Positions 1 through 64,000 of a stretch of DNA of 64,000 nucleotides are shown here, one piece after another; position 1 is the stretch's first letter, and each line of letters opens with the position of its first letter. The position numbers and the translations under genes were made by a program. The notes below the pieces were generated by a model, which searched no databases, had not been told where the DNA came from, and was given only the letters and a program-made list of their open reading frames with translations. The DNA lies in the IMG/VR virus record IMGVR_UViG_3300017917_002466, positions 189,665 to 253,664 of that record. The stretch is one strand, 5' to 3'.

Positions 1-420
1 TGTTCTCATAAAAAATTAATAGGAGATAAACGATTGAAGTTTTGGGAAAACAAAAATTTTTCACTAAGTCATAAAAATAAACTTTGTTCTAATAATTGGA
101 ATGCCAAACATACTGGTAAAAATAGTCCTCTTTGGAACTTCAAATTATCTGATAAAGAAAGAGGAAAACAACATCAAATTTCTGGAATTAATCAATGGAA
201 AAGAAAAGTTAAAGAAAGAGATAATCATACTTGTCAAAAATGTGGTTCAAAAGAATTTCTACAAGTCCACCATATAAATAACTTTAAAGATTTTGAAGAA
301 CAAAGAACTGATATTAATAACGGAATTACTTTGTGTCAAGAATGTCATAAAGCTATTCATAAACAGTTTGGTTTAAAAACTAAACTAAGTAATCTTTTAG
401 AATTCTTAAATCATACTTAA
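1..420 (+). CDS. HNH homing endonuclease (5'-partial; frame open from base 1)
   Basis: RDNHTCQKCG...LQVHHI...NGITLCQECHKAIH HNH/zinc motif; frame has no stop back to position 1; antisense to its neighbours. Confidence 0.9.
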   Translation, partial: CSHKKLIGDKRLKFWENKNFSLSHKNKLCSNNWNAKHTGKNSPLWNFKLSDKERGKQHQISGINQWKRKVKERDNHTCQKCGSKEFLQVHHINNFKDFEEQRTDINNGITLCQECHKAIHKQFGLKTKLSNLLEFLNHT

Positions 421-2331
421 AAATTCTTTTTCGTTGATTACTTTAACTCCTATTTTAGATGCTTTTTCATTCTTAGCACTTCCAGAATCATTATCGTTAG
501 TTACCAAATAATCAAGTCCTTTAGAAATAGTTGATTTATAAACTCCTCCGTTATCTTCAACCATTTTGATAAAATCATCTCTCTTTCCTAAAGATAAAGC
601 ACCAGTTACACAAAAAGACTTTCCATCAAGATTACTTCTTTTATTTGACTTTTTTTCCTTCTTCATAATTGTTATTCCAACCTCCATCAGTTCATTTATA
701 ACCTTCTGCTTCTTCTTCAATCCATCTATGATTGCCTCGGCTGTAACTCTTCCAATTCCCTTGATACCAGCCAAGTCTTCAACTCCCTGCGAAAGAATCT
801 TGGTAACAGAATCCAAACCATTCTTTTCAAGAAGCTCTGCCGTCTTGTCACTGAAGTTCGGGATATTCAAACCTCCGACGAACTCCCCAAAAGACAGTTC
901 TTTCTTTGCGTTCAAAGTATCCACAATCTTGTTTGCGGAACTAGAACCGAATCCTTCAAGCTCGCAAATCATATTCGGCTTCAATTTGTAAAGATCAGCA
1001 GGAGTCTTGACAAGACCCGCTTCATACAACTTCTCAAGTGTAGCAGAAGCAATCCCTTTCAGATCAAGCTTCTTCACCCACTTATTCAGATTGCCAATTT
1101 CTCCACCAGAGCATCCTTCATTTTCGCAAGTAAGGAAAATTCCACCAACAGAAACCTTCTCTCCACAAATAGGACAGTTCTTCGGAACGATAAGCTTATC
1201 TCCGCGTTTTGCTCCCGGATGATTACTCAAGTTCTCGCATATCTGTGGTATAACATCGTTTGCGCGCTCAACAAGAACTGTATCTCCCTTGTGGAAATTA
1301 AACTCATTGAACATTCCAAGATTGTGAACAGAAGCCCTTGATACCTTGACTCCTGCAAGTTCAACAGTCTCCATCACAAGAACTGGAGTGATTCTTCCCG
1401 AATTGCCCAACTGCCACTCAACCCCAAGAACCTTTGTCTGCTTCTTCATACTTGTAAACTTCCAAGCAATCATTCCACGATAGTTCTCACCCTTGAATCC
1501 AAGAGTCATAAGAACATCAATATCATTTGGCTCAATCACAAGACCATCAATTTCGTGGTCAAGGCTTGCTCTCGTACTTTGTTCGTATTCATTGTAAACA
1601 AGTTTGGCTGTTTCAATATTGCCACAAAAATGCTTACAAGTCCTCAGACCAAGCTTCTTCTCAATGAAGTCATACATTTCCTTCTTGGTCTTGAAATCTC
1701 CACTCGCAAAGTAATATTCAACATAAAGATACTCGGTATATTTTCCGTCATATCCCTTTGCGATACCAGAAGCTCCGTTCCTTACATTCTGATAAGGTCT
1801 TTCTCCGCGGATATTGCAGACCTGATTGACAGCCGAAAAATCGCCAGTCTTCATCATAATCTCACCACGAAGACTGCCGGTATAAGAATTAGGAACATTA
1901 GCTTTGACATTCTGCATCCGAAGAACATTCTGAGTAATCACTTCACCAGTGATACCATCGCCCCTTGTGATTGCTTTTGTCAGCTTTCCATTGGTATATT
2001 CAATTTCAAGGGAGATACCATCAAGCTTCTCTGAAACAATCATTTCCTCACCAGCAAGCCCATTATCCTTTGCCCAAGCAACGAACTCTTCAACAACGTT
2101 GACCTTGTTGCAACTGTGCATCGGAATCTTGTGCTTTGCCTTATCCCATTCAGAAGCTTCAGGAACAGGGGCACCAATCGTCTTCAAGAAGGGATCATTC
2201 GGATAAAGCCTTGTGAACTCATCTTTGAGTGCATCAAAATCCTTATCAGAAATTGTAGAAAATGACTTGTTGTAATAAGAGTCACAGGCTTCAACTAATT
2301 TTCTTTTCATTTCCTCATATTTCATAATCAA
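406..2331 (-). CDS. ligA: NAD-dependent DNA ligase
   Basis: YY..ISD..FD domain Ia, SEKLDG adenylation motif, TRGDG..GE, LRGE, IDGLV, AWKF, OB-fold GRITP/SVHN/RANDVIP, Cys4 zinc finger, HhH, C-terminal BRCT (FCVTG). Confidence 0.97.
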   Translation of the reverse strand: MIMKYEEMKRKLVEACDSYYNKSFSTISDKDFDALKDEFTRLYPNDPFLKTIGAPVPEASEWDKAKHKIPMHSCNKVNVVEEFVAWAKDNGLAGEEMIVSEKLDGISLEIEYTNGKLTKAITRGDGITGEVITQNVLRMQNVKANVPNSYTGSLRGEIMMKTGDFSAVNQVCNIRGERPYQNVRNGASGIAKGYDGKYTEYLYVEYYFASGDFKTKKEMYDFIEKKLGLRTCKHFCGNIETAKLVYNEYEQSTRASLDHEIDGLVIEPNDIDVLMTLGFKGENYRGMIAWKFTSMKKQTKVLGVEWQLGNSGRITPVLVMETVELAGVKVSRASVHNLGMFNEFNFHKGDTVLVERANDVIPQICENLSNHPGAKRGDKLIVPKNCPICGEKVSVGGIFLTCENEGCSGGEIGNLNKWVKKLDLKGIASATLEKLYEAGLVKTPADLYKLKPNMICELEGFGSSSANKIVDTLNAKKELSFGEFVGGLNIPNFSDKTAELLEKNGLDSVTKILSQGVEDLAGIKGIGRVTAEAIIDGLKKKQKVINELMEVGITIMKKEKKSNKRSNLDGKSFCVTGALSLGKRDDFIKMVEDNGGVYKSTISKGLDYLVTNDNDSGSAKNEKASKIGVKVINEKEFLSMI

Positions 2332-2720
2332 TCTTTTCCTTCTTCATCGTCTATATCTATTTCTTCTTCAATAAAAGTTCCAAATAAAAATTCAACATTT
2401 TCAGAATAAATAGTAAATTCTTTATTATTCATTAGTCCAAATTCTATTAATTGAAGTTCCATCTCTTTTTTGTGTTCGATTAATGATTTATTTTCATCAA
2501 GCAAAGTAATATCTTTTCCAAATAAAATAACCCCATCAGGCCAACTAATAATATTATTCGAACTAACCCAACAAAAATTATCTTTAAGGTTATTTAATTC
2601 TTTTTCATTAAGTTTATCAATCCATTTTATAAAACAACAATTGCAGATAACAATACCTAAAATAGAAATATCAGAAATACCTTTACAATTTCCTCTAACT
2701 TTTTCTTTAATAGTTATCAT
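2328..2720 (-). CDS. hypothetical protein
   Basis: ORF tiled with ligA; second Met (MITIK) is the likelier start. Confidence 0.6.
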   Translation of the reverse strand: MITIKEKVRGNCKGISDISILGIVICNCCFIKWIDKLNEKELNNLKDNFCWVSSNNIISWPDGVILFGKDITLLDENKSLIEHKKEMELQLIEFGLMNNKEFTIYSENVEFLFGTFIEEEIDIDDEEGKD

Positions 2721-2724
2721 AAAT

Positions 2725-2976
2725 TTATTTGTTCCTTTCATTAAAGTTGTGTTTTTCCACCCAATAAAATTTAGATTTAACAGTTTGATATGATTGATTT
2801 TTAAAATATTTATGAGTTATTTTTTCATTCATTTCATTTGCTAAAAGAATTATATCTCTATATGCAAAACAAGCTACTATTCTATGATCATTATTACCAA
2901 AATAAATATCTTTTCCTTCTAGTCTTTTTTCACGAATATTATTACAAAGCTCTTTCCATTGTTTTATAGTAATCAT
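2725..2976 (-). CDS. hypothetical protein
   Basis: tiled ORF; also starts MITIK. Confidence 0.6.
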   Translation of the reverse strand: MITIKQWKELCNNIREKRLEGKDIYFGNNDHRIVACFAYRDIILLANEMNEKITHKYFKNQSYQTVKSKFYWVEKHNFNERNK

Positions 2977-2978
2977 AA

Positions 2979-3284
2979 TTAGTCTTTAATTTTTTGAAAA
3001 ATTTTATATATAATATCGTATGTTTCATTAAAAGTAGTATGATCTATAGGTTCACCCTTAATTTCCAAAGGTAAACCAGTAGAGAAAACTTGACTATGGA
3101 ATTCATTAAACTTTTTACAGGCTTCAATAGCAAGGTCTATAACTTCAATCTTACGAAGATGATGGTCTCTAAAATACCTACGGAATTCATTTACAGAACA
3201 GTCAATAGTAACACGAACACGATTATCGGTTTGATTGACTCCTCTATCTTCCGATCTGTATGTGATAAAATTGGTTACTTTCAT
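2979..3284 (-). CDS. hypothetical early protein, probably leaderless
   Basis: ATG lies 7 nt downstream of a sigma70 -10 box; no SD sequence. Confidence 0.65.
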   Translation of the reverse strand: MKVTNFITYRSEDRGVNQTDNRVRVTIDCSVNEFRRYFRDHHLRKIEVIDLAIEACKKFNEFHSQVFSTGLPLEIKGEPIDHTTFNETYDIIYKIFQKIKD

Positions 3285-3290
3285 ACAAAC

Positions 3291-3319
3291 AATATACTAT
3301 ATTGTATATATTTTGTCAA
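3291..3319 (-). promoter_or_regulatory. sigma70-type (early) promoter
   Basis: TTGACA-17 nt-TATATT on minus strand. Confidence 0.8.
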
Positions 3320-3322
3320 GTC

Positions 3323-3544
3323 CTAAAATGCGTTATTTTGACACAGCAATTCTTCTGTGATTTTTCGAATTCTCATTTGAGACTGCATATCAGCCATAAC
3401 TCTATCACCCTTAACATTACCAAGAAATCGTTTGTAGGCTTTCTTGGCTTTGGCAAGAGTGGGTTCTTTATGAGAACCATACCATTGCCCATTACGATGA
3501 TTCTCTAATTCAATCACGTAATAAGTCACCTTTTTCATAAACAT
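3323..3544 (-). CDS. small basic hypothetical early protein
   Basis: AAGGAG SD; directly downstream of a sigma70 promoter. Confidence 0.7.
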   Translation of the reverse strand: MFMKKVTYYVIELENHRNGQWYGSHKEPTLAKAKKAYKRFLGNVKGDRVMADMQSQMRIRKITEELLCQNNAF

Positions 3545-3556
3545 CTCCTTTCAAAT

Positions 3557-3602
3557 AAAAAATCCCTCGCAGAATATCAATATAACACTCTGCAAGGGAT
3601 TT
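3557..3602 (-). terminator. intrinsic terminator overlapping a sigma70 promoter
   Basis: AAATCCCTTGCAGA...TCTGCGAGGGATTT stem followed by T-run on minus strand, downstream of 3644..5083. Confidence 0.75.
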
Positions 3603-3607
3603 GTCAA
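3579..3607 (-). promoter_or_regulatory. sigma70-type (early) promoter
   Basis: TTGACA-17 nt-TATATT with TG extension (TGtTATATT). Confidence 0.85.
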
Positions 3608-3643
3608 TAGTTATCTTTAAAATTTATTTAGAACTCTGCATCC

Positions 3644-5083
3644 TTAAACCGCATCAAAAGGATTTGGTTTCTTTACCTCTGGGGATTTGGCCTCTTTCTT
3701 CTTTTGCAAGAACTTCTTGAAACCTTGCTTAAGCTGATCGGCTTTGGACTTTGCAGTATCACCAACTTCCTCAGCTCCCTTCTTAATTACTTCTCCAGCC
3801 TTCTCTACACCAGATTTGACCTTGGTTTCTATATCACCTTTTTCGATTGCTTCTTTAGCTTTCTCTATACCAGCCTTTGTTTTAGCTTCTATTCCTTTAC
3901 CAACTTCCTCAGCTCCCTTTTCAATTTCCTTACTAACTTTTTTAGTACCTTTTTCAATTTCTTTACCAACTTTTTCGGCTCCTTGTGTTACTTTTTCTCC
4001 GGCCTTTGCTCCCTGTTCTTTTACAATCTCAACAATCTTTTCAGCATTCTTCTGTGCCTTTTTAAAAGCTTCTTCACCAGTATCACTCTTAGCAAAGACG
4101 TGTTGGCCTGAACCCATAATCATTAATATAAGAGCGGCAGCAGTTAGAACTTTAGGACTCTTCTTAGCAACAAGGTCAAGAATGTTCTCCTTCAAAATTT
4201 CTCCACTAAGAATTTCTTCCTCAAAAGTCAACTGCTTCTTATCCATCATATGTCTTGCAATATCCATTGCGTGAACGAAATCTTCCTTATTATCATTTAG
4301 CCACTGTATCATTTCGTCCTTTGAAAGACCCATGACTTCTCCACAAACACCCTTGATCTTTTCCTGAATCCTCTTGAATGCGGCTCTTGCGGCTCCTTTC
4401 AAAGCGTCTATTCCTTTTCCTTCTTCAAGAACTCCAAGCTTCTTTGCCTTGAACTCGGAGAAAGATTCGGTCTTGGTATCATAAGCCTTATCACCCTTTT
4501 CCAACTTATCTGTCTTACTTGTACCTGACATATGAGCTTTATTTGGCTTAATATCCTTTGGTAATTCATAATCAGGTTTAAACTTATCAGAAACAATTGC
4601 TTCTCTATCTTCTGTATCAACTACTTCTTGTGGAACCATTTTAGTCCAAGTTATCTTACCAATTTCATTTCCTTTAATAACTTCTTTAGTTTCCTCATCC
4701 TTCCTATCAGCAGTATCATCTATTAAATTATATTTTTTAATTTTCTTTTTCATAGCTTCTAAAATAGACTTAATGGGTTGTATAGATGAACCATATGTAA
4801 AAAAACTAAAAGGATTTTTTTCTTTAATAAAATTATTAACGGCTTCAGCAAAACTAGAAGCAATTTTAGAATTTGAATCGTTTATACTAATTCTATGAGA
4901 AATACTGTTTTCAAATTCCAGTATCCAAGTATTAAAATCTTCTGAACCATTTCCACCAACAGAATTGCATAATAATGCGTATTCTACTCCATCAACAACA
5001 AATCTATTTTCCCATTTTCCAGCCATTCCATTATAAATTTGTTGACTTTCTAGTTTTTCTATTAAAATATTTTTAAAAGACAT
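3644..5083 (-). CDS. putative head-packaged multi-module protein with internal signal-peptide-like segment and 11-aa LEA-like repeats
   Basis: MSFKNILIE tag, internal TESFSEF and ILKE motifs, hydrophobic VLTAAALILMIMG..VFA, GAEEVGKGIE-type repeats; late promoter and GGAGG SD upstream. Confidence 0.7.
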   Translation of the reverse strand: MSFKNILIEKLESQQIYNGMAGKWENRFVVDGVEYALLCNSVGGNGSEDFNTWILEFENSISHRISINDSNSKIASSFAEAVNNFIKEKNPFSFFTYGSSIQPIKSILEAMKKKIKKYNLIDDTADRKDEETKEVIKGNEIGKITWTKMVPQEVVDTEDREAIVSDKFKPDYELPKDIKPNKAHMSGTSKTDKLEKGDKAYDTKTESFSEFKAKKLGVLEEGKGIDALKGAARAAFKRIQEKIKGVCGEVMGLSKDEMIQWLNDNKEDFVHAMDIARHMMDKKQLTFEEEILSGEILKENILDLVAKKSPKVLTAAALILMIMGSGQHVFAKSDTGEEAFKKAQKNAEKIVEIVKEQGAKAGEKVTQGAEKVGKEIEKGTKKVSKEIEKGAEEVGKGIEAKTKAGIEKAKEAIEKGDIETKVKSGVEKAGEVIKKGAEEVGDTAKSKADQLKQGFKKFLQKKKEAKSPEVKKPNPFDAV

Positions 5084-5100
5084 TTTTAATCCTCCTTTGA

Positions 5101-5141
5101 TAATCTTTAATAGTATTTATATAAATACTATTAAGAGATTA
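5101..5141. promoter_or_regulatory. palindrome containing back-to-back T4-type late promoters
   Basis: TAGTATTTAT|ATAAATACTA perfect core; TATAAATA on minus (5114-5121) and plus (5120-5127). Confidence 0.75.
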
Positions 5142-5214
5142 GACTTAATATTCGTTGTATTAAGTCAACAAGATGAGGTTTCATATCTTGCTGTTCCTCT
5201 TAACAATATTTATA
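5131..5214 (-). ncRNA. putative three-stem structured (antisense) RNA upstream of the endonuclease relic
   Basis: stems 5131-37/5197-5203, 5142-50/5158-66, 5169-74/5185-90; minus-strand TATAAATA at 5207-5214; loop matches the RBS region of the adjacent plus-strand gene. Confidence 0.45.
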
Positions 5215-5224
5215 AAGGTTTCAA

Positions 5225-5481
5225 ATGAAAAAATCACTACAGAAGAATTTATTCAAAAAGCTAAATAAGTCCGCGGTGATAAGTTCAATTACTCTAAAGT
5301 TAAATATATTAGTACTCATCAATTTGTATTGAATATAACGGCAAACAACACGTTGATAAAGAAAGTAAATTTTATTCTGATGAAAATGTTAAAAACGAAT
5401 ATTGTCAGAAAAACAATATTCGCTTAATCAGAATTCCATATTGGGAAACTTCTAATATAGAAAAAATTCTTAAAAATTTAA
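5225..5481 (+). pseudogene. internally deleted, frameshifted homing-endonuclease relic (same family as 16173..17093)
   Basis: MKK/ITTEEFIQKAK*VRGDKFNYSKVKY joined directly to CIEYNGKQH...KNEYCQKNNIRLIRIPYWE. Confidence 0.85.
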
Positions 5482-5730
5482 TTATACTAATATTTTAAGC
5501 ATCTGCTGAATTAATCTAATATCAATTCCTTCTTGAATAAGGAAAGAGGTAAATTGAGCTACTTCGCTAACAGTTTTCATCATTTTTTTAAAATCATCTA
5601 TACTTCCTTGAAAATAAGTATTATATGCTTCATCTAAAGCGTCTTGAGTCATTCCCTTTGAAACTGTTTTTGTGTACTCCGCTACTTCATCATTGCCTAA
5701 AAATCTATTAAAATAAGTGTTATTTTTCAT
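5482..5730 (-). CDS. hypothetical protein
   Basis: AGGAG SD before MKNNTYFNRFL. Confidence 0.7.
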   Translation of the reverse strand: MKNNTYFNRFLGNDEVAEYTKTVSKGMTQDALDEAYNTYFQGSIDDFKKMMKTVSEVAQFTSFLIQEGIDIRLIQQMLKILV

Positions 5731-5734
5731 TTTA

Positions 5735-6070
5735 TTACTCCTGTTTCTTTTTAGATTTATATGATTCATCGGCTAAATCTTGCATTCTAACTATTGCTTT
5801 CCTGAGTGAAACTTCAGCTTCAAATGCAGTTGTATTACCTTCATCAGTTGTAAGTGTATCAATAAATTCAGCTGCTTTTTTAACATTATCAATATGCTTT
5901 AAAATTTCACCAACAGCACTACCAGATGATTTTTCTTCATTTTCTTCATCATCAACTACTTTAGATGCAATTTTCTTAATAGTTGGACTATTTTCTTTTT
6001 CATCCTCAATATCTTCAATATCTTCAATATCTCTTTCTACTAATTTTTCAAGATCGTTTAAAATACTCAT
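5735..6070 (-). CDS. acidic hypothetical protein (candidate head internal protein)
   Basis: MSILNDLEKLVE N-terminus; DIE tandem repeat; late promoter upstream. Confidence 0.7.
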   Translation of the reverse strand: MSILNDLEKLVERDIEDIEDIEDEKENSPTIKKIASKVVDDEENEEKSSGSAVGEILKHIDNVKKAAEFIDTLTTDEGNTTAFEAEVSLRKAIVRMQDLADESYKSKKKQE

Positions 6071-6119
6071 ATATTATAATCCCCTTATGTTTTAATTTTA
6101 TAACAAAATATTTCAGAAG

Positions 6120-6127
6120 TATTTATA
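6120..6127 (-). promoter_or_regulatory. T4-type late promoter
   Basis: TATAAATA in intergenic gap. Confidence 0.65.
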
Positions 6128-6448
6128 TTAATCAGTAGATTTTTTAGAAACTTCAATACTTGGATATTCTTTCTTAACAGCCCTTGCTACAGCCATCTTA
6201 AGTCCTTTAAGTGTTCCTTTATACCAAGATGGAACTTTATCAAATTGATTGGCTCTTGCCAAAGCATTTCTTGCCTGAGCAGCACTTCCAAGTGGAAAAT
6301 GGTCTTTATCATCCTTAACACTTTTACTCTTAGCATCAAAAACAGGATTTGGACGATTTCTAACCTTTGCCTTTTCACTTTTTTCTTTAGCTTCATTAAC
6401 AACTATACCATCAATGTTCTCAAAAAGTTCTTCAAGCATTGTTGTCAT
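6128..6448 (-). CDS. small basic virion-associated protein (DUF6582-like)
   Basis: HFPL...ARNALARA...AV.K.YPSI motif after an acidic N-terminal propeptide. Confidence 0.6.
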   Translation of the reverse strand: MTTMLEELFENIDGIVVNEAKEKSEKAKVRNRPNPVFDAKSKSVKDDKDHFPLGSAAQARNALARANQFDKVPSWYKGTLKGLKMAVARAVKKEYPSIEVSKKSTD

Positions 6449-6449
6449 A

Positions 6450-6869
6450 TTATCTCCTTGCTAAGAAAAGCTCATCATCATAGGTTTGAACTTCTCTATT
6501 TTCTATAAGACTATGTATTTCTTCTAAAGCTTCATTTTGATTTTTGAAAGTTCCATATTTAAGAACCAAGTTCTCATCAAATATTCCAAAAATATTATCT
6601 CTCTCAAACACAAATAGACGATTTCCTTTAGAGTGTGGTTTTCCATCTAAATCCAAATTATTTAAACTATCTTCGTATTCTGTAAAAAATACGCTACCGT
6701 CATTAGACAAAGGGTAATTACCTTGTCCATCAGTCACAGTATATAGAGTGTATGGACCTTTTTCAAAATTCCAAGACCACATATCCAATTCAATTACTTG
6801 TCTTGGAGATTCTTCTTCCATCTTTTCAAGAAGAAAATTGGCTTTGTTCATATAAAAGTCTGATTTCAT
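6450..6869 (-). CDS. hypothetical protein
   Basis: ORF after late promoter; NFLLE motif near N-terminus. Confidence 0.7.
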   Translation of the reverse strand: MKSDFYMNKANFLLEKMEEESPRQVIELDMWSWNFEKGPYTLYTVTDGQGNYPLSNDGSVFFTEYEDSLNNLDLDGKPHSKGNRLFVFERDNIFGIFDENLVLKYGTFKNQNEALEEIHSLIENREVQTYDDELFLARR

Positions 6870-6914
6870 TGATTGATTCCTTTAATATTTTGTAATCTTT
6901 TCTTTATTATTAAG

Positions 6915-6922
6915 TATTTATA
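6915..6922 (-). promoter_or_regulatory. T4-type late promoter
   Basis: TATAAATA in intergenic gap. Confidence 0.65.
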
Positions 6923-6980
6923 GTTTAACCAATCTTTCTAAACGGAAATAAGCACATAACAAAAGAAATGTTCGATAAAT

Positions 6981-8405
6981 TTATTTCCAGTCTTTTATAA
7001 ACTTTTCAATTGATTTCATATCATTTATATCAATTTCATTATTAAGTACATAATCTATTGTGTCTTTAATAATTTTACCAAATTGAATTCCTTGTTTAAT
7101 ATCTGGTCTTAATTTCATTATTAAAGCACCATTAATAACTTTTTTAACAGGATCAACAATATCTTTACCTTTAACCATATTTCTGACTTTTTCTATTTTT
7201 TCTTGAATATCATCCCATTCTTTTTGGTCAAATAAACTACCTCTGCTTTTATTATCACAATATGCCGTCTTTTCTAATAAATCAAAATATGGCGATTTAA
7301 CTAAAGTAGCAACAGTACTATTATTCATTTTTAAAATATCAAAAAATTTCATATGATTTTCGGCTACCCATTTTATAGCAGAAATTGTATCATTATCCAT
7401 CTTCATTCTTTTACCAATTTCTTCTATCATCTTACCAGATTGTTCAGCATGGCCATGATAAGAATGGGTTCCTTTATCTGTTAATGCATATGTTTTATTT
7501 TTACCCAAATCATGCATTAATAAACACCAATTTAATAAAGCATTAGGTTCTTTATTTACTTTAAGAACTTCCATGACATGACCGAAAACATTTGGAGATT
7601 CTGGATGGTGGTCTGGTGAATGTAACATTGACTCTTGTTCCACCAATTCAGGAAGAACATATTTCAATATTCCAATATCCTTTAACATAATAATAGCATC
7701 TGCAAACTTTGATCCGGATTGTTTTGCCATAGATGTAAGTTCTTTTAGTATTCTTTCTTGTGCGACCTTCTTTATCTCTGGTGCGTGTGACTTCATTGCT
7801 TCTAATGTTTCTTTGTCAATATCAAATCCAAGACGAGAAGCAAAACGAATTCCACGAAGAACTCTTACTTCATCTTCCTTAAAGCGTAAATTAGGATCAC
7901 CAACGGCAGCAACCACTTTCTTTTCAATATGGTCTAATCCACCATGATGGTCTATAATATTACCATCTTTATCAATACCAAGTTGATTGATTGTAAAATC
8001 TCTACGAGAAGCATCATCCTTAAATGATGTTGTAAGTTCTACTTTGTCAGCTCCTTTACCACCTTCACCAGAATACAAATCTTTTCTATAGGTAGCAATT
8101 TCTACGTTTTGACCTTTGTATGGAATAACAGTAACGCCCATAGCCTTATTCTTTCCAATGTCAATAGTTCTTCCAAATATCTTTTCTATTTCATCTGGAG
8201 TAGCATTAGTAGTAATATCAACATCATTTGGATTATTACCTAATACCAAATCTCTAACAACACCACCAACCATGAGGGCTTCAAAACCAGCAGCATTGAT
8301 CTTATCTAAAATCTCAATAGCGTTTCTGATTTCGGGATTGCTTTGTTTAATGGAATCCCAGTTATTTAATTTAGTTTCTTGAAAGTAATACTTTTCAAAT
8401 CTCAT
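6981..8405 (-). CDS. cca: class II tRNA nucleotidyltransferase (CCA-adding enzyme) with HD domain
   Basis: VGGVVRD..DVDITT, EIATYR, DASRRDFTIN, RFKED..RVLRGIRF, ERI..EL, HH.E...H and LMHDLGK HD motif; N-terminal MRFEKYYFQE tag. Confidence 0.92.
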   Translation of the reverse strand: MRFEKYYFQETKLNNWDSIKQSNPEIRNAIEILDKINAAGFEALMVGGVVRDLVLGNNPNDVDITTNATPDEIEKIFGRTIDIGKNKAMGVTVIPYKGQNVEIATYRKDLYSGEGGKGADKVELTTSFKDDASRRDFTINQLGIDKDGNIIDHHGGLDHIEKKVVAAVGDPNLRFKEDEVRVLRGIRFASRLGFDIDKETLEAMKSHAPEIKKVAQERILKELTSMAKQSGSKFADAIIMLKDIGILKYVLPELVEQESMLHSPDHHPESPNVFGHVMEVLKVNKEPNALLNWCLLMHDLGKNKTYALTDKGTHSYHGHAEQSGKMIEEIGKRMKMDNDTISAIKWVAENHMKFFDILKMNNSTVATLVKSPYFDLLEKTAYCDNKSRGSLFDQKEWDDIQEKIEKVRNMVKGKDIVDPVKKVINGALIMKLRPDIKQGIQFGKIIKDTIDYVLNNEIDINDMKSIEKFIKDWK

Positions 8406-8956
8406 TTTAATTTTTCCACGTTTAATATTTTAATTAAAGAATCAGAATAAGCTACATAAATTTTTCCTCTTCCTTGTATATCATCAGCAATAGACCCATA
8501 AACATTTAAATCATAAAGAAATTCAGAAGCTTTTTTATCACTTTTAAAAGTATCTCTTAATATTCCATAAGTTTGATCTAAATTATAAGTTTCTCTATAA
8601 CTTTCTAATTCTTCTTTCATATTATTAGCATCTTCATCATAACCATTTTCTTCGAGTTTATTAGCTATATCTAAATATATATTTTCAGGAATAAGTTGAT
8701 CCCATTCATAAAAATTTTCTAATCCATTAATTTTAACTTCATATAAAAACATTCCCTGATGTTTTTTACCTAAAAAATTTTCACGAGCATAATATTCAGC
8801 CAATTCTATATTATCGGCAAAATATAATCCAAATCCATATTTATTTAATCCATCGCCAGTTCCAACTTTATTCAAATCAAATTTATTAAAAGAATAAGCT
8901 GATCCATGATAAAGGACTTTAGATTCTTCTGTTAAATAATATTCATCGAATTTCAT
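8402..8956 (-). CDS. ADP-ribosyltransferase-like (ART-PolyVal type) domain protein
   Basis: LYHGS...F.KFD....GTGDG...YGFGLYFA...A..YA motif; MKFDEYYLTE tag. Confidence 0.7.
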   Translation of the reverse strand: MKFDEYYLTEESKVLYHGSAYSFNKFDLNKVGTGDGLNKYGFGLYFADNIELAEYYARENFLGKKHQGMFLYEVKINGLENFYEWDQLIPENIYLDIANKLEENGYDEDANNMKEELESYRETYNLDQTYGILRDTFKSDKKASEFLYDLNVYGSIADDIQGRGKIYVAYSDSLIKILNVEKLK

Positions 8957-9477
8957 GATACATACCTTGAAAATCTAGAAGCAGCTAATTTAGCATCTTC
9001 TAATGTTTTAATATCTTTACTTCCGTGTTTAATGAATGGAGTTTTATCATCATTACTAAAATATTCATCAAATAACTTATCTCCAATTTTAAATCCACAA
9101 ATTGCACGATGACTCCACCCATACCATTTTTTACTAGTAGGTGAATAACCAATACTACAAACAGAATGTTTAGGACTTACTTTTTCAAATTGTTTTATTT
9201 TAAATTTATCTGATAAATGTTTAGCTGTTTTAGAATCACCAATCCAATCACCATTTTCATTGTATGCATTTAGCATTTCAAGTTTACCATTTCCACCATA
9301 TTCACTATCATCTATTAATTCTTTTTTAATAATATAACTACCATGATTTCTAGTAAAAATAATTTCTTTTATTTTGAATGGACTCGCTTCTAATAATATA
9401 TTTTTAAAAGCTGGTTCTAATAATGATAAAAAATATTCAGTTGAGTCTTCATTAAAATATAATTCGTCAAATCTCAT
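8953..9477 (-). CDS. conserved phage hypothetical protein
   Basis: CSIGYS...KWYGWSHRAI.GF.IGD motif; MRFDELYFNE tag. Confidence 0.75.
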   Translation of the reverse strand: MRFDELYFNEDSTEYFLSLLEPAFKNILLEASPFKIKEIIFTRNHGSYIIKKELIDDSEYGGNGKLEMLNAYNENGDWIGDSKTAKHLSDKFKIKQFEKVSPKHSVCSIGYSPTSKKWYGWSHRAICGFKIGDKLFDEYFSNDDKTPFIKHGSKDIKTLEDAKLAASRFSRYVS

Positions 9478-9479
9478 TT

Positions 9480-10094
9480 TTAATATCCTCTCATTTTTTT
9501 TAGTCTTTCTGGGCTATTATTTACAACATTTTTACCACTATTTGAAATACCCCCATTAGCTTTTATCAATCCTTTTTGTAATAATGACTGATGTATTTCT
9601 TCTGGTACTCTTGGTCTAGCCGATGAAATTAAACTTTGTTTATAATAAAGATGTTTGAACTCTTCATCGGAAACTTCAGTTGATATATCTGGTAAAAATT
9701 TAGAAGCATCAGAAGCGGTATAAATTTCTAATCTTGGAGGATATGTACCAACTACAGCCATAACAAAACCACTTGGAATTTCGGTTTCTCCGCCAATTTC
9801 TTTTCCAGTAATTGCTCCATCTCCTTCCATACCGCTTCTTGTAAAAGAAAAAGGTACTTCAATAGCTTTATTATTAGAAACCAATTTAAACATTTGATAA
9901 TATTCTCTATCAGCTTCATGCCAAGGTATATCTACTTTTATAGTTCCTTTTTGAATTAATCTAATATGAGAATTAATTTTTTTATAAAGTTTTTCATCAG
10001 CCCATTTCAAAATTTCAATTGGAACTTGTTTTCTATCTAAATTTACATTTTCTATTAAATATTTTTCTAGTTCTGATAAGAAACTCATAACCAT
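9480..10094 (-). CDS. hypothetical protein
   Basis: tiled ORF; MSFLSELEKYLIE tag (start may be 10088). Confidence 0.75.
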   Translation of the reverse strand: MVMSFLSELEKYLIENVNLDRKQVPIEILKWADEKLYKKINSHIRLIQKGTIKVDIPWHEADREYYQMFKLVSNNKAIEVPFSFTRSGMEGDGAITGKEIGGETEIPSGFVMAVVGTYPPRLEIYTASDASKFLPDISTEVSDEEFKHLYYKQSLISSARPRVPEEIHQSLLQKGLIKANGGISNSGKNVVNNSPERLKKMRGY

Positions 10095-10169
10095 TCTCCT
10101 ATTAGTTCATATAATCTGGAAACTTCGCATTTGGAAATAAATTTAATAAAATTGGTTTAATTTTTTTAA

Positions 10170-10649
10170 TTAATTTTTTTCTTCTTTTGGATATTCATTT
10201 ATTTCCAAAACTTCATCTTCTTTAATATTTATATCTTCTTTAACCATAGTTACTTGTCCTTTCATTCTATTTTCTTCTTTAAATCCTTTTGCTAACAAAA
10301 TCTTTTCCATTGTTGGATTAACAACATATGCTCTTATTATAGGTTCATCAAAAGCTTCTTTGTCTTGATTATATGTATCAATTGCAATATCAACCAATCT
10401 CTTTCCAACTCCCTTACCTTGAAAATCATCACGAACTACAACATCAAAAGAGAATTCTCCACTTAACCAAGTTGTCCAAAGTGCACCAACTACTTCATTA
10501 TTTAAAATAGCAACTGTATGAATTTCTTTATCTGATAGGACTCCAATATCATATTTCTTGGCCATTTTATAGGCATCATCTATATGCTTTGAGTCTAGCT
10601 CATCTGCATAAACATATGCAACATTTTCATAAAATTCTACAAAGTTCAT
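10170..10649 (-). CDS. GNAT family acetyltransferase
   Basis: VVRDDFQGKGVGKRL acetyl-CoA loop, V.NP.M...L...GF; MNFVEFYE tag. Confidence 0.85.
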   Translation of the reverse strand: MNFVEFYENVAYVYADELDSKHIDDAYKMAKKYDIGVLSDKEIHTVAILNNEVVGALWTTWLSGEFSFDVVVRDDFQGKGVGKRLVDIAIDTYNQDKEAFDEPIIRAYVVNPTMEKILLAKGFKEENRMKGQVTMVKEDINIKEDEVLEINEYPKEEKN

Positions 10650-11029
10650 GTTATATCTTTAAGTACCTTTTGGAAAACTTTCTTGCCCAAAGGAGTAAAA
10701 CCGCCCGTCTTCTTCCTATGTTCTGGGTATTTTTCCCAAAACTCTTTAGCAAGCAAAGTTCCTATTCCCTGTTTTTGAAATTCTTGAACCACCGATAAAT
10801 CAGTTTCATCACCACCAAGTTTAAGAATAAATCCGACTTCTTGAATACCAATTTTTGCTATGATTCCTTCCCCATTATCATATAGCTTTACTTTTCCAAC
10901 CATCTTATAAGGCTTCAATCCATCTGTCATACCTTCCATATCTCCGATATGCAGAACTGGTCTTGAAGAATTCGGAATATCTTTTCCGTAATCTTCTATA
11001 TTTTCTTTATAAAAGCTTATAAAGTTCAT
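10646..11029 (-). CDS. GNAT family acetyltransferase
   Basis: LSVVQEFQKQGIGTLL, TPLGKK; MNFISFYKE tag. Confidence 0.75.
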   Translation of the reverse strand: MNFISFYKENIEDYGKDIPNSSRPVLHIGDMEGMTDGLKPYKMVGKVKLYDNGEGIIAKIGIQEVGFILKLGGDETDLSVVQEFQKQGIGTLLAKEFWEKYPEHRKKTGGFTPLGKKVFQKVLKDIT

Positions 11030-11658
11030 TTTGTTTCCTTCACCTTTCCTGGAATAAAAACTTCAAGATGATCTCTACTTATAAATCCACCCTTACCTCT
11101 TTTGTAAGGGTCTGCTATTGGTCTTGGCTTTCCTTTCTCTTGACCTAACCACTTATCACCTTTAAGTGACTTAATATCTCTTGATACAACTTTATTTAAA
11201 AGTAATGGTAAATCTTTAGTATCTACTTTAACCCAAGAACCTTTATATTCTTTACCAACTCCAAATTCTTTTGCCTCTTGAACAAAATGACACCAAATAT
11301 CTCCGTGATGCTGAAACTTCTTAATAGGTGGAAATCTATACTCTGGTTCTCCATACTCGTCCGTTCCAATCTTAACCATCATTTCCTTATTCCACGCTGC
11401 AAGAAAAGGCTCAATATAAGGCCAGATATATGCATAGATTCCTCTATGCTCTGGTGCGTGATGGAATCCAACAATCGGACTTCCGAGTTCTTCACTTTTA
11501 GAAAACGCCTTTTCCTTTCTCTTATCTTGCTTGGGGTTCATATGACCCCAACGAGCAAACATAATTTTAGGAGCCTTCTCAGATTTTTCTCTTGCCTTTA
11601 CTCTGATAGGCTCCTCGTCTTCATCGTCATAATAATAGGCTTCAAATTGATTAATCAT
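11026..11658 (-). CDS. hypothetical protein
   Basis: tiled ORF; FHHAPE.RGIYAY and SRDHLEVFI look like conserved motifs. Confidence 0.75.
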   Translation of the reverse strand: MINQFEAYYYDDEDEEPIRVKAREKSEKAPKIMFARWGHMNPKQDKRKEKAFSKSEELGSPIVGFHHAPEHRGIYAYIWPYIEPFLAAWNKEMMVKIGTDEYGEPEYRFPPIKKFQHHGDIWCHFVQEAKEFGVGKEYKGSWVKVDTKDLPLLLNKVVSRDIKSLKGDKWLGQEKGKPRPIADPYKRGKGGFISRDHLEVFIPGKVKETK

Positions 11659-12022
11659 AAAAATCTATTACGTCTGCCTCATTAAAAGCTATTTCCATAT
11701 TATATTCATTTATTTGAACATCGCTTATATCTTTATTTTGTAACAACTCGTTTTTTATCTTAACAATAGTTTCTGGTGGAACTCTACCATTATATGCTTT
11801 GCTCGTAATAGGAAATGAGATATATGCATCAAATTTATGGATTCCAGTAGGAACATCTTTCTTTTTGATTTCTCCATCAATTTCAATTCCATATTGACTC
11901 AAGTATTCTTTTAATTCATTAACGCGAATGTCTGCTATCATAAACATATCTTCATCAGCACCTACAGTAACAAAAGAAGATTTGGATTCAAGCGCCTCTT
12001 TTAAATATTCATTAAAACTCAT
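11651..12022 (-). CDS. hypothetical protein
   Basis: AAGGAG SD before MSFNEYLKEALES tag. Confidence 0.75.
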   Translation of the reverse strand: MSFNEYLKEALESKSSFVTVGADEDMFMIADIRVNELKEYLSQYGIEIDGEIKKKDVPTGIHKFDAYISFPITSKAYNGRVPPETIVKIKNELLQNKDISDVQINEYNMEIAFNEADVIDFYD

Positions 12023-12023
12023 A

Positions 12024-12629
12024 TTATGCTCCTTCACTCTTTTCTTCCGGGTCTGAAAGGTGGAAATCTATTTGATCTTTGAACTTAAAGAAGTCTACAA
12101 GGTAAACATCGTTATCAGTCCAATTGATAAGCTCAAACTTTTTCTCATCATCCATATCTTTAGGAAACGAAACCCATTCACTATTCTCATAATCCCAATA
12201 CTTTTTGAAAGCATCTATTGGAACCATATGAGCAACTGCTACAGAATGTCCCTGCTTTTCAATATCCATTGCCTTTGCGGAATCGTCTGTAACCATAACA
12301 AGCTTACCTTCTGTAAACTTATCATAAGAACCTTCTGGTCTATCCGCTGAATAGTAAACTATAAAAGTTCTCTTTGGTTTTTGTGTTACTTGTGGTTCAG
12401 ATGGTGGTGTATTGAAATCTGTATTGCTTCTATCTCCACCAAGCTTCTGTTGTCTCTTGATTTTGACTTCCAATGGAGCATACTTCCACTGATCTTCTTT
12501 AGGAAGACTCTTTACCTTAATCTTATTACGCTGGCCGGATTTAGTCCTATGCCAAACATATCTTTGGCGCCAGTCGTCGTTAGGATTTCTTTCTTCTGTT
12601 AGTAAACAGAAAAATTGAAAATCATTCAT
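12024..12629 (-). CDS. hypothetical protein
   Basis: tiled ORF; MNDFQFFCLLTEE N-terminus. Confidence 0.75.
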   Translation of the reverse strand: MNDFQFFCLLTEERNPNDDWRQRYVWHRTKSGQRNKIKVKSLPKEDQWKYAPLEVKIKRQQKLGGDRSNTDFNTPPSEPQVTQKPKRTFIVYYSADRPEGSYDKFTEGKLVMVTDDSAKAMDIEKQGHSVAVAHMVPIDAFKKYWDYENSEWVSFPKDMDDEKKFELINWTDNDVYLVDFFKFKDQIDFHLSDPEEKSEGA

Positions 12630-14155
12630 TATTTACCTAACTCCTTTTGAAGTCTTCCAAAAACTCCTGCGTGTTGCTTTGCAAGGGCTCCAGTAATCTT
12701 TGGCTGTTCACCCCTCTGAGCCTGCTCAATAGCATTATTTAGAGCTTTGATTAATGAACCCCATTTCTTCTGTGCAGGTGCTTGGCCTTGTGCAATTGCT
12801 TGTTCTATTGCTTGCTCAAACTTTCCGGTAAGAGCATCAACACTCTTTGCCAATCCTTCTGCACTTGCTTCCTGTGAAATAGGTACCTCAACATTTCCAT
12901 CCTTTGGTCTGGAAACATATGCCTCAATTGCTTTCATCAACACCTCTCTATTTCCTTGACTCTTTATAATCTTGGTAAAAAGGTCAGCTCTATCTTGACG
13001 AATTGGAACAAGTCTGGTAAACTTCTTTTTCATTTCCTCTGGAACCAATGCAAGGGCTTGTTCTCCTTTTTCGGCTGGCTTACCCTCCGCTGCATAAAGA
13101 GCAGCGAACTCGGGAGTTCCAACAACTGAAGTTAATATGTTTTCTAACTCTATCTGATAAGGAGTTCCTGAACCGTGAATAGGAAGGAAGATATGCTTCT
13201 TCTCTTTCTTCTTGCAATAGGAACACTTTCTACAGTCTCCCATACAATGAACCCCACGGGACACTGGTTCACCATTAAATTCCTTAAGCTCCTTCTTTTC
13301 AATCAAATCCATCACTCTGTTGAACTCTTCAAGCTCAAGAGGAACAAAGTTATTATCAAGCATAAATCCTGAACCATTTATACAAACATTGTCTCCCAAG
13401 TCTCCAATCTCTAAATCACTTCTATGTGTATATGTGTAAAGTGTAAGTGGGGCGCCCAATTTCTTAAGCTCATCACCAACTTGTTGTAACTTCTCAACAT
13501 CGTTTACTTCAGCAAGCTTTGCTTTTCTTTCTTCTGGAACCCTTGCCAAAAGTTCTGGATTGGATGGAAGGTTTCTTATTTCTCCTGCTTCATTGATTCT
13601 GATGAACCTGATAGAAGGCATTACTTCGGCAATCTGTGCAATTCCCTGTGCAATTCCTCTTGCTGTCAAACAAGCCCACTGTTCTTCGTGTCTTAGGTTC
13701 TTTGCCAAAGCATCTTTCCATTGCTTCTCAAATCTAAGTGCATAACACTGACCATTCGGACCAAGCTTACAAGTTCCAAGGATTGCAGACATACAGTTAC
13801 CGGCTGTTGACATATTAAGAAGAACTGTATCTCCACCAATCTTTGCATTACCGGCGGCAACCTCAAAGTCTCTTTCAACTCCAGTCTCTGGGTCTTTCAC
13901 CTTAGTTCTAAGCTTATTTGGCTTCTCTATCTTTTCTTCTTCGGAAAGATTATCAAAGTGTTCATAGGCTTCTTTAAGGCTCTTGAATATCTTGCCATCT
14001 CTTGACAATCTGATAACATCGTGTTCTATAAGCTCTGGAAGATACTTCAAAGGAATACCAATCTCAAGTTCACCCGTCTCGTTGATAGAGCAAAGGTCTA
14101 AATCAATGGGCATATAGAAAGTGTTATCTTTAAAGTAATGGTCTAAAAATCTCAT
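12629..14155 (-). CDS. Gp88-like Cys-rich (radical-SAM-related) protein
   Basis: GNAKIG..LLNM...C.....C.....CYA, FIRINEAGE, YTYT, C.GDCRKCSYC; MRFLDHYFKD tag. Confidence 0.65.
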   Translation of the reverse strand: MRFLDHYFKDNTFYMPIDLDLCSINETGELEIGIPLKYLPELIEHDVIRLSRDGKIFKSLKEAYEHFDNLSEEEKIEKPNKLRTKVKDPETGVERDFEVAAGNAKIGGDTVLLNMSTAGNCMSAILGTCKLGPNGQCYALRFEKQWKDALAKNLRHEEQWACLTARGIAQGIAQIAEVMPSIRFIRINEAGEIRNLPSNPELLARVPEERKAKLAEVNDVEKLQQVGDELKKLGAPLTLYTYTHRSDLEIGDLGDNVCINGSGFMLDNNFVPLELEEFNRVMDLIEKKELKEFNGEPVSRGVHCMGDCRKCSYCKKKEKKHIFLPIHGSGTPYQIELENILTSVVGTPEFAALYAAEGKPAEKGEQALALVPEEMKKKFTRLVPIRQDRADLFTKIIKSQGNREVLMKAIEAYVSRPKDGNVEVPISQEASAEGLAKSVDALTGKFEQAIEQAIAQGQAPAQKKWGSLIKALNNAIEQAQRGEQPKITGALAKQHAGVFGRLQKELGK

Positions 14156-14158
14156 AAT

Positions 14159-14347
14159 TCATTCCTTTTGTATTGATGAAACTTCTGCTTTGGTTACTTG
14201 TTTCTTTTTCTTTCTTGCTTTATTTTCTGCTTCCTTTGCATTCTTGGCTTGTAAAAATCCAACTTTTGGTTTTCCTTTTTCAACGTAAGAAACTTTATAT
14301 GTTAAATCTTTCTGAAAAGATTCTAAAAAATATTCTAAAAATGACAT
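14159..14347 (-). CDS. small basic hypothetical protein
   Basis: MSFLEYFLES tag; late promoter at 14398-14405. Confidence 0.7.
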   Translation of the reverse strand: MSFLEYFLESFQKDLTYKVSYVEKGKPKVGFLQAKNAKEAENKARKKKKQVTKAEVSSIQKE

Positions 14348-14363
14348 TAGCTAACTATTCCAT

Positions 14364-15548
14364 TTAAGTTTTTAAATTATAATCAGTCTTATTATAGTAT
14401 TTATAAATATTTCCTTCATAATTTTTGAGCAAAATACTTTCATTTTCATAACCAACCACATAATCAGGATTGATTGGGATTTTACCTCCACCACCGGGAG
14501 CATCAATAACAAATTGAGGAATTGCGTATCCTGTAGTATAGCCCCTTAAACTTTTAATAATTTCAACTCCTTGAGATATAGGTACTTTAAAATGAAATCC
14601 TCCTTTTATTAAATCCATAGAATAAATATAATATGGTTTAATTCTTATTTTAAGTAAGTCTTTCATTAAGTTTCCCATTGTTTCAACATTATCGTTTATA
14701 TCTTTTAAAAGAACTGTTTGACTGCCCAAAGGAATTCCAATATTAGCCAATTTATTACAAGCGATTGAAACTTCTTTAGTTAATTCATCCGGGTGAGTGA
14801 AATGAATACTCATATATAATGGATGATATTTTTTTAATACTTTTAATAAACCTGAAGTTATTCTTTGTGGCAGAACTACTGGTACTTTAGTTCCAATTCT
14901 TATAATCTCAACGTGTTTTATTTTTCTAATTTTATTTAAAAGATTATCTATAATTTCATCTGAAAAAGTTAAAAAATCTCCTCCACTAAGTAAAACATCA
15001 CGAACTTCTTTATGTCTTTGAATATATTCAATTGCTAAATCCCAATCTTTAATATTAGGAATTTCATCAAAATCATTACAATTAATCATTCTTGATCGAG
15101 TGCAATATCTACATCTTGCGGCACAAAAATGAGTAGTTAAAAATAAAACTCTATCTGGATATTTATGAACTAATCCCGGAATAACCATATCCGAGTCTTC
15201 GTCTAACGGATCGTCTAACTCTTCCGGTCTATTTTCCATTTCTTCAATTACAGGAATAACAGTCTTCCTAAGAGGATAATCAATTCCTTTATTATAAATC
15301 AGATTTAAAACATAAGGAGTAATTGAAATATTTGCTCCTTTTTTAAAGGCTTGAATTTCTTTTTCAGAAAGTTGAATAAATTTTTGAATTTGACTATAAG
15401 AAATAATCCTATTTCTTATTTGCCATTTCCAATCATTCCATTCTTTTTTTGAAGCATTCAATTTTTTGATAAAATAATTTTTATAATTACTACCCGAAGG
15501 CTCTTCTTTGTCTGAGGAATATTCTTCCAATTTTTTATTCTCTGGCAT
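14364..15548 (-). CDS. kamA: KamA-family lysine 2,3-aminomutase (radical SAM, PLP)
   Basis: WNDWKWQ, DPL.E, GLVHKYPDRVL, CAARCRYCTR, DVLLSGGD, RIGTK.PV..PQRIT, HFTHP.E, QTVLL..IND, PYY, DAPGGGGKIP. Confidence 0.95.
   Translation of the reverse strand: MPENKKLEEYSSDKEEPSGSNYKNYFIKKLNASKKEWNDWKWQIRNRIISYSQIQKFIQLSEKEIQAFKKGANISITPYVLNLIYNKGIDYPLRKTVIPVIEEMENRPEELDDPLDEDSDMVIPGLVHKYPDRVLFLTTHFCAARCRYCTRSRMINCNDFDEIPNIKDWDLAIEYIQRHKEVRDVLLSGGDFLTFSDEIIDNLLNKIRKIKHVEIIRIGTKVPVVLPQRITSGLLKVLKKYHPLYMSIHFTHPDELTKEVSIACNKLANIGIPLGSQTVLLKDINDNVETMGNLMKDLLKIRIKPYYIYSMDLIKGGFHFKVPISQGVEIIKSLRGYTTGYAIPQFVIDAPGGGGKIPINPDYVVGYENESILLKNYEGNIYKYYNKTDYNLKT
14398..14405 (-). promoter_or_regulatory. T4-type late promoter at the 3' end of kamA
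   Basis: TATAAATA about 50 nt upstream of 14347. Confidence 0.5.
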
Positions 15549-15572
15549 TTAAATAATTCTCTTTCTCCTATT

Positions 15573-15602
15573 TTATTATTTGAAATAGTGATCTAAAAAT
15601 CT
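15573..15602 (-). pseudogene. scar: degenerate copy of the 5' end of the 12629..14155 gene
   Basis: reads R-F-L-D-H-Y-F-K-stop-stop, the same peptide as MRFLDHYFKD, with 4 synonymous changes. Confidence 0.65.
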
Positions 15603-15616
15603 TAACTTAATTAATT

Positions 15617-15844
15617 TTATTTCTTATTATATTCATGTAATTGTCTAAGAGCAATTTCTGCGTTTGAAAAGCTTGTGTGCCAATTAGTAGTTAAACCACA
15701 TGGACACGAATATCTATAATTTTGACCATACTTATCTTTTTCTTTTTTAATTTCTGGTTTAGCTTTATTATGGCATGAACTATATACAACACTTGGAATA
15801 GATTCTTTATTAATTTTTTCTTTTAAATATTCTTGAAAACTCAT
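15617..15844 (-). CDS. small Cys-containing protein (weak Lar-like zinc ribbon)
   Basis: MSFQEYLKE tag; SSCH...YSCPCG..T.W. Confidence 0.6.
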   Translation of the reverse strand: MSFQEYLKEKINKESIPSVVYSSCHNKAKPEIKKEKDKYGQNYRYSCPCGLTTNWHTSFSNAEIALRQLHEYNKK

Positions 15845-16059
15845 TTAATTTTTCCTTGATTAAAATTTTTATTTATATGTTTATTTATTCTTTGTGCTAT
15901 TGCGTGAAAGTCAATTCCCCAATCATCTTGTTTTCTACCAATGAAAGTCTTTTCTTTCTTAGTTCCAGTAGTATCATCAACTTCAAAATAGTAATTATGG
16001 AAGTCTGGCGTATAGTGAAGCTTCTCGGTAGATGAGTTCTGAATCTTATCTTTCTTCAT
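15841..16059 (-). CDS. hypothetical protein
   Basis: GAGG SD; ATGA overlap with next gene; internal DFHNYYFE motif. Confidence 0.6.
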   Translation of the reverse strand: MKKDKIQNSSTEKLHYTPDFHNYYFEVDDTTGTKKEKTFIGRKQDDWGIDFHAIAQRINKHINKNFNQGKIK

Positions 16060-16119
16060 TCTATAACCTCAAATCCTTCATCTTTATGTAAGATTCCTAT
16101 GATTTTTTCATTCTTTTTA

Positions 16120-16160
16120 TATAAATACTTATAACCAATAAACCTTTATACTTATTTATA
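16120..16160. promoter_or_regulatory. convergent T4-type late promoters upstream of the endonuclease
   Basis: TATAAATA on plus (16120-16127) and on minus (16153-16160). Confidence 0.6.
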
Positions 16161-16172
16161 GGAATATAAAAT

Positions 16173-17093
16173 ATGAAAAAACTTACTCAAAAAGAAGTCA
16201 TTAAAAAATTTCAAAATATTCATAATACAAAGTATGATTATAGTCTTGTTGATTATTCAAATGCTCATACTAAAATCTGTATTATTTGTCCGGAACACGG
16301 TGAATTTTGGCAAGAGCCAAATAGTCACTGGACTGGTTGTGGTTGCCCCAAATGTAAATCCGAAAAATTATCCTTAACATTTATTTCTAATCAAACGGAT
16401 TTCGTTAATAAAGCCCTTAAAGTTCATAAAAAGTTTATTTATGATAAAGTTCAGTATATCAATAGTCAAACTAAAGTTTGTATTATTTGTCCAGAACACG
16501 GTGAATTTTGGCAAACTCCATCCAAACATCTTTTCGGACAAGGATGTTCTAAATGTTCTAATATTATTAATTCAAACCAATTAAAATCCAATAAAGAAGA
16601 ATTTATTAAAAAAGCTCAAAATAAACATAAACATCTTTATGAATACGATGTTGTTAAATATATTAATGCTTTGACTAAAGTCTGTATTATTTGTCCAGAA
16701 CACGGTGAATTTTGGCAAACTCCAGCAAACCATTTAAGTGGTCAAGGATGTCCATTTTGTAAAAAATCTAAAGGCGAAAAACAAATTGAACAATGGCTTA
16801 AAGAAAATAGTATAGATTTTATACCACAAAAAAGATTTGAAGATTGTAAAAATATTTACCGACTATCGTTTGATTTTTATATTCCTAGTCTCAATTTTTG
16901 TATTGAATACGATGGTCAACAACATTTTAAACCAACCGGATTTGGTGGAAATCCCCAAGAAAAATTTCAAAGAACTATTGAAAACGATAGAATTAAAAAT
17001 AATTACTGTCAACACAAAAATATTAAATTACTAAGAATTTCTTATAAAGAACTTAAAAAGATAAAAGAAATTTTAAAAACCAAATTGCTTTAA
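16173..17093 (+). mobile_element. free-standing homing endonuclease: three DUF723-like zinc repeats plus a Vsr/DUF559-like PD-(D/E)xK domain
   Basis: 3x KVCIICPEHGEFWQ.P..H..G.GC..C; SKGE, FDFYIP, CIEYDGQQH, D.IKN.YC...I.LLRI.Y; opposite strand to neighbours. Confidence 0.88.
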
Positions 17094-17603
17094 CTGTTTA
17101 ATTGTATTTTCAGCATTCTGGTGGTGTATGCCAATACCGTCTCCGCGATTTATCCAGTCCATTATTTTCTTTTCGTAATCATCTATTAAAATACTATTCG
17201 TATCTGCATACTTGAACTTATCTTTCTCAAAAATAAAAGGAACTTTCGGTCCTAGTTCTCTTTTAATCCAAATCTCTTTTCCAGTTTTACTTGCTTTACT
17301 TTTTGCAGGGGTTGTAAGGATAGTTGGATTGTGCTTCTTTACATAATTCCAAAGCTTTCTACCATCATCCATCCAAGGCATTTCACTCCAAAATTCAACT
17401 CCACCACTATTAATAAGTTTCCAAAGAGCCTCGGTACCATACTTATCTTCAAATTTCTTAGGAGAAAGACCTTTAGTCTGTTCCTTTCCGAAACTACTAA
17501 AAGCCTTTTCAAAGTCATTAATAGTTCCATCCATATCAACATAGATTTTAAACTCTTTGCCTTTGTTACTTTCAAATAAACCAATCTGTTCTAGAATACC
17601 CAT
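17073..17603 (-). CDS. HAD-family 5'(3')-deoxyribonucleotidase-like protein
   Basis: IYVDMDG..NDF, FW..MPW, ILT, GK..W, ILIDDY..I..W...GG.GI.H. Confidence 0.85.
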   Translation of the reverse strand: MGILEQIGLFESNKGKEFKIYVDMDGTINDFEKAFSSFGKEQTKGLSPKKFEDKYGTEALWKLINSGGVEFWSEMPWMDDGRKLWNYVKKHNPTILTTPAKSKASKTGKEIWIKRELGPKVPFIFEKDKFKYADTNSILIDDYEKKIMDWINRGDGIGIHHQNAENTIKQLKQFGF

Positions 17604-17992
17604 TATGTGTTTCCTTTTGCAAAATAAGCTGATAACTGAGACAAATCCATTGGCTCACATTCATCTGGTGGTTCTTTTGAAATAGATGAATCTGGCTTAT
17701 ATCCATTCGGGAAATTCTTTTTCATTATGTAATCAAGGTAGTCGGGAAATCTTGCTTCAAGTTTCTTTATGATTTCTTCTTCGTTCTTTGCAGTAAAAGT
17801 ATTCCTTGCGTTTGGAACATTTTGGGGAATAGTAAACATAAAAGTAATCTCTTGCCAACCATTTAGGATAAGCCCAAAACGATCTGCAAGCCTTTGACCA
17901 AATAAAACACAAGATTTATCTTTTTGTGTATCAATTGGCTCTCTAAGACTAATTGACTTTTCTGATAAGTAGAAATCCGAAAATAAAATCAT
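17603..17992 (-). CDS. hypothetical protein
   Basis: MILFSDFYLSE tag. Confidence 0.7.
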   Translation of the reverse strand: MILFSDFYLSEKSISLREPIDTQKDKSCVLFGQRLADRFGLILNGWQEITFMFTIPQNVPNARNTFTAKNEEEIIKKLEARFPDYLDYIMKKNFPNGYKPDSSISKEPPDECEPMDLSQLSAYFAKGNT

Positions 17993-18035
17993 TATAATAT
18001 TCCTCTTTTAGTCAAACGCAGTATACTCTAAATTT

Positions 18036-18398
18036 TTATTCTACTTCTGATCCTCTTATTTTTGCAAATCCAATAGTAGGACTATCAGATTTAATAGCAC
18101 TAACACTTCCATATCCCAATTCATCTCTTATAGAATCTCTATTAACAAATTGAAATTTACCAAGATTTTCTTTTACTTTTGGGTAAATATCTCTTAAAAA
18201 CTTTCCTTTCATTATAAAAATACCAGTATTACTGGCTTCAACCCATTCAACTTCACCATTTCTAGCATAATTAATATTAAGAAATTTACGTGAATTTCCT
18301 TCCTTTTCACGATCCATACTAACAACAGCTATATAAGAAGCTAAATCGGCTACTTGTGCTCTTGTCAACATTTCTTTAAGAATCTCCAAAAATGCCAT
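18036..18398 (-). CDS. hypothetical protein
   Basis: GGAGG SD before MAFLEILKE tag; late promoter upstream. Confidence 0.7.
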   Translation of the reverse strand: MAFLEILKEMLTRAQVADLASYIAVVSMDREKEGNSRKFLNINYARNGEVEWVEASNTGIFIMKGKFLRDIYPKVKENLGKFQFVNRDSIRDELGYGSVSAIKSDSPTIGFAKIRGSEVE

Positions 18399-18450
18399 AA
18401 TATATCCTCCCATTGAAGTTATAGTTCATTATTAACTATTATAATATAAT

Positions 18451-18458
18451 TATTTATA
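18451..18458 (-). promoter_or_regulatory. T4-type late promoter
   Basis: TATAAATA in the gap between the glycan island and the tagged-protein block. Confidence 0.7.
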
Positions 18459-18496
18459 GTTATCAATAGAAGATATTGTGAAGATTATCAAAAAAG

Positions 18497-20146
18497 TTAG
18501 GCTTTAAACTTAAGCATATAATTTGGAAAGTTTTCTAACATTTGATGGTTGCGGCAATATATTATATCAAAGAAGTCGTCCCAAAGCGGTTGTGTCTTTT
18601 TCCAGCTAAAGTTTTCTTCTACAAACCATCTATTTCTAATACCAACATCCCTTCTAAGAATTGGATTTTTGAAAAGAATATTAAGCTTTTCATTAGCTTG
18701 TTTAACCACTTCTTTCTCTGGGTTAGCATCAACTATCCATTCTTTATCAAGTAACATACTCAAACATCCAACATTTGTAGCAACAACTGGTAATCCCATT
18801 GCCATTGCTTCTAAAACTACTCTTGGAATGCATTCTGTTATACTCAATAAAATAAGAACGTCAATAGATTGATAAAAATTCTTCATATGATCTTGGGTTT
18901 GCTGTACCCAAAACTTTTGGCCCCAATCACTTTTCTGTATTACTGGAAAATTAAGCTTATCAAATAAATAAGTTCTTTTAAGTGGGATTGGACTTCCTGC
19001 ATATCCTACGTTGAATCTATTTGAATTAAAAGAAGAATTTGATTTAAAGTAATCAGTATCAACTGATTCAGGAAGAAAGATTGTTGGACAGTCATATTTT
19101 TCTTTTGCATAATTATATGTCTCTGGGGAGATTGTAGCAATAACATCTGCATACTGATAGGTTGCACTCACAAGTCCACCATAACCTCCAATAACTGGAA
19201 TACCTTTATCTTTACATTTTTGAATTAATTCATCATTAATGCTTCTTGGAGCCATATCAGGGCCGTGGAAATATATTACATCAACATCATCAAGACTCAT
19301 ATTAAATTCAGTATACTTTTGTAATATAATATTATGCCTTGTAAATTTTTGTTGCTCTTTTCCAAGATAATAATAAGCCCATCCCCATTGGTCAATAACT
19401 TTAACAACATTAAGCTTCTTATCATCATTCATAAAAGTCTCCATCCTTATCAATTCTTTCTTCTTACCAAGAGTATAATCCTTTTCTTTATGTTCTATTT
19501 CTTCTTTAATTATACTTGTATAGGCTCCCAATAAAGCATAAAGGTTATTTTTGGTAGGATTCTTTTTCAGAATATTCCAAAGCTTAAGAGGAACTCTTTC
19601 TAACCAATTATACTTAAACTCTTTGTATTTCTCCATCAAATTATAGTATCTTTCAAAAATAGTTTCATCAGTCCAATTTGGACTATGATCGCCAACAATT
19701 TTTTGCTTAGTAATAAAAGTATATCCATCTCTTTTCATTCTATCAGTCTGTTCAACTTCACAGGATAAACAAGATAGATTATATGGATACTTCTTAAATA
19801 TATCGTGCTTGTAAATTTTAACTCCACAGATAGGAAAATTCAAATGAACATCTTTAAGCATAAAAGCTACCATTGAAATCTCTTTTCTTGACTTAATAAT
19901 CGCATTATACATATCTTCAATGGCATTTGGATAAAGAATCATATCATCATCAACTTGCACATAGTAAGGAGTCTGACATTGATTAATCATTTGCTGGAAT
20001 GCTTTTGACATTGGATGATAGTTGCTAATAGCAAAAAGTTTAAATCCAACTGACTGATTCTTTAAAGCCTCGATACAGTCTTCGTAGTTTATACTTTTAT
20101 CCGTCGTAATAACAAACACTGTCAAATCATTAATAAACTTTTTCAT
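18497..20146 (-). CDS. fused GT-A (GT2-like) + GT4 glycosyltransferase
   Basis: YVQVDDDM DxD motif; C-terminal E.IP.VVLEAMAMGLPVVATNVG GT4 signature. Confidence 0.88.
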   Translation of the reverse strand: MKKFINDLTVFVITTDKSINYEDCIEALKNQSVGFKLFAISNYHPMSKAFQQMINQCQTPYYVQVDDDMILYPNAIEDMYNAIIKSRKEISMVAFMLKDVHLNFPICGVKIYKHDIFKKYPYNLSCLSCEVEQTDRMKRDGYTFITKQKIVGDHSPNWTDETIFERYYNLMEKYKEFKYNWLERVPLKLWNILKKNPTKNNLYALLGAYTSIIKEEIEHKEKDYTLGKKKELIRMETFMNDDKKLNVVKVIDQWGWAYYYLGKEQQKFTRHNIILQKYTEFNMSLDDVDVIYFHGPDMAPRSINDELIQKCKDKGIPVIGGYGGLVSATYQYADVIATISPETYNYAKEKYDCPTIFLPESVDTDYFKSNSSFNSNRFNVGYAGSPIPLKRTYLFDKLNFPVIQKSDWGQKFWVQQTQDHMKNFYQSIDVLILLSITECIPRVVLEAMAMGLPVVATNVGCLSMLLDKEWIVDANPEKEVVKQANEKLNILFKNPILRRDVGIRNRWFVEENFSWKKTQPLWDDFFDIIYCRNHQMLENFPNYMLKFKA

Positions 20147-20148
20147 AC

Positions 20149-21000
20149 TTACTTTTTCCATTTTCTAAACTTATTATGAATTATCATTGCAATATCATTA
20201 TAGTCCGTACATTTAAGAATTGAGGATTCCCAATAATCTTCAATTGGGTTTCTAAGTATAGAAAGCAATTCTTGCTTATTTGAGAAGACTGGAATGTTTA
20301 ATCTATCAATCATACATTTTGGAAGAAAATTAGGCGGAGTACAAATCCTCGTTCCCCTACACGCCATATCAATTACTCCATAAGCATAACTTTCTTTATG
20401 AGTAATGATATAGGTTTCAATAAATTCGGTATTCTTCAAATAAGTTTCATAGTCTGAATAAAAGATAGGATTCTCAAAAAGCTTAATATTATTTTCTTCC
20501 CCTTTGAAACGAATCATTCTATAGAACTTATATCCTTCATCCAACAATTCTTCTACAGCGATTTCAATTTGATATGTCCAATCATCAAAAGTATTAAGAT
20601 ATTTTTCCCAGTAATGATCTATAAGGATAGTCTTCTTATCTTTTTCTGTTGGGAATAAAACTTTCTTATCAGCTGGTAATGGAATAACAGTATAATTTTC
20701 AGAAGATTCATCGCCATTAAAAAGAAAAGAATGGTCTAGAAAAGGAAATATGCACTCCATCAAAGAACAAACTTTAAGACATTGAGTCTTATGTTTAATA
20801 ATTTGGCTTTTAATATCAACTTCATCACTGAAATAACTAACTATCAAAACAAAATCAACTTTAGGTAAATCTTGAAAATTAGTAAAAGGCGAATTAAAAA
20901 CTTTAACATTCAGATTTTCAAAAGCCTTTCTAATGTTCCTTGTAATCATTTGAACACTATCATTAGCTCCTTCATCACCCATTATCAAAAGTTTGTACAT
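20149..21000 (-). CDS. putative GT-B glycosyltransferase-like protein
   Basis: THKESYAYGVIDMACRG resembles the GT4 ES.G....E...G motif; cluster context. Confidence 0.55.
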   Translation of the reverse strand: MYKLLIMGDEGANDSVQMITRNIRKAFENLNVKVFNSPFTNFQDLPKVDFVLIVSYFSDEVDIKSQIIKHKTQCLKVCSLMECIFPFLDHSFLFNGDESSENYTVIPLPADKKVLFPTEKDKKTILIDHYWEKYLNTFDDWTYQIEIAVEELLDEGYKFYRMIRFKGEENNIKLFENPIFYSDYETYLKNTEFIETYIITHKESYAYGVIDMACRGTRICTPPNFLPKCMIDRLNIPVFSNKQELLSILRNPIEDYWESSILKCTDYNDIAMIIHNKFRKWKK

Positions 21001-21002
21001 AC

Positions 21003-21440
21003 TTATAGCCCTATAAATTGTTTCATATGGTTAACGAATAATTCGTGTCTTTCTATGTCTCTGGGTAGTTCGTTCAACTTCCTAACAACTTTTGCAGGAT
21101 TGCCTACCACCAATGAATTATCGGGGATTGGATGAGCCTTGGTAACAACAGTTCTCGCTCCAATCACGCAATTATTACCAATGACTGCACCGGGACAAAT
21201 GAAAGCACCATATCCAATATAACAATTATCCCCAATAGTTACTGGAAGCCAATCTAATGGGTAGCCGTGACATAACACAACAGCTTCAGATGCTATCATA
21301 GTACAAGTACCAATTGTTATAAGTTCAGGTCTTGTTCCCGGCCCAATATCTAATCTTCCAAATATCAAAGTACCTGTTCCAATCTTTGAACCCTCTGCTC
21401 TTGCATTATCCGCATTTATTATTGCTTGACTTTTACTCAT
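21003..21440 (-). CDS. hexapeptide-repeat (LbH) O-acetyltransferase
   Basis: PVTIGDNCYIG..A.I.PG.VIG.NCVIGA..VV...IP.NSLV.GNPAKVVR. Confidence 0.92.
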   Translation of the reverse strand: MSKSQAIINADNARAEGSKIGTGTLIFGRLDIGPGTRPELITIGTCTMIASEAVVLCHGYPLDWLPVTIGDNCYIGYGAFICPGAVIGNNCVIGARTVVTKAHPIPDNSLVVGNPAKVVRKLNELPRDIERHELFVNHMKQFIGL

Positions 21441-21443
21441 TTA

Positions 21444-22010
21444 TTAACTCCTGTATGCTAAAGCAATTCCCACTAAATGTCCATCACCTTCTATATATCT
21501 TGTCGGAAAATTCAAAATGTTCCAACCGTCTTCTTTGAATTTCTTAAAATAGAATGATTCAGCTAAACTAGAATCGTGGAACATAATCAGATTGGAAAAG
21601 TTTTTACAGTTATTATAATCAGCAATAATAGCTTCATCTGAATGATCTCCGTCAATAAATATCAAATCCACCTTTCCTATCTTTTCAAAGAGCTTTGGAA
21701 TCTCTACTTTAGAATCTCCTTGTATCATATTAATGTACCAATCAAATCCAGCCTTTTGAAAATTGGATTGTGCTACTACTTTCATATCAGCCTGAATCCA
21801 ACTATCTACTGAATAGATTTTTGGAATCTTCTTATTATCAAGAATGGCTTGACAAAAGGTAATTGAGGAGCCTCCCTTATGAGTTCCTATCTCTACAACC
21901 TTTTCAACTTGGAAAGTCCTTGCAATAGTGTACATCACATCATAACACTGATTGGAACTTCCAAGGTTTCTATCCCTATTGATTTCATCTAATACTGCAT
22001 TGATTTTCAT
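21444..22010 (-). CDS. class I SAM methyltransferase (Methyltransf_24-like)
   Basis: VVEIGTHKGGS, GDS, DLIFIDGDHS, FHD. Confidence 0.88.
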   Translation of the reverse strand: MKINAVLDEINRDRNLGSSNQCYDVMYTIARTFQVEKVVEIGTHKGGSSITFCQAILDNKKIPKIYSVDSWIQADMKVVAQSNFQKAGFDWYINMIQGDSKVEIPKLFEKIGKVDLIFIDGDHSDEAIIADYNNCKNFSNLIMFHDSSLAESFYFKKFKEDGWNILNFPTRYIEGDGHLVGIALAYRS

Positions 22011-22693
22011 TATCTACTTCTCCCTAAAAGGTCTTGATGCTTTTGTTTCAAATATTCTCTTATCTTTTGAAGCTTAATATCTTTATCATTATGAACTTGT
22101 GAGAACTGAGAATCTCCCCTTCTATACAACAAATAAGTTGTATCACACTTTTTAAACTTAAATCCTTTCTCATATGCCATCATCCAGAAGTCATAATCTT
22201 CCCAACCATCAACCATTGATTCGTCGTATCCACCAACCACTTCCCAAACTTCCTTTCTGAACATTGATGCACAATGGATAAAAGGACTCTGTAACATTCT
22301 ACCTATTTCAAAAGGTGGCCAGTTATAAAGCTTATCAGATGATCCAAAGCATTGAGAATTGGAATAAGAAATATCTACTTTATTATATATGAGATTGTCA
22401 TAGTTCGCTTGTATATAGTTATCTGGAATCTTATCGTCTGCATCCAAACAAATGATAAAATCTCCATTACAACTTTCAATAGCTTTATTTCTTGTTGTAG
22501 GTAACTTCAGATTCTTTTCATTTCTTATAACTTGACAACCAAGGAGTTGAGCTTCATTATAGGAATCATCTGAACTATAATCATCAACTACAATAATCTC
22601 ATACTTCAAACTAGTTATATTTAAAGTAATAGAGCCAATACAATCTTTCAGGTACTGGCTCTTATTAAAGCAAGGGATGATTATTGAGATCAT
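22010..22693 (-). CDS. GT2 glycosyltransferase
   Basis: ISIIIPCFN, VVDDYSSD, RN, LDADD, GGYDE, EDYDFW. Confidence 0.92.
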   Translation of the reverse strand: MISIIIPCFNKSQYLKDCIGSITLNITSLKYEIIVVDDYSSDDSYNEAQLLGCQVIRNEKNLKLPTTRNKAIESCNGDFIICLDADDKIPDNYIQANYDNLIYNKVDISYSNSQCFGSSDKLYNWPPFEIGRMLQSPFIHCASMFRKEVWEVVGGYDESMVDGWEDYDFWMMAYEKGFKFKKCDTTYLLYRRGDSQFSQVHNDKDIKLQKIREYLKQKHQDLLGRSR

Positions 22694-22699
22694 AACAAA

Positions 22700-22790
22700 T
22701 TTCCGAAACAATACAAACATCAACACATGCTATGGGCTTGTATTAAAGTAAGAAGTTATATTCTCTTTGTGGTATTAATTCTATAAACAT
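22700..22790 (-). pseudogene. 5' remnant of a GDP-mannose mannosyl hydrolase (Gmm/WcaH-type Nudix)
   Basis: MFIELIPQREYNFLL*YKPIACVDVCIV, in-frame stop, truncated. Confidence 0.5.
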
Positions 22791-23542
22791 ATCCAACCTT
22801 CTCTATAAATATCTTGATAGTCCTTTGGCCCTGTTTCTCCAAACCAATTCTTTGGAGCAATTACTTTTTCTTTATCTTTTCCAAGGTATGCTCCCCACCA
22901 AGAAAAGCTACTATTACAAATAACCAAAGAATCACATTGAGAAAGTAAGTATAAATCTTCTATTTCATTAGTAAAAGGTGAATTAATCGCATTAGTAAAC
23001 TTCATTTCCTTTTGAACAGAAGCCCAATCATCTGTACAAATAATAGCTTGACTTTTGCCAAGTACTTTTGAGGCTTCTATATAGTAGTCTGATTTCTGTA
23101 CTTTATGATAGTTTGAAAGTCTTATATAGTCTCCCCTTCGAATATGAATACCAACTATGGGATGGTTTAAGTTCTTTATAAATTGGTCTACTTTAAGTTT
23201 ACATTCTTTTGAAAAAGTAAACAATTCTTTAACTTCATTTGAATAGTCCCCAAAGTATTTTTCAGACTGAAAGAATCCATCTAATAAGATATTATCAATG
23301 GCCGGTATTGGATCAAAGTTAAATCTTGGTTCATTATAAATTGATGGTGGTTGAAAATCTATTGATGGAATCTTTTGATAGAAGTTATCTTTATACTTAT
23401 GTGCGGTATTACCTTGATTCGGACAAAAACTAAAGTTGTAATTGATTCCCCAATTAAAACTATTTCTCTTAGCAAATGCAAAAGCATTAGCTATTTGAAA
23501 CATTTGATTTCCTAAACCGCCTTTTAATATTGGAACTATCAT
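22781..23542 (-). CDS. GT11 alpha-1,2-fucosyltransferase-like
   Basis: GGLGNQMFQ, G.FQSEKYF, HIRRGDY, TDD, NSSFSWWGAYL, VIAP..WF. Confidence 0.92.
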   Translation of the reverse strand: MIVPILKGGLGNQMFQIANAFAFAKRNSFNWGINYNFSFCPNQGNTAHKYKDNFYQKIPSIDFQPPSIYNEPRFNFDPIPAIDNILLDGFFQSEKYFGDYSNEVKELFTFSKECKLKVDQFIKNLNHPIVGIHIRRGDYIRLSNYHKVQKSDYYIEASKVLGKSQAIICTDDWASVQKEMKFTNAINSPFTNEIEDLYLLSQCDSLVICNSSFSWWGAYLGKDKEKVIAPKNWFGETGPKDYQDIYREGWICL

Positions 23543-24484
23543 TTAAGCTCCTAATATTTCAATCAATATTTTAGCTCTATTAATATAAGTATGATTCTCT
23601 TTAACATATAACATCATTCTTTTCATATTTTCTTTTGATAGGGAAGCATAAGATTGTTCAGTAGTATAAAAAAGAGTATATGGGTTATTATCATAGGCTA
23701 TATATCCTTTAAGAATATTACCAATATGTGGTGAATTAGTTCCTGTAAACTTACCATAGCTAATATTTTTCCATATCCTACAAGGTATATAACCGCATTG
23801 TTGGTGCCAATTTCCACGAATATCTACTGAAATATAAGAGTTCTGAATTAGCTTTTTATTTTCTTCAAAGCTAATATTTCCTTGTCCAACTTTTATATTT
23901 TTCCCATTCTGTTGACAACATTGAGCAAACATTTGAAACTTAGGTAAAATATTATCGTGATTAGTACTTCCTATATAATAAACTGTTGGAATATTGGGAT
24001 TGAATCTTATAGGATTTTCAACGTCTATTTCATGTGGAAGTAAATCGGTTGCCCAAGGTTGATAAATCGCATTATTCTTTTTATCCCAAAAACAAAAATC
24101 CCTTATTTTTTCAACTGTTGGCGTATTAGCAGTTTTAACTAAAAGATTATTAGGATCATTATAATTCATACTAATTCCACGTTCACAAGGCTCAACATAA
24201 TTACAAAGATTGATTTGTTTACAACCAATGGCAACATATTTGTCTGGATTACAATGATGAGTTATATATTTTATATTCTTAAAAAGAGGAACTTGTTGGT
24301 CTACTTGACCTTCTGTAAAAATAACAGTATCATTAAAATCAAAGTCTTTTACTTTTTCAACATCGCTATTATCAAACCAATAAGGTGTATATCCAAGATA
24401 TTCAAATGCACGAAAGTATCCATAATAAACATAGCTATTAGTATGCGTATGTAACTTATGACCCCATATCATAAACTTTTTCAT
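23543..24484 (-). CDS. putative glycosyltransferase-like protein
   Basis: IWGHKLHTHT.SY, PWATDLLP, GYIPCRIWKNISYG, HTYINR (GT-B/CgeB-like C-terminus). Confidence 0.6.
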   Translation of the reverse strand: MKKFMIWGHKLHTHTNSYVYYGYFRAFEYLGYTPYWFDNSDVEKVKDFDFNDTVIFTEGQVDQQVPLFKNIKYITHHCNPDKYVAIGCKQINLCNYVEPCERGISMNYNDPNNLLVKTANTPTVEKIRDFCFWDKKNNAIYQPWATDLLPHEIDVENPIRFNPNIPTVYYIGSTNHDNILPKFQMFAQCCQQNGKNIKVGQGNISFEENKKLIQNSYISVDIRGNWHQQCGYIPCRIWKNISYGKFTGTNSPHIGNILKGYIAYDNNPYTLFYTTEQSYASLSKENMKRMMLYVKENHTYINRAKILIEILGA

Positions 24485-25443
24485 ATTAACTCTCCAACTC
24501 TGTTTTTAATTTTATTATACAAACAATCTTTAATATCTATGTCACCAAAATACTTAATAAACTCGCTATTTGAAAAAACGTAATGACCACAAACTTTAAT
24601 TAGCTTTAATTTATTTTCAAACGGATTAAAGGTATTGTCGCCTTTAAGCCACTTAACCCACATATTAGAATTATAACATATTTCAAAAAATTTATCAAAG
24701 CTTTTTTCATCCATTTTATCTAAATAACATTCAGTTTCCATTCTACCAATTTCTGGAGCAATATTAATAGCATCTAATCCTTTTTGAAATTTAGACTGAA
24801 TTAACGAACTATCTAAGTAATCTCCGTTATGTTCTTTACTCAAAATATTATAAAGTTTACAAATTTCAATCATTTCTCTAAGTTTATTTTCTTCATACTT
24901 ACCAGTATTCATATCAAGTTTTAAATTTGTTCCAGATTGTATAACAGCATATTTAATTTGATTAAAGCATTTAACATTCTTTTTCATAAAAGTAAGCATA
25001 TACATTAATTGATCTGGTTTAAAACTTCTTATAGATTCTTCAGTTCCAATTTCAAACATTATTTTTGAATTTTTTTTATTACAAAAATTTATGAAATTCG
25101 CTGTTATTTCAAAACATTTCATAAAATCTTCATCAAGCTTCCAAGGGTCAATATGAATCAAATCCATATATTCACAATCAGTAATTAAAGAAGCAATACC
25201 AAAGTCTTCTTGAATTCCTTGTTTTGGTCCTCCATGATCTCTGCATATAACAATATCTTTATTTCTTTCTTTAACATATTGTACAAATTCTTCAGTAGTC
25301 CAATTATTAACATAACCACCATTAAAATCTATTTGTCTTCTTGAGGGAATCAAACCAATATTCAAACCAAAATTATTTAAGTTAATAATTACATCAACTA
25401 TATTCTTACTCATTGGACCTAAAAACAACTTGGGAAAATTCAT
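24481..25443 (-). CDS. GatZ/KbaZ-like (tagatose aldolase/epimerase-like) TIM-barrel protein
   Basis: LGPMS, SRRQID..GGYVN, CRDHGGP, IHIDP, EIGTEE, KEHNGDY, INIAPE.G. Confidence 0.7.
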   Translation of the reverse strand: MNFPKLFLGPMSKNIVDVIINLNNFGLNIGLIPSRRQIDFNGGYVNNWTTEEFVQYVKERNKDIVICRDHGGPKQGIQEDFGIASLITDCEYMDLIHIDPWKLDEDFMKCFEITANFINFCNKKNSKIMFEIGTEESIRSFKPDQLMYMLTFMKKNVKCFNQIKYAVIQSGTNLKLDMNTGKYEENKLREMIEICKLYNILSKEHNGDYLDSSLIQSKFQKGLDAINIAPEIGRMETECYLDKMDEKSFDKFFEICYNSNMWVKWLKGDNTFNPFENKLKLIKVCGHYVFSNSEFIKYFGDIDIKDCLYNKIKNRVGELI

Positions 25444-25460
25444 ATTGGATTCCTTTAAGT

Positions 25461-25820
25461 CTAAATATTAACGTCTTTAATTCCATGATTTCTAGGAACG
25501 GTAATAGAAACTGATGTATTTTCTCCATCAAGTTTACAATCATTAATAACAACTCTGATTCCTCCCCCAATTCCCATAATAAGTTGGTCATATATTATAC
25601 CCGATTCGGCTAATTGTTTTTCAGTTGCTTTTCTAGTTGACTCTCTCCTACCAGTTGTCAAAATAATGTTATAACCTTTAATATCCCACTCTAATAATTT
25701 TTCTTTTGTGCCTTCTAACAATTCTAATTTGAAACTTTCTGAAGTAGTCTCAGTAGGTGGATTATGTCTAACTAATGTACCATCTATATCACAAAAAATT
25801 GTTTTAGGTCTGGAATCCAT
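25461..25820 (-). CDS. minimal HAD-family phosphatase
   Basis: IFCDIDGTL, LTTGR, YDQLIMG, IND. Confidence 0.85.
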   Translation of the reverse strand: MDSRPKTIFCDIDGTLVRHNPPTETTSESFKLELLEGTKEKLLEWDIKGYNIILTTGRRESTRKATEKQLAESGIIYDQLIMGIGGGIRVVINDCKLDGENTSVSITVPRNHGIKDVNI

Positions 25821-25833
25821 ATAAACTCCTTTT

Positions 25834-27012
25834 TCATTCCCATATTATTATACTTTCATTTTGTTTTTTCAAATTATTTACAATTTCTTCTTTATAAGCT
25901 CCAACTTTTAATATTATAGCCGAGTCGTTTTTAATTTCAATCTGATTAGGTGTTCTGATCTTTAAATTATAGCCGTATAATCTTGTATTATTTTTCATTT
26001 CAGAATTGTCAAGTATTAACTTAATCCTACTTTTATTCAGTCCCAAGTTTAATAAAAATTGAGAAAATATATGGGCTCCAAATAAGTAAACATCTCCTTC
26101 AAACTTCTCTAATTTTTGATTGATTTCTGCCACAAAGTCTTGATAATATTTGATGCAAGACAGATACATTTCTTTATACTCATTATATTTATTAATGACA
26201 ATACTATTGATTTTTTCATTGGTTTTTCTAGTCACATATATTATGCTATGATTCGTATAATAAGTTTTATAAAGTATCTTAAAACTATTTTGGGCTAATA
26301 AAAAATCAGTAATTTCTTCAGTCAAAAATATTGTGTGCTCAAAATTAATAGTATTAATGAACTTATTTTTCAAAAAATCATAAAGATTTGGAATAGAGAA
26401 TATATGTAAGCCTTCATCATTTAAAGACTGATTAATCAAAGATAGAAAAGAGTTAATATCATAAGTATGCTCTAAAGTGTGCGAGTGCACTATTATATCC
26501 TTTTTTGATACTTTTAAGTCTTCAAAAAAAGAATCAATGTATTTAATTTTGATATTTAAGTCTTTGGGCTTAAAAATATTTGGCTCAATAATTGTCCAAT
26601 TTTTAATTTGTGGATTACTGCTCAAAACCATTGAAGCCAATTTTCCATTAGACCCACCAATTTCTAAAATATCAGGTTCTAATACTTTTTCTTTTTGAAG
26701 TATTTCATTGATTACATCTACAAAACAATTCCTATGTTTTTCCCACACTTCTCCAATTGATTCGGAATGATACTTAGAATAGATTAAATCTGGCTTTAAA
26801 ACATTTCTTAGTTGAATGATTCCAGTATCTTTGCAAATATCCCATATCATATCACAGAACAAATCTTTCTCAAAAGGCTCTTTAGTATGACCAATAAAAA
26901 CCGGAAATTCTTTAATCGTAATTAAATGTTCTAAGCTGTCCAAACCCGTAACTATACTTTTAGTTCGGGTTTGATGTATGTAATTTTTATCCATCATATT
27001 TGATTCTCGCAT
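25834..27012 (-). CDS. NDP-sugar C-methyltransferase-like SAM methyltransferase
   Basis: ILEIGGSNG, SHTLEH, IPN..FEH, YLFGA, ILDN...K...LYG; architecture like NovU/EryBIII. Confidence 0.75.
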   Translation of the reverse strand: MRESNMMDKNYIHQTRTKSIVTGLDSLEHLITIKEFPVFIGHTKEPFEKDLFCDMIWDICKDTGIIQLRNVLKPDLIYSKYHSESIGEVWEKHRNCFVDVINEILQKEKVLEPDILEIGGSNGKLASMVLSSNPQIKNWTIIEPNIFKPKDLNIKIKYIDSFFEDLKVSKKDIIVHSHTLEHTYDINSFLSLINQSLNDEGLHIFSIPNLYDFLKNKFINTINFEHTIFLTEEITDFLLAQNSFKILYKTYYTNHSIIYVTRKTNEKINSIVINKYNEYKEMYLSCIKYYQDFVAEINQKLEKFEGDVYLFGAHIFSQFLLNLGLNKSRIKLILDNSEMKNNTRLYGYNLKIRTPNQIEIKNDSAIILKVGAYKEEIVNNLKKQNESIIIWE

Positions 27013-28567
27013 TAATTTCTTTCAATTTCCTATTTAAGTTAAATTTTCCAAAATTGAATAAAAATGTACTCAAAGGTTTTTCATGCAAAGGAGCCATATT
27101 AATCCAAATTATACTTGTCAATATTTCAACTTTATTGAAATCATAATGATTTTTAAGTATAAAATTATGAAGTACTTCTTTACAATTAATCAAATTTTTA
27201 CTGCATAACAAATCACAGTATATTTTGTTATCTTGTTTTTCAATAGTGTATAATTTTCTATTGATTATGTCGTGATTGAAAATTAAGTTATGATTAAGCT
27301 TAGCCAAGTCATAATAAATATCTCCATTAATCAAATCACCGGCAAAATCTTGTCGCCAGTCTAATAAAACAAAATCCTCTTTACTTCGACAAATTATATT
27401 ATCTAAGATGTAATCACCATGATATTGGTATGGTTGTTCTGAGCATAACCAGTCCCTATCTATTGATTCTATTAATACTTTGGCGCTTGGTACTAAAACT
27501 TCATTGATAATATTAGGTTTATCTGTATCGTTTTCTTGTTCCAAGTATTTTTTAATTCTTTGAAGAGTCTTATCAAAATAAAAACTCTCGCATAGTTTTT
27601 TGAACTGATTATTTTTGGGCTTAACAATCCAAAGATTGTTCTTACTCCAATTCAGAAAAGTTAAAAAAAAATCATCATTAACTACTTTGGATAATAACTC
27701 CCCTTCTGAATACTCATACTTATAAAAATTATTACGATAGTCGATCAATTTCGGAGTAAGTGGTTCTAATTGTTTACATCTTTGAACTCTATTTAAGCAC
27801 ATTTTTTCGTCAAAAAAGAACTTTATAACAAAACCATCAAAGATAAAAATGGACTCATCTACTTTATCTAATATTTCAAACTTATCGCTTATATGACTTC
27901 TAGCAAATTTTAACTCAGAAGAAGTACCAACATCAAACCATGTCTTAAATTCCAGTATTTTAAAATCTTTATTCATATTGTTTATCCCATCACAGTCAGA
28001 CAATTCTTGACAAGATGGGTTCTTGTTATAACAATTCTCCAATGCTTTCCAAAAAACATCATAATCCTTAATACCACACAATCCAATATAACAAAAAGTT
28101 GAATCGTGCAACTGACCTTTATCAAAGATTTTGAACTTTCCTTGACTATTAATCATCCTATATTGTGAAGTATTGTTTTTATTACAACCAACCACATAGT
28201 TGTATTTTGGTTTAGGTATGGATTCAACAACAATGGTATCTGCGGCATGGAAGATAAATGGACATTGTAATCTATCCTTTGCTTTCAACATTGAATATCC
28301 TAAACTACTACCTTCACCTGAAAACTTATCAACTTCTACAAACTCAAAATGTCTATCATTATAAGCTAAAGTTAAAAAATCACGAACCTGATTCCCAAAA
28401 TGTCCTAAGGTTATTACAAACTTAGTATCTTTAGGATAGTTTTCTATGATATAAGATATGGATGGCTTCTTTCCAATTCTAACCAAGGATTTATTTGTAT
28501 ACTTAGTTAAATCACCAAGTCTACTTCCCAATCCACCAGTAGTTATTAATACTTTAAACTCTTCCAT
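26987..28567 (-). CDS. sugar-phosphate nucleotidyltransferase fused to an APH/choline-kinase-like domain
   Basis: GGLGSRL..LT...NKSL and WFDVG; YHGDYILDNI..F.LLDWRQ.F.G....GD.YYDLAKL. Confidence 0.85.
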   Translation of the reverse strand: MEEFKVLITTGGLGSRLGDLTKYTNKSLVRIGKKPSISYIIENYPKDTKFVITLGHFGNQVRDFLTLAYNDRHFEFVEVDKFSGEGSSLGYSMLKAKDRLQCPFIFHAADTIVVESIPKPKYNYVVGCNKNNTSQYRMINSQGKFKIFDKGQLHDSTFCYIGLCGIKDYDVFWKALENCYNKNPSCQELSDCDGINNMNKDFKILEFKTWFDVGTSSELKFARSHISDKFEILDKVDESIFIFDGFVIKFFFDEKMCLNRVQRCKQLEPLTPKLIDYRNNFYKYEYSEGELLSKVVNDDFFLTFLNWSKNNLWIVKPKNNQFKKLCESFYFDKTLQRIKKYLEQENDTDKPNIINEVLVPSAKVLIESIDRDWLCSEQPYQYHGDYILDNIICRSKEDFVLLDWRQDFAGDLINGDIYYDLAKLNHNLIFNHDIINRKLYTIEKQDNKIYCDLLCSKNLINCKEVLHNFILKNHYDFNKVEILTSIIWINMAPLHEKPLSTFLFNFGKFNLNRKLKEINARIKYDG

Positions 28568-28904
28568 AACTATCCTCCAACCTAATTACATCATCCAAGA
28601 AGTTTGTAGAGCTTTCTAAATAAAGACTATCAACCAATGCTTCCATTCTATGAATTACTAAAGGCTCTATTGTATAGAAGTCTTTTTTGTTCAGCAATAT
28701 CTCTGATAGATTTTCTTTGCTATCTCCGACATAAAACTTTAAACACCCCTCTATAACATAAAAAGATTCATGCTTCTTTTTATGGTATTGTAAACTACAA
28801 CGATGACCAGCTTTCATAAACAGTTCTTTAACAACATAACCTTTATTAACTTCAATCCACTTTTCCCAACCCCAAGGTTTTTCCTTCAGTATAATATTTT
28901 TCAT
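28554..28904 (-). CDS. cupin, mannose-6-phosphate isomerase type-II C-terminal-like
   Basis: KPWG.E, SLQYH..K.E, HR, ES, DVIRLEDSYGR. Confidence 0.88.
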   Translation of the reverse strand: MKNIILKEKPWGWEKWIEVNKGYVVKELFMKAGHRCSLQYHKKKHESFYVIEGCLKFYVGDSKENLSEILLNKKDFYTIEPLVIHRMEALVDSLYLESSTNFLDDVIRLEDSYGRV

Positions 28905-30410
28905 TTATTCCTTTCCTATTCTCATTAGCTTTTCAAACATCATTTGACCTTCTTCATTATTTTTCTCAGCTATTTTAATATCTAAGTAATATGATTCTGG
29001 CAATGTCACATAAAGCACAAAAGTTTTCTCTAAGCCATATATTTCATCTTTATTCATAGTAGGCATGTTTAGTATGCTTCTATCAAAAAACGAAATTGGA
29101 ATATCTTCTTCTCCTGTTATATATCCTTTCTCAATTGAAAGATTTCTTAATTGAGTACCAGAAAACGGAATGAATGTAAATACATTCAAATGACATTTTC
29201 CTTTAAGGATTTCAAAGGCTTTTTTAGTTAATCCTATTGTTTCAAAAACTTCTTCTCTTGTTTCATCCGGCAGCCCAATCATACAGTTGATAACTGGAAT
29301 AATATCATACTTAGCCAATTCTTTAAAAGCCGATATAATTTGGATATTTGATAAACGCTTATCTAATAATTCTTTCCTTATTCTTTCTGAACCATGTTCC
29401 AAACCAACTGCAATAGATTTACAACCCATTTCGGCCAATAATTTAGTCTTTTCTTCAGTAAGAGTATCTAATCTACTTTGACAAAAGAATGGTAAGCCAA
29501 CTTCTTTTTTGTAGCGAATAGCAAAATCTTTAAAATCTTTCCTTGATAAAGCTGTAAAAGTTTCAGAAAAAAATGACAAATAGTCAATATCAAATTCCTT
29601 AACTAAGTATTTGATTTCATCGAAAATCTTATCGTACTTTTTAACTCTATAATATCGACCAATATTTTCAGCCTTACATAAATTTTTGATAGCGGGTGCG
29701 GCACAATATGTACACCACCACGGACAACCCCTATCAGTATCAATGGGCATTACCCTAACAACCTTTCCAGAAAAAGGTCTATAAAACCTATAATTCTCAT
29801 ATATTGAAAAATCAGGCATAGGAGTTTTGTTTATATCAACCAATGCCCTTAATGGATTTTTAACTATCCCACCATCTTTAATTGTGTAGATATTCTTAAT
29901 TTTTGAGCAGTCTTTATTTTCCATGATATTAGTGGCTAATTCAACTATTGTTTCTTCACCTTCACCAATACAAACATAATCAACTAACCCACTTTTTAGA
30001 ATCCTTTCATATGCAAAAGTTGCTCCTACACCTCCAAAAACTACTGGTATTTTCTTATCTTTAATCAGCTTTAAAAAATCTAATGAAAAGAAAATCGTAC
30101 TATCAATAACCGATATTCCGATTAAGTCTGGTTGATAATCGTTGATAGTTTTTACAAAATCCTCATAAATATTTTCAGTTTTACCTTTAAAGTAATTCTC
30201 AATATTTGTTTTCTTAACGTGTCCTAATTTGGTTCGCACATCATCATTAGTTTCAGTTTTAGACTTATAAATGCTACAATCAAATAACTTAGTTATAAAT
30301 CCGGCTTGTTTTAAACAAGCCGATAATATAGCTAAATGAGTGGGAGCAATTCCTAATAATGATTGATTAGGATAGAATAATAAGACTTTAAAATCTTTTT
30401 TAGTATCCAT
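28905..30410 (-). CDS. cobalamin-binding radical SAM protein (class B methyltransferase-like)
   Basis: B12 domain (PDLIGIS, VFGG, IGEGE), RGCPWWCTYC, GLEHGSE.IR, IGLPDET, FIPFSGT. Confidence 0.9.
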   Translation of the reverse strand: MDTKKDFKVLLFYPNQSLLGIAPTHLAILSACLKQAGFITKLFDCSIYKSKTETNDDVRTKLGHVKKTNIENYFKGKTENIYEDFVKTINDYQPDLIGISVIDSTIFFSLDFLKLIKDKKIPVVFGGVGATFAYERILKSGLVDYVCIGEGEETIVELATNIMENKDCSKIKNIYTIKDGGIVKNPLRALVDINKTPMPDFSIYENYRFYRPFSGKVVRVMPIDTDRGCPWWCTYCAAPAIKNLCKAENIGRYYRVKKYDKIFDEIKYLVKEFDIDYLSFFSETFTALSRKDFKDFAIRYKKEVGLPFFCQSRLDTLTEEKTKLLAEMGCKSIAVGLEHGSERIRKELLDKRLSNIQIISAFKELAKYDIIPVINCMIGLPDETREEVFETIGLTKKAFEILKGKCHLNVFTFIPFSGTQLRNLSIEKGYITGEEDIPISFFDRSILNMPTMNKDEIYGLEKTFVLYVTLPESYYLDIKIAEKNNEEGQMMFEKLMRIGKE

Positions 30411-30412
30411 TA

Positions 30413-31084
30413 TTATTGTCTTCCCAAAAATATTTTTTGAAAATATTCTAATTGATTATTTACAACTTGAGGGACTTTAGCTAAATAATCACCTTCAACT
30501 GAATACTTATGAAGGTCGACTTCTTCTTGTGATAAGCAAATTCCAACTATTCTTTCTTTCATTTGTGATTCAAATTTATCATTAGGAAGTAAAGCTTTAT
30601 GTAAACCCTTTTCAAAAAACTTTTTCATAATATCTTGCTTATAAATTCCAGCAGCAGCAAATACTCCAATATGTCCAGTATTTGGAATAGAATTGTATTT
30701 GGTCATTGATAATACTTTAGTTGCATAATTTAATTCTCTTGATAAAAAAGGCCCCTCATTAAAATACATAAGGTTCCAAGTTTTATCATCATATAAGAAT
30801 TTATCAAATGATTTCTTTAAAAGCATACTATCTTGCATCAAGAAATAAAAATGTTCATTGGGATATTCTTCATATGCTTTCCATAATGATCCTGCTCCAC
30901 GATGAGGATTTATATAATCTGAAACTATTACGTTTGGATACTTTTTTACTTTTTCTATATAGGTTTTATCATCCGAATTTGAATCATATATTATCGTTCG
31001 TTCGTTTGGATGAAATTGAAATATAGCATCTAAACATATAAAAATTGGACTTCTTTCTGTATATTTGGATGGTATAATAAACAT
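30413..31084 (-). CDS. GT-A-like hypothetical protein
   Basis: IYDSNSDD, FLMQDS, ER..GI. Confidence 0.55.
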   Translation of the reverse strand: MFIIPSKYTERSPIFICLDAIFQFHPNERTIIYDSNSDDKTYIEKVKKYPNVIVSDYINPHRGAGSLWKAYEEYPNEHFYFLMQDSMLLKKSFDKFLYDDKTWNLMYFNEGPFLSRELNYATKVLSMTKYNSIPNTGHIGVFAAAGIYKQDIMKKFFEKGLHKALLPNDKFESQMKERIVGICLSQEEVDLHKYSVEGDYLAKVPQVVNNQLEYFQKIFLGRQ

Positions 31085-32593
31085 TTATCCTCCCATAATT
31101 TTTTTAAGTTTTTCAAACATCCTTTGACCTTCTTCATCATTTTTTTCGGCTATTTTAATATCTTTCCAATATTTCTTATCTAACTTAATATATAAATGTA
31201 CTGTTTTCTCTAACCCTAATATTTCTTCTTTACTTAAATTTGGCATATTAAGTATACTTTCTTTATACCAAGAAAAATTAATTTCATCTTCTGGTGAAAT
31301 ATATCCTCTATCTAAAGCTATTTGTCTTAGTTTAGTTCCAGAAAAAGGTATAAAAGTAAATACATTGATATTGTGATTACCCTTTAATATCTTGGATATT
31401 TTTCTATTCATTTTAATTGTTTCAAATATTAGTTCTCTATTTTCATCTGGTAATCCAATCATGCTATTAATTGTTGGCTTAATACCATATTTTGCCAACA
31501 ATCTAAATCCTTTAAGTACTGATTTATTAGTTAGCTTTTTATTAAGTATTTTAGTTCTAAATTCTTCATCTCCATGTTCTAATCCAACTGAAATAGCTAC
31601 ACAACCAATTTCTTTAAGAAGTTTAGTTTTTCCATCTGTAAAACTATCCAATCTTGTTTGACACCAGAATGGAAGATTAATTTCTTTCTTATATCTTTCA
31701 GCAAAAATTCTAAATTTTTCAAAAGGTAAAGCTAACAAAGTTTCTGAACTTATATAAAGAAAGTTAATATTATATTTTTCTATAATCTCTTTAGAATCAG
31801 AAAAAAATTTGTCTAAACTCTTAACTCTATAATATCGGCCTGACTTTTCTGTTTTAAAGAAAGATTTTAAACCTTCAGCAGCACAATATGAACAAGAAAA
31901 TGGACACCCTCTATCAATATCAAATTGAGCCATTCTAACAATATTACCGTCAAATGGACGATAAAACCTTTCATTATCATAAATTGAAAAATCTGGAGTT
32001 GGAAGATCATCTAAGTTAGATAATTTTCTAGATGGATTTTTAATTATCTTATCATTTTCAATATAACACATATTCATAACTGTTTTAGGATTTTCTTGAT
32101 TCTTAATTCTATTACACAATTCTGGTAAAGCTTCTTCTCCTTCTCCAAGACAAACAAAATCAACATAACCGGACTTAAGTATTTTTTCATATGAAAATAA
32201 AGCTCCAACACCACCAACAACTACTGGTATTTTTTTATCTTTGATTTTTTCTATGAAAGAATAAGATATTTGTATCGTACTATCAACTAAAGTTATAGCT
32301 AAAAGATTTGGTTTATAAGAATTAACTAAGTCTATAAAATCATTATAGATATTTGAAGTTTTTAATGGCGCGATTTCATCTATATTAGTTTTCTTTACAT
32401 GACCTAATTTTTCTCTTATATCATCTTGCTTTTCGTTAATAGATTGATAAGTTGAACAATCAAATAACTTAATATCATATCCGGCTTTTTTCAGACAAGC
32501 GGCCAACATAGCAATGTTACTTGGAACAACTCCAACACGAGGATCATTTGGAAATAGAAATAATACTTTAAATTTTTCAATTGGTTTTTTCAT
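31085..32593 (-). CDS. cobalamin-binding radical SAM protein (paralog of 28905..30410)
   Basis: VVGG, LGEGE, RGCPFSCSYC, GLEHGDE, IGLPDE, FIPFSGT. Confidence 0.9.
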   Translation of the reverse strand: MKKPIEKFKVLFLFPNDPRVGVVPSNIAMLAACLKKAGYDIKLFDCSTYQSINEKQDDIREKLGHVKKTNIDEIAPLKTSNIYNDFIDLVNSYKPNLLAITLVDSTIQISYSFIEKIKDKKIPVVVGGVGALFSYEKILKSGYVDFVCLGEGEEALPELCNRIKNQENPKTVMNMCYIENDKIIKNPSRKLSNLDDLPTPDFSIYDNERFYRPFDGNIVRMAQFDIDRGCPFSCSYCAAEGLKSFFKTEKSGRYYRVKSLDKFFSDSKEIIEKYNINFLYISSETLLALPFEKFRIFAERYKKEINLPFWCQTRLDSFTDGKTKLLKEIGCVAISVGLEHGDEEFRTKILNKKLTNKSVLKGFRLLAKYGIKPTINSMIGLPDENRELIFETIKMNRKISKILKGNHNINVFTFIPFSGTKLRQIALDRGYISPEDEINFSWYKESILNMPNLSKEEILGLEKTVHLYIKLDKKYWKDIKIAEKNDEEGQRMFEKLKKIMGG

Positions 32594-32595
32594 TT

Positions 32596-34011
32596 TTAGT
32601 CCAATTTAATAGCTGACCAACTAGTATCTTTAAATACTAAGATTTTACTTATACCTTTTTCTCTAAAAAATTCGTTAACAGCTTTTTTAACTCCTTCTTG
32701 ATTATAATCGTGACCAGCTAAAATTCCACCCTTTTTAACTTTACTATACCAAGATTCTAAATCAGCTTTAACATATTCATATGAATGGTTGCCATCAATA
32801 TATATCATATCAATAGAATCATTCTTAACTTGTTCACAATATTTTTCTCCATATTCTTTAATCAATTCAACATGAGGATATTTTAAAAGTCTTTCTCTTG
32901 CTTTTTGTTCAATAATTGGCCAATAATTTCTTGGATTTTCACCACCTTCATAAGATAAATCCATCCCCCATAAATCAATTGAAAAAACTTTTTTACAAAA
33001 AATAGCAAAAAGTTCAGTTGAAATTCCTAAATAACATCCAATTTCTATTACTGTTTTTCCTTCCAACTTATAATGATTAATCAAATCTAATAATCCACCA
33101 GTAGTATTTTCTGGTGATCTGACATTAGAATTTGGCCCCATCCTAGGTTCTTTAATAATAGCTTCAATTCTTCTAGATGGTTTATTTTCATCATTACATA
33201 AAAGATGTTCGTACTTTATTAGATTACTTAAAATATACTTTGAACAATTTCTTTCGTCTAAAATTATTTTAGAAGGATTCCAACCAGGTCTTGAAATAAC
33301 ATCTTCCAAATTAGATATTTTTCTATCCATTGAATTTTTATAAAAGTCATTATTATATTCTACGTGTCCAAAAGATTTTAATTTAAGTTTAGCTTTTTCT
33401 GCACCACCTAACCAAGTATAATGCCAACCTGTTACTTTTCCATATTTTTCTTTGTTCACATAAAGAATTTCATCTGTATGATTTTTCCAATAATTCCCAC
33501 TATAACTTCTAAAAGAATCAAAAGAATATTGTTTAAAATAACTATAATTACAAAGTCTTGTTCCACGCCAAGGTTGATTTACTATCGCATCTATGAAATA
33601 AGAATAAAGATCAACATTAAAAACAAATAATTTATTAGCTTGAAAATCATTCTTTAATAATTCTCTAAGTACTTCTGGATTTGGAATTTCATCCAAATCT
33701 GACATAAGAATAATATCATCATCTTTACAATTAACAAGAGATTGGGCTATACTATTTTTATGGTTTACATCTCTATCCCAATGATTCCATTTATTACCCA
33801 TGTCATCTATAAACTTATTATGAATAATTTTATCTTCAAACTTTTTAAACCTATCTTTATTTTCTAAATAATAAAATGGTTTATCGTTTCCTTGAAAAGT
33901 TTTGTTACATTCCCCAATAACAAAATAATCAACATAAGGATCAAGCATTTCCATCCTAATTTCAAGTAAATCTAATTCATTTAGAAAAGGGAAGACATCA
34001 TAAACTTTCAT
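32596..34011 (-). CDS. GT17-like GlcNAc transferase fused to Methyltransf_24
   Basis: YD.F.F.NELDLLEIR...VDYFVI.E, SDLDEIP, GWHY.W.GG; EIG.YLG.S, YIDGNHSY, GG..AGHDY. Confidence 0.88.
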   Translation of the reverse strand: MKVYDVFPFLNELDLLEIRMEMLDPYVDYFVIGECNKTFQGNDKPFYYLENKDRFKKFEDKIIHNKFIDDMGNKWNHWDRDVNHKNSIAQSLVNCKDDDIILMSDLDEIPNPEVLRELLKNDFQANKLFVFNVDLYSYFIDAIVNQPWRGTRLCNYSYFKQYSFDSFRSYSGNYWKNHTDEILYVNKEKYGKVTGWHYTWLGGAEKAKLKLKSFGHVEYNNDFYKNSMDRKISNLEDVISRPGWNPSKIILDERNCSKYILSNLIKYEHLLCNDENKPSRRIEAIIKEPRMGPNSNVRSPENTTGGLLDLINHYKLEGKTVIEIGCYLGISTELFAIFCKKVFSIDLWGMDLSYEGGENPRNYWPIIEQKARERLLKYPHVELIKEYGEKYCEQVKNDSIDMIYIDGNHSYEYVKADLESWYSKVKKGGILAGHDYNQEGVKKAVNEFFREKGISKILVFKDTSWSAIKLD

Positions 34012-34136
34012 TTTTTAACTCCTCTTATTAAAATTAAATCCACCGAAAACAAATTACTTTTATAATACCATTTATTCATTAATTTATTATATTCAATTTA
34101 TTGTTCATCGCAAAATATTTTTATATTCTTAAATTT

Positions 34137-35012
34137 TTATTTGTAGCACTCAAAATTATACAAATAAGCATATTTACTTTCTTTAACTTCTTTTATAACT
34201 TCATCATAAGATTCTAATTTTTCTTTCCTACTTAAATACATCCAACCCTTTGTAAAAATATTACTATTAGCCCAATAACCATCCGAAACATTATATCTTG
34301 CCCAATACTTAGGAGCAATAGTTAATTTTGACCTTTCATTTAACCAAGCTGGAAAATAAGCAAAAGATGAATTAGAAAGAATTAAATAATTAGCCTGATA
34401 AATCATAAAAAAATCAGTATTAATTCCAGTATGATAACATTTCAAAGGAAATTCAGGAAACAAAGTTCTTGCATATGAAACATCATCAGTAATCACAGTA
34501 AACTTCACATCTGGATTTATTTTTCTTATTTGAGTAATTGCATTATCCCAATATGATTTAGGGAGAAGTACTTCTCTAATTCCTTTATACTCTCCTCCAC
34601 GAACATTAATAATACACTCATTATCATCAGTTCTCATATTTTTATATGAATCTATATTTTTAATTTGAATCCATTGTCTAACTTTCTCTTTATCCAAATA
34701 TTGTTCAGTCTGCCAACATCCTATTAATTTTGAATTATCTTGAAGATCATCAAAATTATGATATAAATGTATATTCACCTCATCAACATGATGAATTTGA
34801 ACTACTTTCTCTTTATATTCTCGTTCTATTTCAACAACATCTTTACCATAATCCAAATCAAGAAAATCTATCTGTGATTGTCCACCGTAATAATCTCCAT
34901 AAATTTTTTTAGTAAATCCCCATTCAAATCCTTTTCTTTCGGCTATTGAACGTAAAACAACATACTGCCAAATATGATTACCAAAATTACCTGTAAAATC
35001 AGTTGTTATCAT
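34137..35012 (-). CDS. GT11-like glycosyltransferase
   Basis: GNFGNH.WQY, NVRGGEY, VITDD, SNSSFAYFPAW, IAPKYW. Confidence 0.8.
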   Translation of the reverse strand: MITTDFTGNFGNHIWQYVVLRSIAERKGFEWGFTKKIYGDYYGGQSQIDFLDLDYGKDVVEIEREYKEKVVQIHHVDEVNIHLYHNFDDLQDNSKLIGCWQTEQYLDKEKVRQWIQIKNIDSYKNMRTDDNECIINVRGGEYKGIREVLLPKSYWDNAITQIRKINPDVKFTVITDDVSYARTLFPEFPLKCYHTGINTDFFMIYQANYLILSNSSFAYFPAWLNERSKLTIAPKYWARYNVSDGYWANSNIFTKGWMYLSRKEKLESYDEVIKEVKESKYAYLYNFECYK

Positions 35013-35656
35013 ACTTTTCCCAATACAAAAACGTGATTTCCTTTTCCGTAGGCAAAATCTTGCCAGTTATCTTTTAATCCTTGAACATGATTACAATGTT
35101 TAATAACTTTCCATTTATTCAATTCAAAATTCTTTATCCACCAATCTTCATTTTCTGCAATTAAATGTGAAATTTCTAAATGATATTCATCAATCCTATA
35201 TTTTCCATTATCTCCCATTGGAATAACACACATAATTTTCGAACATACTTTAGAAATATTATCTAACATATCTATAAGCTGTTCTTTTGTTAAATGTTCC
35301 AAAACATCTTTCATAATAACATGAGTATAACCAGTATTAGAATGTTTATCCCAAGAACTTTTATCTGAACAATTCCAACAACCTTCTGGGGCAAATGATA
35401 AAGCATAATCACTTATATCGCATCCATCTGCTTTAATTTCTAATTGTCTAAAAGCTTTTACAATAAATCCTTTAGCACATCCAACATCAAGAACATAACT
35501 ATTAGAATCTAAACCAAAATAATCAATAAAAGATAAAGCTTCTTTACAACTACGAATTGGCATCCATCTATAGTTAGTTAACCAACCTTTTCCTGATTGT
35601 CTTCCTCTTTCGTAATAATCAGCGTCATAAAAATCTCCTGTATATTTTTCAAACAA
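35009..35656 (-). CDS. class I SAM methyltransferase
   Basis: VLDVGCAKG, GCDIS.YA, DVLEH. Confidence 0.88.
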   Translation of the reverse strand: MFEKYTGDFYDADYYERGRQSGKGWLTNYRWMPIRSCKEALSFIDYFGLDSNSYVLDVGCAKGFIVKAFRQLEIKADGCDISDYALSFAPEGCWNCSDKSSWDKHSNTGYTHVIMKDVLEHLTKEQLIDMLDNISKVCSKIMCVIPMGDNGKYRIDEYHLEISHLIAENEDWWIKNFELNKWKVIKHCNHVQGLKDNWQDFAYGKGNHVFVLGKV

Positions 35657-36581
35657 AATCTATATCCTCCATTTTTTGTAATAAATTATGTATGTATTCA
35701 TTTTCATCTTTACCACAATTACAGAAAGTGCATCTATATCCCAAATCATACACAGGATTATTTTCTAACCAGTTTTCTAAATCTTTAATTTTACAAAGTG
35801 CAAAATCTTCTGGTAATTTTCCTGGTGATTCAAAAGAAAGTTCCATAGATGGGCATGGTAGAAAATTACCTTTCCAATCAATTGCTGCTCTCAACCAAAC
35901 CATATAACATCCCGAAGGTGTTCCAAATTCTTTACGAAAGAATATTAAAGGATTTCCATATTTACTTACTTCATTTACAACTTCATCTTCCCAAGATTTT
36001 TCACAAGGTCTATTTGGTGCAACTCTAACTATAGTATTATTTTCTTTTGCAAAATTATATATGTTTTTAATTTCTTCAAGACTTTTCTGGTTATATACTA
36101 TAAATGACATACTTCTTTTAACATTTGATGGAATATGATTTAAGTTTATTTTCTTTGCATAGCTTGCAGATTGTACGCTGACTCTTATCCAACTAAAATT
36201 ACTAAATAATTCTGGCTTATATTTCTCTAAATCTAAACCATTAGTAACTAATGACAATTTTAAATTCTTACTATGTGCATATTCAATAGCAGATTCAAAA
36301 TGTGTCCATAAAAGCGGATCACCACCACCACTAAATTCAAGAGCTTTTAATCCTTTCTTTGTAAGAACATCAACTACTAGTTTAAAATCTTCAATTGATA
36401 ATTCAGACGAATCTTTATTTTCATTTTTAAAACAACAATACTTACATTTTAATTGACATCTTATATTTGGAAAAACTGAAATATGAATCGGTGAAACAAT
36501 TTCTCTTTTCTCTAACTTTGCAAGATGTTCTTGGTGATGAATTAATTTATGTACTCCAGGTGAAAAACTTTTTAAGCTCAT
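35649..36581 (-). CDS. radical SAM protein with C-terminal SPASM/twitch-like cysteines
   Basis: CQLKCKYC, FSGGGDP, LVTNG, WIRVS, C...PC...C..C. Confidence 0.88.
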   Translation of the reverse strand: MSLKSFSPGVHKLIHHQEHLAKLEKREIVSPIHISVFPNIRCQLKCKYCCFKNENKDSSELSIEDFKLVVDVLTKKGLKALEFSGGGDPLLWTHFESAIEYAHSKNLKLSLVTNGLDLEKYKPELFSNFSWIRVSVQSASYAKKINLNHIPSNVKRSMSFIVYNQKSLEEIKNIYNFAKENNTIVRVAPNRPCEKSWEDEVVNEVSKYGNPLIFFRKEFGTPSGCYMVWLRAAIDWKGNFLPCPSMELSFESPGKLPEDFALCKIKDLENWLENNPVYDLGYRCTFCNCGKDENEYIHNLLQKMEDIDFV

Positions 36582-37237
36582 TTTAATTCCTCCACAGCTT
36601 GAAGTTCACCTTTTAGAATCATCCATAAAGCCCTTTCTATAATATGACCTTCTGTTGGATTTTTAGCAACAAGATGATCTTTTAAATTCTGCCAAAAAGA
36701 AATAGAATAAAATAAAGCCTGTCTTTTTTCAATTAAGTATTGTGAACCTGGACAAAATCTTATCCAATCGACATGATTGTAGTTAGCAAAAATTGTATTC
36801 ATAAACTCATCAAACGAACTATATTTACATCCTTGACTATAAGTTTTATTACATTCTGGTATATACCAGGAATTATTTATTTCCATATATCCACCATCTT
36901 CAGCTTTTTTATGGCATCCTTCTGCTTTAACATGACTATAATCTTCTAATGAAGTAAATTCATTATTTAAAATAAGTTTATCGAAAGTTTCTTTTTTACA
37001 ATGGTCAAAAGGAAAAGCTTGAACAAATGCCATTAAATTTGGTAAGTTATCATAATTACTTATTATAAAATCAAAAATATCTCTTTGATTTCCACCAAGA
37101 TTTTCTACATTCAAAATATGATTATTATTTTCTATTACTTCTCCTTTATTGTAAACAACATAATTATCAGTATATTCTTCAACCCAAGAATAATCTTCTT
37201 TAAATCTACTTATAATTATTTTAGCTTTAATTTCCAT
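36578..37237 (-). CDS. DUF3431-like protein
   Basis: ISRF.ED..W, VYNKG, N.G......I..NYD.LP...F.Q..PFDH, GH..ER.W. Confidence 0.7.
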   Translation of the reverse strand: MEIKAKIIISRFKEDYSWVEEYTDNYVVYNKGEVIENNNHILNVENLGGNQRDIFDFIISNYDNLPNLMAFVQAFPFDHCKKETFDKLILNNEFTSLEDYSHVKAEGCHKKAEDGGYMEINNSWYIPECNKTYSQGCKYSSFDEFMNTIFANYNHVDWIRFCPGSQYLIEKRQALFYSISFWQNLKDHLVAKNPTEGHIIERALWMILKGELQAVEELK

Positions 37238-37239
37238 TT

Positions 37240-37437
37240 TTATTTTCTCCAATAACTATATATATTTTATCAATTTCATACTTCACAAATTTTTGTTCTC
37301 GTCTTGGTTGTTTCGTGGCTCAATTAAACATTTCATAAACTACTTTCTCAATATCAGTTTTATCTTTCAAATATCAAGTAAGTATCTTGAAAAGTTATTT
37401 TTATTAAATCAGCAACACCAGTAATAAATATATTCAT
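37240..37437 (-). pseudogene. internally deleted NAD-dependent sugar epimerase/dehydratase relic
   Basis: MNIFITGVADLI/NFSRYLLD Rossmann start joined to DKTDIEKVVYEMFN*ATKQPRR...YEIDK/IYSYWRK C-terminus, with frameshifts and a stop. Confidence 0.7.
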
Positions 37438-38096
37438 TGAACAACTTCTCTAAAATGTGAACCATATTCATTCCATCCATGAAAACCAAAAGGTGTAATG
37501 CCTTGAATCTCTGGTACATTTTTTTCATGTGAAAAATACTTAGCAACTTCTATTGGGGCATATTTAATACCAGCTTTAAGAAAAGCTTCTCTATTATACA
37601 CACAAACATTTCCATCTTCATTATAAAAACCTCTTTCGTGAGTAAATCCAATATTGTATTTTTTAGGAGCTTCAAGAAGCTTTTTACTTCTTAAAGTAAA
37701 ACCTCCATTTCCAACTCTAACATGCTCTCCTTGTGGAGAAATATATGAATCTTCTGAATAAGGCCATATAGCGCCAATATAATCATACTGTAAAAATTCT
37801 TCTCTCCATAAATGAGGATTCGTAATAAACCCATCATATTGAACCAATATACAAAAATCAGTATCAATATAGTCTACTAAATCTTCAAATACAAAACGAT
37901 TATACTTAATATAAGTATCCATTGGATAACATTCACAAAATTGAATATTAGATGGTAAATTTTTAGGCCAAATATGACTTACAAATTTAACAGTACCAAA
38001 GTTAATTCCTTGCATACTATACAACATTGCTTTAATAGTATCTTCAATATGAGAACCTGTTGGAGCTACTAAAGTAATATTAGATAAATTCAACAT
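37434..38096 (-). CDS. DUF5672-like GT-A protein
   Basis: LxLxNITLV, TD..L.VQ.DGF..NP..W...FL.YDYIGA.W, VGNGGF.LRSKKL, NED, FS.E, PFGFHG. Confidence 0.78.
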   Translation of the reverse strand: MLNLSNITLVAPTGSHIEDTIKAMLYSMQGINFGTVKFVSHIWPKNLPSNIQFCECYPMDTYIKYNRFVFEDLVDYIDTDFCILVQYDGFITNPHLWREEFLQYDYIGAIWPYSEDSYISPQGEHVRVGNGGFTLRSKKLLEAPKKYNIGFTHERGFYNEDGNVCVYNREAFLKAGIKYAPIEVAKYFSHEKNVPEIQGITPFGFHGWNEYGSHFREVVQ

Positions 38097-38101
38097 AATT
38101 A

Positions 38102-38803
38102 TTAACTCCTATTTTTATATTTTAACAATATATATTGTGTTTCTCTATTGACTAATTCTTTATTTATTATTGAATTTGTAACACTTCCACTCCAAGTTCT
38201 ATTGACTATTGTTATTTCATTGAGAATTAACGGCAACCCATACTTTTCTTTAATTCTTTTATAAAATTCACAATCCATAAACCATATCAAATTTTCATCA
38301 AAAAATATTGAACCTTCATTTATAAAACTTAAACAACTATGAGTTCCTATAGTATTATGAAAATGAATATTATCATTCCATTCTGGAATGTGTTCTCTAT
38401 AATAATTGATTCCATCGTTAGAATGTATATACTTTGAAACCAACCATTTTGCATTAGGATTTTTATTTAGGATTTCATAAGTATTTAACAAAGATTCTGT
38501 ATTAAAAAGAAAATCGTCTTGACAAAGAACTTTAATAAACTTACCTTGACTTTTTCTTATACAATTATTAACATTTGCCGATGAATTCCCTCTTTTTTCT
38601 TCAAACTTAAAATACTTAATATCTAAACATTTGCTCCAAGATGCACACAATCCTTTTATTGATTCATCAACTGAATGATCTGAAACAATAACTTCAAAAT
38701 CTTTAAAAGTTTGTTTTTCTAATATAGCAAGCGATTGGTTTAAAAAATTCAAACCAAATCCGTGCATCTCATAACAAGGTATTACAACACTTATTAATAT
38801 CAT
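38102..38803 (-). CDS. GT2 glycosyltransferase
   Basis: SVVIPCYE, QTFKDFEVIVSD, QDD, FDE...W.MD. Confidence 0.88.
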   Translation of the reverse strand: MILISVVIPCYEMHGFGLNFLNQSLAILEKQTFKDFEVIVSDHSVDESIKGLCASWSKCLDIKYFKFEEKRGNSSANVNNCIRKSQGKFIKVLCQDDFLFNTESLLNTYEILNKNPNAKWLVSKYIHSNDGINYYREHIPEWNDNIHFHNTIGTHSCLSFINEGSIFFDENLIWFMDCEFYKRIKEKYGLPLILNEITIVNRTWSGSVTNSIINKELVNRETQYILLKYKNRS

Positions 38804-39531
38804 AATTTCTCATATGGTTTTTTGTTTTTAATTTCATTAGCAGAATTCAACTGTTGCATTACATTTTTTCTAAAGTCATTGATTGGATTATTGTCGTTAT
38901 AAACATACAACGTCTTTTCTATAAATCGGATTCTTTCAGCCCCACTCATTTCAAGCAAAGGATACATTATAGCCATATCCCACGCCATTGCATAATATCT
39001 TCCAAACGCATCTCTCAAATCCTTATCTTCTATCTTTTTCCATAGCCAATATTTGAATGTTCTTAAGTGTGAAGTTACCCAGGAGTCTTTTCTATAATTT
39101 TGAATACTTGGAATTGGTTTACAAAAGCCATTATGCATACCAGATTCGCTTACAAAAGAGCCATAAGTCATCCAATTTTTCTCTTTAGTATAAACTTCAT
39201 CTAAATAGCTTAAAACGTATTGGTCATAAAGCCAATCATCACCATCTAATAAAACTATTACTTCTTCATCATCTTTACAAATACTTTGAATTCCATAAAC
39301 TATATTTTCCATTGCTCCAATATTTAAACTTCTTTTCATTACCTTAAAAAATTCTTTTAAGTTATGACTTTTAATAGTTTCCTTAATAGATTCAATCGTT
39401 TTATCCGTTGAGTTATCATCTATTATAATTGCTTTCCAATTCTTATATTCTTGGTTTATTAGTGATTCAATACACTTAGAAATCCATTTCTCTGAATTAT
39501 AAACTGGTATTATTATTCTAAAGCTTATCAT
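38800..39531 (-). CDS. GT2 glycosyltransferase
   Basis: IIIPVYN, IIDDNSTD, LDGDDWL, SHLRTF, D.A.M.P..EM. Confidence 0.9.
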   Translation of the reverse strand: MISFRIIIPVYNSEKWISKCIESLINQEYKNWKAIIIDDNSTDKTIESIKETIKSHNLKEFFKVMKRSLNIGAMENIVYGIQSICKDDEEVIVLLDGDDWLYDQYVLSYLDEVYTKEKNWMTYGSFVSESGMHNGFCKPIPSIQNYRKDSWVTSHLRTFKYWLWKKIEDKDLRDAFGRYYAMAWDMAIMYPLLEMSGAERIRFIEKTLYVYNDNNPINDFRKNVMQQLNSANEIKNKKPYEKL

Positions 39532-40334
39532 ATTCTAAGTTCCTTTATCCATTTTTCAACAATTTTTTGCTTATCAAATTCATACTCAATATTCAAATAG
39601 TTTTTTCCTTCAATAACATGAAGCTTTTTATCTGCCATTCTAGCCTCACCAGGAACATAAGGAGCACATTCTCTAATAGAAGAAAAGTAAAGATCAGTAA
39701 AGGAATCATACATCTTTTGCTTGTTTTCTTCGTATCCTTTATAAACTACTTTATTTCCATCCACTAATTTTGAAACTTCGGTCTGCCAATACCAAGGGTC
39801 TGTTATTGCTCCATATATATAAATCTTTTCACAACCATCTTCTAATGCTCTCTTGATAGAAAGATGGACTTGTTTATTCTTATCTACAGAACCAACTATT
39901 CCTCCAATTTTTCCTTGAAGATTAGAATTGGGCTTTAAATCTTCAAGAATATTGGGAAGTATGAAGTATGGATGATCTAGTCCATGATAATTCCTCTGGT
40001 GTTCGCTAACATAATGAATCTTGTCAAATATCTCATACTTTATATTTACGAGTGGAAATATGTCTTGTTCGTGGCAGGAAAGGAAAAAACCTTTGATTGG
40101 TGGTCTTTCAATGAAGTTACTTCTAAAATGGACTACTAAAGTATCTTCTTTATTAACTTTAAGTCTACTATTTGGAGTATACTGTTCTGCTTTGCACTTA
40201 TTCAAATGCCATGAGTGGGGCCCCATGAATACTGTTTCATAGCCGGACTCGTTCAAAGCATTAGTCAAATTTATGAAAGAAACAGTTGATCCACCTTGAG
40301 CACTCCACCCACTGAGTATAATTATTTTTCCCAT
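39528..40334 (-). CDS. GT4-like (GT-B) glycosyltransferase
   Basis: GGS, HE, YVSEHQ, IVGSVDKNK, SIREC..YV..EA. Confidence 0.65.
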   Translation of the reverse strand: MGKIIILSGWSAQGGSTVSFINLTNALNESGYETVFMGPHSWHLNKCKAEQYTPNSRLKVNKEDTLVVHFRSNFIERPPIKGFFLSCHEQDIFPLVNIKYEIFDKIHYVSEHQRNYHGLDHPYFILPNILEDLKPNSNLQGKIGGIVGSVDKNKQVHLSIKRALEDGCEKIYIYGAITDPWYWQTEVSKLVDGNKVVYKGYEENKQKMYDSFTDLYFSSIRECAPYVPGEARMADKKLHVIEGKNYLNIEYEFDKQKIVEKWIKELRI

Positions 40335-40510
40335 TAAACACCCTCTAATATTTTAGAAGCTCTTGAACTCATAAACTTTAATAAAGTTTTATTCCATTTT
40401 TCTCCGTTAAACAATCTTGAAGCAATATTATTATTTTGAATAATATGTTGTATTTTTCCAATAATATCTTCCATGAAATAATTAGAATAGTCAAATGTAC
40501 CACCGCTCAT
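40334..40510 (-). CDS. 58-aa hypothetical protein (not in ORF track)
   Basis: MSGGTFDYSN...ILEGV*; AGGGG SD; TAATG overlap with the next gene. Confidence 0.55.
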   Translation of the reverse strand: MSGGTFDYSNYFMEDIIGKIQHIIQNNNIASRLFNGEKWNKTLLKFMSSRASKILEGV

Positions 40511-40526
40511 AAAAACCCCTAAAAAT

Positions 40527-40565
40527 GAAAAGAAAGGAATAAAGTCATTACAACTTTATTCCCCT
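40527..40565 (-). terminator. intrinsic terminator
   Basis: GGAATAAAGT-loop-ACTTTATTCC followed by TTTCTTTT. Confidence 0.75.
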
Positions 40566-40577
40566 CTAATACGAAGA

Positions 40578-40730
40578 TCAGGCAGACTCTTGAATGATCT
40601 CATGAACTCTTGACTTACTCACTCCGGTGATCTCCGCAATCTGCCTAGTACTCTTACCCTTATCATGGTAAAGCTTACAAATCCTCTCGTCACGCTTCGC
40701 CCTCTGCTTCTCAGTCAACACCTTTGCCAT
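40578..40730 (-). CDS. 50-aa helix-turn-helix DNA-binding protein (not in ORF track)
   Basis: MAKVLTEKQRAKRDERICKLYHDKGKSTRQIAEITGVSKSRVHEII; GGAGG SD; own promoter and terminator. Confidence 0.85.
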   Translation of the reverse strand: MAKVLTEKQRAKRDERICKLYHDKGKSTRQIAEITGVSKSRVHEIIQESA

Positions 40731-40801
40731 ACAAACCTCCTATCAAAAAAGTGAAAGTGATTAATAAAATGGTTCAAACACTTCTATGAACCAACAATAT
40801 A

Positions 40802-40830
40802 ATGATAACATTTTCTTTTATATATGTCAA
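40802..40830 (-). promoter_or_regulatory. sigma70-type promoter
   Basis: TTGACA-17 nt-TATCAT with TG extension. Confidence 0.8.
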
Positions 40831-40837
40831 TGGTTTT

Positions 40838-41218
40838 TTATGAAACAACAAATAATCTTACAAAAAATATTTCAGCCTTATTATAATCTTCAACCCAATC
40901 ATAAATAATAGCTTCTGGATTTCCTTCTTCATCATCATAAGTTACTTCTGTTGCCAACTCTTTTAAAGTTTTATCACAAAACTCTTTATATTGCTTAGTA
41001 TCCATTTCATAAAGATAGACAAGTCCATTAAGAGCTTTAACATCTTTAAAAAAGTCATCATTTTTCAATTCCTCTAAAGAATTCCATTTAAATATTTTAG
41101 CAGCTAATGGTACATTATTAATTAGTGTTACCGGAGCAAAAGCTACTTCAACTTTTTCAACACCGAGTTCTTTCTGAATAAATTCTTTTGTTAGATAAAA
41201 AGTATTTACATATTTCAT
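40838..41218 (-). CDS. hypothetical protein
   Basis: GGAGG SD; tiled. Confidence 0.7.
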   Translation of the reverse strand: MKYVNTFYLTKEFIQKELGVEKVEVAFAPVTLINNVPLAAKIFKWNSLEELKNDDFFKDVKALNGLVYLYEMDTKQYKEFCDKTLKELATEVTYDDEEGNPEAIIYDWVEDYNKAEIFFVRLFVVS

Positions 41219-41319
41219 TATAAGCCTCCTATTTCGGGATTATATTTCCCCAAACAAAATATTGCTTCTTTAGAAACTTCGGATAAGCTATCTATAGTTT
41301 TATATTCAAAAAATTTCAT
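41218..41319 (-). CDS. 33-aa hypothetical peptide
   Basis: GGAGGG SD; overlaps both neighbours at start and stop. Confidence 0.4.
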   Translation of the reverse strand: MKFFEYKTIDSLSEVSKEAIFCLGKYNPEIGGL

Positions 41320-41489
41320 ATTCCCTCCATATGTTTGATATGTTTTTCAAACCCTTCATAATTTTCTTTGGCTATCTTTCTAGTTTCTTCATCTGGAGCC
41401 ATTTCTATTTGTTTCCCCATCATAGAAAGAATTGATTTAGCATTCTCAATTTCCTTTTTCAGTTCTTCTTTTTGAGTTTCAGTTATCAT
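41316..41489 (-). CDS. 57-aa coiled-coil hypothetical protein
   Basis: AAGGAG SD; MITETQKEELKKEIENAK. Confidence 0.6.
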   Translation of the reverse strand: MITETQKEELKKEIENAKSILSMMGKQIEMAPDEETRKIAKENYEGFEKHIKHMEGI

Positions 41490-41537
41490 AATTTAAACTC
41501 CTTTGTAAAATTGTATCAATACTAACTATTGAAAATA

Positions 41538-42083
41538 TTAAAAAATACGATCATTTAGTTTTATAAAAATATCATCAATCAAAATTGGTTTAAATCCTAT
41601 CATTTCAACGGAACAATTAAACATATTACTTTTTAGTTTATCATTTGCTTCTTTATCATTATGAATATGCCCACACAATTCAATATCTTCATCAAAATCA
41701 TAAATTGGTTCGTGACAAAGTAATATTGTTTTATCTTTATATTTAAGACTAATAGGACCATCATACGCATTAATTGTAGTATATTCGTTCAAATAAGTAT
41801 CGTGATTTCCTAGAAGAAATTTTTTAATACCTGGTAAACTATCATAAAGTATTTGTGCGGTGGCATATTTGTTTGGATGACCAATTACCCAATCGCCCAA
41901 ATGAAATATAATATCTTCTGGTGATACTGTTTCACACCAATTCATATACATCAGTTCATTCATTTGTTCAATGCTTATAAATTGCTTTCTAAGCCCAAAA
42001 TCAAATGCTAAACGACTATGAAACCAATGACAATCACTAATAACATAAAAAGGTTTATCAAATTCTCCAATAAAATTAATCAA
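41538..42083 (-). CDS. calcineurin-like metallophosphoesterase
   Basis: ISDCH, HLGD, GNHD, LCHEP, GHIH, N.SVE. Confidence 0.92.
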
Positions 42084-42601
42084 TGAAAACTCCTTTCAAG
42101 TTGTTCTTTATAAACTTGTAACTTCAAAAATTTCTCTGTACTTCCACCCTTATCTGGATGGTATTTCAAAACAAGTGATCTATAGCTTCTTACTAATTCT
42201 TCCTTTGTAAAGTTTGGTTTCAATCCCAAGAAAACTAAAGCTTCATTCTTTACTTCAGCAATATTAATCTTCGTTGTAGAGTATCTAAACTCTAAGTCTA
42301 GAAACTTCTTATTGATGATGAAGATATAATAGTTCAATCCAATGTTTCTAATTCTACTGAATACAGATACCCAAATCAAATTACAGTTGGCATTCTTTAC
42401 AGAATTATATATAGTATCCATATACTTCAAGGTTTTATTAACGGCTTCAACAAAATTATGTGGACAACCTAAAATTATCTTACCGTTCTCATCAGAAATC
42501 TCATTGTAGAAATCTATCCACAACTGGTCTATGATATAGGATGTTTGATCTGGGTGTGCGCGTAAGTAGTTAACCAACTCAACTACATTCAACATTATCA
42601 A
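42080..42601 (-). CDS. J-domain (DnaJ-like) protein
   Basis: C-terminal LGL......[18 protein letters not shown]. Confidence 0.85.
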
Positions 42602-42611
42602 CCTCTTTCAA

Positions 42612-43196
42612 TTATCTTTTGAACGAATAATAGAAGTCTACTAAACTTCTATCCTTCTTTACTTTTTCAAATACTTCCTTGGAGTCTTTATTGGTTCTTA
42701 TGATTTTGTAATCTTCTACGGGGTTTCTTTCGCCGGTTTCTGATCTTTGCTGGGATTGCTTGATTGCGACTTCTTCGGGAACATCTATGTGAATGAGCAC
42801 TGTTGTAAATCCATTTGCCTTTGCAAGCTGAAGTTTCGCAATAGTTCCATTTAGATTTGCATTAGTACCAGTATGAATGAAGGATTCTTTTTTAGTAAAG
42901 GCTATTGGGAGTTCTTTTTTAAACTGAGAGGTAGCTTTACCGGCGAGTTCTCTTTTGTATTCTCCGCCGCCTATCTTAGAAGCTAAAATATCTACATCAT
43001 AAACTGGTAAGTTACCAACTACTTTCTTTAGAACATTATCAATGAAGTATGTCTTTCCTGAACCAATTCCACCACCAACGGAAATAAAGAGCTTATCTTC
43101 TAAATAGGTCTTCAAGTCGTCAATATTGTTTAACGACCTACCATAAAAGGTATCGCTCTCGTAAAACTCAATAAAGTTATGGATTTGGTAGGTCAT
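42612..43196 (-). CDS. P-loop kinase (zeta-toxin/AAA_33-like)
   Basis: GGGIGSGKT, DVD, SF...GT, GF...LI.I......A; NFIEFYES tag. Confidence 0.8.
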   Translation of the reverse strand: MTYQIHNFIEFYESDTFYGRSLNNIDDLKTYLEDKLFISVGGGIGSGKTYFIDNVLKKVVGNLPVYDVDILASKIGGGEYKRELAGKATSQFKKELPIAFTKKESFIHTGTNANLNGTIAKLQLAKANGFTTVLIHIDVPEEVAIKQSQQRSETGERNPVEDYKIIRTNKDSKEVFEKVKKDRSLVDFYYSFKR

Positions 43197-43593
43197 AAGA
43201 AGAATCCCCTCGCATTGCATCATCTACGGCTAAAGGTTTATAACTCTGTGGTGGTTTTGGTTCTTCCTTTGGAAGTATCTTTACCTTCTCCACCTTATCT
43301 TGAATGTTTCGCAGAAATTTACTCTTTGCTTTATTAATGATTTCGTGAATTCTCTGCTTGACCTTCTTTATATATGAGTTATCACCTTGCATATACTGTC
43401 GGATTTCGTTTCCAACAGCCACATCAAAATCGCCGTAGTTAGGGAATCTTCTTTCAAGATAGTTACAAAGTCTTGAAACAAATGCAGGATTTAAACCAAC
43501 TGAAGCAGACTCTTCCTCTATCAGAAGTTTTACTTCATTGGTGAAAGCTTTGGCTTCGCTTTCTTGAAAATAATGATCTTGAAATTTCTTCAT
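43177..43593 (-). CDS. hypothetical protein
   Basis: MKKFQDHYFQESEA tag. Confidence 0.7.
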   Translation of the reverse strand: MKKFQDHYFQESEAKAFTNEVKLLIEEESASVGLNPAFVSRLCNYLERRFPNYGDFDVAVGNEIRQYMQGDNSYIKKVKQRIHEIINKAKSKFLRNIQDKVEKVKILPKEEPKPPQSYKPLAVDDAMRGDSSYDLPNP

Positions 43594-44540
43594 TATAGCA
43601 TTGTCTTTTCTGAAAGGTATATAGTAGATTCTTTCAAATGACTTTCAAGATTACTTCTTAACCTCTTTATAACTTCGTCTTCATTCTGTTTCAAACAAAA
43701 TGCCGATACAATGAATTCTCTTAGCTGTGCAAAGGTGAAATCCTTTGTCTTCTCAGCCAACTCCATAATCCTCTTTTCATCCTGATGTTCCTTTAGCTTT
43801 GCTTTTAAGTAGGCATATCTTCCAGTTGTTGGTGGATTTCCAATCTCTATCTTCCTATCAAATCTGGAAGCTCTAAGAATTCTAGGAGGAAGTCTATCAA
43901 TATAGTTAGTTGTTCCAAGAAACAATACATTGTTGGTCTGTGCATCACCATCAAAAAGCTCAAGGATAGCGTGTTCTCCATACTTTACAATCTCGTCAAT
44001 GTCTTCCATAATGACAAGAATCTTTCTCTCTGGCTCAACTTCTCTTACAACTTTAAGTGCTTCAACAAGGTCGTGTGCTTCTCTAGTAATGAAAACTATG
44101 TTACCCTTACTTACCATATCTTCCATTGCTAACTTCAAAAGTGCACTCTTACCACTTCCCGGTTGACCATAAAGAAGAACTCCTCTCTTATGAGTGAATC
44201 CATACTTCTTAAAATCATCCTTCAATGTCCAGAAGTTATCAATCTCTTGAAGTATCTTAGTATAACGAGAATCTTCAAAGCGAAGAATATCATCAGTATT
44301 AATATCGTGAACTTCAAAGAAAACACCAGACATATTTCTCTGTATTCTGAAAACACCAGCGGGAATAGTCTTCTCGGTTACTACTTCACCAACAGGCTGA
44401 AAAGAATTACCTTGCACGATATACTTCTTGTAAATCTGCTTTCTCTTACTTGGTTGTGTTGAAAGAACCTTTGGACCAATATCAATTGGTTCAGCCTTTA
44501 AACAGGATTGATTTTCTTTGATAAATTCTCTAAAGCTCAT
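43593..44540 (-). CDS. classical AAA+ ATPase
   Basis: RGVLLYGQPGSGKS, VIMEDID, TTN..D.L...I.R.SRFD second region of homology; MSFREFIKE tag. Confidence 0.92.
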   Translation of the reverse strand: MSFREFIKENQSCLKAEPIDIGPKVLSTQPSKRKQIYKKYIVQGNSFQPVGEVVTEKTIPAGVFRIQRNMSGVFFEVHDINTDDILRFEDSRYTKILQEIDNFWTLKDDFKKYGFTHKRGVLLYGQPGSGKSALLKLAMEDMVSKGNIVFITREAHDLVEALKVVREVEPERKILVIMEDIDEIVKYGEHAILELFDGDAQTNNVLFLGTTNYIDRLPPRILRASRFDRKIEIGNPPTTGRYAYLKAKLKEHQDEKRIMELAEKTKDFTFAQLREFIVSAFCLKQNEDEVIKRLRSNLESHLKESTIYLSEKTML

Positions 44541-44839
44541 ATTAAAACCCCCTTTCCTAAAATATCTTCAACCATCCATCTTGCTCTTGTTTGAATCTTT
44601 GCAATAAGCTCTTCTTTATCTTGAACTACTGCACCTTTCTTAATGGCTATTCCAATTGCTTCAGCAGCTTCTCTTGCCTTTATCATAGCGTTACTTAACT
44701 TTATAACATTTGAATTAAGCAACTTTTGATAGTCTTTTCCTTTTGGTTGTTGTGCCAAAGGGGATTCTATTGGCTCTTCACCAATGGCTTCACCTAGGTA
44801 TCTTTCAGCTTCACCTAGGTATTTTTTGTAATCTTTCAT
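44537..44839 (-). CDS. hypothetical protein with duplicated tag
   Basis: MKDYKKYLGEAERYLGEAIGE; late promoter at 44858-44865. Confidence 0.75.
   Translation of the reverse strand: MKDYKKYLGEAERYLGEAIGEEPIESPLAQQPKGKDYQKLLNSNVIKLSNAMIKAREAAEAIGIAIKKGAVVQDKEELIAKIQTRARWMVEDILGKGVLI
44787..44822. repeat. 15-bp direct repeat, 21-bp period (YLGEA x2)
   Basis: GCTTCACCTAGGTAT at 44787 and 44808. Confidence 0.85.
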
Positions 44840-44857
44840 ATTACTTACCCCGTATAA

Positions 44858-44865
44858 TATTTATA
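44858..44865 (-). promoter_or_regulatory. T4-type late promoter
   Basis: TATAAATA overlapping the stop codon of the upstream gene. Confidence 0.6.
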
Positions 44866-46273
44866 AATTCTTTAATCTTATAATATTAGCTATTTCTTCT
44901 TTTTCTTCGGTTGTTAAAATCTCTGGTGTCCATTTCATTGATTTTAGATATTCCAAATTGTTTCTTATATTAGAAGCTGAAATTTTTTCATCCGATTCTT
45001 CGCCCACTCTACCGAATTCCATAATCCGTACTTTAGAGTATTTATCTTTATGTTTTACAAAATAATCATACTTCTTCGTATCGCCTTCTGTTCCTCCGAT
45101 AAGAACCTGACTAACTTCGTTCTGGTGAGTATCCACCCAATCGTATATATCTTTAACCGGTGTTATTTTACTTAACAATATTTCAACTGGTTTGTTGATA
45201 TGCCTTATATAAACTTCCCATATCTTTTTAGATTGTTCGGCTGTGATAGTTTCTCCTTCTCTCAGCTTATGACCAATAAAAATGATTATCTTATCAGACT
45301 GTTTTGATAGTTGTTCAACTATACTAAAATGTCCTTTGTGTGGTGGTTTAAACCCACCGGCATACAATCCTATAATTCCAGCATCACTACTTTCCCAAAA
45401 GTAATGTTCAACAAAGTTGCCAGAGAAAGCCTGTTTGATTTTATTAATGGCTCCCAATTTCATTTTTTCTTTTGCTGTTCCAACTTCACCAGATTTAACT
45501 GATACTAAAGATTGAAAGGTACCAGGGATTCTTCTTCTTGATCTTGGCTGTTTAACTTGTTTATTAACTGAATCTAATAGTTCATCGAAGCTACTATATA
45601 TGTTATAATTGTGAAACAGTTTTTCCACATCAGGCCAATTAGTTGTAGACCAAACATCTATATGTCCAACATCTCTACTATCTTTAACATCAACGACTCT
45701 TAAAGTTAACTTATTAGAGGAAAGATTAAATTCATACTCTTGATCTTTTTCTAATGCGGGCACTTTTCTAATTCCTAATTTCTTAAAAACAGTATTGTAA
45801 TCTTCTTCTAACAACAACACTTTAGCCAAAGCCACCAGTATGCCTTGTTTATCTGCCGGTAGATTTAGGAACTGTTCTTTGAAATCATATTCCTCTGTGG
45901 ACAAAGCAATGATATTATCTATTTGAATATTACCTTCAGCCCCAACAATAGGATACAAAATCGTAATTATTTCACCTGAATTATAATACTTACGTCCTTT
46001 ATATAGTGAAGATTGGAAAGGAACAATAACTCTATCTGGCATAGATGATACATAATCTATAATTGCTTTTTTGACTGCTTTCTTATCGTTTCCCTTAAAA
46101 TGAACTACTATATCTAAATCACCATAATCATCTTTGGATTTTATTTTAGCACTACCTGTTAATTTGGCATTTTGAAAATCAGGAATATTTTGTAGTACTT
46201 TTCTCTGATAATCAGCAAAAGTTCTATCAACATTGCTTTTTAGTATTCTGGAACCACCAGCAACTCCACTCAT
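44861..46273 (-). CDS. pol-beta-like nucleotidyltransferase fused to an HxGH cytidylyl/adenylyltransferase domain
   Basis: TGS......GDLD and QID; GGFKPPHKGH, SASNIR. Confidence 0.8.
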   Translation of the reverse strand: MSGVAGGSRILKSNVDRTFADYQRKVLQNIPDFQNAKLTGSAKIKSKDDYGDLDIVVHFKGNDKKAVKKAIIDYVSSMPDRVIVPFQSSLYKGRKYYNSGEIITILYPIVGAEGNIQIDNIIALSTEEYDFKEQFLNLPADKQGILVALAKVLLLEEDYNTVFKKLGIRKVPALEKDQEYEFNLSSNKLTLRVVDVKDSRDVGHIDVWSTTNWPDVEKLFHNYNIYSSFDELLDSVNKQVKQPRSRRRIPGTFQSLVSVKSGEVGTAKEKMKLGAINKIKQAFSGNFVEHYFWESSDAGIIGLYAGGFKPPHKGHFSIVEQLSKQSDKIIIFIGHKLREGETITAEQSKKIWEVYIRHINKPVEILLSKITPVKDIYDWVDTHQNEVSQVLIGGTEGDTKKYDYFVKHKDKYSKVRIMEFGRVGEESDEKISASNIRNNLEYLKSMKWTPEILTTEEKEEIANIIRLKNL

Positions 46274-47226
46274 TATATTCTCCTATCTTCAAAATAAATA
46301 TCTTCAAACTTTAGCGATTCGGTTTTATACTTTATAAGTTTAGAATTGTCTGGTAAAAACTTTCCTTTTAATCCAAGTCTATCTTGGTTTTTAATCCAGT
46401 ATTCTTGAAGGTCTTCTGGTATATCTGCTCTTGTACTATCTAATATCTTTAGGTAAGTATCGTACAATTTATTCAAATCTTCTTTAGATAGATTAGCTCT
46501 TACAAATTTTTGTAGCTTAAAATAGTCTTCCAGTATATTTTCGTTTATATCAAACTTATATATTTTGTTTAAAAGTTCAATAGCTTCTTTTGGATTGGAA
46601 GCTGCCATCTCTTGCGTTTCTTTATTCTTCACACCATAATTATGCGAGAAGGTATATCCCTTGATTGCATAAAGGGCTAACATAAGTTGTGTTCTGTGCA
46701 ATCCTTTTACATTACCGCTATATGTCGATGAATAATATGCGAAACTAAGCCAATCAATATTACCAACATTCAAATCTATTTGAACCCAATCTTTGAGTTT
46801 CTTTCCCGAAGAATCGAATTGTGGGAAAGCAAAAAACAAAGAACCACCAATACTACCTTTAGTATCTAAATGAATATCCTTGACTTTTTCAAGAATTTTT
46901 TCTGATAGAGCCACTAAAATAGCTCTTTTCATAATTTGCTGGTCTGTGGAAGTTTTTGACCTTTTCTTAAAATTATTGAAAAGACTATTGATATGTTCTT
47001 GGTCTAAATTCCATTCTTTGATGTTCTTAAAAATATCTTCGGATATAGCCAAGTCTATATCACCAGAAACATCCTTCTTTCCTACTGAACCCAGTGTTCT
47101 AATATCTTTAAAGTATTTCCGAGCTTTAGGAAAAACAGTGGCCAACTCTTCATAGAACTTGGCAAGAGTTGGTTCAATGTTTTCCTTGCGAATCGAAGTT
47201 GTTAAATCAAAAACATTTCCACCCAT
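46273..47226 (-). CDS. pol-beta-like nucleotidyltransferase
   Basis: MGGNVF start, LGSVGKK..SGDIDLA, VQIDL, KG.HR. Confidence 0.8.
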   Translation of the reverse strand: MGGNVFDLTTSIRKENIEPTLAKFYEELATVFPKARKYFKDIRTLGSVGKKDVSGDIDLAISEDIFKNIKEWNLDQEHINSLFNNFKKRSKTSTDQQIMKRAILVALSEKILEKVKDIHLDTKGSIGGSLFFAFPQFDSSGKKLKDWVQIDLNVGNIDWLSFAYYSSTYSGNVKGLHRTQLMLALYAIKGYTFSHNYGVKNKETQEMAASNPKEAIELLNKIYKFDINENILEDYFKLQKFVRANLSKEDLNKLYDTYLKILDSTRADIPEDLQEYWIKNQDRLGLKGKFLPDNSKLIKYKTESLKFEDIYFEDRRI

Positions 47227-47248
47227 TATTAGTTCCTTTCTTTAATAG

Positions 47249-47277
47249 ATAATAACATTTTCTTTTTCAAAAATCAA
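47249..47277 (-). promoter_or_regulatory. possible sigma70-type promoter
   Basis: TTGATT-17 nt-TATTAT; shares AAAAGAAAATGTTAT with the 40802-40830 promoter. Confidence 0.5.
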
Positions 47278-47310
47278 CAAGCCAACCAAATTATTAGTTT
47301 GATTGGCTTG
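47270..47310 (-). terminator. intrinsic terminator
   Basis: CAAGCCAATCAAA-loop-TTTGGTTGGCTTG followed by TTGATTTTT. Confidence 0.7.
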
Positions 47311-47361
47311 TCTTCAAATCAATTCCTCTCTTTTTGTTTATTTCAACTTGAAGCCATTTCC

Positions 47362-49410
47362 TTATCCCTTGAAACCACCTTTCTTATATTCTGGTGGCAA
47401 AGCTGGTGCACTAATCTTCTCTACTTTTTGACCAGTCTTACCCGGCTTAGCTGTAAAGCTTCCCTTTGGAGCAGCCTTGGAAGGAGCCTTTGGTGCACTA
47501 CCAACCTTCTCAATCTTCTTTGGTGGTGCTTTTGGCTTTGCTGTCAATGCTGTTGATGGGCCTTTCTTAGCAGGAGAAGATGGTGCAGATGGAATCTTCT
47601 CAATCTTCTCACCTGGCTTGCTTGGCTTTGCTGTCAACGCTGCTGTTGGGCCCTTGACAACTGGTGCCTTTGGAGCTGGCTTAATTGAAGCAATAGTCTG
47701 ATTGATAACACCTGGCTTAGAAGTTAATCCACCACCTTGAGTAGTTGCCATCTTTGGAGGTGTCAATGCATCTTCGTCAAGATCAAAGTATTTATTAGCG
47801 GCAATCTTTACAAAGCTAAGAGACTCTTCCTGACTTCCAGAGGCTTCTTCATCATCGTCTTCTGATTCCTCTCCCTCTTTTTCATCATCCTCAGATTCCT
47901 TTGGTTTCTCTGCTTCTTCTTCAGCAGGAGCAGCTTCTTCCTCACCACCAAGTTCAGCAGAAGTCTTCTGAAGCAACCATTCAAACGGGTCGCCAGTTCT
48001 TGCCTTCATTGTTCCATATGGCATTTCATCTGCATAGTAATCCATCAATGCCTGATAAAGCTCATCTGATGGATCGTTCTGTGGGTCTGCTATCCAAGCC
48101 TTAAGCTCTTCAAACTGTTCAGGAGAAAGGGCTTTCTGAAGTCCAACTGATCCTAGCTCTTCCTCACCCTTATCACAAGGAACACATTCTTCTGCACCGG
48201 CTGGGCAAGACTTTTCCTCTGCTTTCTCAGAATCTTCTAATTTTTCTGTTTCTTCTTCAGCATTAGGTGAAACTGCACTCTTTGCTAGTTCACCAAGGGT
48301 CTGTTCCATTTCTTCAATCTGCTCAAGATCAAAATAGTTTTCTGTTCCTTCCTTATCAATACAAATAACTTCGTTATTCTCAGTAATAGAATTGACCTTA
48401 TACCACTTGCTTTCAACCTTTACAAGAGTATTGATAAGCTTTTGAAGATCAAGACTCTCAAGTTCAGTAGAACCAATTACACGAACAGGAGCAACGATAC
48501 ATTCTTCTGCATCGCCTTCTTCCTCACCTTCACCGGCGGCAATATCTTCCCAATCAATTTCCCCAGCATCCTCAGGCTCTTCACCTGCATCCTCTGGTTC
48601 CTCGCCAGCATCCTCAGGCTCTTCACCTGCGTCTTCTGGCTCTTCACTAACATCCTCTGATTCATCACCAAACTCATCAGCTTCAGAAACAAGCTTCTTA
48701 TTACTTGAAGTAGATTCTTCTTCAGTTCCAGAAATTTCTTCCTCGGATGCACCGGCTCCCTCTGATTCTCCCTCGGCCGGTTCTTCCTCGGACTCTCCCT
48801 TCTCAACCTTAAATCCCTTGAAAAGATTCTCAAGTGAATCTACAAATGCCTTTGCTTCTTCTTCGTCTTCAAAATCGTGTTCAGACTTTTCAAGACCAGT
48901 GTTTTCAGAAGGCTCAACCGTTACTTTGTTATCCACAACGGAAACTTTTACTACCTTCTCATCTTCTCCTTCTCCACCAACCGATCCTCCCATTTCTGTT
49001 CCAAGTTCCTCAGTTGGCTCTACCTCGTCCATTTCTTCCTTGACTACATCCTTCTTACCTTTCTTACTTTCAGTTTCCATTCCAGTAACAGAAGTACGTG
49101 TTGAACCCTTCTGAACATCTCCTGTATTAATAATAATTTTAACATCCCCTTCTTCTAAAGAGTTTATTTTTTCAATAATATAATTCAAATTTTCTTTAAC
49201 AAAAATAGAATCTATATTTTTAGGAGAAATTTTTGGATTTACAAACTCATTTTGAATTTTAAAGATAGCATTCTTTTTATCAATATATGGTTCGTCAAAT
49301 GCTGCTTTAATTACTTCAATTACTTTATTCCATTTTTCAGAAATAATCTTCTCAGTAGAAGAAACATCTTCTTTATAATTTTCCTTTAAATAGCTTAAAA
49401 ATTCCAACAT
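47362..49410 (-). CDS. large acidic, low-complexity head core/internal-like protein with Pro/Lys-rich tail
   Basis: AGGAG SD before MLEFLSYLKE tag; Glu-rich body; EEPEDAG repeats; C-terminal TAKP..P..KIEK repeats. Confidence 0.75.
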   Translation of the reverse strand: MLEFLSYLKENYKEDVSSTEKIISEKWNKVIEVIKAAFDEPYIDKKNAIFKIQNEFVNPKISPKNIDSIFVKENLNYIIEKINSLEEGDVKIIINTGDVQKGSTRTSVTGMETESKKGKKDVVKEEMDEVEPTEELGTEMGGSVGGEGEDEKVVKVSVVDNKVTVEPSENTGLEKSEHDFEDEEEAKAFVDSLENLFKGFKVEKGESEEEPAEGESEGAGASEEEISGTEEESTSSNKKLVSEADEFGDESEDVSEEPEDAGEEPEDAGEEPEDAGEEPEDAGEIDWEDIAAGEGEEEGDAEECIVAPVRVIGSTELESLDLQKLINTLVKVESKWYKVNSITENNEVICIDKEGTENYFDLEQIEEMEQTLGELAKSAVSPNAEEETEKLEDSEKAEEKSCPAGAEECVPCDKGEEELGSVGLQKALSPEQFEELKAWIADPQNDPSDELYQALMDYYADEMPYGTMKARTGDPFEWLLQKTSAELGGEEEAAPAEEEAEKPKESEDDEKEGEESEDDDEEASGSQEESLSFVKIAANKYFDLDEDALTPPKMATTQGGGLTSKPGVINQTIASIKPAPKAPVVKGPTAALTAKPSKPGEKIEKIPSAPSSPAKKGPSTALTAKPKAPPKKIEKVGSAPKAPSKAAPKGSFTAKPGKTGQKVEKISAPALPPEYKKGGFKG
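48562..48645. repeat. 4 x 21-bp tandem repeat (EEPEDAG)
   Basis: direct reading of DNA and protein. Confidence 0.9.
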
Positions 49411-49491
49411 ATCTTTTCTCCTTTTTGGTCGTTTTCTAAAGCTTTCAATTTTTTCTTTTTCTATTTTACAAATATTACAATTTTTTTTCAT
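49411..49491 (-). pseudogene. N-terminal zinc-finger remnant of a homing endonuclease, in frame with the next gene
   Basis: MKKNCNICKIEK....F.KR resembles the MKxCxxCxxEK...F.K start of HNH/endo-VII type endonucleases. Confidence 0.5.
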
Positions 49492-49499
49492 ACAATCCC

Positions 49500-49590
49500 C
49501 CAAGACAAGGAAATCTCCAAGACTTTTAGTATTTTAAAGGAAAAAGTAAAGTCTTGGTTCTACTTCTTGTCGGGAGCTACCCTATCCTTT
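49500..49590 (-). ncRNA. C4-antisense-like three-stem RNA plus two downstream target sites
   Basis: AAAGGA/TCCTTT closing stem, GGG-TAGCT-CCC hairpin, AAGTAGA-ACCAAGAC-TTTACTT hairpin; loop complementary to GTCTTGG at 49517-49523 and 49500-49506 (next to RBS). Confidence 0.55.
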
Positions 49591-49591
49591 T

Positions 49592-49777
49592 TTAACCATC
49601 AATTTCTTCAGTTCCTTCTCTGTCTAAAGAACAATCTCCAACTAATTTATTTTCAGTGTTGCTAAAGTCCAATTCACTTGGTTCTTCTTCAACTTTCTGT
49701 TCTAACCCATAAAACTCTTCAAAATCCTCAAAGTCTTCAAAGTCATTCTCATCACAATAGTATTTATCTTTAACCAT
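49592..49777 (-). CDS. small acidic hypothetical protein
   Basis: AAGGAG SD; overlaps the regA stop. Confidence 0.65.
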   Translation of the reverse strand: MVKDKYYCDENDFEDFEDFEEFYGLEQKVEEEPSELDFSNTENKLVGDCSLDREGTEEIDG

Positions 49778-50198
49778 TTGAAGACTCCTTACTTGTATTT
49801 ATAGAATTTATACTTCTAAAATTGAACTTATGACTAACTTTCCAATCTTGTTTCTGATTATAAGGAAGAACAAATACAAATTTATTATGTGGTTCTATTC
49901 TTTCATTCGCAACTTCTATTAAACCCCACGATTTTAAACAAAAAGCAATTGCATTTCTTCTAAGTATATCATCCTCACAAATAGCATTATAAGCAAAATC
50001 TCTTGTTAAAAGAAACATCTGTTTAAAATGAACTAAATATTTTTTATTATCTTGGTCATAAAGATAACAAGAAGGATACAAAATCTTCTTTTTCTTATTA
50101 GCGATACCAATACGATTAAGTGTTTCTTTAATAACTTTATCGTCAACTAAAACTTTTATTTCCAATAAGTCCTTTTCAATTTCCATATTTTCCTCCAA
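49770..50198 (-). CDS. regA: T4 RegA-like translational repressor
   Basis: KETL.RIGIAN...K.LY.SC.L.....Y.VHFK.MF, D..RRN.IA..L..WGLI, K..W...K. Confidence 0.92.
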   Translation of the reverse strand: MEENMEIEKDLLEIKVLVDDKVIKETLNRIGIANKKKKILYPSCYLYDQDNKKYLVHFKQMFLLTRDFAYNAICEDDILRRNAIAFCLKSWGLIEVANERIEPHNKFVFVLPYNQKQDWKVSHKFNFRSINSINTSKESSNG

Positions 50199-50224
50199 TT
50201 TAAAAAATTCAAATATCTTCTAAT

Positions 50225-51925
50225 TTATTTATAAGAAACACCTTTCATTCTTTCAATAATAGGATTTAATGTTGTAGCAAAATAAAAACAATCGCCAAAT
50301 ATACCAAAACCAATAATATCACTATTTCTTTCAAGCAAAATACTATATCCATCAAAAGGATCAAAAGTATTAATATTTAATACGCTAATATATGTTCCAT
50401 TAGAATAATAAGTATTAATAGGATATAATAATAACAAATTTTTATAATGTGTCATACTATAACACGAATAAAAATTAGAATTAAACTTTAAAACATCAAC
50501 TGACCTTATAGATTCTACATTAAAGTTTTTAGTATCAATTCTATTAATAATACCATTATATACTTTCGTAAATGAATCGAAAATTTTATGATCAGAAGGA
50601 CTCATATAAATATATCTACCATCAAAAGTAGCACCATAACAAGGACTAAAAGAACTCACCGATGGACATTTAATAGCATCAATATAACTAAAATCTGAAC
50701 ATCTAATTCTCGGAATATATATAGCTGATAATGATTCTGGTTGAGGAAAGAAAATATTATCTGCTAATGGTATCATATAAACATATTTACCATCAGTAAT
50801 AACATTACCAAATGATTTCATATCTGGATTTATAGATTTTAAATCTAAAAATGTAGCTGATCCTGTAAAATTATTTTTATCAATTCTAGCAACTAATCCA
50901 TTATCCATTTCAAATAAAGAATTATAATTTGGTGCTAAATAAATATATCTATTATCTTGTGTCATTGAATTATATCCAACTGCTGATATATTATCAGATT
51001 GAAGGTCTTTAACTACCATTGAAGCTGAATTTCCAAACATAGTTAAATCTATTCTAGCAACTTTACCATATACTAATGGATTAATGTTATCAAATTGTAT
51101 TAATACATAAAGATATTTACCATCACTTAACATATCAATAACATAAGTTAATGTTGGGTCTATATCAGTTAAACTCATTATAGTACAACCAGATATTGTA
51201 AAATTATTAGGGTCTATCCTAACAATAGAATTTTGTTCTCCTGTATTTAAAAAAGCATCATAATATATGTATCTTCCATCTGATGCCATCGCAATAGAAG
51301 CAAAAAATGTAGGTAATATTGCGCTTAAATTAAGTTCTACTGGTTTTCCAAAAGGTATTAATTCTTGTGGTATTGTTGATTTTTGACCTATATCTCCATT
51401 ATAAGTATATCCAGTAATCTTAAATGGTTTAGAAAAGAAAGCCGTACTTCCGCCAAATATTAAAATACCAGTTTGATAATTAAATAGCCAATTACAAGGA
51501 TCAGTGGGAAATATTTCATTATTATCAGCATCATATAAATGAATAGTATAATCTAAACCATACTTATCACTTATCCAATTTTTAATTCTAGTTCCACCTT
51601 CAAAAGCAAAATAACATTGTTGGTTTGCAACAGAAGTATCTTCTGTTAATGCAAATAATACTCTTTGTGATGCTTTACCTGCGCTTACAGCAATATTAGA
51701 ATTAGAATTAATACTATCTACCCAAACTTCATCTAAAGTTGTATTAATAGTAAAATCACCAAATTCTTCGTAAAACATTTTTGAAGATGTTGTTACTCTT
51801 TTATTAATTAATTCTTTAAAAGATAAATCTTCTTGAGTCCACATAATAGGGTCCGATAAAAGTGAAATACCTGAATTATTACCACCATTAGTATATAATG
51901 ACGCATATATATTTATGTTATTCAT
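50225..51925 (-). CDS. virion structural protein with beta-propeller-like repeats
   Basis: W.FNYQ.GIL.F...P..ITGY.Y.G module; repeated DGRYIY/DGKYVY...RID...F units. Confidence 0.65.
   Translation of the reverse strand: MNNINIYASLYTNGGNNSGISLLSDPIMWTQEDLSFKELINKRVTTSSKMFYEEFGDFTINTTLDEVWVDSINSNSNIAVSAGKASQRVLFALTEDTSVANQQCYFAFEGGTRIKNWISDKYGLDYTIHLYDADNNEIFPTDPCNWLFNYQTGILIFGGSTAFFSKPFKITGYTYNGDIGQKSTIPQELIPFGKPVELNLSAILPTFFASIAMASDGRYIYYDAFLNTGEQNSIVRIDPNNFTISGCTIMSLTDIDPTLTYVIDMLSDGKYLYVLIQFDNINPLVYGKVARIDLTMFGNSASMVVKDLQSDNISAVGYNSMTQDNRYIYLAPNYNSLFEMDNGLVARIDKNNFTGSATFLDLKSINPDMKSFGNVITDGKYVYMIPLADNIFFPQPESLSAIYIPRIRCSDFSYIDAIKCPSVSSFSPCYGATFDGRYIYMSPSDHKIFDSFTKVYNGIINRIDTKNFNVESIRSVDVLKFNSNFYSCYSMTHYKNLLLLYPINTYYSNGTYISVLNINTFDPFDGYSILLERNSDIIGFGIFGDCFYFATTLNPIIERMKGVSYK
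50226..50233 (-). promoter_or_regulatory. T4-type late promoter
   Basis: TATAAATA upstream of regA. Confidence 0.6.
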
Positions 51926-51927
51926 AT

Positions 51928-54012
51928 TTAGCTTGCATTATTTAAACCAGTTAATTTAATTTTACCCATAGTAATATCAACTTGTGGTGCGAAATTAAAT
52001 CTACTTCCTATTGTTTTAGGTTTCCATTCCAGATTAGAAGTAGTATTACCAATATCACCTGGTTTAAACGATGGTAATATCCATTTAGAATTATTTAAAG
52101 TTTCCCAAGTTATAATTTGACCAGGAGTTTTTGCTTGTAAATTTGCTATTTGATCTTGTGTTATAGAAATTTCTGAATTTGATCCTTCTAAAATAATTTT
52201 AGTATACTCAAAACCAAAAGGATTATAACCAAAATAACCTTTTATTATATTTAAATTATTTTTAATTTTAAGATTATTCGGTTGTAAATTACTTAAAAAT
52301 CCTAATGATGCATTACTTATTAAAGTATTTGATGTCATATTAACTGTTAAACTTTTAATTGAAGCTAAATCTAATTCAGTCATTCCATAACCATTATTAA
52401 TAGTAATTTTAACATAAGAATCTTTATTATCTTGTGATTCAAAATATATATCGTATGGATAATAATTCATATTACTAACTGTCAATGATAAATTCTGATA
52501 TGGAAAAGTATCTTCTATTGGTACATATGATAACATTCTAATAGTTTGTAAATTTGGTGCATTTAAAGTAAAAATAGCATCGTTTCTATATGATCCAATA
52601 ATAAAATCTTTATTTAAAATTCTTATTTCTGTTGCACTTATATTTACTGTTAAATTTTCATTAGAAAGTATATTTATTGAATCAAAAGTTATAATATTTT
52701 CAGAAAATAAATCTATTGTTGAACTTATTGATGGAAGTGCTATTGTTGGATAATATTGTATTCCAACTCCTGATATATTTCCTAAAAATCTCCATTTAGT
52801 ACCAGTTGCACTAATTTCATCTGGAATAATATTAATTATATTAGATGTTGATTCACCTATATTTTTTGTTTTTGCCAATATTATTTCTGAAAAATCAAAA
52901 GTTATATTATTAGAAATATTATATGGTATTATATTAAATTGCAAAAATCCATAAAAATTAAAACCTGAATATGCTGAAATTATATATCCTGATTCTTTAG
53001 GATAAATTGAAAAAACTTTTTCTTCTCCAAAAATACCTGAACTTGGGAATCCTTCTTTAATAATTAAAGATTTCATATTAACATTATTATTAATAGTACA
53101 ATGACCAATACCATTTTCATTAAATTCAATATCATTTGTACTATCAGGAATAATACCCAAAGACCAATTTAAAGAATTATTCCATAAACCAGATGTATTT
53201 GCTATCCAATAATTTTTAGGTCCAAATTGAAGAGTTCCATTTACTGGATGTGTATATCCTTTTAATCCACCAAGATCAGCGCTTAATGTATAAATATTAT
53301 AAACTTCTTCATCTGATAATACTCGATTATAAATTATTATATTATAAGTATCAATAGATTGATTATTATTAGTAGTTTGGAAAAAATTTCCAATTGAAAT
53401 ATCTGATAAAATAGCGTCATTAAATGGTATTGTATTTATAGGAGTGGAATATATTGTTGATTTATTACTAATGCCATCAATATAAAATTTATATTCTCCA
53501 ATAGAATTTCTTATAACTGTAATTGCGTGAATTCCTAATGGAATTCTGCCTTCCAATGTATAATCAATATATACGTTTTCTTGATATATTTCAAATGGTT
53601 CCCAATTTCCTACTAATATAATTAAATTAACATTTTTTTGACCTTGAGTAATTATAAATTGTAATGACCCAAAATCATAATTTCCAAATGGAAGAAAATT
53701 ACCAGCATTTAAAATATAAAACTCAGCTGTATTAGTAATATTAACTATACTATGAATTGTAAAACCATCATTGCCCCAAATAATTTTACCATTTGTTTGT
53801 AAATATTTTGCTATAATTGTATCAGTTTGGGACGTTAAAAGAATACCATTATCATAAACTAAGTTATTAACCATCGTTCCACTTATATTAGCACTAGGAC
53901 TATAAATTGGAAAAGTAGTTCCTGAAAATGGTGGTGGATTTTGACCATTCTTCAAACATTCCGGAAGAATAGCAAAATTACAACCAGAAGCATTCCAATT
54001 ACCTATAAACAT
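51928..54012 (-). CDS. virion structural protein with LamG/ConA-like domain
   Basis: H...VR....KFYIDG, IG, IYNRVLS.EEV..IY; W....NWS...P....I.F motif. Confidence 0.7.
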   Translation of the reverse strand: MFIGNWNASGCNFAILPECLKNGQNPPPFSGTTFPIYSPSANISGTMVNNLVYDNGILLTSQTDTIIAKYLQTNGKIIWGNDGFTIHSIVNITNTAEFYILNAGNFLPFGNYDFGSLQFIITQGQKNVNLIILVGNWEPFEIYQENVYIDYTLEGRIPLGIHAITVIRNSIGEYKFYIDGISNKSTIYSTPINTIPFNDAILSDISIGNFFQTTNNNQSIDTYNIIIYNRVLSDEEVYNIYTLSADLGGLKGYTHPVNGTLQFGPKNYWIANTSGLWNNSLNWSLGIIPDSTNDIEFNENGIGHCTINNNVNMKSLIIKEGFPSSGIFGEEKVFSIYPKESGYIISAYSGFNFYGFLQFNIIPYNISNNITFDFSEIILAKTKNIGESTSNIINIIPDEISATGTKWRFLGNISGVGIQYYPTIALPSISSTIDLFSENIITFDSINILSNENLTVNISATEIRILNKDFIIGSYRNDAIFTLNAPNLQTIRMLSYVPIEDTFPYQNLSLTVSNMNYYPYDIYFESQDNKDSYVKITINNGYGMTELDLASIKSLTVNMTSNTLISNASLGFLSNLQPNNLKIKNNLNIIKGYFGYNPFGFEYTKIILEGSNSEISITQDQIANLQAKTPGQIITWETLNNSKWILPSFKPGDIGNTTSNLEWKPKTIGSRFNFAPQVDITMGKIKLTGLNNAS

Positions 54013-54025
54013 TTTTATCTCCTAA

Positions 54026-54271
54026 TCAAATTTCTAGTTTATTTAAAATATTCATTAATATTGGAATAAATGCTATAAAAGGTATTGGTAAAAATTTAAA
54101 CAGAATTTTTTCATCACCAACTTTAGTTAATATTATTATATTATTCGTTAAATCTAATTTATAATTTTCTTTATTAATTTTTCCTTTAAAAATTATTTCT
54201 GTATCACTTGAACTAACTATTTCATATTCTTTCTTTCTAAAAAATTCTATAATCATTGAAGAATTAATCAT
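54026..54271 (-). CDS. hypothetical protein
   Basis: GGAGG SD; tiled. Confidence 0.55.
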   Translation of the reverse strand: MINSSMIIEFFRKKEYEIVSSSDTEIIFKGKINKENYKLDLTNNIIILTKVGDEKILFKFLPIPFIAFIPILMNILNKLEI

Positions 54272-54281
54272 AACCCCTCCT

Positions 54282-56675
54282 TTATAAACCTACTATTAAC
54301 ATTTGTGATGCTTTAGCTATACTATTATTTAATAATGTTACTCTAATAAAAACTATTCCATTTGAATTTGAAGATGTAAATGTTCCAAATGAAAGGTTAA
54401 AAATATTTCCAGACGAAGAACCTAATTTACAACCATTACCATCTCCAAATGATTTACCACAATCTAACCAACCAGATTCATTAGGTAATCTTATTTCTAT
54501 ATTTAAATTTCCTGTTCCAACAGGAGATACGTCTGAAACTGTAACACCTGTAAAAGTTATTCTCATACTAGAATGAGCCATTCCAATATTGGAAGCCCAT
54601 ACACCGACTTGATTTCCTGTAAATCCAGAATAATTAACTGATTGTAATGGTAAATATCCACTAGAATAATTAATTGAAGGATAATCCCAAACGCTATTAA
54701 ATAATACTAAATTTCCATTTGTTAATGGAAGATTACTATTCCAGTTTCCTGTTATAGAAATAGGAATTATTGAAAAATCTGCTGATAATGGAAATCTATA
54801 ATTTTCATCAAACATTGTAATATTTCCATTAGTACTATTAAATGGTGAATATGTATTAACTAATCTATTTTCAGAAATAGATTGTGATGTTGCTGTTATT
54901 CCATTTGGTTTTTTTGCTGTAATTATAATTCTATCATTAATTGAATATGCACTTAATACATTAAGAGCAACTGATAAATCATTTAAAGTATAAACTCCAT
55001 TGTAAGCAAAAGAACTACCAGATATCGCTTTATTAACATTATTTAAACCTTCCATAATATAAGAAATGGGATCAATTGGTCTAATTGCTCTATTTGCTAT
55101 ATTTGTTACTTGTGCACTAATATCAAATGTATCACCTAAATAATAATATCTAATACCAGAAAGGTATCTTGAACTTGATATTACATTTTGAACAATTGTT
55201 GCAATTGTAGAAAATGATGGAGTTGAATTAACATTATCATATCTAACAGCAATATCTCCTGTTTGTAATATTGTAGCACCATCAATATATTTCATAGAAT
55301 GCTTTTTAAATCCTTCTGTTGATTGAACCGCATTAATACGTGCATTTGCTTTTTGCCATATAGAGTTATATGTTGTAAGGGATGTAATTTGAAGCTGACC
55401 TGTAACTCCTACTCCGGCTGAAATAGCTCTACTTTCATTATTAATTCCATCTTCTATATGAATTAATGTTCCTCTTGCTGTTTCAAAAGCAGTACCAACC
55501 ATAAAAGCAGAAGTTATATTTGGTGTTTCCATTATTGATGTATTAGAAACCATATAATCAGTTATTGTATTTCCGGCTATACTTCCATCAGCATACCAAG
55601 CTGAAGTTAATCCTGTTGGAAGAATAGCGCTATATTTTGTTCCTGTAAAATTAAGAGTTCCTCCGAACGCTAATGGTGCTGCCGGAGATATAGCATTTAT
55701 AATAGTTTGAAGTTGACTTATTTCATTCTCTGTAATTATATCTTGGGCGCTTAATGCTGATATTTCTGATTGAAGAAAATTATCCATAGCACTTAATGCG
55801 CTTAATTCAATATTAACAGCGCTTGAACTTCCACCACTTATAACTATATTTTGAATAGCGGCACTTAATTGATTAATTTCATTTTGTAAATTTATATCAT
55901 TAGCACTAACTTGAACAATTAAATTATCAACATATCTTTTATTAGCTGCATCAGTTGGATTAACTGGATTAGCTAAATTAATAATTCTAAAATTACCAAT
56001 ACTTAAATTAGCAATCATCGGAATGCTACCATCTGATAAAATAGCATTTGATGTTCTATTAACAACTACGCCTGGAACTGTTACTACAGGTGATTCTCCA
56101 CCAGTAGAACATTCATTATTTGTTGATAAAAGTTTAGATTCAAATAATATTTCTTCATAACTAAAATTACATAAAAATGTAATTTCATCACTAATACCTT
56201 GATTTAATGAAATAGGACCAAGACTTAAAAGAAAAGCTTCTGAAAATCTCCAAAAAGCTATTGGTCTTTTTTTATTATCAAGAATACTTAAATTAATAGA
56301 TTTAATTGTATATTTACGAAAAAATTCTTCTTCTTTATTAAAATTTTCTACTTTTCCATATTTTAAAGATTGCATCCAATTAAATAAATTGGAATAATTC
56401 TTCATATCTTCTGAAAGTTTAAATTCTATTGAAATTTGAGAAAGATCAGTATTTGCTTTAATACCACCAACAGGATGTCTGATACGAAATCCCATTGTAT
56501 CAGAGTATATTTCATTCATTGTATATTCTGGAAAACTAACACTTTTAACAAAATTATCATAAATTCTCATATCACGAATAGATTCTAATGTTGGTAAATT
56601 AGAAAAACTTACTTGCCAACGATCACTATGAAAAAGATTCGGATAGACATTAGATGGTAAAACTATTTTATTCAT
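54282..56675 (-). CDS. T4 gp19/gp54-like tail-tube (initiator) domain fused to a long fibre-like extension
   Basis: N-terminal PN....V.FP...L.IEF...EDM.NY..L..WM...L.ILD.....F..AF..SLG......F...FSY; then RI.NL.NP...TDAANK.YVD fibre motif and coiled coil. Confidence 0.72.
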   Translation of the reverse strand: MNKIVLPSNVYPNLFHSDRWQVSFSNLPTLESIRDMRIYDNFVKSVSFPEYTMNEIYSDTMGFRIRHPVGGIKANTDLSQISIEFKLSEDMKNYSNLFNWMQSLKYGKVENFNKEEEFFRKYTIKSINLSILDNKKRPIAFWRFSEAFLLSLGPISLNQGISDEITFLCNFSYEEILFESKLLSTNNECSTGGESPVVTVPGVVVNRTSNAILSDGSIPMIANLSIGNFRIINLANPVNPTDAANKRYVDNLIVQVSANDINLQNEINQLSAAIQNIVISGGSSSAVNIELSALSAMDNFLQSEISALSAQDIITENEISQLQTIINAISPAAPLAFGGTLNFTGTKYSAILPTGLTSAWYADGSIAGNTITDYMVSNTSIMETPNITSAFMVGTAFETARGTLIHIEDGINNESRAISAGVGVTGQLQITSLTTYNSIWQKANARINAVQSTEGFKKHSMKYIDGATILQTGDIAVRYDNVNSTPSFSTIATIVQNVISSSRYLSGIRYYYLGDTFDISAQVTNIANRAIRPIDPISYIMEGLNNVNKAISGSSFAYNGVYTLNDLSVALNVLSAYSINDRIIITAKKPNGITATSQSISENRLVNTYSPFNSTNGNITMFDENYRFPLSADFSIIPISITGNWNSNLPLTNGNLVLFNSVWDYPSINYSSGYLPLQSVNYSGFTGNQVGVWASNIGMAHSSMRITFTGVTVSDVSPVGTGNLNIEIRLPNESGWLDCGKSFGDGNGCKLGSSSGNIFNLSFGTFTSSNSNGIVFIRVTLLNNSIAKASQMLIVGL

Positions 56676-56728
56676 TTAAACTCCAATCTAAAATACCATA
56701 GAATTTATGAAAAGCAATACTATATTCT

Positions 56729-57235
56729 TTAAAGTATATTTTCAATTTCTTCATCTGTTTCTTTAACTAAAATACGAAGAATATCAAAATTAAAATCATT
56801 TGGAAGAGCCTCAAATTTACACTGTACAATATCTACTTCGACTTCTTGTTCCAAAATTTCATTAAAAATATTAATTTCTTTAGAACGTTCTTCAAGAACA
56901 TTCGCATATTCTTTTGCCAACTGATTAACTTCTTCTTGACACTTTTGTTTTTCTTCATCTGACTTAAATTCTCCGTTAATTATATAATTGTTTATAATTA
57001 TTTGTTTTCTTTCTTCAAACTCCTTAAACTTTGGTAATCCTGATTCTCTTGCTTTTAAAATATCAGAAGCAATTGGTTGAAGATATGTAAGAGTTCTACT
57101 AATAGCAAAATTAAATCTTTTATCAAACTTCTCTAAATCAGGATATTTATTCCTTAAAAGATATACAATATTAAATATTTTTTCATTAGTTAACCGAGTT
57201 TTCATAAACAAAACCTCCTTATTGTTCACACTCAT
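56729..57235 (-). CDS. helical hypothetical protein (possible tail-fibre assembly chaperone)
   Basis: charged helical protein directly after a fibre gene; GAGG SD. Confidence 0.6.
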   Translation of the reverse strand: MSVNNKEVLFMKTRLTNEKIFNIVYLLRNKYPDLEKFDKRFNFAISRTLTYLQPIASDILKARESGLPKFKEFEERKQIIINNYIINGEFKSDEEKQKCQEEVNQLAKEYANVLEERSKEINIFNEILEQEVEVDIVQCKFEALPNDFNFDILRILVKETDEEIENIL

Positions 57236-60161
57236 AAATTATAGTATAATAAAAATTAGTTGGTAAATTATCTGATCCTTGTGCTATAAATGTAAATAAA
57301 CTATTATCATTTTCAAAAATCATTATATCAATATTTGATAATGATTTGCGTGTATTAATTGAATTAAACTGTATTATTGAATAACAGTTAAAATTAAATA
57401 AAGGATTATCTTGATTAAAATAAAGTTGTTCTGGTAAATTAACTGTAATAGAATGTACTACTTCATTTGTTAATACCATTCCGTGAACAATTGCAGTTTT
57501 TCCTACTTTAGTATATTTAAAAGGAGCAATATTTGTATTTCCAATTTGTAAAGATGGATTAAGAGTTAATTCTCTCAATGGACCACCAGTACCTCTAATA
57601 TTACTGTTAGGAAAATTAATTTGAAAAGTAATAATATCAACTTTAAAAGACCCTTCTATATATCCTCTAACTTTAACATAACCATTTTCTAAAGAAACTT
57701 CAAAATTTGATGGAAATTCTTCTCCGGTTCCATTTGATGTTGGATTTTGTAATATATTATTAACTTCTGATTTAATATTTGATAATAAATTTTCAATAGT
57801 AGTATTACTATTAATACTTACTGAAATATTTGATTTATTTAAAGATGTTATAGATGATCCGTGTGTAAGATATAAAATAAAAGAAAAAGTTAAATTACTT
57901 GTTGTAGTTCCTACTTGAGCATCTATATTACCTAAAAATAATTCAGAAAGAGTTCCATTACTATTAGTTTTATCTTGTATATAATTTTGGAGATCAGCAA
58001 TTAAAAAAGTTTGAGTAGTATTATTTAATGATCCATCCCATTCTCCAACTGCTACCGATCTCTTTCTCTCATAAAAACCTGAATTTGAAAATGTTGCCAT
58101 AGTAGCATATATGTTATGATAACTACGAATATTTTCCATAGCTATAATTTCACTATCGCTAACAATATTATCAGTTGCACTAATATTTTCTGCTAGAATT
58201 CTTTTTGAAAAAAGATTATTCCAACGAATATTTTGAGTTCCTAAATCACATATTTCATTTGATATTGGCTGTATTGTTGAATCAACATAAATTTTCTTAC
58301 TAATAAGAAATAATTTTGAATTATTATCTAATAAGTCTTGCATTGTTTCTATTGAATTAGCTTTTTCAATAATATCTGTAAATGCAATAACTTTTTTAAA
58401 TCCTGCTCCAACAACTAAATTAAAGTCTCCTGCATATCCAGAATCTTCTACTTTAGATATCAATAAAGCTGTATTATAAGTTGTTCCAATATTTCTTAAC
58501 TCAACAGGACCAAATAATCCGATTTTTCCTTTCGATCCAAGTATAAGCTCAGCAGAAGTTGAAAGATTAGTATTTTGGCTATTAAATAAACCAGGAGACT
58601 TCCTTTCAATTTCATAAACAATATTTTTATGAGTTGCTCCAGTTTGACCAGCTAATGAAGCATATGAAGCTGAAGTATCAAGACCAGCAAAAATGTAAAT
58701 ATTTTCTACATTATATTCTTTACCAAGATTTTTATAATAAGTATTATATATAAGAAGATTTTGTTTTTCTCTCCATAAATCTCCTCCTTTAAAAGCACCG
58801 ATCAAATAAGAAGATTGAATTTCGGAAAAATCAATTATATCAATTCCTCTTAATTGTAAGGTAATTCCAAAAGGGTCTTTTTCTGGTGGAACCGAAGTTC
58901 CTCGAACTCCTCCTATTGTAATACTACCATAATTAACACTAATAGCATGATTATACCAACTAATTACATTAAGTGGAATTATATTCGTTGTATCTTTTGA
59001 TCCTGTATGTGATCCATTTTCAAGATATAATTCTCTAAAACGGTACTCATCTGTTCCAAGAGCAATTGATTGAGTTATTTTTGGACGAATAGATATAGCA
59101 TCTCCACAATATGTATTCCAATTTGCAACATTAAGAATAATATCTGCTCCAATTTTTCCATCAGTACTTTCAGTAACATCATATTGATTTGGACTAATAT
59201 CAATACTATCAAATCTATTATTATCGTAATCCATTCTAAGAATTGGAATACCTGTATCCAAATCTTGTCTAGCATATCTAAGATGCATTGCTGCACTTAT
59301 TTCACTAGTATTTCCATCAAATTGTCCAACTCCAATTCTATTTGGAAAGTATAATCCACCCGGAGAATGTGACCAATAATCAGCAGAAGATGAGAAAAAT
59401 ATTTCTTCCCACGTTGCATCTACTCCACTAATATCTAATTGAATATCAAATTCAAATTGACTATATCCAGTTTCTGTTCTTGAAATTTGTGCTGGAAAAG
59501 CTGATAAATAAGCTTCTCCAAAAAAGACTGAGGTTCCTAATGATGGCGGAGCCTCTGAAGCAAATAAAGCTATCTTATTAAACTTAAAAGAACCTTTACT
59601 ATTATCAATAATACATTTTATTGAACCTCTAAGTTGAGTTAAACTTGGTCCTTCATAAACTGGGTAATAATCACCAGCAGACCAATATTCTGAATATGTT
59701 GAAGGAGAATCTTCAAGAGGAGTAACTCCAGAAACAACTTGAGCATTAGTAGCCGACCAATTAAATAATCCACCACCAACATTTATTGAAGTCCATTCTG
59801 AAGCACTAATTTGATCTGAAAGTGGTTGGTTATTTAAAAGGTTTACAGGAACAGTTGATTTTTGATAAGAATTATATAAAGTATTTGGACTCCATAGACC
59901 AGCACTTGTAATATAACTTTCAGTATTATCAATAGAATATCCATTTTTTCTCCAAATTACTTCACCATATGGTACTAGTCTATGAATACCATCTTCAGCA
60001 ACTTGTTGAACAGAAGACAAAGTACTTGATTCAGTTCTAATATATGGGTCTATTCTATCATCATAAACTGGTACAAAATACTTCAAGTAAATGAAGATAC
60101 CTTCATCCTTTGCATACTTAACGAAATTCAATCCACCCTGTGTTAGCATTACATTTGGCAT
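57219..60161 (-). CDS. tail fibre/baseplate protein
   Basis: LT..G start and F.FN.IALF collar-like domain, DLG....RW..LF repeats, C-terminal YTKVGK...V.G...LP receptor-binding-like domain. Confidence 0.7.
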   Translation of the reverse strand: MPNVMLTQGGLNFVKYAKDEGIFIYLKYFVPVYDDRIDPYIRTESSTLSSVQQVAEDGIHRLVPYGEVIWRKNGYSIDNTESYITSAGLWSPNTLYNSYQKSTVPVNLLNNQPLSDQISASEWTSINVGGGLFNWSATNAQVVSGVTPLEDSPSTYSEYWSAGDYYPVYEGPSLTQLRGSIKCIIDNSKGSFKFNKIALFASEAPPSLGTSVFFGEAYLSAFPAQISRTETGYSQFEFDIQLDISGVDATWEEIFFSSSADYWSHSPGGLYFPNRIGVGQFDGNTSEISAAMHLRYARQDLDTGIPILRMDYDNNRFDSIDISPNQYDVTESTDGKIGADIILNVANWNTYCGDAISIRPKITQSIALGTDEYRFRELYLENGSHTGSKDTTNIIPLNVISWYNHAISVNYGSITIGGVRGTSVPPEKDPFGITLQLRGIDIIDFSEIQSSYLIGAFKGGDLWREKQNLLIYNTYYKNLGKEYNVENIYIFAGLDTSASYASLAGQTGATHKNIVYEIERKSPGLFNSQNTNLSTSAELILGSKGKIGLFGPVELRNIGTTYNTALLISKVEDSGYAGDFNLVVGAGFKKVIAFTDIIEKANSIETMQDLLDNNSKLFLISKKIYVDSTIQPISNEICDLGTQNIRWNNLFSKRILAENISATDNIVSDSEIIAMENIRSYHNIYATMATFSNSGFYERKRSVAVGEWDGSLNNTTQTFLIADLQNYIQDKTNSNGTLSELFLGNIDAQVGTTTSNLTFSFILYLTHGSSITSLNKSNISVSINSNTTIENLLSNIKSEVNNILQNPTSNGTGEEFPSNFEVSLENGYVKVRGYIEGSFKVDIITFQINFPNSNIRGTGGPLRELTLNPSLQIGNTNIAPFKYTKVGKTAIVHGMVLTNEVVHSITVNLPEQLYFNQDNPLFNFNCYSIIQFNSINTRKSLSNIDIMIFENDNSLFTFIAQGSDNLPTNFYYTIIYECEQ

Positions 60162-60199
60162 ATTTCTTTATACTCCTTAAAAACTCCTTATCTTTCAAT

Positions 60200-60207
60200 T
60201 ATTTATA
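60200..60207 (-). promoter_or_regulatory. T4-type late promoter
   Basis: TATAAATA in intergenic gap; AAGGAG SD downstream. Confidence 0.7.
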
Positions 60208-60229
60208 TTTCTTATAGAGTATCAACTAA

Positions 60230-61894
60230 TTATTCTGGATAAATATAACCATTCCAATCATTAGAGTATCCATTTGAATCAATTTTAATATAAACTGAAG
60301 ACCTTACCCAACAAGCGACTTCAAGCTCGAAAACTCTCTTTACATATCCTGCTAGCTTTCTAAATACTGTATTTATCGGTCTTATTGATTCAATTGCATT
60401 AACTACACTATTTCTTCTATTTTGTTGAGAAATATCTTGGCTTTTATCAAAATCAATATAAACAGCAAAATGTGGAGTTGGAAACCAATTATTTGGAATT
60501 TCTGATAAGTCTTTATTAAAATCAGCCCTCCAATTTTTACTATCTTCACTATAATCTGATGAAAAATATTCAATAATTTCACCAACTAAACCAAAAGAGT
60601 ATAACATTACTTTAATAGAATTCCTTGTAGTTTTAATTTTATACCAAGATGGAAGATTTTCTACAACAAATCTTAAATATTTATTAATATCTGAAGCTGA
60701 ACAATTAGAATCTATTTCAGTAGTTCCAAATTCTCCTGATTGAATACCTTCTGCGCTAACTCCAACTTCATCTCTTGAAACAGATACGTTATATCCAAGA
60801 TTAGATGCAAAGAACTGGATATATTCTATATCTATAAGACTTGGGTCATGTAATTCTGTCAATCTTGCTACTTTTTCAAGAATAGATATTTTTTGGGCTG
60901 AAGTAAAATAGTTTATATTAGACGGTTCAATTAATTGCATCTGTTCTACATTAGTAGCATCTGTTCTTGCACTAACATCAGTTGCTGAATAAATGAAATC
61001 CTGTTGTGCGGTTGCGGAAGAAGTTCCTGAATTTGAAACATAGAATGAACTTCTTGTTGTTAACTCAGTTGAACTTATTTCCCAACCACAAAGACCATTA
61101 TACATATTATTCAAAAATTCTTCAAAGAGTATTAAGAATTCCTCTGTTTCTCCGCCTCTTAGGTACAGAGGTAGGTATTCTCGTAGGTTGATGTTTTTAC
61201 AACTACCATATCTACCAACAATATCAGGGCCGCAGATAGTAATATAATCTTCTTTAGTTTGACAACAAGAACTTTCAATAATAGAAATAGAAGTTGTACT
61301 TATTCCAATATTACCGCTTATATCAAAAGCTGATACAGAAACTGTATAATTTCCTTTTGTTGAATATGTATGTTCAAATGTTGCTGTTGTATCTACTGTT
61401 GAAGAAGTATTACCATCTCCAAAATCCCATACAATATTAGTAATAGTTCCATCAAAATAAAGACTTCCGTGTTCGTCTGAAAAAATAATTACCGAACTTA
61501 CTGATGGTGAGCCATTTATCCAAATTTCTGGTAATGGATTAACATAAACTGGTTTTCCAGTAGCTACAGAAGTTATAAGAATATCACCTTGTGAATTAGT
61601 TACATTCGCATAAACTCCCCATAAATAATTCCCTTTATACCCAAAACTATGTTGTGCTGATGTTGATGAAGTAACAACTCTAGAATGATCGGTAAATGAA
61701 AAATAATAAGAAACCGTCCAGTCACTTCCCAATCCATTAGCAGAAGAAATAGCTGAAAAGGTAAAATTATTACCTACAAAATCTAATGTTTTATTAACAG
61801 TGGCAGAAAGAATATTAAAAGAAATATTATTATCAAACCAAAAGGCTCCTATTCCTTCTCTACTTTCTCCCCAAAGTCCAGTATTATATGTCAT
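60230..61894 (-). CDS. baseplate wedge protein (gp7/P2 gpI-like) with PKD domain
   Basis: WDFGDG..HTY...GNYTV; LP.YL, DP..ID.EY...A..LGY, YK.K.T...I...L..FG, IE..RP.NT. Confidence 0.75.
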   Translation of the reverse strand: MTYNTGLWGESREGIGAFWFDNNISFNILSATVNKTLDFVGNNFTFSAISSANGLGSDWTVSYYFSFTDHSRVVTSSTSAQHSFGYKGNYLWGVYANVTNSQGDILITSVATGKPVYVNPLPEIWINGSPSVSSVIIFSDEHGSLYFDGTITNIVWDFGDGNTSSTVDTTATFEHTYSTKGNYTVSVSAFDISGNIGISTTSISIIESSCCQTKEDYITICGPDIVGRYGSCKNINLREYLPLYLRGGETEEFLILFEEFLNNMYNGLCGWEISSTELTTRSSFYVSNSGTSSATAQQDFIYSATDVSARTDATNVEQMQLIEPSNINYFTSAQKISILEKVARLTELHDPSLIDIEYIQFFASNLGYNVSVSRDEVGVSAEGIQSGEFGTTEIDSNCSASDINKYLRFVVENLPSWYKIKTTRNSIKVMLYSFGLVGEIIEYFSSDYSEDSKNWRADFNKDLSEIPNNWFPTPHFAVYIDFDKSQDISQQNRRNSVVNAIESIRPINTVFRKLAGYVKRVFELEVACWVRSSVYIKIDSNGYSNDWNGYIYPE

Positions 61895-61906
61895 TTAAAT
61901 TCTCCC

Positions 61907-63427
61907 TTAAATCAACTTCAACTTAGCACAACATTTAACAGAATATTTTTGACCACGATATCCTGTATAAACGTGTGATATAGTATTAATAGTTGAAGTT
62001 TCAAAAGGAATATTACAAACATTATTAACATAGTCATAATCAAAACACCATTCATAAGTATCTACTTTATACTTTGATATTAATTCTGGGGAAAGATTAA
62101 TTGTTGCAGTAAAATCGACTACAAGTGGTGAAGAACCAATTCTTGGAACGCCCACAAAATTAACATTAATCTCTTGAGTTGAATAAACAGTAGGCTGAAG
62201 TAAATTAAAAAGTACTGAAAGATAAGGTGGACTTACAACAGTATTTTCAGTATTTATAATTATTACATTAGGTGGTAAAAGAATAGCTGAAATTTCTATT
62301 ATAGGAGCTTCGACAGTTTCATCTACTGGTCCAAAATAAAAGGCTCCAATATGTCCAACATTAACGCCAATAAAATCATTTTTAGATATTATGGAATTAA
62401 TTGGTTCATTTCCATAACCAATTCCACTAGTAGCAGAAAGTATTACTGAATATAATCCATTATTTAAATAAGTATGGGTTGGATTAGCACACGTTGAAAA
62501 TGATCCATCACCAAAATCCCAAAGATAAGTAGATGCTCCAGTTGAAAGATTTGTAAATTGGACATTAAGATTATTTGATCCGAATAATGGAGATGCACTA
62601 AAATCAGCTTGTGGATCAACAGCAGTAACTGTCTTACTTGCTATAGAATTATTCAATGGGCCATATGCAGAAAGAGTTATTGTATAAACTCCTGGAGTAT
62701 CATATCCAAAAGAAAACGAACTAGTTTTATGACAACTATTATCAATTAATCGGCCATCTCCAAAATCCCACTTACAAGCTGATTCATTTTGTGAAAGATT
62801 ATCAATATAAAATCCTGCGCTTGTAATAGAATCGAAATAATTAGGACCAATTCTTGTACATAAAGGCCAACCATAAGTATCATATGGTAGTAAATTAAAA
62901 TTAGCTAATGTTAAAATAACAGATACTGTTTTAATTTTTATACTTTGTGTAGTTGCTCCATTAGCTGATAATCTAACATTAAAACTTCCGCTTCCAGAAA
63001 ATATATGAATTGGATTAGTAGTACTTGAAGTATACCCATCTCCAAAATCCCAATTATATGTCAATGCATTAGTACTTGAATTACTAAATTGATATGTTGT
63101 TCCTGAAATTAAAGTATATCCAAAATCTGCACAAACAGATATTGCACTAATATAATTACTTCTTGTAGTAAGTCCTGAAGTTAATCCACTTATCGCAGTT
63201 AAACTAACAGTATAAATTCCAGAAGATTCATAAATGTGGGTTGGGTTAGCACTCGTTGAATAACTTAAATCTCCAAAATCCCAATAATAAGCTGAAGCTC
63301 CACTTGATAAATTAGTAAAAGTAATTAAAAGTGGCGTCTCACCAGATGTTGGAGTTGCACTAAAGAATGCTGATAAACCAGTTCCTTTATAATCTCCTAA
63401 TCCATATGTTAAACTTCCATAGGCCAT
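61907..63427 (-). CDS. multi-PKD-domain virion protein
   Basis: four WDFGD..ST..NP.H.Y...G.Y.V.L PKD repeats plus a degenerate fifth. Confidence 0.88.
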   Translation of the reverse strand: MAYGSLTYGLGDYKGTGLSAFFSATPTSGETPLLITFTNLSSGASAYYWDFGDLSYSTSANPTHIYESSGIYTVSLTAISGLTSGLTTRSNYISAISVCADFGYTLISGTTYQFSNSSTNALTYNWDFGDGYTSSTTNPIHIFSGSGSFNVRLSANGATTQSIKIKTVSVILTLANFNLLPYDTYGWPLCTRIGPNYFDSITSAGFYIDNLSQNESACKWDFGDGRLIDNSCHKTSSFSFGYDTPGVYTITLSAYGPLNNSIASKTVTAVDPQADFSASPLFGSNNLNVQFTNLSTGASTYLWDFGDGSFSTCANPTHTYLNNGLYSVILSATSGIGYGNEPINSIISKNDFIGVNVGHIGAFYFGPVDETVEAPIIEISAILLPPNVIIINTENTVVSPPYLSVLFNLLQPTVYSTQEINVNFVGVPRIGSSPLVVDFTATINLSPELISKYKVDTYEWCFDYDYVNNVCNIPFETSTINTISHVYTGYRGQKYSVKCCAKLKLI

Positions 63428-63491
63428 TATTAATATTTCCTAAAATTTAAAAAAATAAATTTATATTCTAATTTAAGGCATATTATTTTAT

Positions 63492-64000
63492 TTAAGGTAG
63501 TTCCCACCATCCATCAAAAGTAACTATTTTTGTACCACTTGTAGTCCAAAAAGTAGAACCTGTTGCGTCGTAATAAAAAGTTATTAAATAATCAGGAGCA
63601 TGTATAACATAACGGGCTCTTCCCACCTTCGTAGCTCCTTCACTTGTTCCAATAAAGGGATAATCGCCTCGTATATTAATATTTGATGATGATAGAGATG
63701 GGGGAATATGAACATGAGCATTAACAGAACTATTAGACGTACCACTTATATAAAGTCTATAAAGTACTATTTTTCCAATTCTTTTATATGCAGCACTTAT
63801 ATCAACTGCACTAGATACCCATCCAGATGCACTTACACTTGAAACAGGTTGTACTGTCCATTTAGTTGTAAATATATCATTACCAGCTGATATATCTGTT
63901 CCAGCTGTTATACTTGTACCCGCACTTATAGTAGTTGCACTTAAACTACTGGATTTAATACTTGTACCCGCATTAATACTTGTACCCGCACTTATAGTAG
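63492..64000 (-). CDS. C-terminal part of a tail fibre protein (5'-partial, not in ORF track)
   Basis: open frame TISAGTSINAGTS...YKRIGKIV...GWWELP*; SAGTSI repeats. Confidence 0.8.
   Translation of the reverse strand, partial: TISAGTSINAGTSIKSSSLSATTISAGTSITAGTDISAGNDIFTTKWTVQPVSSVSASGWVSSAVDISAAYKRIGKIVLYRLYISGTSNSSVNAHVHIPPSLSSSNINIRGDYPFIGTSEGATKVGRARYVIHAPDYLITFYYDATGSTFWTTSGTKIVTFDGWWELP

What the first reader, a model, noticed from the sequence alone, without database searches (positions are those of the whole stretch)
18497..40334. 22-kb, 23-gene glycan biosynthesis island in a phage, without export/polymerase genes
Seen: a tightly tiled operon with GT2 x3, GT2+GT4, GT4-like x2, GT11 x2, GT17+methyltransferase, DUF5672/DUF3431-like proteins, SAM methyltransferases, an O-acetyltransferase, three radical SAM enzymes and nucleotide-sugar enzymes. 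No multi-TM flippase, Wzy, ABC transporter or undecaprenyl-priming transferase is visible. Known: O-antigen/capsule loci need those membrane components. Inference: a cytoplasmic acceptor (virion proteins, or less likely DNA) receives a complex methylated and acetylated oligosaccharide, reminiscent of giant-virus capsid glycosylation.
Basis: partly seen in the sequence, partly recalled or inferred. Interest (0 to 1): 0.75.

Follow-up and report, generated by a model that had tools for sequence, protein, structure and literature searches.

The report
Membrane-free glycan factory in a jumbo phage
A 253-kb T4-like phage from a pond carries a 22-kb block of 24 soluble sugar-building genes with no membrane export parts, a kind of cluster already known from large aquatic phages whose target (the virus particle or the host's surface lipids) has never been tested.

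Summary
It holds about 14 glycosyltransferase (GT) domains, five SAM methyltransferase domains, a hexapeptide acyltransferase, three radical SAM enzymes (two B12-dependent paralogs) and a sugar-activation set.

The record is a complete 253,664-bp distant T4-like jumbo myovirus from a pond metagenome. It is not a chimera.

No priming transferase, Wzx, Wzy or ABC-2 permease exists anywhere in the genome, and no ORF has four or more hydrophobic segments.

The island is a mosaic of two cassettes:
- Module A (GT2, DUF5672, DUF3431, GT11, GT17) recurs in at least 477 viral contigs, including Synechococcus cyanomyoviruses and a 642-kb phage.
- Module B (cupin, kinase/nucleotidyltransferase, aldolase-like, HAD, B12 radical SAMs, C-methyltransferase) recurs in large aquatic phage contigs.

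Module A also occurs in bacteria, mostly Lachnospiraceae. There 70 of 80 loci carry multi-TM partners, against 0 of 80 viral loci.

The class is the known phage 'LPS cluster'. Virion-protein glycosylation is my preferred reading (about 0.4). Host glycolipid remodelling through host MsbA or Und-P machinery is nearly as likely. DNA glycosylation is disfavoured.

The parts
39528..40334 (-). Compact GT-B (GT4-like) glycosyltransferase. First gene of the island. Its family is almost only viral.
   Evidence: No Pfam hit. ESM Atlas feature score 0.99 to viral clusters; related clusters carry Glycos_transf_1 and GT4-conflict. No homolog in isolated phages.
38800..39531 (-). GT2 glycosyltransferase (GT2-c)
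   Evidence: Pfam Glycos_transf_2, 78 bits. Homologs in L007 and L023.
38102..38803 (-). GT2 glycosyltransferase (GT2-b), Module A
   Evidence: Pfam, 44 bits. Present in 75 of 80 viral and 58 of 80 cellular DUF5672 loci.
37434..38096 (-). DUF5672 protein, the marker gene of Module A. Annotated as GT-A type in Synechococcus phage RN05-S.
   Evidence: Pfam, 64.7 bits. At least 477 viral contigs and 350 cellular genomes hold a relative. RN05-S annotation.
36578..37252 (-). DUF3431 protein, probably a divergent GT-A fold, Module A
   Evidence: Pfam, 33.7 bits. AF2 model pLDDT 94 with only weak GT-A matches (E >= 5e-3, TM 0.3-0.39). Colinear in the 642-kb phage (L007).
35649..36581 (-). Radical SAM enzyme without a B12 domain. 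Possibly modifies a nucleotide-sugar.
   Evidence: Pfam Radical_SAM, 59 bits. Weak PDB matches include BlsE and DesII, both nucleotide-sugar radical SAM enzymes. All NCBIfam hits are far below their cut-offs.
35009..35656 (-). Class I SAM methyltransferase
   Evidence: Pfam Methyltransf_12/25
34137..35012 (-). GT11 (alpha-1,2-fucosyltransferase family), Module A
   Evidence: Pfam, 38.5 bits. Present in 76 of 80 viral DUF5672 loci.
32596..34011 (-). GT17 domain fused to a Methyltransf_24/TylF-type O-methyltransferase, Module A
   Evidence: Pfam, 95.5 and 59.5 bits. GT17 homologs in Synechococcus phages and in the 642-kb phage LR756502. Present in 70 of 80 viral loci.
31085..32593 (-). B12-binding radical SAM enzyme (class B, methyltransferase-type), paralog 2
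   Evidence: Pfam and NCBIfam. 54% identical to 28905-30410.
30413..31084 (-). GT-A fold glycosyltransferase with no Pfam family
   Evidence: 239 homolog clusters. AF2 pLDDT 97. Foldseek probability 1.0 to RmlT, XylT1, TarS/TarP and B3GalT5.
28905..30410 (-). B12-binding radical SAM enzyme, paralog 1
   Evidence: Pfam and NCBIfam. 557 metagenomic proteins with E <= 1e-20; the 120 listed are 49-71% identical.
28554..28904 (-). Cupin of the mannose-6-phosphate-isomerase C-terminal type (sugar isomerase or epimerase), Module B
   Evidence: Pfam and NCBIfam. Syntenic in L017-L029.
26987..28567 (-). Bifunctional enzyme: N-terminal sugar/alcohol-phosphate nucleotidyltransferase and C-terminal APH/choline-kinase-fold kinase. 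Module B.
   Evidence: Profile against PDB: LicC 1.8e-10, HddC 1.3e-7, PntC 5.6e-7. Invariant HGD..N and D-W-R kinase motifs. Weak Pfam APH and NTP_transferase hits.
25834..27012 (-). NDP-sugar C-methyltransferase-like enzyme, Module B
   Evidence: Pfam Methyltransf_14 C-terminal domain. PDB 4rv9, TDP-sugar 3-C-methyltransferase, E 4.9e-5 over residues 60-378.
25461..25820 (-). Small HAD phosphatase, Module B
   Evidence: Pfam and NCBIfam HAD-IIIA/IIB. Syntenic in L017-L029.
24481..25443 (-). Class-II aldolase / GatZ-KbaZ-like TIM barrel (aldolase or ketose-phosphate epimerase), Module B
   Evidence: Profile against PDB: 3txv 4.9e-6, 2fiq 1.1e-5. Pfam GatZ_KbaZ-like in 4 of 7 homologs.
23543..24484 (-). 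Compact GT-B glycosyltransferase from a virus-dominated family
   Evidence: ESM Atlas structure TM 0.85-0.87 to viral GT clusters and 0.66-0.68 to bacterial GT1/GT4. 41% identical homolog in Synechococcus phage S-SCSM1.
22781..23542 (-). GT11 glycosyltransferase
   Evidence: Pfam, 97.6 bits
22010..22726 (-). GT2 glycosyltransferase. The true start is probably the ATG at 22693.
   Evidence: Pfam, 93 bits. The N-terminal hydrophobic stretch comes from the upstream GTG start.
21444..22010 (-). O-methyltransferase (Methyltransf_24, CmcI-like)
   Evidence: Pfam, 64.8 bits
21003..21440 (-). Hexapeptide-repeat acyl/acetyltransferase
   Evidence: Pfam Hexapep, 39 bits
20149..21000 (-). Compact GT-B (GT4-like) glycosyltransferase
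   Evidence: ESM Atlas structure TM 0.74-0.79 to GT4 clusters
18497..20161 (-). Two-domain glycosyltransferase: N-terminal GT2 and C-terminal GT4. Last gene of the island.
   Evidence: Pfam. The hydrophobic stretch at residues 432-471 lies inside the GT4 Rossmann core and is not a TM pair.

Best explanation
The island is a self-contained, entirely soluble assembly line for a complex, non-polymerised oligosaccharide.

Shown:
- About 14 GT domains of at least six kinds, five methyltransferase domains, one acyltransferase and three radical SAM enzymes.
- One dedicated precursor route, Module B: aldolase/epimerase-like TIM barrel, cupin isomerase, HAD phosphatase, kinase fused to a nucleotidyltransferase, an NDP-sugar C-methyltransferase and two B12 radical SAM paralogs.
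- No phage-encoded lipid-carrier priming, flipping, polymerising or ligating protein.

Inferred chemistry:
- Module B turns a central sugar phosphate into a free rare sugar.
- It re-phosphorylates that sugar at C1 and activates it as an NDP-sugar, in the manner of AmgK/MurU or LicA/LicC.
- It then C-methylates the sugar.
- Module A (GT2, DUF5672, DUF3431, GT11, GT17) builds a conserved core.
- The other GTs, O-methyltransferases and the acetyltransferase extend and cap it.

Inferred acceptor, the weakest step: phage structural proteins made in the same cytoplasm (capsid, decoration or the PKD/fibre proteins encoded about 7 kb further along the window). Progeny virions would then carry a methylated, acetylated glycan coat, as in chloroviruses, mimiviruses and mycobacteriophages. 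The virus-only GT-B families (23543, 39528) are the best candidates for the initiating, protein-directed transferase.
For: Enzyme inventory.

No membrane machinery in the complete genome.

Module A comparison:
- It is a phage-wide cassette, found in at least 477 IMG/VR contigs. Among the best 80 loci, 75 have GT2-b, 76 have GT11 and 70 have GT17.
- It never travels with a multi-TM protein in viruses: 0 of 1402 ORFs.
- In bacteria 70 of 80 loci have such proteins. They include an ABC exporter, a Bac_transf priming enzyme, a 7-TM protein and DUF6056.
- None of those bacterial partners has any tblastn match in the viral loci or the genome.
- The cassette is shared by phages of different kinds: a Synechococcus cyanomyovirus, a 642-kb huge phage and this pond phage. 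Its closest cellular copies are in Gram-positive Lachnospiraceae. So it is not tied to one host envelope.

Virus-specific parts: GT-B families 23543 and 39528 are 89-100% viral in the ESM Atlas and are absent from the cellular loci.

Position: the island lies on the same strand as, and next to, the PKD/fibre/baseplate module.

From established knowledge, not tested here: every experimentally characterised soluble multi-GT cluster of a lytic virus glycosylates virion proteins or DNA. Known phage O-antigen converters (Gtr, Oac, Wzy-beta) are integral membrane proteins.
Against: - There is no direct evidence for any acceptor.
- No known protein-initiating GT family (NGT/GT41, GtfA/B, Maf, BAHT, EarP) was recognised.
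- The MCP has no Ser/Thr-rich tail like those glycosylated in mycobacteriophages.
- No structural gene is a conserved neighbour of Module A in the 80 viral loci. The top neighbours are GTs, SDR dehydratases, a DegT aminotransferase and methyltransferases.
- The cellular homologs clearly work on lipid-linked intermediates, so the simplest expectation is that the phage copies do too.
- Expression timing is unknown. No T4-type late promoter TATAAATA lies inside the island, and a near-consensus sigma-70-like promoter lies upstream of it.
- Published interpretations of the homologous clusters favour host surface modification.
Confidence: 0.4

Rival explanations
1. Host envelope remodelling through host machinery. 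The phage GTs extend a host lipid-linked acceptor on the cytoplasmic face of the membrane. The acceptor is either lipid A-core (lipooligosaccharide-type, flipped by the host's MsbA) or a host-primed Und-PP-sugar exported by the host's Wzx or ABC transporter and ligase. This changes the infected cell's surface so as to block superinfection or progeny re-adsorption. It is the published hypothesis for cyanophage and pelagiphage 'LPS clusters'.
For: - The island is homologous and partly syntenic with the cyanomyovirus clusters for which this was proposed (PMC1079782, PMC7824862, PMC7029224).
- Cellular homologs of Module A sit in lipid-linked pathways with Bac_transf and an ABC exporter.
- LOS-type loci in bacteria contain only soluble GTs and sugar-nucleotide genes (established knowledge). 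Absence of membrane genes is therefore expected under this model.
- GT11, and the GT25 found in relatives, are classic LOS/O-antigen families.
- A sigma-70-like promoter upstream would fit early expression.
Against: - None of at least 80 viral loci ever carries a primer transferase, flippase or ligase, although these phages do carry whole nucleotide-sugar pathways.
- The cassette moves between phages of unrelated hosts, while lipid-linked acceptors and exporter specificities differ between hosts.
- All experimentally known phage surface converters are membrane proteins of temperate phages (established knowledge).
- In a lytic, non-growing cell, newly exported glycolipid would dilute old receptors only slowly (inference).
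- The host is unknown, so even the presence of LPS is unverified.
Confidence: 0.35
2. Another cytoplasmic product: a free or nucleotide-linked oligosaccharide or small glycoconjugate, or glycosylation of host proteins (for example pili, flagellin or S-layer precursors) to disable receptors or defences.
For: - All enzymes are soluble.
- The B12 radical SAM and C-methyltransferase chemistry is typical of aminoglycoside-type secondary metabolism.
- Jumbo cyanophages have been predicted to encode sugar-derived secondary-metabolite clusters (PMC7824862).
Against: - About 14 GT domains imply a long oligosaccharide rather than a small metabolite.
- There is no scaffold-forming enzyme (cyclitol synthase, NRPS/PKS) and no exporter in the genome.
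Confidence: 0.15
3. DNA hypermodification: the GTs glycosylate modified bases in phage DNA to evade restriction.
For: - Phage GT-B enzymes resemble T4 beta-glucosyltransferase in fold. A T4-Gluco-transf cluster appears at rank 76 for 23543.
- The S-SCSM1 homolog is annotated 'DNA beta-glucosyltransferase'.
Against: - The genome has no thymidylate-synthase homolog, which is needed for hmC, hmU and 5hoC (PMC13326640).
- There is no Tet/JBP match (although the controls did not match either).
- Known DNA glycans use one to a few GTs, not about 14 plus O- and C-methylation and acetylation.
- Module A also occurs in bacterial cell-surface loci.
Confidence: 0.04
4. Artefact: the island is host DNA joined to phage DNA by mis-assembly.
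For: Island GC3 is somewhat lower than the rest of the genome (0.20 against 0.26). GT clusters are typical of bacterial genomes.
Against: - Phage genes flank both sides on the same contig.
- Logan's separate assembly of the run gives a single 47,164-bp contig with 0 differences. By its offsets it covers window positions of about 16,776-63,939.
- Codon usage (r 0.96) and tetranucleotide usage (r 0.978) fall inside the range of other 22-kb blocks of the genome.
- The same gene order occurs in other viral contigs.
Confidence: 0.01

Closest known systems
'LPS biosynthesis' gene clusters of T4-like cyanomyoviruses (P-SSM2, S-SCSM1, S-SCSM2R, S-B05/RN05-S)
   Same: - Large T4-like myovirus.
- Tiled cluster of many GT families (GT2, GT11, GT17, GT4-like), methyltransferases, a cupin isomerase and a nucleotidyltransferase.
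- Direct homologs of GT17, GT11, DUF5672, GT2-b and GT-B 23543 at 30-45% identity.
- No multi-TM protein in the RN05-S island either.
   Different: - This phage is not a cyanophage. It has no psbA, its portal is only about 30% identical to any isolate, and it comes from a pond.
- It lacks the SDR dehydratase/epimerase and DegT aminotransferase genes that accompany the cassette in most phages.
- It carries Module B with B12 radical SAMs instead.
- GT17 is fused to a methyltransferase.
Hypervariable-region glycosyltransferase and radical SAM cassettes of pelagimyophages (PMC7029224)
   Same: - GT clusters plus radical SAM cassettes lie beside the tail-fibre module of aquatic T4-like phages.
- Genomes are low in GC.
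- Function is untested.
   Different: - The family reported as dominant there is GT8.
- The genomes are 140-190 kb.
- No sequence-level link was tested here.
Cell-surface polysaccharide loci of Lachnospiraceae carrying the DUF5672-GT17-GT11-GT2 cassette
   Same: The same four or five genes, at 41-51% identity for DUF5672, co-occur in 58-70 of 80 loci.
   Different: The bacterial loci include a Bac_transf priming enzyme, an ABC_membrane+ABC_tran exporter, a 7-TM 510-aa protein and DUF6056. The phage versions never do.
Virion glycosylation machineries of chloroviruses and mimiviruses, and of mycobacteriophages (Freeman et al. 2023, cited in PMC12619734)
   Same: - Virus-encoded soluble GTs, with multi-domain GT-methyltransferase proteins and virus-encoded sugar activation.
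- They act in the cytoplasm without membrane carriers.
- Their glycans are methylated.
   Different: - No homology was shown beyond shared folds.
- The mycobacteriophage systems have 2-4 genes.
- The acceptor here is unproven.
- The resemblance to chlorovirus A064R is in architecture only and is recalled from memory.
AmgK/MurU and LicA/LicC kinase-nucleotidyltransferase pairs; class B radical SAM sugar C-methyltransferases (GenK type); TylC3-type NDP-sugar C-methyltransferases
   Same: - 26987 combines an APH-fold kinase with a LicC/HddC-like nucleotidyltransferase.
- 28905 and 31085 have the B12-binding plus radical SAM architecture.
- 25834 aligns with 4rv9.
   Different: - All scores are far below the family-specific cut-offs.
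- The substrates are unknown.
- The aldolase-like, cupin and HAD context does not match any characterised pathway that I could identify.

Membership tests
Phage 'LPS/glycan' clusters of T4-like jumbo myoviruses | Encoded in a T4-like myovirus genome | tested here: met
   Portal, sheath, MCP, terminase, UvsX and split PolB. Complete 253.7-kb record.
Phage 'LPS/glycan' clusters of T4-like jumbo myoviruses | Multi-gene cluster with several GT families plus cupin isomerase, sugar kinase and nucleotidyltransferase (as described in PMC7824862) | tested here: met
Phage 'LPS/glycan' clusters of T4-like jumbo myoviruses | Homology or synteny with cyanophage cluster genes | tested here: met
   GT17, GT11, DUF5672, GT2-b and GT-B 23543 homologs in Synechococcus phages
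Phage 'LPS/glycan' clusters of T4-like jumbo myoviruses | Lies in the hypervariable region next to tail-fibre genes | tested here: inconclusive
   The island ends about 7 kb from a block of large unannotated ORFs that leads into the PKD/fibre/baseplate genes on the same strand. No close relatives were found to test variability.
Wzx/Wzy- or ABC-transporter-dependent O-antigen/capsule locus | Polyprenyl-phosphate priming transferase (Bac_transf or Glycos_transf_4) | tested here: not met
   No match in the whole genome; the controls matched. No tblastn match to a bacterial Bac_transf.
Wzx/Wzy- or ABC-transporter-dependent O-antigen/capsule locus | Flippase (Wzx) or ABC-2 permease/exporter | tested here: not met
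   No ORF with four or more hydrophobic segments.
Wzx/Wzy- or ABC-transporter-dependent O-antigen/capsule locus | Polymerase or ligase (Wzy_C family) | tested here: not met
Temperate-phage serotype-conversion modules (GtrABC, Oac) | Integral membrane GtrA/GtrB/GtrC or a 10-TM acyltransferase | tested here: not met
   No multi-TM protein in the genome. The acyltransferase at 21003 is a soluble hexapeptide-repeat type.
Phage DNA glycosylation systems (hmC, hmU, 5hoC) | Phage thymidylate-synthase homolog that makes the hydroxylated or hydroxymethylated pyrimidine | tested here: not met
   PF00303 is absent; the controls matched in 10 genomes. The requirement is taken from PMC13326640.
Phage DNA glycosylation systems (hmC, hmU, 5hoC) | Alternative entry through a TET/JBP dioxygenase | tested here: inconclusive
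   No PF12851 match, but no control genome matched either
Viral virion-glycosylation systems (chlorovirus, mimivirus, mycobacteriophage) | Virus-encoded soluble GTs and sugar activation, independent of membrane carriers | tested here: met
Viral virion-glycosylation systems (chlorovirus, mimivirus, mycobacteriophage) | Glycan covalently attached to capsid, tail or fibre proteins | not testable with these tools
   This needs virions. The phage is uncultured and known only from a pond metagenome.
Lipooligosaccharide-type core extension | Only soluble or peripheral GTs, no polymerase and no dedicated flippase | tested here: met
Lipooligosaccharide-type core extension | Host has lipid A-core and the first GT recognises it | not testable with these tools
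   The host is unknown, and no GT could be assigned to a core acceptor.

The most novel reading that the evidence does not exclude
Module A (GT2, DUF5672, DUF3431, GT11, GT17), which hundreds of large phages carry without any membrane partner, is a phage-autonomous protein glycosylation system. Many aquatic and gut jumbo phages would then coat their virions with a conserved core glycan, extended here by a C-methylated rare sugar made by B12 radical SAM enzymes. That would make virion glycosylation a common trait of large bacteriophages, parallel to giant eukaryotic viruses. It would also overturn the 20-year-old 'LPS gene' label.
Probability: 0.35. Interest if true: 0.8.

Novelty: new member of a known kind. 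Interest (0 to 1): 0.55.

Why it matters
Large glycan clusters take up as much as about 9% of some jumbo phage genomes. They have been called 'LPS genes' since 2005 without any experiment.

This instance, and the comparison it prompted, turn the question into a clean test. The same cassette is membrane-coupled in bacteria and never so in phages. So either phages plug into host export, or they glycosylate something in the cytoplasm.

Cultured cyanophages that carry the cassette could settle this with virion glycoproteomics and LPS profiling.

Module B also points to an uncharacterised route to a C-methylated NDP-sugar that uses cobalamin-dependent radical SAM enzymes.

Tried and rejected
- Single-protein scans of IMG/VR with GT17-MT and with the portal found no close relatives. 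Alignments were needed.
- Megablast of the flank against isolated phages found nothing.
- Expression timing was sought through the T4 late promoter TATAAATA. There are 84 genome-wide against about 77 expected, and none in the island's gaps. The sigma-70 scan gave 144 sites against 120 expected. Both are uninformative in this AT-rich DNA.
- The methyltransferase domain of 32596 matches 31 mycobacteriophages, but at genome ends and not beside their GTs. It gives no link to the proven virion-glycosylation operons.
- A literature search for DUF5672 and DUF3431 found no functional study.
- Freeman et al. 2023 is not held in the library.
- A profile search of PDB sequences with the 30413 family found nothing. 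The fold search solved it.
- DUF3431 stays only weakly GT-A-like.
- A search for Ser/Thr-rich tails on the MCP and other proteins found none of note.
- A phosphonate reading of Module B (LicC/PntC-like transferase, P-methyltransferase-like radical SAM hits) was considered and dropped. The radical SAM scores are equally weak for all class B families, and no PEP-mutase-sized candidate is in the island.
That row was left out and the job was sent again.

Full report
**What the sequence is.**
- The window is the last 64 kb of a single 253,664-bp virus record. IMG/VR classes it as having direct terminal repeats, and CheckV rates it 100% complete.
- The genome has 33% GC and about 411 ORFs.
- It encodes a T4-type portal (about 30% identical to T4-like portals), tail sheath, major capsid protein (29% to gp23), a split large terminase, a split family-B DNA polymerase, UvsX, DnaB, SbcC and RNR.
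- It also has an array of 35 tRNAs, plus one further tRNA gene elsewhere.
- It has no psbA. No isolated phage is close to it.
- The only public run that holds it is a pond metagenome.
- It is therefore an uncultured, distant T4-like jumbo myovirus.

**The observation.**
- Between 18497 and 40334 there are 24 minus-strand ORFs, tiled with overlaps or very short spacers. Only three gaps exceed 50 nt.
- The five ORFs without Pfam hits were resolved:
  - 20149, 23543 and 39528 are compact GT-B glycosyltransferases whose nearest ESM-Atlas clusters are 89-100% viral for 23543 and 39528.
  - 30413 gives an AlphaFold model of pLDDT 97 that Foldseek places among GT-A glycosyltransferases with probability 1.0.
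  - 24481 is a class-II aldolase/GatZ-KbaZ-like TIM barrel.
- DUF3431 gives a confident model with only weak GT-A resemblance.
- The tally is about 14 GT domains, five methyltransferase domains, one hexapeptide acyltransferase, three radical SAM enzymes and five precursor enzymes.

**Absence of membrane machinery.**
- Bac_transf, Glycos_transf_4, Wzx, Wzy_C and ABC2_membrane have no match anywhere in the genome, while the control genomes matched each time.
- A hydropathy scan finds no ORF with four or more hydrophobic segments in the whole phage.
- The only apparent anchor, on the GT2 at 22010, is an artefact of an upstream GTG start.
- The same scan finds 7-10 segments in PMT, UbiA and LPG-synthase proteins of a cellular locus, so it works.

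**Not a chimera.**
- Phage genes flank both sides: a DNA ligase, a CCA-adding enzyme and a KamA-like enzyme at lower coordinates; AAA, DnaJ, PKD/fibre and baseplate genes at higher coordinates.
- Logan's separate assembly of the run yields one 47,164-bp contig. It is identical over the 6 kb laid. By its offsets it spans window positions of about 16,776-63,939.
- Codon and tetranucleotide usage of the island fall within the spread of other 22-kb blocks of the genome.

**Anatomy: two portable cassettes.** Comparison with related loci splits the island in two.

*Module A* is GT2 (38102), DUF5672, DUF3431, GT11 (34137) and GT17.
- It is colinear in the 642-kb huge phage LR756502 and in two IMG/VR fragments. 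CheckV rates those fragments 8-14% complete, which implies genomes of about 500 kb.
- It is present in rearranged form in Synechococcus phage RN05-S and its kin.

*Module B* is the cupin, the kinase/nucleotidyltransferase, the aldolase-like protein, the HAD, the B12 radical SAMs and the C-methyltransferase.
- It recurs in many metagenomic contigs, some of 150-285 kb. There it is often joined by an SIS isomerase and a split transketolase.
- It also occurs once in a cellular MAG, next to PMT-type membrane GTs.
- The 526-aa protein has a LicC/HddC/PntC-like nucleotidyltransferase domain. Its C-terminal domain keeps the HGD..N and D-W-R kinase motifs.
- 25834 aligns with a TDP-sugar 3-C-methyltransferase.
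- The two B12 radical SAMs are 54% identical paralogs. They belong to a family of 557 metagenomic proteins (E <= 1e-20); the 120 listed are 49-71% identical.
- My inference is that Module B makes an NDP-activated, C-methylated rare sugar from a central sugar phosphate. It does this by isomerisation or aldol chemistry, dephosphorylation, anomeric phosphorylation and nucleotidyl transfer.
- The genome has no SDR dehydratase or epimerase. Any GDP-fucose for the GT11 enzymes must therefore come from the host, or these enzymes use another donor.

**The key comparison.**

| Feature | Best 80 viral loci | Best 80 cellular loci |
|---|---|---|
| Total relatives of DUF5672 found | at least 477 IMG/VR contigs | 350 prokaryote genomes, best 80 mostly Lachnospiraceae |
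| GT2-b | 75 | 58 |
| GT11 | 76 | 69 |
| GT17 | 70 | 70 |
| DUF3431 | 27-41 | 13 |
| SDR dehydratase | 68 | not counted |
| DegT aminotransferase | 56 | not counted |
| ORFs with four or more hydrophobic segments | 0 of 1402 ORFs | 190 ORFs, in 70 loci |

- The viral set covers 1.13 Mb.
- The cellular membrane partners are an ABC_membrane+ABC_tran exporter, a Bac_transf priming transferase, a 7-TM 510-aa protein and the 8-TM DUF6056.
- None of these partners has any tblastn match in about 1.7 Mb of viral loci or in the phage genome.

**What is already known.**
- Clusters of this kind were described in P-SSM2 in 2005 as 24 'LPS genes'. They were proposed to change the host surface during pseudolysogeny (PMC1079782).
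- They were analysed again across jumbo phages as 'capsular polysaccharide modification systems' with cupin isomerases, kinases, nucleotidyltransferases and at least eight GT families (PMC7824862).
- They were also noted, with radical SAM cassettes, in the hypervariable region beside the tail fibres of pelagimyophages (PMC7029224) and in S-SCSM2R (PMC12801897).
- I found no experimental test of the acceptor.
- The feature is therefore a new member of a known kind. It sits in a new phage lineage and has an unusual precursor module.

**Mechanism and rivals.**
- Shown: a soluble assembly line for a long, heavily methylated and acetylated, non-polymerised oligosaccharide, with no phage-encoded way to prime, flip or ligate it.
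- Inferred: the acceptor.
- I prefer virion proteins, at about 0.4, for these reasons:
  - Hundreds of viral copies of the cassette lack membrane partners without exception.
  - The cassette is portable across phages of unrelated hosts.
  - The added GT-B families are virus-only.
  - The island lies next to the fibre module.
  - From established knowledge, every characterised soluble multi-GT cluster of a lytic virus decorates virions or DNA, and known phage O-antigen converters are membrane proteins.
- The main rival, at about 0.35, is extension of host lipid A-core (LOS-type, which needs only MsbA) or of a host-primed Und-PP-sugar.
  - Absence of membrane genes is equally expected under the LOS model.
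  - The bacterial homologs do work on lipid-linked intermediates.
- DNA glycosylation is unlikely, at about 0.04. There is no thymidylate-synthase homolog (PMC13326640), no Tet/JBP match (weak test) and far too many GTs.
- A soluble glycoside or host-protein target keeps about 0.15.

**Limits.**
- The host is unknown.
- Expression timing could not be inferred.
- No acceptor-initiating enzyme was identified.
- Substrate assignments in Module B rest on distant similarity, far below the family cut-offs.

Noticed in passing
window 14364-15548 (-): A KamA-family radical SAM aminomutase (lysine/glutamate 2,3-aminomutase-like, 434 bits to TIGR03820) lies about 3 kb outside the island. A beta-amino-acid-forming enzyme is unusual in a phage. 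It could serve EF-P-type modification or acylation of an amino sugar.
   Followed up: partly
window 16173-17093 (+); paralogs at genome 51419-52318, 59770-60711, 136220-136957, 187643-188407 and 32346-33350: This is the only sizeable plus-strand gene near the island. It is a zinc-finger protein (DUF4379/DUF723-like) with five full-length paralogs at 35-49% identity around the genome. One paralog sits exactly between the two halves of the split DNA polymerase B (58396-59751 and 60684-62081). It looks like a homing-endonuclease-type mobile gene.
   Followed up: partly
window ~63,450-64,000 joined to genome 1-~480 (-): The record's ends meet inside one gene that contains 84-nt (28-aa) tandem repeats rich in Ser, Thr, Ala and Gly (unit about SSSLSATTISAGTSINAGTSIK). 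The 41-nt terminal overlap lies within the repeat, so the true repeat number is uncertain. The protein looks fibre-like and would be a candidate O-glycosylation target.
   Followed up: partly
window 60230-61894 and 61907-63427 (-); genome 1406-3799, 3802-6486: PKD-domain proteins (four PKD repeats in 61907-63427) are followed by a gp6-like baseplate wedge protein. Together with the large unannotated ORFs at 47362-60161, this looks like the adhesin/fibre/baseplate module.
   Followed up: partly
window 40578-40730 and ~40790-40830 (-): A near-consensus sigma-70-like promoter (TTGACA, 17 nt, TATCAT) and a small helix-turn-helix-like ORF, followed by a hairpin with a T-run, lie just upstream of the first island gene. 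This is a possible early transcription unit or regulator for the island.
   Followed up: no
genome 18394-19533 and 20605-21510 (outside the window): The large terminase subunit is encoded as two ORFs separated by another gene (19517-20518).
   Followed up: no
genome 87395-95663 and 108207-108280 (outside the window): There is an array of 35 tRNA genes. A separate tRNA has a CTA anticodon (ARAGORN calls it 'Pyl') and could be an amber suppressor.
   Followed up: no
window 44861-46273 (-): This 470-aa protein has a C-terminal cytidylyltransferase-like/NMN-adenylyltransferase-like domain. It is probably an NAD-salvage gene rather than part of the glycan island.
   Followed up: no
genome 53376-54575 (+), outside the window: A further glycosyltransferase (phrog_7162) sits alone in the replication module, between SbcC and the DNA polymerase. 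It is separate from the island.
   Followed up: no
L115 (BPGB01000006.1) against L044 (IMG/VR UViG 3300029893_000008): A contig binned as a Woesearchaeota MAG gives exactly the same DUF5672 match statistics as a viral contig (51% identity, residues 4-206, E 9e-64). It may be a mis-binned phage contig.
   Followed up: no

Follow-up and report, generated by a model that had tools for sequence, protein, structure and literature searches.

The closest described systems fall into four groups. Minimal family X polymerases (PolX) carry a GS motif, a DxD motif and a third Asp in the palm, followed by a thumb-like subdomain of helices and a β-hairpin, and ASFV Pol X has neither the 8-kDa nor the fingers domain of canonical PolX. 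NadM and the archaeal NMNATs (Francisella NadM, 2qjt; M. jannaschii MJ0541, 1f9a) have a Rossmann-like HIGH fold with GxFxPxHxGH and ISxxxxR motifs. The end-healing systems of bacterial Pnkp and T4 Pnk combine a kinase, a phosphatase and an enzyme that seals or adds, and the RlaP and CCA-adding enzymes of jumbo phages are nucleotidyltransferases (NTases) of the pol-beta superfamily from large phages. The locus described here, in a 64,000-nucleotide stretch of an IMG/VR virus record (the window), resembles each of them in part. Its adjacent genes A and B share the PolX palm motifs and the thumb-like subdomain and, like ASFV Pol X, have no 8-kDa or fingers domain; B also has the fold and both motifs of the NMNATs. 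The NTases share an apparent transcription unit with an AAA_33/Zeta-type kinase and with a calcineurin-like phosphoesterase, and the A/B pairing is reminiscent of the split CC- and A-adding enzymes.

Gene A (46273-47226, minus strand) encodes 317 aa that match no Pfam, PHROG or NCBIfam family, with a predicted family-X-polymerase-like palm and thumb and a C-terminal helical extension. It carries GS-x7-GDIDL and QID motifs. Within the GS-x7-GDID motif (residues 46-58; 47053-47091, minus strand) G46, S47, D56 and D58 are unchanged in 54 relatives with identities down to 31%, and Q149 and the putative third catalytic carboxylate, D151 (46774-46776, minus strand), are invariant in the same alignment. 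In the AlphaFold2 model of A (pLDDT 88) the first motif sits where strand 56-62 begins, and strand 143-155 carries D151. Gene B (44861-46273, minus strand; 470 aa) contains GS-x9-GDLDI and QID motifs followed by GGFKPPHKGH. Its residues 1-290 (45404-46273, minus strand) form a second predicted family-X-polymerase-like domain, in which G40, D52, D54, Q117 and D119 are invariant in a diverse alignment (model pLDDT 88). The catalytic sets GS/DxD/D are thus intact in both proteins, and in both models adjacent β-strands carry the two-Asp motif and the third Asp, an arrangement resembling the pol-beta fold.

Comparison of the B N-domain with A by hhalign (probability 73%, E 3e-5) indicates that the two are homologous, if remote, paralogues, and the pair of divergent NTases proposed in an earlier, sequence-only reading of this DNA is therefore genuine. 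When the model of A was compared with TdT, pol beta, ASFV PolX and pol lambda, VIA Z was about 9 over 163-182 residues, a value modestly over the background stated for VIA; for ASFV PolX, Z was 8.9 with 163 residues aligned out of a 176-residue chain. Alignments of A with other NTases were confined to the palm (97-116 residues, in one case 132; Z ≤7.7). B residues 3-231 gave Z 11-12 against the same four polymerases, and the N-domain gave 10.8 against ASFV Pol X. The top 50 Foldseek matches of each protein were all PolX, and one fused relative scores at the PF14792 cut-off. Profile searches detected no relationship of A to any polymerase family. Judging from the models, the folds of both A and the B N-domain correspond to the palm and thumb of a minimal family X DNA polymerase, a likeness that the sequence-only reading had overlooked. 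The stop codon of A overlaps the start codon of B in a TAATG (46271-46275, minus strand) with an AGGAG upstream, both read directly from the sequence, which suggests that A and B are translationally coupled.

Residues 297-470 of B (44861-45385, minus strand) constitute, by fold, profile and motifs, an NMNAT-like HIGH-type adenylyltransferase domain with HxGH and ISxxxxR. A PF01467 (CTP_transf_like) match that is above cut-off (E 4e-6) spans residues 303-438, and H312, H315, K430, S432 and R437 are invariant. The NMNAT likeness raised in the earlier reading held in the structural comparison: VIA Z was 13.5 for the NadM NMNAT, 12.6 for PPAT and 12.0 for the M. jannaschii NMNAT. NadM was also best in a profile search against the PDB (E 0.0018), and the modelled domain is accordingly closest to NadM and the archaeal NMNATs, with scores far under the NMNAT equivalog cut-offs. 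Since the Pfam match is to a cytidylyltransferase-like family, the domain might instead, in the way of cytidylyltransferases, make an NDP-activated alcohol or sugar, from which the NTases would transfer the phospho-group onto DNA or a glycan in the manner of LicD or FKRP. NTase-fold phosphotransferases that use CDP-alcohols do exist and provide a precedent. However, no LicD- or FKRP-type structure was found among the matches, cytidylyltransferases reach a Z of only about 10, below both NMNAT and PPAT, and the conserved neighbours include no glycosyltransferase or sugar-pathway genes, so that this reading appears highly improbable.

The A, B N-domain and HIGH trio recurs in other phages, which for these three parts supports the sequence-only reading, and only this trio is conserved. 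B adjoins A in 78 of 80 loci. Enough sequence beyond A was available at 120 loci, of which 103 have the B N-domain and 101 the HIGH domain downstream. In three further lineages a standalone HIGH gene of 180-192 aa follows the gene for the B N-domain, and the three parts also occur in the fusions A-Bn, HIGH-A-Bn, A-HIGH-EXT, HIGH-A, A-HIGH and EXT-A-Bn. The trio is thus obligatorily linked or fused across many phage lineages, and the cassette is widespread and confined to viruses; the literature searched contained no account of it. Between the window's phage and Flavobacterium phage immuto (gp088/gp089), identity is 59% for A and 49% for B, in contrast to 22-33% for capsid, portal and terminase, and this conservation far above that of the structural genes suggests horizontal spread.

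Relatives of up to 900-1549 aa, in which the domain order is shuffled, often carry an HExxH metallopeptidase-like domain with weak matches to DUF6782 and Peptidase_M91. Such architectures recall the polyvalent proteins (PMC5512222) and, together with the restriction to viruses and the probable horizontal spread, could point to an injected or early anti-defence effector, which would be processed by its own peptidase and then alter or intercept proteins, nucleic acids or nucleotide signals of the host. We consider this quite unlikely, since the cassette is located in replication modules and is unconnected with MuF or with genes for the head or for packaging, CD-NTases and other signal-related NTases are similar at the palm level at most, and the HExxH domain is missing from the window's cassette and is not encoded elsewhere in the genome.

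The same genome encodes, 50 kb from the cassette, an island of canonical NadV, a NadD-like NMNAT and a Nudix protein, and elsewhere it encodes Rnl2 and RlaP. Their presence weakens two of the three proposals of the sequence-only reading, NAD rebuilding and RNA end healing; none of the observations bears on the third, protein nucleotidylation. In the first, the HIGH domain would be an NMNAT that restores NAD+ after attack by a host NADase, with the PolX-like domains as accessory or regulatory parts. The NadM-like structural and profile matches, the intact HxGH and ISxxxxR motifs and the annotation of the immuto homologue as an NMNAT agree with such a role, and NAD salvage is established in phages, where NadM is reported to be always accompanied by NadV (PMC9503650). 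Contrary to that pairing, NadV was absent from five cassette-bearing phages whose genomes are 93-100% complete. With the island present, B would be redundant for NAD salvage; moreover, the NADase products nicotinamide and ADP-ribose are not recyclable by NMNAT alone, and such a role gives no account of why the HIGH domain is fused to two invariant PolX-like active sites. We therefore regard NAD+ counter-defence as improbable.

All genes listed in the sequence-only reading are present at their positions on the minus strand. Downstream of B lie C (44537-44839; 100 aa, no family match), a classical-clade AAA+ ATPase, D (43593-44540; 315 aa, PF00004 E 6e-16), E (43177-43593; 138 aa), a Zeta-toxin/AAA_33-type P-loop kinase, F (42612-43223; both families above cut-off), a protein with a C-terminal J domain, G (42080-42601; PF00226 E 2e-8, residues 124-168 with an HPD motif), and a calcineurin-like metallophosphoesterase, H (41538-42083; PF00149 E 1e-7, phrog_547 E 1e-31, PDB 1xm7 E 8e-10). 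C lies outside the conserved cassette and was found in none of the related loci. Only in the closest relatives does E come after B (2 of 161 loci; 56-63% identical in L086-L090). D was found at none of the 161 related loci, is absent from the closest relatives and is an insertion found only in the window's phage. Within 8 kb of A, none of the AAA+, kinase, J-domain and phosphoesterase genes occurs in 80 immuto-like loci, and by lineage, counted as 36 clusters of A, the kinase and the J-domain gene are each near A in three and the phosphoesterase in two. D, F, G and H are lineage-specific neighbours with no evolutionary link to the trio, and the eight-gene module proposed earlier does not hold as a conserved unit. 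These neighbours thus show the lack of conserved linkage that the sequence-only reading itself had named as refuting, and the Pnkp-like healing reading therefore draws only on local adjacency.

On such a reading, once host anticodon nucleases have cut an RNA or tRNA, the kinase and phosphoesterase would first heal its ends, the NTases would re-add lost 3' nucleotides by untemplated synthesis, as RlaP or the split CC- and A-adding enzymes do, and the HIGH domain would activate a 5' phosphate or provide a cofactor. Phage RNA-repair sets of this healing-plus-adding logic are known (PMC7824862). In the window's phage, as in its closest relatives, the kinase and/or the metallophosphoesterase lies 2-5 genes downstream, and a phosphatase (NT5C or MPE) is common near A. 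The distant locus L092 has an A-HIGH-EXT fusion directly preceded by the gene for a 308-aa Zeta-like kinase and followed downstream by an NT5C phosphatase. On the other hand, the linkage is as sparse as counted above, Rnl2 and RlaP are already encoded elsewhere, no RNA ligase lies near the cassette and the window has no tRNA genes. A and B match no RlaP or CCA-enzyme family (no CCA family among their Pfam matches at E up to 0.1) and their alignments with RNA-specific NTases cover no more than the palm, and their conserved company belongs to DNA replication. RNA end repair is thus an unlikely function.

The early expression suggested previously was based on a sigma70-like promoter, TTGATT-17-TATTAT (47249-47277, minus strand; 9/12 match). 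Sites of this grade number 45 in the 10-kb region and 36.9 ± 6.8 in shuffles, so the match is at chance level and lends no support to early expression. The site is overlapped by the T-tract of a strong terminator-like hairpin with a 15-bp stem (47276-47312, minus strand), which lies between an upstream acidic protein gene and A. The sole isolate with the cassette infects Flavobacterium, hence the host group is likely Bacteroidota; the TTGACA/TATAAT consensus is not known to be used by Bacteroidota. The next strong terminator-like hairpin lies downstream (40531-40567, minus strand), and the two bracketing hairpins outline a possible A-to-H transcription unit, in which D, F, G and H are probably transcribed together with A and B in the window's phage.

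The usual neighbours of the trio are DnaG primase (94 of 161 related loci), a PD-(D/E)XK exonuclease (87 of 161), DnaB, SbcCD and an NT5C nucleotidase. The gene order is DnaG, exonuclease, A, B, NT5C; in other lineages DnaB and a fused SbcCD are near the cassette, and at one locus (L091) gp32 and a 5'-3' exonuclease. This conserved company had also escaped the sequence-only reading; for phage genes, neighbourhood is a weak guide to function, and many of the loci are related by phylogeny. Our tentative preference, held at slightly under even confidence, is that A and B form one unit with three catalytic domains in the phage DNA replication/repair machinery, not an RNA-healing or NAD module with the kinase and phosphoesterase. 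The best reading of this unit is an accessory in which a PolX-like 3'-end nucleotidyltransferase pair has a dedicated adenylyltransferase. Both PolX-like subunits would act jointly on nucleic-acid 3' ends, for example in end extension or in gap filling once a primer is removed, and the appended adenylyltransferase would supply an adenylylated product required at the same site. Most economically, the product would be NAD+, remade from the NMN set free each time an NAD-dependent DNA ligase seals a nick. The window's phage has a ligase of this type, and relatives that have no ligase of their own would use that of the host; this recycling role is purely what we infer. The structural matches fit DNA or RNA substrates and templated or untemplated synthesis alike, the PPAT score of the HIGH domain nearly equals that of NMNAT, and the replication/repair reading leaves the need for two PolX-like subunits and the frequent HExxH domain unaccounted for.

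Compared with Pnkp and T4 Pnk, the kinase and phosphoesterase are here separate genes, not conserved with the cassette, and no ligase-type adenylyltransferase is nearby. Unlike RlaP, A and B have no PF10127 match and coexist with a separate RlaP gene; they differ from RlaP and the CCA enzymes in having no RNA ligase association and in a likeness that extends to the PolX thumb, which those families lack. In contrast to NadM, where the partner is a Nudix domain, the HIGH domain of B is fused to a PolX-like domain and falls under the NMNAT equivalog cut-offs, and the cassette occurs in near-complete genomes without NadV and, in the present genome, beside a separate canonical NMNAT. Relative to family X polymerases, A shows no detectable sequence-profile relationship and polymerase activity is putative; A and B each add a C-terminal helical region of about 55-80 residues, and they always form a paralogous pair linked or fused to a HIGH adenylyltransferase.

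The sequence-only reading described genes A (46273-47226, minus strand, 317 aa) and B (44861-46273, minus strand, 470 aa) as a pair of divergent nucleotidyltransferases, and this description holds. A and the N-terminal domain of B (Bn, residues 1-290) are real paralogues, with superposed catalytic motifs in a profile-profile comparison (144 columns, probability 73%, E 3e-5). A carries the motifs GS-x7-GDID and QID, and no match to it was found in Pfam, PHROG or NCBIfam. Structure prediction followed by a Foldseek search, proposed earlier as a check, gave confident AlphaFold2 models for both proteins (pLDDT 88 for each, from alignments of 24 homologues for A and 29 for B), and the top-50 PDB matches for A and B were all family X polymerases (pol beta, lambda, mu and Thermus PolX). 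The VIA structure search, which is independent of Foldseek, placed A at Z 8.3-9.0 to TdT, pol beta, ASFV Pol X, pol lambda and Leishmania pol beta, with 163 residues aligned to the 176-residue chain of ASFV Pol X, and residues 3-231 of B at Z 10.8-11.9 to the same polymerases. These PolX alignments, 163-182 residues long, span palm and thumb, and the thumb subdomain is thus present after the palm in both A and B; TUTases, PAPs, OAS and CD-NTases matched A over the palm only (about 100 residues, Z up to 7.7).

The family alignment of A (54 sequences, down to 31% identity) has G46, S47, D56, D58, Q149, D151 and P270 as invariant residues, and the invariant residues of Bn are G40, D52, D54, Q117 and D119. 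Misaligned catalytic residues had been named as evidence that would count against the pair; instead, the motifs superpose between A and Bn, and in the models of A and B the positions of the catalytic residues on the strands agree with the pol-beta palm (GS, DxD, and the third carboxylate on a neighbouring strand). Sequence comparison of A with PDB and Pfam gave chance-level matches only, as a single sequence, as 24- and 54-sequence profiles and with the 54 members taken one by one. The cut-off of PF14792 was reached by the B-type domain of one fused relative (25.7 vs 25 bits), and the domain is carried by 13% of the members of one Atlas cluster. The 8-kDa (dRP lyase) and HhH fingers domains are absent from A and B, whose models start at the palm, and the pol beta matches begin at its residue 142. 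Taken together, the models suggest that A and Bn are distant paralogues with the build of a minimal enzyme like ASFV Pol X, and that both are apparently active. A complex prediction for A and B scored 0.00, which speaks neither for nor against binding. An uncharacterised 277-aa protein of the Agrobacterium jumbo phage Atu_ph07 (BFVD A0A2L0UZB9) is related to A by structure (TM 0.56/0.63, 19% identity), and would extend the A family beyond Bacteroidota-type phages.

The C-terminal part of B (HIGH, residues 297-470) matches CTP_transf_like at residues 303-438 and carries the motifs GGFKPPHKGH (306-315) and ISASNIR (431-437), with H312, H315, K430, S432 and R437 invariant. When residues 298-470 were searched with VIA, the best scores were Z 13.5 to the Francisella NadM NMNAT (2qjt), 12.6 to PPAT and 12.0 to the M. 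jannaschii NMNAT; PPAT and ATP sulfurylase (11.2) score nearly as well as NadM. NadM was also the best PDB match of the B family profile (E 0.0018), with GGFKPPHKGH aligned on GRFQPFHKGH. From its modeled fold and motifs HIGH is apparently an active adenylyltransferase. Judged by sequence, the cassette formed by A, Bn and HIGH would nevertheless be hard to assign to the known families: HIGH falls short of the curated NMNAT equivalog cut-offs (17-32 bits vs 103-449), A is without a PolX profile match, and for B-type domains the PolX profile signal is that of PF14792. The cassette also lacks the canonical PolX accessory domains.

The A family comprises about 1850 clusters at 90% identity, or 513 when the threshold is 50%, and was found in viruses only in the databases searched. 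B adjoins A in 78 of 80 viral contigs carrying A. In immuto-like phages, named after Flavobacterium phage immuto, the genes run from DnaG primase through PD-(D/E)XK exonuclease, A, a long B (about 900 aa) and NT5C nucleotidase to a Zn-ribbon protein. A second, more diverse set of loci, gathered with an alignment query, contained the trio in other settings, namely primase-DnaB...A-B, HIGH-primase-A-fused SbcCD, and A and Bn with a standalone HIGH gene (180-192 aa, above the PF01467 cut-off). Where at least 3.5 kb of sequence follows A (120 loci), Bn was present in 103, HIGH in 101 and both in 94, and a HExxH metallopeptidase-like extension (EXT) in 73. Counted by lineage (36 clusters of A at 70% identity), Bn was found nearby in 23, HIGH in 24 and HExxH in 14, and primase, exonuclease and NT5C in 13, 8 and 8, respectively. 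Cluster representatives included the fusions A-Bn, HIGH-A-Bn, A-HIGH-EXT, HIGH-A, A-HIGH and EXT-A-Bn; a single-protein query detected no close relatives of one A-HIGH-EXT fusion (P0276) in viral contigs.

Further domains have been recruited to the cassette, DUF6321 (E 3e-18) after HIGH in a 983-aa form of B (L138:7936-10887) and DUF5661 in a 1549-aa relative (P0266). Immuto-like phages also have an unannotated 146-aa ORF directly upstream of the primase (L042:5146-5586, homologues in 62 loci) with a protein-kinase-like glycine loop and a VKK motif. The immuto gene product gp100 (L042:2616-3053), recorded as 'NAD synthetase', is by Pfam a SegE-type GIY-YIG homing endonuclease (E 3e-26). The 193-aa immuto gene after NT5C was considered as a kinase and rejected, as it encodes a Zn-ribbon protein without a P-loop.

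The viral record to which the window belongs is 253,664 bp long and has direct terminal repeats; the window makes up its final 64 kb. Its probable source is a pond metagenome, which is a DNA data set and the only sequencing run found to contain the stretch. No isolated phage matched the region in a megablast search, and the only isolates with cassette homologues (of B) are the three recorded for immuto, a T4-like myovirus of 160 kb. Kinship with immuto is distant, with 22-33% identity for capsid, portal, protease, sheath and terminase, against 59% for A and 49% for B. The G+C content is 0.34-0.36 at 42000-50000 and 0.25-0.30 in the flanks. The raised G+C and the identity of A and B, far above that of the structural genes, suggest either that the cassette has spread horizontally or that it is under very strong constraint.

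All genes at 40.5-49.5 kb are on the minus strand and closely packed; the stop of A and the start of B overlap in TAATG, with AGGAG upstream. A hairpin with a 15-bp stem and a T-run (47312-47276, minus strand) and a second hairpin (40567-40531, minus strand) bracket genes A to H, which makes their co-transcription plausible. A sigma-70-like promoter had been placed at 47277-47249 as a sign of early expression. The site exists as a 9/12 match, but such matches occur at chance level (45 vs 36.9 +/- 6.8 in shuffles), and it overlaps the T-run of the first hairpin. Directly upstream of A lies a gene for a 713-aa, highly acidic low-complexity protein with EPEDAGE repeats and a K/P-rich C-terminus (47362-49503, minus strand), and this position is kept in the closest relatives.

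Downstream of B, also on the minus strand, the domain calls made from sequence were confirmed together with that of B (CTP_transf_like). D belongs to the classical AAA ATPases and F to the P-loop kinases of the AAA_33/Zeta-toxin type; G has a J domain with the HPD motif at its end, and H is a calcineurin-like phosphoesterase (phrog_547, E 1e-31). The proposal that all eight genes form one module survives only for the A/Bn/HIGH core. In the closest relatives (A 68-75% identical) the acidic protein gene is followed by A, B, E, the kinase, an optional phosphoesterase and the J-domain gene, and gene C together with the AAA+ gene D is an insertion absent from them and seen only in the window phage. 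None of C to H was found within 8 kb of A in 80 immuto-like contigs, and among the 36 lineages kinase, phosphoesterase and J domain occur in 3, 2 and 3, respectively. Across 161 loci an F-like kinase was present in three, with one other Zeta-like kinase, and an H-like phosphoesterase in two. A different Zeta-like kinase lies directly upstream of an A-HIGH-EXT fusion in a distant locus (L092) and leaves the kinase link open as a minority observation. The eight genes thus do not form a unit, but the three domains at their core make up a real system that is widespread and uncharacterised.

In a lineage unrelated to the window phage, a 273-aa J-domain protein and a ClpB-like Hsp100 (756 aa) are encoded 3-5 genes upstream of A-B (L138, 3789-6059 and the adjoining gene; likewise in L115, L131, L133, L134, L140-L142 and L146). 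This echo of the window's J-domain and AAA+ genes may be a coincidence or a chaperone link.

NAD rebuilding, one of the roles first suggested, was weakened by the analysis. The same genome has a complete NAD-salvage island 4.7-9.3 kb before the window start (G000:C1:180323-185004), with genes for NadV/NAPRTase (388 aa, E 5e-52), a Nudix protein (212 aa) and, adjoining NadV, a NadD-like NMNAT distinct from HIGH (198 aa, E 1e-16, GGSFNPPHISH); comparable islands are reported in Flavobacterium jumbophages (PMC13573597). No NadV (PF04095) was found in five complete (93-100%) cassette-bearing genomes, although phage NadM is reported always to occur with NadV (PMC9503650). B is therefore unlikely to act simply in salvage.

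RNA end repair was weakened as well. No tRNA genes were found in the window, conservation does not tie the kinase and phosphoesterase to the cassette, and neither A nor B matched RlaP (PF10127). A separate RNA-repair set, far from the cassette, consists of an Rnl2-type RNA ligase (G000:C1:116575-117084) and an RlaP nucleotidyltransferase (175446-176078). The cassette locus itself contains no ligase partner, Rnl2 lying at 116.6 kb of the genome and LigA at about 1.5-2.2 kb of the window. The adenylation domain of this NAD-dependent DNA ligase (PF01653, E 2e-42; window about 1453-2154, G000:191117-191818, minus strand) sits in a 645-aa open frame extending further than the match, and no ATP-dependent ligase was found in the genome.

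The cassette most likely assists the phage in replicating or repairing its DNA. This reading comes from the resemblance to PolX folds, from the pairing and fusion of the domains, and from neighbouring genes of replication and recombination. The PolX-like pair would add nucleotides at 3' ends, and at that same place HIGH would provide an adenylylated compound, most simply NAD+ remade from the NMN that an NAD-dependent ligase releases. This ligase would be the phage's own in the window phage; among six complete immuto-like cassette genomes five are without a recognisable DNA ligase and one has an ATP-dependent enzyme, so that most would depend on the host ligase. Such a replication role leaves the need for two PolX-like subunits and the function of HExxH unexplained. 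It is very improbable that the trio is a new kind of DNA-end enzyme made of PolX and HIGH folds. In one version of this idea HIGH would adenylylate a 5' phosphate or make NAD+ in situ, and a PolX-like site would use the activated end or an unusual primer; if true, ends would be sealed as by a ligase, or primed and extended, by proteins that have neither the classical ligase nor the classical primase fold. Also considered was 7-deazaguanine DNA modification, which immuto has and which, together with a divergent PolA, is treated in the immuto papers; a link to it was rejected, since no homologues of the immuto dpdA or que genes were found in the genome (blastp E <= 1e-8).

Family X polymerases occur in cells, asfarviruses and giant viruses, but are not known as a conserved part of tailed-phage replication modules. 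No description of the cassette was found in the literature searched (surveys of jumbo-phage and viral NAD systems, PolX/NMNAT in phages, DUF5661 and DUF6782), and public records label its proteins 'hypothetical' or 'NMNAT/NadR'. The 'NadR' label wrongly raises counts of phage NAD-salvage genes, and knowledge of the substrate would correct it. The cassette is a virus-only, obligatory PolX-like pair tied to an NMNAT-like adenylyltransferase and, between distant phages, is far better conserved than capsid genes. Knowing its substrate would fill a gap in the DNA replication and repair of large aquatic (Bacteroidota-type) phages, and the cassette could yield small new template-dependent or terminal transferases.

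Several known systems invite comparison. Polyvalent phage proteins are large multidomain polypeptides with a processing metallopeptidase, delivered with the DNA. Relatives reach 670-1549 aa and have a HExxH domain; the window's B lacks this domain, and a profile search over six frames found no HExxH extension elsewhere in its genome. In Pnkp and T4 Pnk the kinase and phosphatase are fused or conserved with the adding or sealing enzyme, unlike the window's kinase and phosphoesterase (3 and 2 of 36 lineages, 0/80 immuto-like loci). RlaP is associated with RNA ligase, and the genome's own RlaP (175.4-176.1 kb) is a gene other than A or B. The closest known enzymes are minimal PolX enzymes and NadM-type NMNATs: ASFV Pol X, like A and B, is without the 8-kDa and fingers domains, and NadM and the archaeal NMNATs share with HIGH the HxGH and ISxxxxR motifs on a Rossmann-like fold.

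Follow-up and report, generated by a model that had tools for sequence, protein, structure and literature searches.

A probable T4-type targeting and cleavage tag at N-terminal, internal and C-terminal positions of enzymes in a distant T4-like jumbo phage

The 64-kb window analyzed here, the final 64 kb of a 253,664-bp virus record, derives from a distant T4-like jumbo phage and contains a block (positions 42612-49410) in which all seven minus-strand genes carry a short peptide motif, at the positions given by the initial annotation. Taking sequence, model and homologue evidence together, we consider it probable that this motif is a T4-type targeting and cleavage tag, acting as a position-independent module on a set of enzymes that occur as separate genes or as polyproteins. 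Its presence between enzyme domains and at a C-terminus suggests that the signal functions regardless of its location, and we infer that the tagged proteins are packaged and cleaved.

The tag spans roughly 8-11 residues, with aromatics at positions i and i+3, a hydrophobic residue at i+4 and a glutamate 2 or 3 residues further on (e.g., MSFKEFIRE, MSFREFIKE, MRFEKYYFQE). This spacing is that of the T4 capsid targeting sequence (CTS), MKTYQEFIAE (10.1101/2021.01.19.427310), with the same determinant positions; in T4, residues 4 and 7 are targeting determinants and residues 8 and 10 serve processing (PMC9026906), and gp21 cleaves after Glu in I/LxE (PMC12991175). As in the CTS of T4 IPI-III and Alt, the tag is a short propeptide with two aromatic or hydrophobic positions three apart, followed by h-x-E, and it is common to otherwise unrelated proteins in a phage with gp20-23-type head genes. 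These T4-type genes lie at positions 27261-32343 of the genome (phrog_207, phrog_237, phrog_138, phrog_213) and encode a gp21-family prohead protease (phrog_207, 1.6e-59), a gp22-like scaffold, a portal and a gp23-like capsid protein (phrog_138, 1e-83), the last with only ~34% identity to cyanophage gp23.

Five genes of the block bear the tag at or near the N-terminus, and their ORFs and termini were confirmed. The P-loop kinase (42612..43196, minus strand like all genes of the block; AAA_33/Zeta_toxin-like, Pfam AAA_33 2.3e-07, Zeta_toxin 2.5e-06) has its probable start at the Met at 43196 (MTYQIHNFIEFYES), a longer ORF from 43223 overlapping the upstream gene, and its tag, NFIEFYE, lies at about 43158-43178, 6 residues past this start; its homologues in the related genomes L011 (MYSFEQYY..) and L016 (MISFLNYY..) are tagged at the start. 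A 138-aa protein with no assigned function (43177..43593) begins with MKKFQDHYFQE (43561-43593; 9.1 bits on the tag profile), and its L011 homologue begins MKFAEHYFKED. For the AAA+ ATPase (43593..44540; PF00004, 6.4e-16), two tags had been proposed: the N-terminal MSFREFIKE (44514-44540) stands, its L016 homologue (68% identity) beginning MSFTQYLKE, whereas the C-terminal LESHLKES..YLSE is only weakly tag-like, with a low profile score and no conservation in the L016 relative. The 100-aa protein (44537..44839) starts MKDYKKYLGEAERYLGEA, an N-terminal tag whose YLGEA cleavage motif is duplicated through a 21-bp tandem repeat, recovered by Tandem Repeats Finder at 44787-44826 (1.9 copies, 94% matches). 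The acidic 682-aa protein (47362..49410) begins with MLEFLSYLKE (49381-49410), with AAGGAG located 8 nt upstream of the start at 49410; 21/42-bp repeats encode EEPEDAG, the C-terminus is basic, proline-rich and repeated, and homologues are syntenic in L011 and L016, with no family match in Pfam, PHROG or Atlas. A terminator-like hairpin (47276..47312, minus strand; 15 pairs and a T run) separates this gene from the next, and a RegA gene adjoins the block.

The remaining two genes encode nucleotidyltransferases that, as the initial annotation had noted, are untagged at the N-terminus, starting MGGNVF and MSGVAGG. NTase-A (46273..47226; 317 aa, Pol-beta/family X-like, model pLDDT 90.1) ends ..KTESLKFEDIYFEDRRI, with a C-terminal tag, LKFEDIYFE (residues 305-313, 46288..46314), followed only by DRRI. 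Its stop codon and the ATG of NTase-B share one base, and its last codons contain AGGAGA. NTase-B forms residues 1-282 (45428..46273; pLDDT above 90) of a 470-aa fusion (whole ORF 44861-46273), residues 295-470 of which (44861..45391) are an HxGH (cytidylyltransferase-like) nucleotidyltransferase domain, scoring 27.4 bits against PF01467, with a cut-off of 21 bits. Between the two lies the internal tag NFVEHYFWE (residues 286-294, 45392..45418; 4.8 bits), with a predicted cut at E294/S295. The earlier placement of NFVEHYFWES at the domain junction proved exact (residues 286-295): AlphaFold models the fusion with a mean pLDDT of 91.8, and the single segment below 50 comprises residues 286-296, between the last helix of the first domain (267-282) and the first strand of the second (300-306). 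In NTase-A, residues 308-317 fall below 50, the C-terminal tag being the disordered tail. Both non-N-terminal tags fall, in the predicted models, in the sole disordered segments of these proteins.

A profile trained solely on N-terminal tags outside the block was scanned at a threshold of at least 3 bits over 399 ORFs (77,333 aa) and compared with shuffles, yielding 19 N-terminal matches against 0.73 and four C-terminal matches against 0.27, a genome-wide C-terminal enrichment of 15-fold. Only one internal match, the NTase-B/HxGH junction, was found against 1.93 in shuffles, which by count is not above chance; an internal match of this strength is expected by chance about once per proteome. 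What the count leaves at chance level is settled by homologues, through tagged stand-alone HxGH genes, conserved tags and the rule of a glutamate before each module.

The initial annotation had suggested looking for relatives with the HxGH domain as a separately tagged gene, and for an N-terminal tag ending xxE directly before GGNVF; both were found and support its view of the tag as a movable module and of the fusion as a polyprotein that the head protease would split. The HxGH domain is a stand-alone gene in 25 aligned relatives, 24 of which carry an N-terminal tag just before the ..LPGGFKPPHKGH strand. N-terminally tagged NTase-A homologues exist as well (e.g., MVSFYKYFFSSTILTE/GGNVF and MISFSDFYKNTGILEE/GGNVF), the tag ending ..[LI]xE immediately before GGNVF; among cluster representatives in which at least 4 residues precede GGNVF, Glu occupies P1 in 37 of 40, and I or L occupies P3 in 31 of these 40. 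The family also includes true polyproteins of 444-1549 aa, arranged as HxGH-A, HxGH-A-B, tag-A-B or A-tag-HxGH, and in polyproteins [LIV]xE takes the place of the NTase-B start Met, before SG[VS][AT]G, in all 22 of 22 cases. Judged from sequence, this alternation of Met and [LIV]xE fits cutting by the genome's gp21-type protease, just as Glu at P1 with I/L/V at P3 before module starts fits gp21 specificity. Stand-alone NTase-B proteins are often C-terminally tagged, some stopping exactly at the Glu (e.g., ..SFVSFTEFIDE*).

The internal tag is retained in the nearest fusions (P0155-P0157) and in L011. Relatives carry an h-x-E/S site upstream of it (..TFAE/S..); the window has lost this site (..AFSGN..), so the tag would here stay on NTase-B after cutting. 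The C-terminal tag of NTase-A is retained in 7/7 members of its clade (support 95), at 70-77% identity and with substitutions that preserve the motif. Most NTase-A homologues lack a C-terminal tag, and most NTase-A homologues, those of the immuto phages included, are untagged at both ends; such proteins would be either packaged by another route or not packaged. G2, G3, N4 and F6 of NTase-A are invariant among homologues. The earlier proposal that the native starts must stay free is to be refined: N-terminal tags always occupy a position from which cutting would restore G2 or S2, meaning that the mature N-terminus is what is conserved, whereas a strictly untagged start is not needed, N-terminal tagging being tolerated.

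Could the internal and C-terminal motifs instead be relics, namely old N-terminal tags of downstream genes that joined the upstream ORF through shifts of stop and start codons and now persist as neutral linkers or tails without a targeting role, NTase-A being unpackaged or packaged via its partner? Gene boundaries in the family are indeed fluid, the same modules being split or fused in several orders; a Met directly precedes some C-terminal tags (e.g., ..ESMNFSEYYFEE, ..PKMESFRSFF), and the NTase-A stop overlaps the NTase-B start. We nevertheless regard this as unlikely, given the retention of the C-terminal tag throughout the NTase-A clade, the genome-wide C-terminal enrichment and the C-terminal tags that stop precisely at Glu. 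Moreover, an unrelated small basic protein is C-terminally tagged both in this genome (G000) and in L009, each time in the flavor of its own phage. Such flavors are lineage-specific: tags of the G000 lineage are aromatic (aromatic fraction 0.62), as is its internal junction, while those of the immuto lineage are aliphatic (0.05), and its junction, KVAQTLSEA, is similar to its N-terminal tag MKLAQLLQEA.

Slightly less likely again is that the tag is a real common signal for something other than capsid targeting, such as another assembly handle, a degradation or localization signal, or a translation-initiation constraint. Many tagged proteins have no assigned function, and selection on the mRNA could account for N-terminal placement; yet tag residues are kept while their codons vary, the tag is also found away from initiation regions, and it agrees with the T4 CTS in each determinant and terminates in the cleavage motif of gp21. 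In addition, tag and gp21-family protease co-occur in 3/3 lineages examined, the immuto lineage also encoding a gp21-like protease, and the tagged set is similar to effectors known to be injected, an ART resembling T4 Alt being one example (PMC5512222). Least plausible, and on sequence grounds very unlikely, is that an AT-rich, Phe/Tyr/Glu-rich proteome yielded the two non-N-terminal motifs of the nucleotidyltransferases by chance. While the profile count of internal matches and a regular-expression test (2 against 0.92 expected, no significant excess) would accommodate it, both motifs occur in adjacent genes of a tagged block, exactly in the disordered segments at module boundaries, and both are kept in the nearest relatives, lineage-specific tags or LxE sites being present elsewhere instead.

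Under the targeting model, the motif would be this phage's own version of the T4 CTS and, by analogy with T4, would tether each protein to the scaffolding core during closure of the gp23-like shell around it. Cleavage after Glu ([LIVFY]-x-E/) by the gp21-family prohead protease would follow, leaving the cargo in the head with the DNA until its ejection into the next cell. N-terminal tags would target five proteins of the block (kinase, 138-aa protein, AAA+ ATPase, 100-aa protein and acidic protein), whereas both family X-like nucleotidyltransferases keep their invariant native N-termini and bear the tag downstream. In NTase-A it would act from the C-terminus (..YFE/DRRI), and a single tag could serve both NTase-B and the fused HxGH domain, with a cut after E294 (..YFWE/SS..) releasing two enzymes. 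We infer core binding, encapsidation, cleavage, ejection and the enzyme roles alike.

T4 CTS function has been shown at the N-terminus only, C-terminal propeptides of Alt and gp21 being known, though not as targeting signals (PMC9026906). Unlike in T4, where the CTS is confined to the N-terminus and to a few small basic proteins, the tag is found here in about 20 or more genes, many of them encoding enzymes, and is also internal (NTase-B/HxGH), C-terminal (NTase-A) and duplicated (100-aa protein). Like that of T4, the cargo would include an ADP-ribosyltransferase and anti-defense proteins: outside the block, the other tagged genes of the window are effector-like, encoding ART-PolyVal, the Thoeris inhibitor Tad6, GNATs and a CCA/poly(A) polymerase. 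In the giant phages SPN3US and phiKZ, a gp21-like protease cuts ejection and inner-body proteins; many head-internal proteins are processed at x-x-E, some at several sites, and their propeptides have been proposed to target the prohead (PMC5694885); in contrast to the tag described here, these are mostly longer than 100 residues, N-terminal and without a short portable consensus. DarB of phage P1 illustrates that a short terminal signal suffices to direct a protein into the head of a myophage (PMC9024508). The Dar proteins, however, have no common consensus, use an N-terminal signal only, and no protease-site logic has been described for them. A short, portable peptide, usually C-terminal and sometimes N-terminal, also loads enzymes into the HK97-fold shell of encapsulins, where it binds the shell protein and not a scaffold; neither proteolysis nor delivery of cargo to another cell is known in that system.

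In the polyvalent proteins known from phages and conjugative elements, as defined by Iyer, Burroughs, Anand, de Souza and Aravind in 2017, a single phage polypeptide unites from 2 up to 15 effector domains, with Pol-beta NTase, ART, GNAT and peptidase domains among them. Their packaging and their delivery along with the DNA have been predicted; cutting into active pieces has been proposed, with autoproteolysis by their own zincin domains discussed (PMC5512222). The polyprotein relatives of the window's enzymes resemble them, and the immuto versions add domains with HExxH motifs, which gave no significant Pfam match. Here, by contrast, module boundaries bear the motif of the head protease, modules also exist as separate tagged genes, and the window's own fusion comprises two domains (NTase-B and HxGH) only; Pfam found no processing peptidase domain (MPTase or other zincin) in the window's proteins.

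That the T4-type CTS is a truly position-independent cargo signal, that gene boundaries and protease sites are interchangeable, and that the recurrent trio of enzymes is an injected system is a broader reading that we hold tentatively, giving it a little less than even weight. If it is true, a CTS would work N-terminally, internally and C-terminally, and either a gene boundary or a protease site could delimit cargo throughout a large group of aquatic phages whose head proteases are of the gp21 type. The HxGH enzyme and the two family X-like nucleotidyltransferases would then constitute a previously unrecognized injected system, with nucleic acids or nucleotides as its targets from the moment infection begins.

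The predicted structures of NTase-A and NTase-B resemble family X DNA polymerases (Pol beta, lambda, mu and bacterial PolX), their best Foldseek matches being Pol beta and Pol mu for NTase-A (E about 1e-5), which has no Pfam match, and Pol lambda, Pol beta and TthPolX for NTase-B (E about 1e-7). The probability is 1.0 over about 220-240 aligned columns, and GS..DxD and a third Asp are conserved (D56/D58/D151 in NTase-A; D52, D54 and D119, invariant columns, in NTase-B); TM-scores are only 0.3-0.5 and identity 10-17%, and both lack the 8-kDa or any other N-terminal domain. A separate NAD salvage gene set, without tags, is present in the genome. Profile searches of solved structures with the HxGH domain returned remote matches, archaeal NMNAT (7.7e-07) and PPAT about equally; like PF01467 nucleotidyltransferases, it carries the (H/T)xGH and ISxxxxR motifs (PPHKGH and ISASNIR) on a confidently modeled Rossmann-like fold, with G19, H20 and R142 invariant.

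The short peptides carried by the genes of this region end in a hydrophobic residue, any residue and Glu, and resemble the capsid targeting sequence (CTS) of T4, MKTYQEFIAE (10.1101/2021.01.19.427310), in which mutational work mapped targeting to residues 4 and 7 and processing to residues 8 and 10 (PMC9026906). The T4 protease gp21 cleaves after the Glu of I/LxE (PMC12991175). Tags of the virus record (G000) such as MSFKEFIRE, MSFREFIKE and MSFQEYLKE keep the spacing of the T4 CTS, and a second class, e.g. MRFEKYYFQE, contains one extra aromatic residue. Since codons differ between tags while the residues are kept, selection acts on the tag peptide; the identity of 17/18 nucleotides between FVEHYF stretches, which uses the commonest codons, is uninformative about recent movement of the tag at the DNA level.

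The record is a single contig of 253,664 bp with 33.5% G+C, the window being its final 64 kb. Outside the window lies a T4-type head module, whose genes encode a portal, a gp22-like scaffold (G000 28683-29480), a gp21-family prohead protease (G000 29548-30201; phrog_207, 1.6e-59) and a gp23-like capsid protein (phrog_138, 1e-83). Because of this module, the identity of only ~34% between the capsid protein and cyanophage gp23, and a RegA homologue adjoining the block studied here (42612-49410), the phage is a distant jumbo member of the T4 superfamily. The block itself had no megablast match in the phage collection, and the only isolates with homologues of both of its nucleotidyltransferases are the Flavobacterium immuto phages; a gp21-like protease is also present in an immuto phage and in L003, a contig of that lineage (35% identity, E ~1e-27). 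The N-termini of the capsid protein (G000 27261-28640; MSLSLIKKWES) and of the portal (G000 30457-32343; MNFDLSKIF..FSKFFRES), both in the head locus L006, themselves look like tags or cleavage motifs.

All seven genes of the block lie on the minus strand, and the motif positions that the initial annotation had assigned to them were confirmed, whereas the additional C-terminal tag read in the AAA+ ATPase is unsupported and is not conserved in the syntenic contig L016. For the kinase, the Met at 43196 is the most likely start, with NFIEFYE beginning six residues later, and the kinase homologues in L016 and in a second syntenic contig, L011, carry the tag at their start. The duplication of YLGEA is indeed a 21-bp tandem repeat (44787-44826). 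The gene of the acidic protein starts at 49410, with AAGGAG upstream, and a strong terminator-like hairpin (47312-47276) stands between it and the gene of NTase-A (46273-47226; 317 aa, MGGNVF start), which bears its tag at the C-terminus. The NTase-A stop overlaps by one base the ATG of a 470-aa fusion (44861-46273; MSGVAGG start), in which the tag lies at the junction of an NTase-B and an HxGH domain, and AGGAGA is found inside the final NTase-A codons. Pfam and PHROGs gave no match for NTase-A, the 138-aa, the 100-aa or the acidic protein, and the ESM Atlas returned only unnamed viral clusters for the last of these. The acidic gene also contains 21/42-bp tandem repeats (48559-48670), which give about five copies of EEPEDAG, and the C-terminus of its product consists of basic proline-rich repeats (..KP..P..KIEK..).

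A profile trained on 18 N-terminal tags from outside the block, with the Met column omitted, was scanned over 399 ORFs (77,333 aa) and compared with 30 shuffles. Matches of at least 3 bits numbered 19 at N-termini against 0.73 in the shuffles, four within the last 12 residues against 0.27, and one internally against 1.93, the last, with 4.8 bits, falling at the NTase-B/HxGH junction. At its C-terminal tag NTase-A scores 2.1 bits, and five C-terminal matches reach at least 2 bits against 0.73. On these counts, the tag is real as a class at both termini, and the lone internal match is not significant. Two more C-terminal tags lie beside the portal gene, in a 55-aa very basic protein (G000 33349-33516, ending ..SFVEHYFAKKS) and a 154-aa protein (G000 33518-33982, ending ..EFTEYYFNKE).

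Motif counting being non-significant for the internal site, we assessed it by homologue comparison. Apart from the query, the HxGH domain used alone as a probe retrieved 31 proteins, mostly stand-alone and of 176-210 aa. The expectation that this domain also exists as a separately tagged gene was borne out, as 24 of 25 aligned relatives start with a tag (MKTFKIFYEE, MQTFKQYLTE, MINFKTYFEQ, MKTFKEYYSE), placed 5-20 residues upstream of the conserved ..LPGGFKPPHKGH strand. NTase-B begins with MSG[VS][AT]G in nearly all homologues; in stand-alone forms the conserved ..SVKSGEVGT.KG.. helix is frequently followed by a C-terminal tag, and several of these proteins end right at the Glu (..SFVSFTEFIDE, ..HFASFGEFLDE), and the closest NTase-B/HxGH fusions keep the internal tag (..SFFEHYFFES, ..SFTEHYFYES).

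Among the best 120 of 1850 NTase-A matches, the majority are 302-303 aa long and untagged. N-terminal tags ending in [LI]xE and directly adjoining GGNVF, which had also been anticipated, are found in a clade of 12 NTase-A proteins. All seven of the closest relatives of the window's NTase-A (70-77% identity) carry a C-terminal tag after ..KYKTE, for example ..MNFSEYYFEE.., ..ISFSDHYF.. and ..VGFIDIYYE.., and they form one clade (support 95) in a tree of 81 domain sequences that requires at least 10 changes of the N-terminal and at least 7 of the C-terminal state. The C-terminal tag of NTase-A could instead be the N-terminal tag of NTase-B, misplaced by a frameshift or a sequencing error. This reading was rejected because L011 conserves both the stop/start overlap and the internal Shine-Dalgarno, with a differing overlap (ATGA versus TAATG), six relatives end 3-6 residues past the tag, and no slippery heptamer was seen.

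An exhaustive NTase-A profile search gave 508 matches at E <= 1e-3, and among the best 150 of these the domain also occurs within polyproteins of 444-1549 aa, with the orders HxGH-A, HxGH-A-B, tag-A-B and A-tag-HxGH (A and B being the two NTase domains). Of the 40 representatives in which at least four residues precede GGNVF, 37 have Glu immediately before the predicted cut (P1) and the other 3 have Met there, while 31 of the same 40 have I/L at P3. Extended NTase-B starts have Glu at P1 and L/I/V at P3 in 22/22 cases, including 12 internal A-B junctions, e.g. ..TLNE/SGSAGG (the slash marks the predicted cut), and a five-residue propeptide, MILLE/SGVAGG. This P1/P3 pattern at module starts shows that the start Met of a split gene and the [LIV]xE of a fused one are interchangeable, as they should be if module limits are set by a gp21-type protease.

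AlphaFold models built from homologue alignments have a mean pLDDT of 91.8 for the fusion and 90.1 for NTase-A. The fusion's tag (residues 286-296), which follows the final helix of domain 1 and precedes the opening strand of domain 2, is the sole segment with pLDDT <50, and the low-confidence stretch of NTase-A, residues 308-317, is its C-terminal tag; as modeled, neither tag belongs to a fold. NTase-A and NTase-B are distant paralogues, both keeping GS..DxD and a third Asp, and the top hits of their fold searches are family X DNA polymerases (Pol lambda, beta and mu; Thermus PolX), with E from 1e-7 to 1e-5, probability 1.0, ~220-240 aligned columns and TM-scores of 0.3-0.5. The NTase-A profile had no meaningful match among the sequences of solved structures, this protein being placed by fold search only. 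The HxGH domain falls in PF01467, with remote similarity only to archaeal NMNAT and PPAT. The public-annotation label "NMN adenylyltransferase" is unproven for this predicted packaged domain, because directly upstream of the window (G000 180323-186675, locus L024) lie separate NAD salvage genes that carry no tag, namely those for an NAPRTase, an HxGH adenylyltransferase-like protein, an NAD synthase (NadE) and an isochorismatase-family nicotinamidase-like protein. Window 406-2331 encodes an NAD-dependent DNA ligase. HxGH, A and B stay linked whatever their order and whether they are split or fused, which argues for their working together.

The flavor of the tags differs between lineages. In the G000 lineage (G000, L011, L016), aromatic residues make up a fraction of 0.62 at the three hydrophobic positions of the N-terminal tags, while the N-terminal tags of the immuto lineage are aliphatic (0.05). 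Fusion junctions match their lineage, reading F.EHYF.E in the former and ..KVAQTLSEA.. in the latter, closely like the immuto N-terminal tag MKLAQLLQEA; a second immuto junction, ..EVFESFFPK, is similar to one N-terminal tag of the L009 phage (MSKKFNTLVESFFPT). The N-terminal tags of L009 are MSLFDNIVNSILKE and similar, and its 61-aa homologue of the very basic protein has a C-terminal tag of the same flavor, ending ..SFDSVVASILGE where the G000 protein ends ..SFVEHYFAKKS. In the immuto loci L001-L005, the NTase-B/HxGH protein runs on (~residues 470-1078) into two domains with HExxH motifs (HEMIHH, HEIEH), for which Pfam gave no significant match, and L003 has an extra module of ~170 aa after a tag-like ..LSSYLQEALSE.

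Beyond the presence of the motifs, we infer each step of a possible packaging route from T4 and from these comparative patterns. Tagged precursors would bind the scaffolding core via the tag and then be enclosed by the shell, where a gp21-type protease would cut after the tag Glu. The fusion would be split at E294/S295 into the HxGH enzyme and an NTase-B whose C-terminal tail is the tag; from NTase-A, DRRI at most would be removed, or the whole tail if the invariant ..KTE/S is also cut. The invariant N-termini of both family X-like enzymes (in NTase-A G2, G3, N4 and F6) would stay intact, and precise cleavage would restore them in N-terminally tagged relatives.

The CTS and gp21 processing are known, as are C-terminal propeptides in T4 Alt and gp21 (PMC9026906), multi-site processing of giant-phage ejection proteins (PMC5694885) and the idea of polyvalent packaged proteins (PMC5512222). 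In the literature found, capsid targeting signals are described as N-terminal only, and the T4 rule is an N-terminal propeptide, whereas the tag here is also internal and C-terminal. We know of no experimental precedent for CTS function at either of these positions. What appears to be new is the short T4-type tag in internal and C-terminal positions, gene boundaries exchangeable with predicted protease sites, and a conserved nucleotidyltransferase trio as predicted cargo. If the tag works anywhere, the 30-year-old T4 rule would be generalized, and a simple sequence rule would allow prediction, for uncultured T4-like phages, of the injected proteome from genome sequence only. Such a rule would mark for delivery alongside the DNA an ADP-ribosyltransferase, a Thoeris inhibitor, acetyltransferases and a CCA-adding enzyme, as well as the kinase, the AAA+ ATPase and the trio, all of which would precede any phage gene expression, a point that bears on the pre-empting of host defenses. 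The design space of T4-style protein packaging vectors would also widen, because cargo intolerant of N-terminal extensions could take a C-terminal tag.

The first four of these enzyme types belong to a first tagged block (window 3644-14155 and 15617-18413) of about 15 consecutive minus-strand genes with the tag at their start, among them a CCA/poly(A) polymerase with an HD domain (6981-8405), an ART-PolyVal ADP-ribosyltransferase (8402-8956), a Tad6 Thoeris inhibitor (8953-9477, 1.4e-36) and two GNAT acetyltransferases (10170-11029). By analogy with T4 Alt, the tagged set is of the kind expected of proteins injected with the DNA (PMC5512222). In L011 and L016, different tagged genes lie between the acidic protein and the AAA+/kinase genes; in that interval L016, a 137,849-bp IMG/VR contig, lacks the NTases and L011 lacks the AAA+ gene. 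As its tagged gene content differs in these contigs, the locus behaves as a variable cargo island, like the internal-protein loci of T-even phages.

Window 14364-15548 and 18497-40334 hold a long series of sugar/modification genes, including a lysine-2,3-aminomutase-like radical SAM enzyme, several glycosyltransferases and two B12-binding radical SAM enzymes (28905-30410 and 31085-32593). ORFs of ~300 aa sharing an N-terminal ..KVHGNKYDYS.. motif, one of them with a weak treble-clef zinc-finger match, occur at window 16173-17093 (plus strand) and at G000 32345-33349, 51419-52318, 59770-60711 and 187642-188406; they are dispersed among conserved genes, some of them close to the portal and terminase genes, and would fit homing endonucleases. 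At G000 ~87,000-96,000, a crude gene call gave short, spurious-looking ORFs that point to a large tRNA gene cluster.
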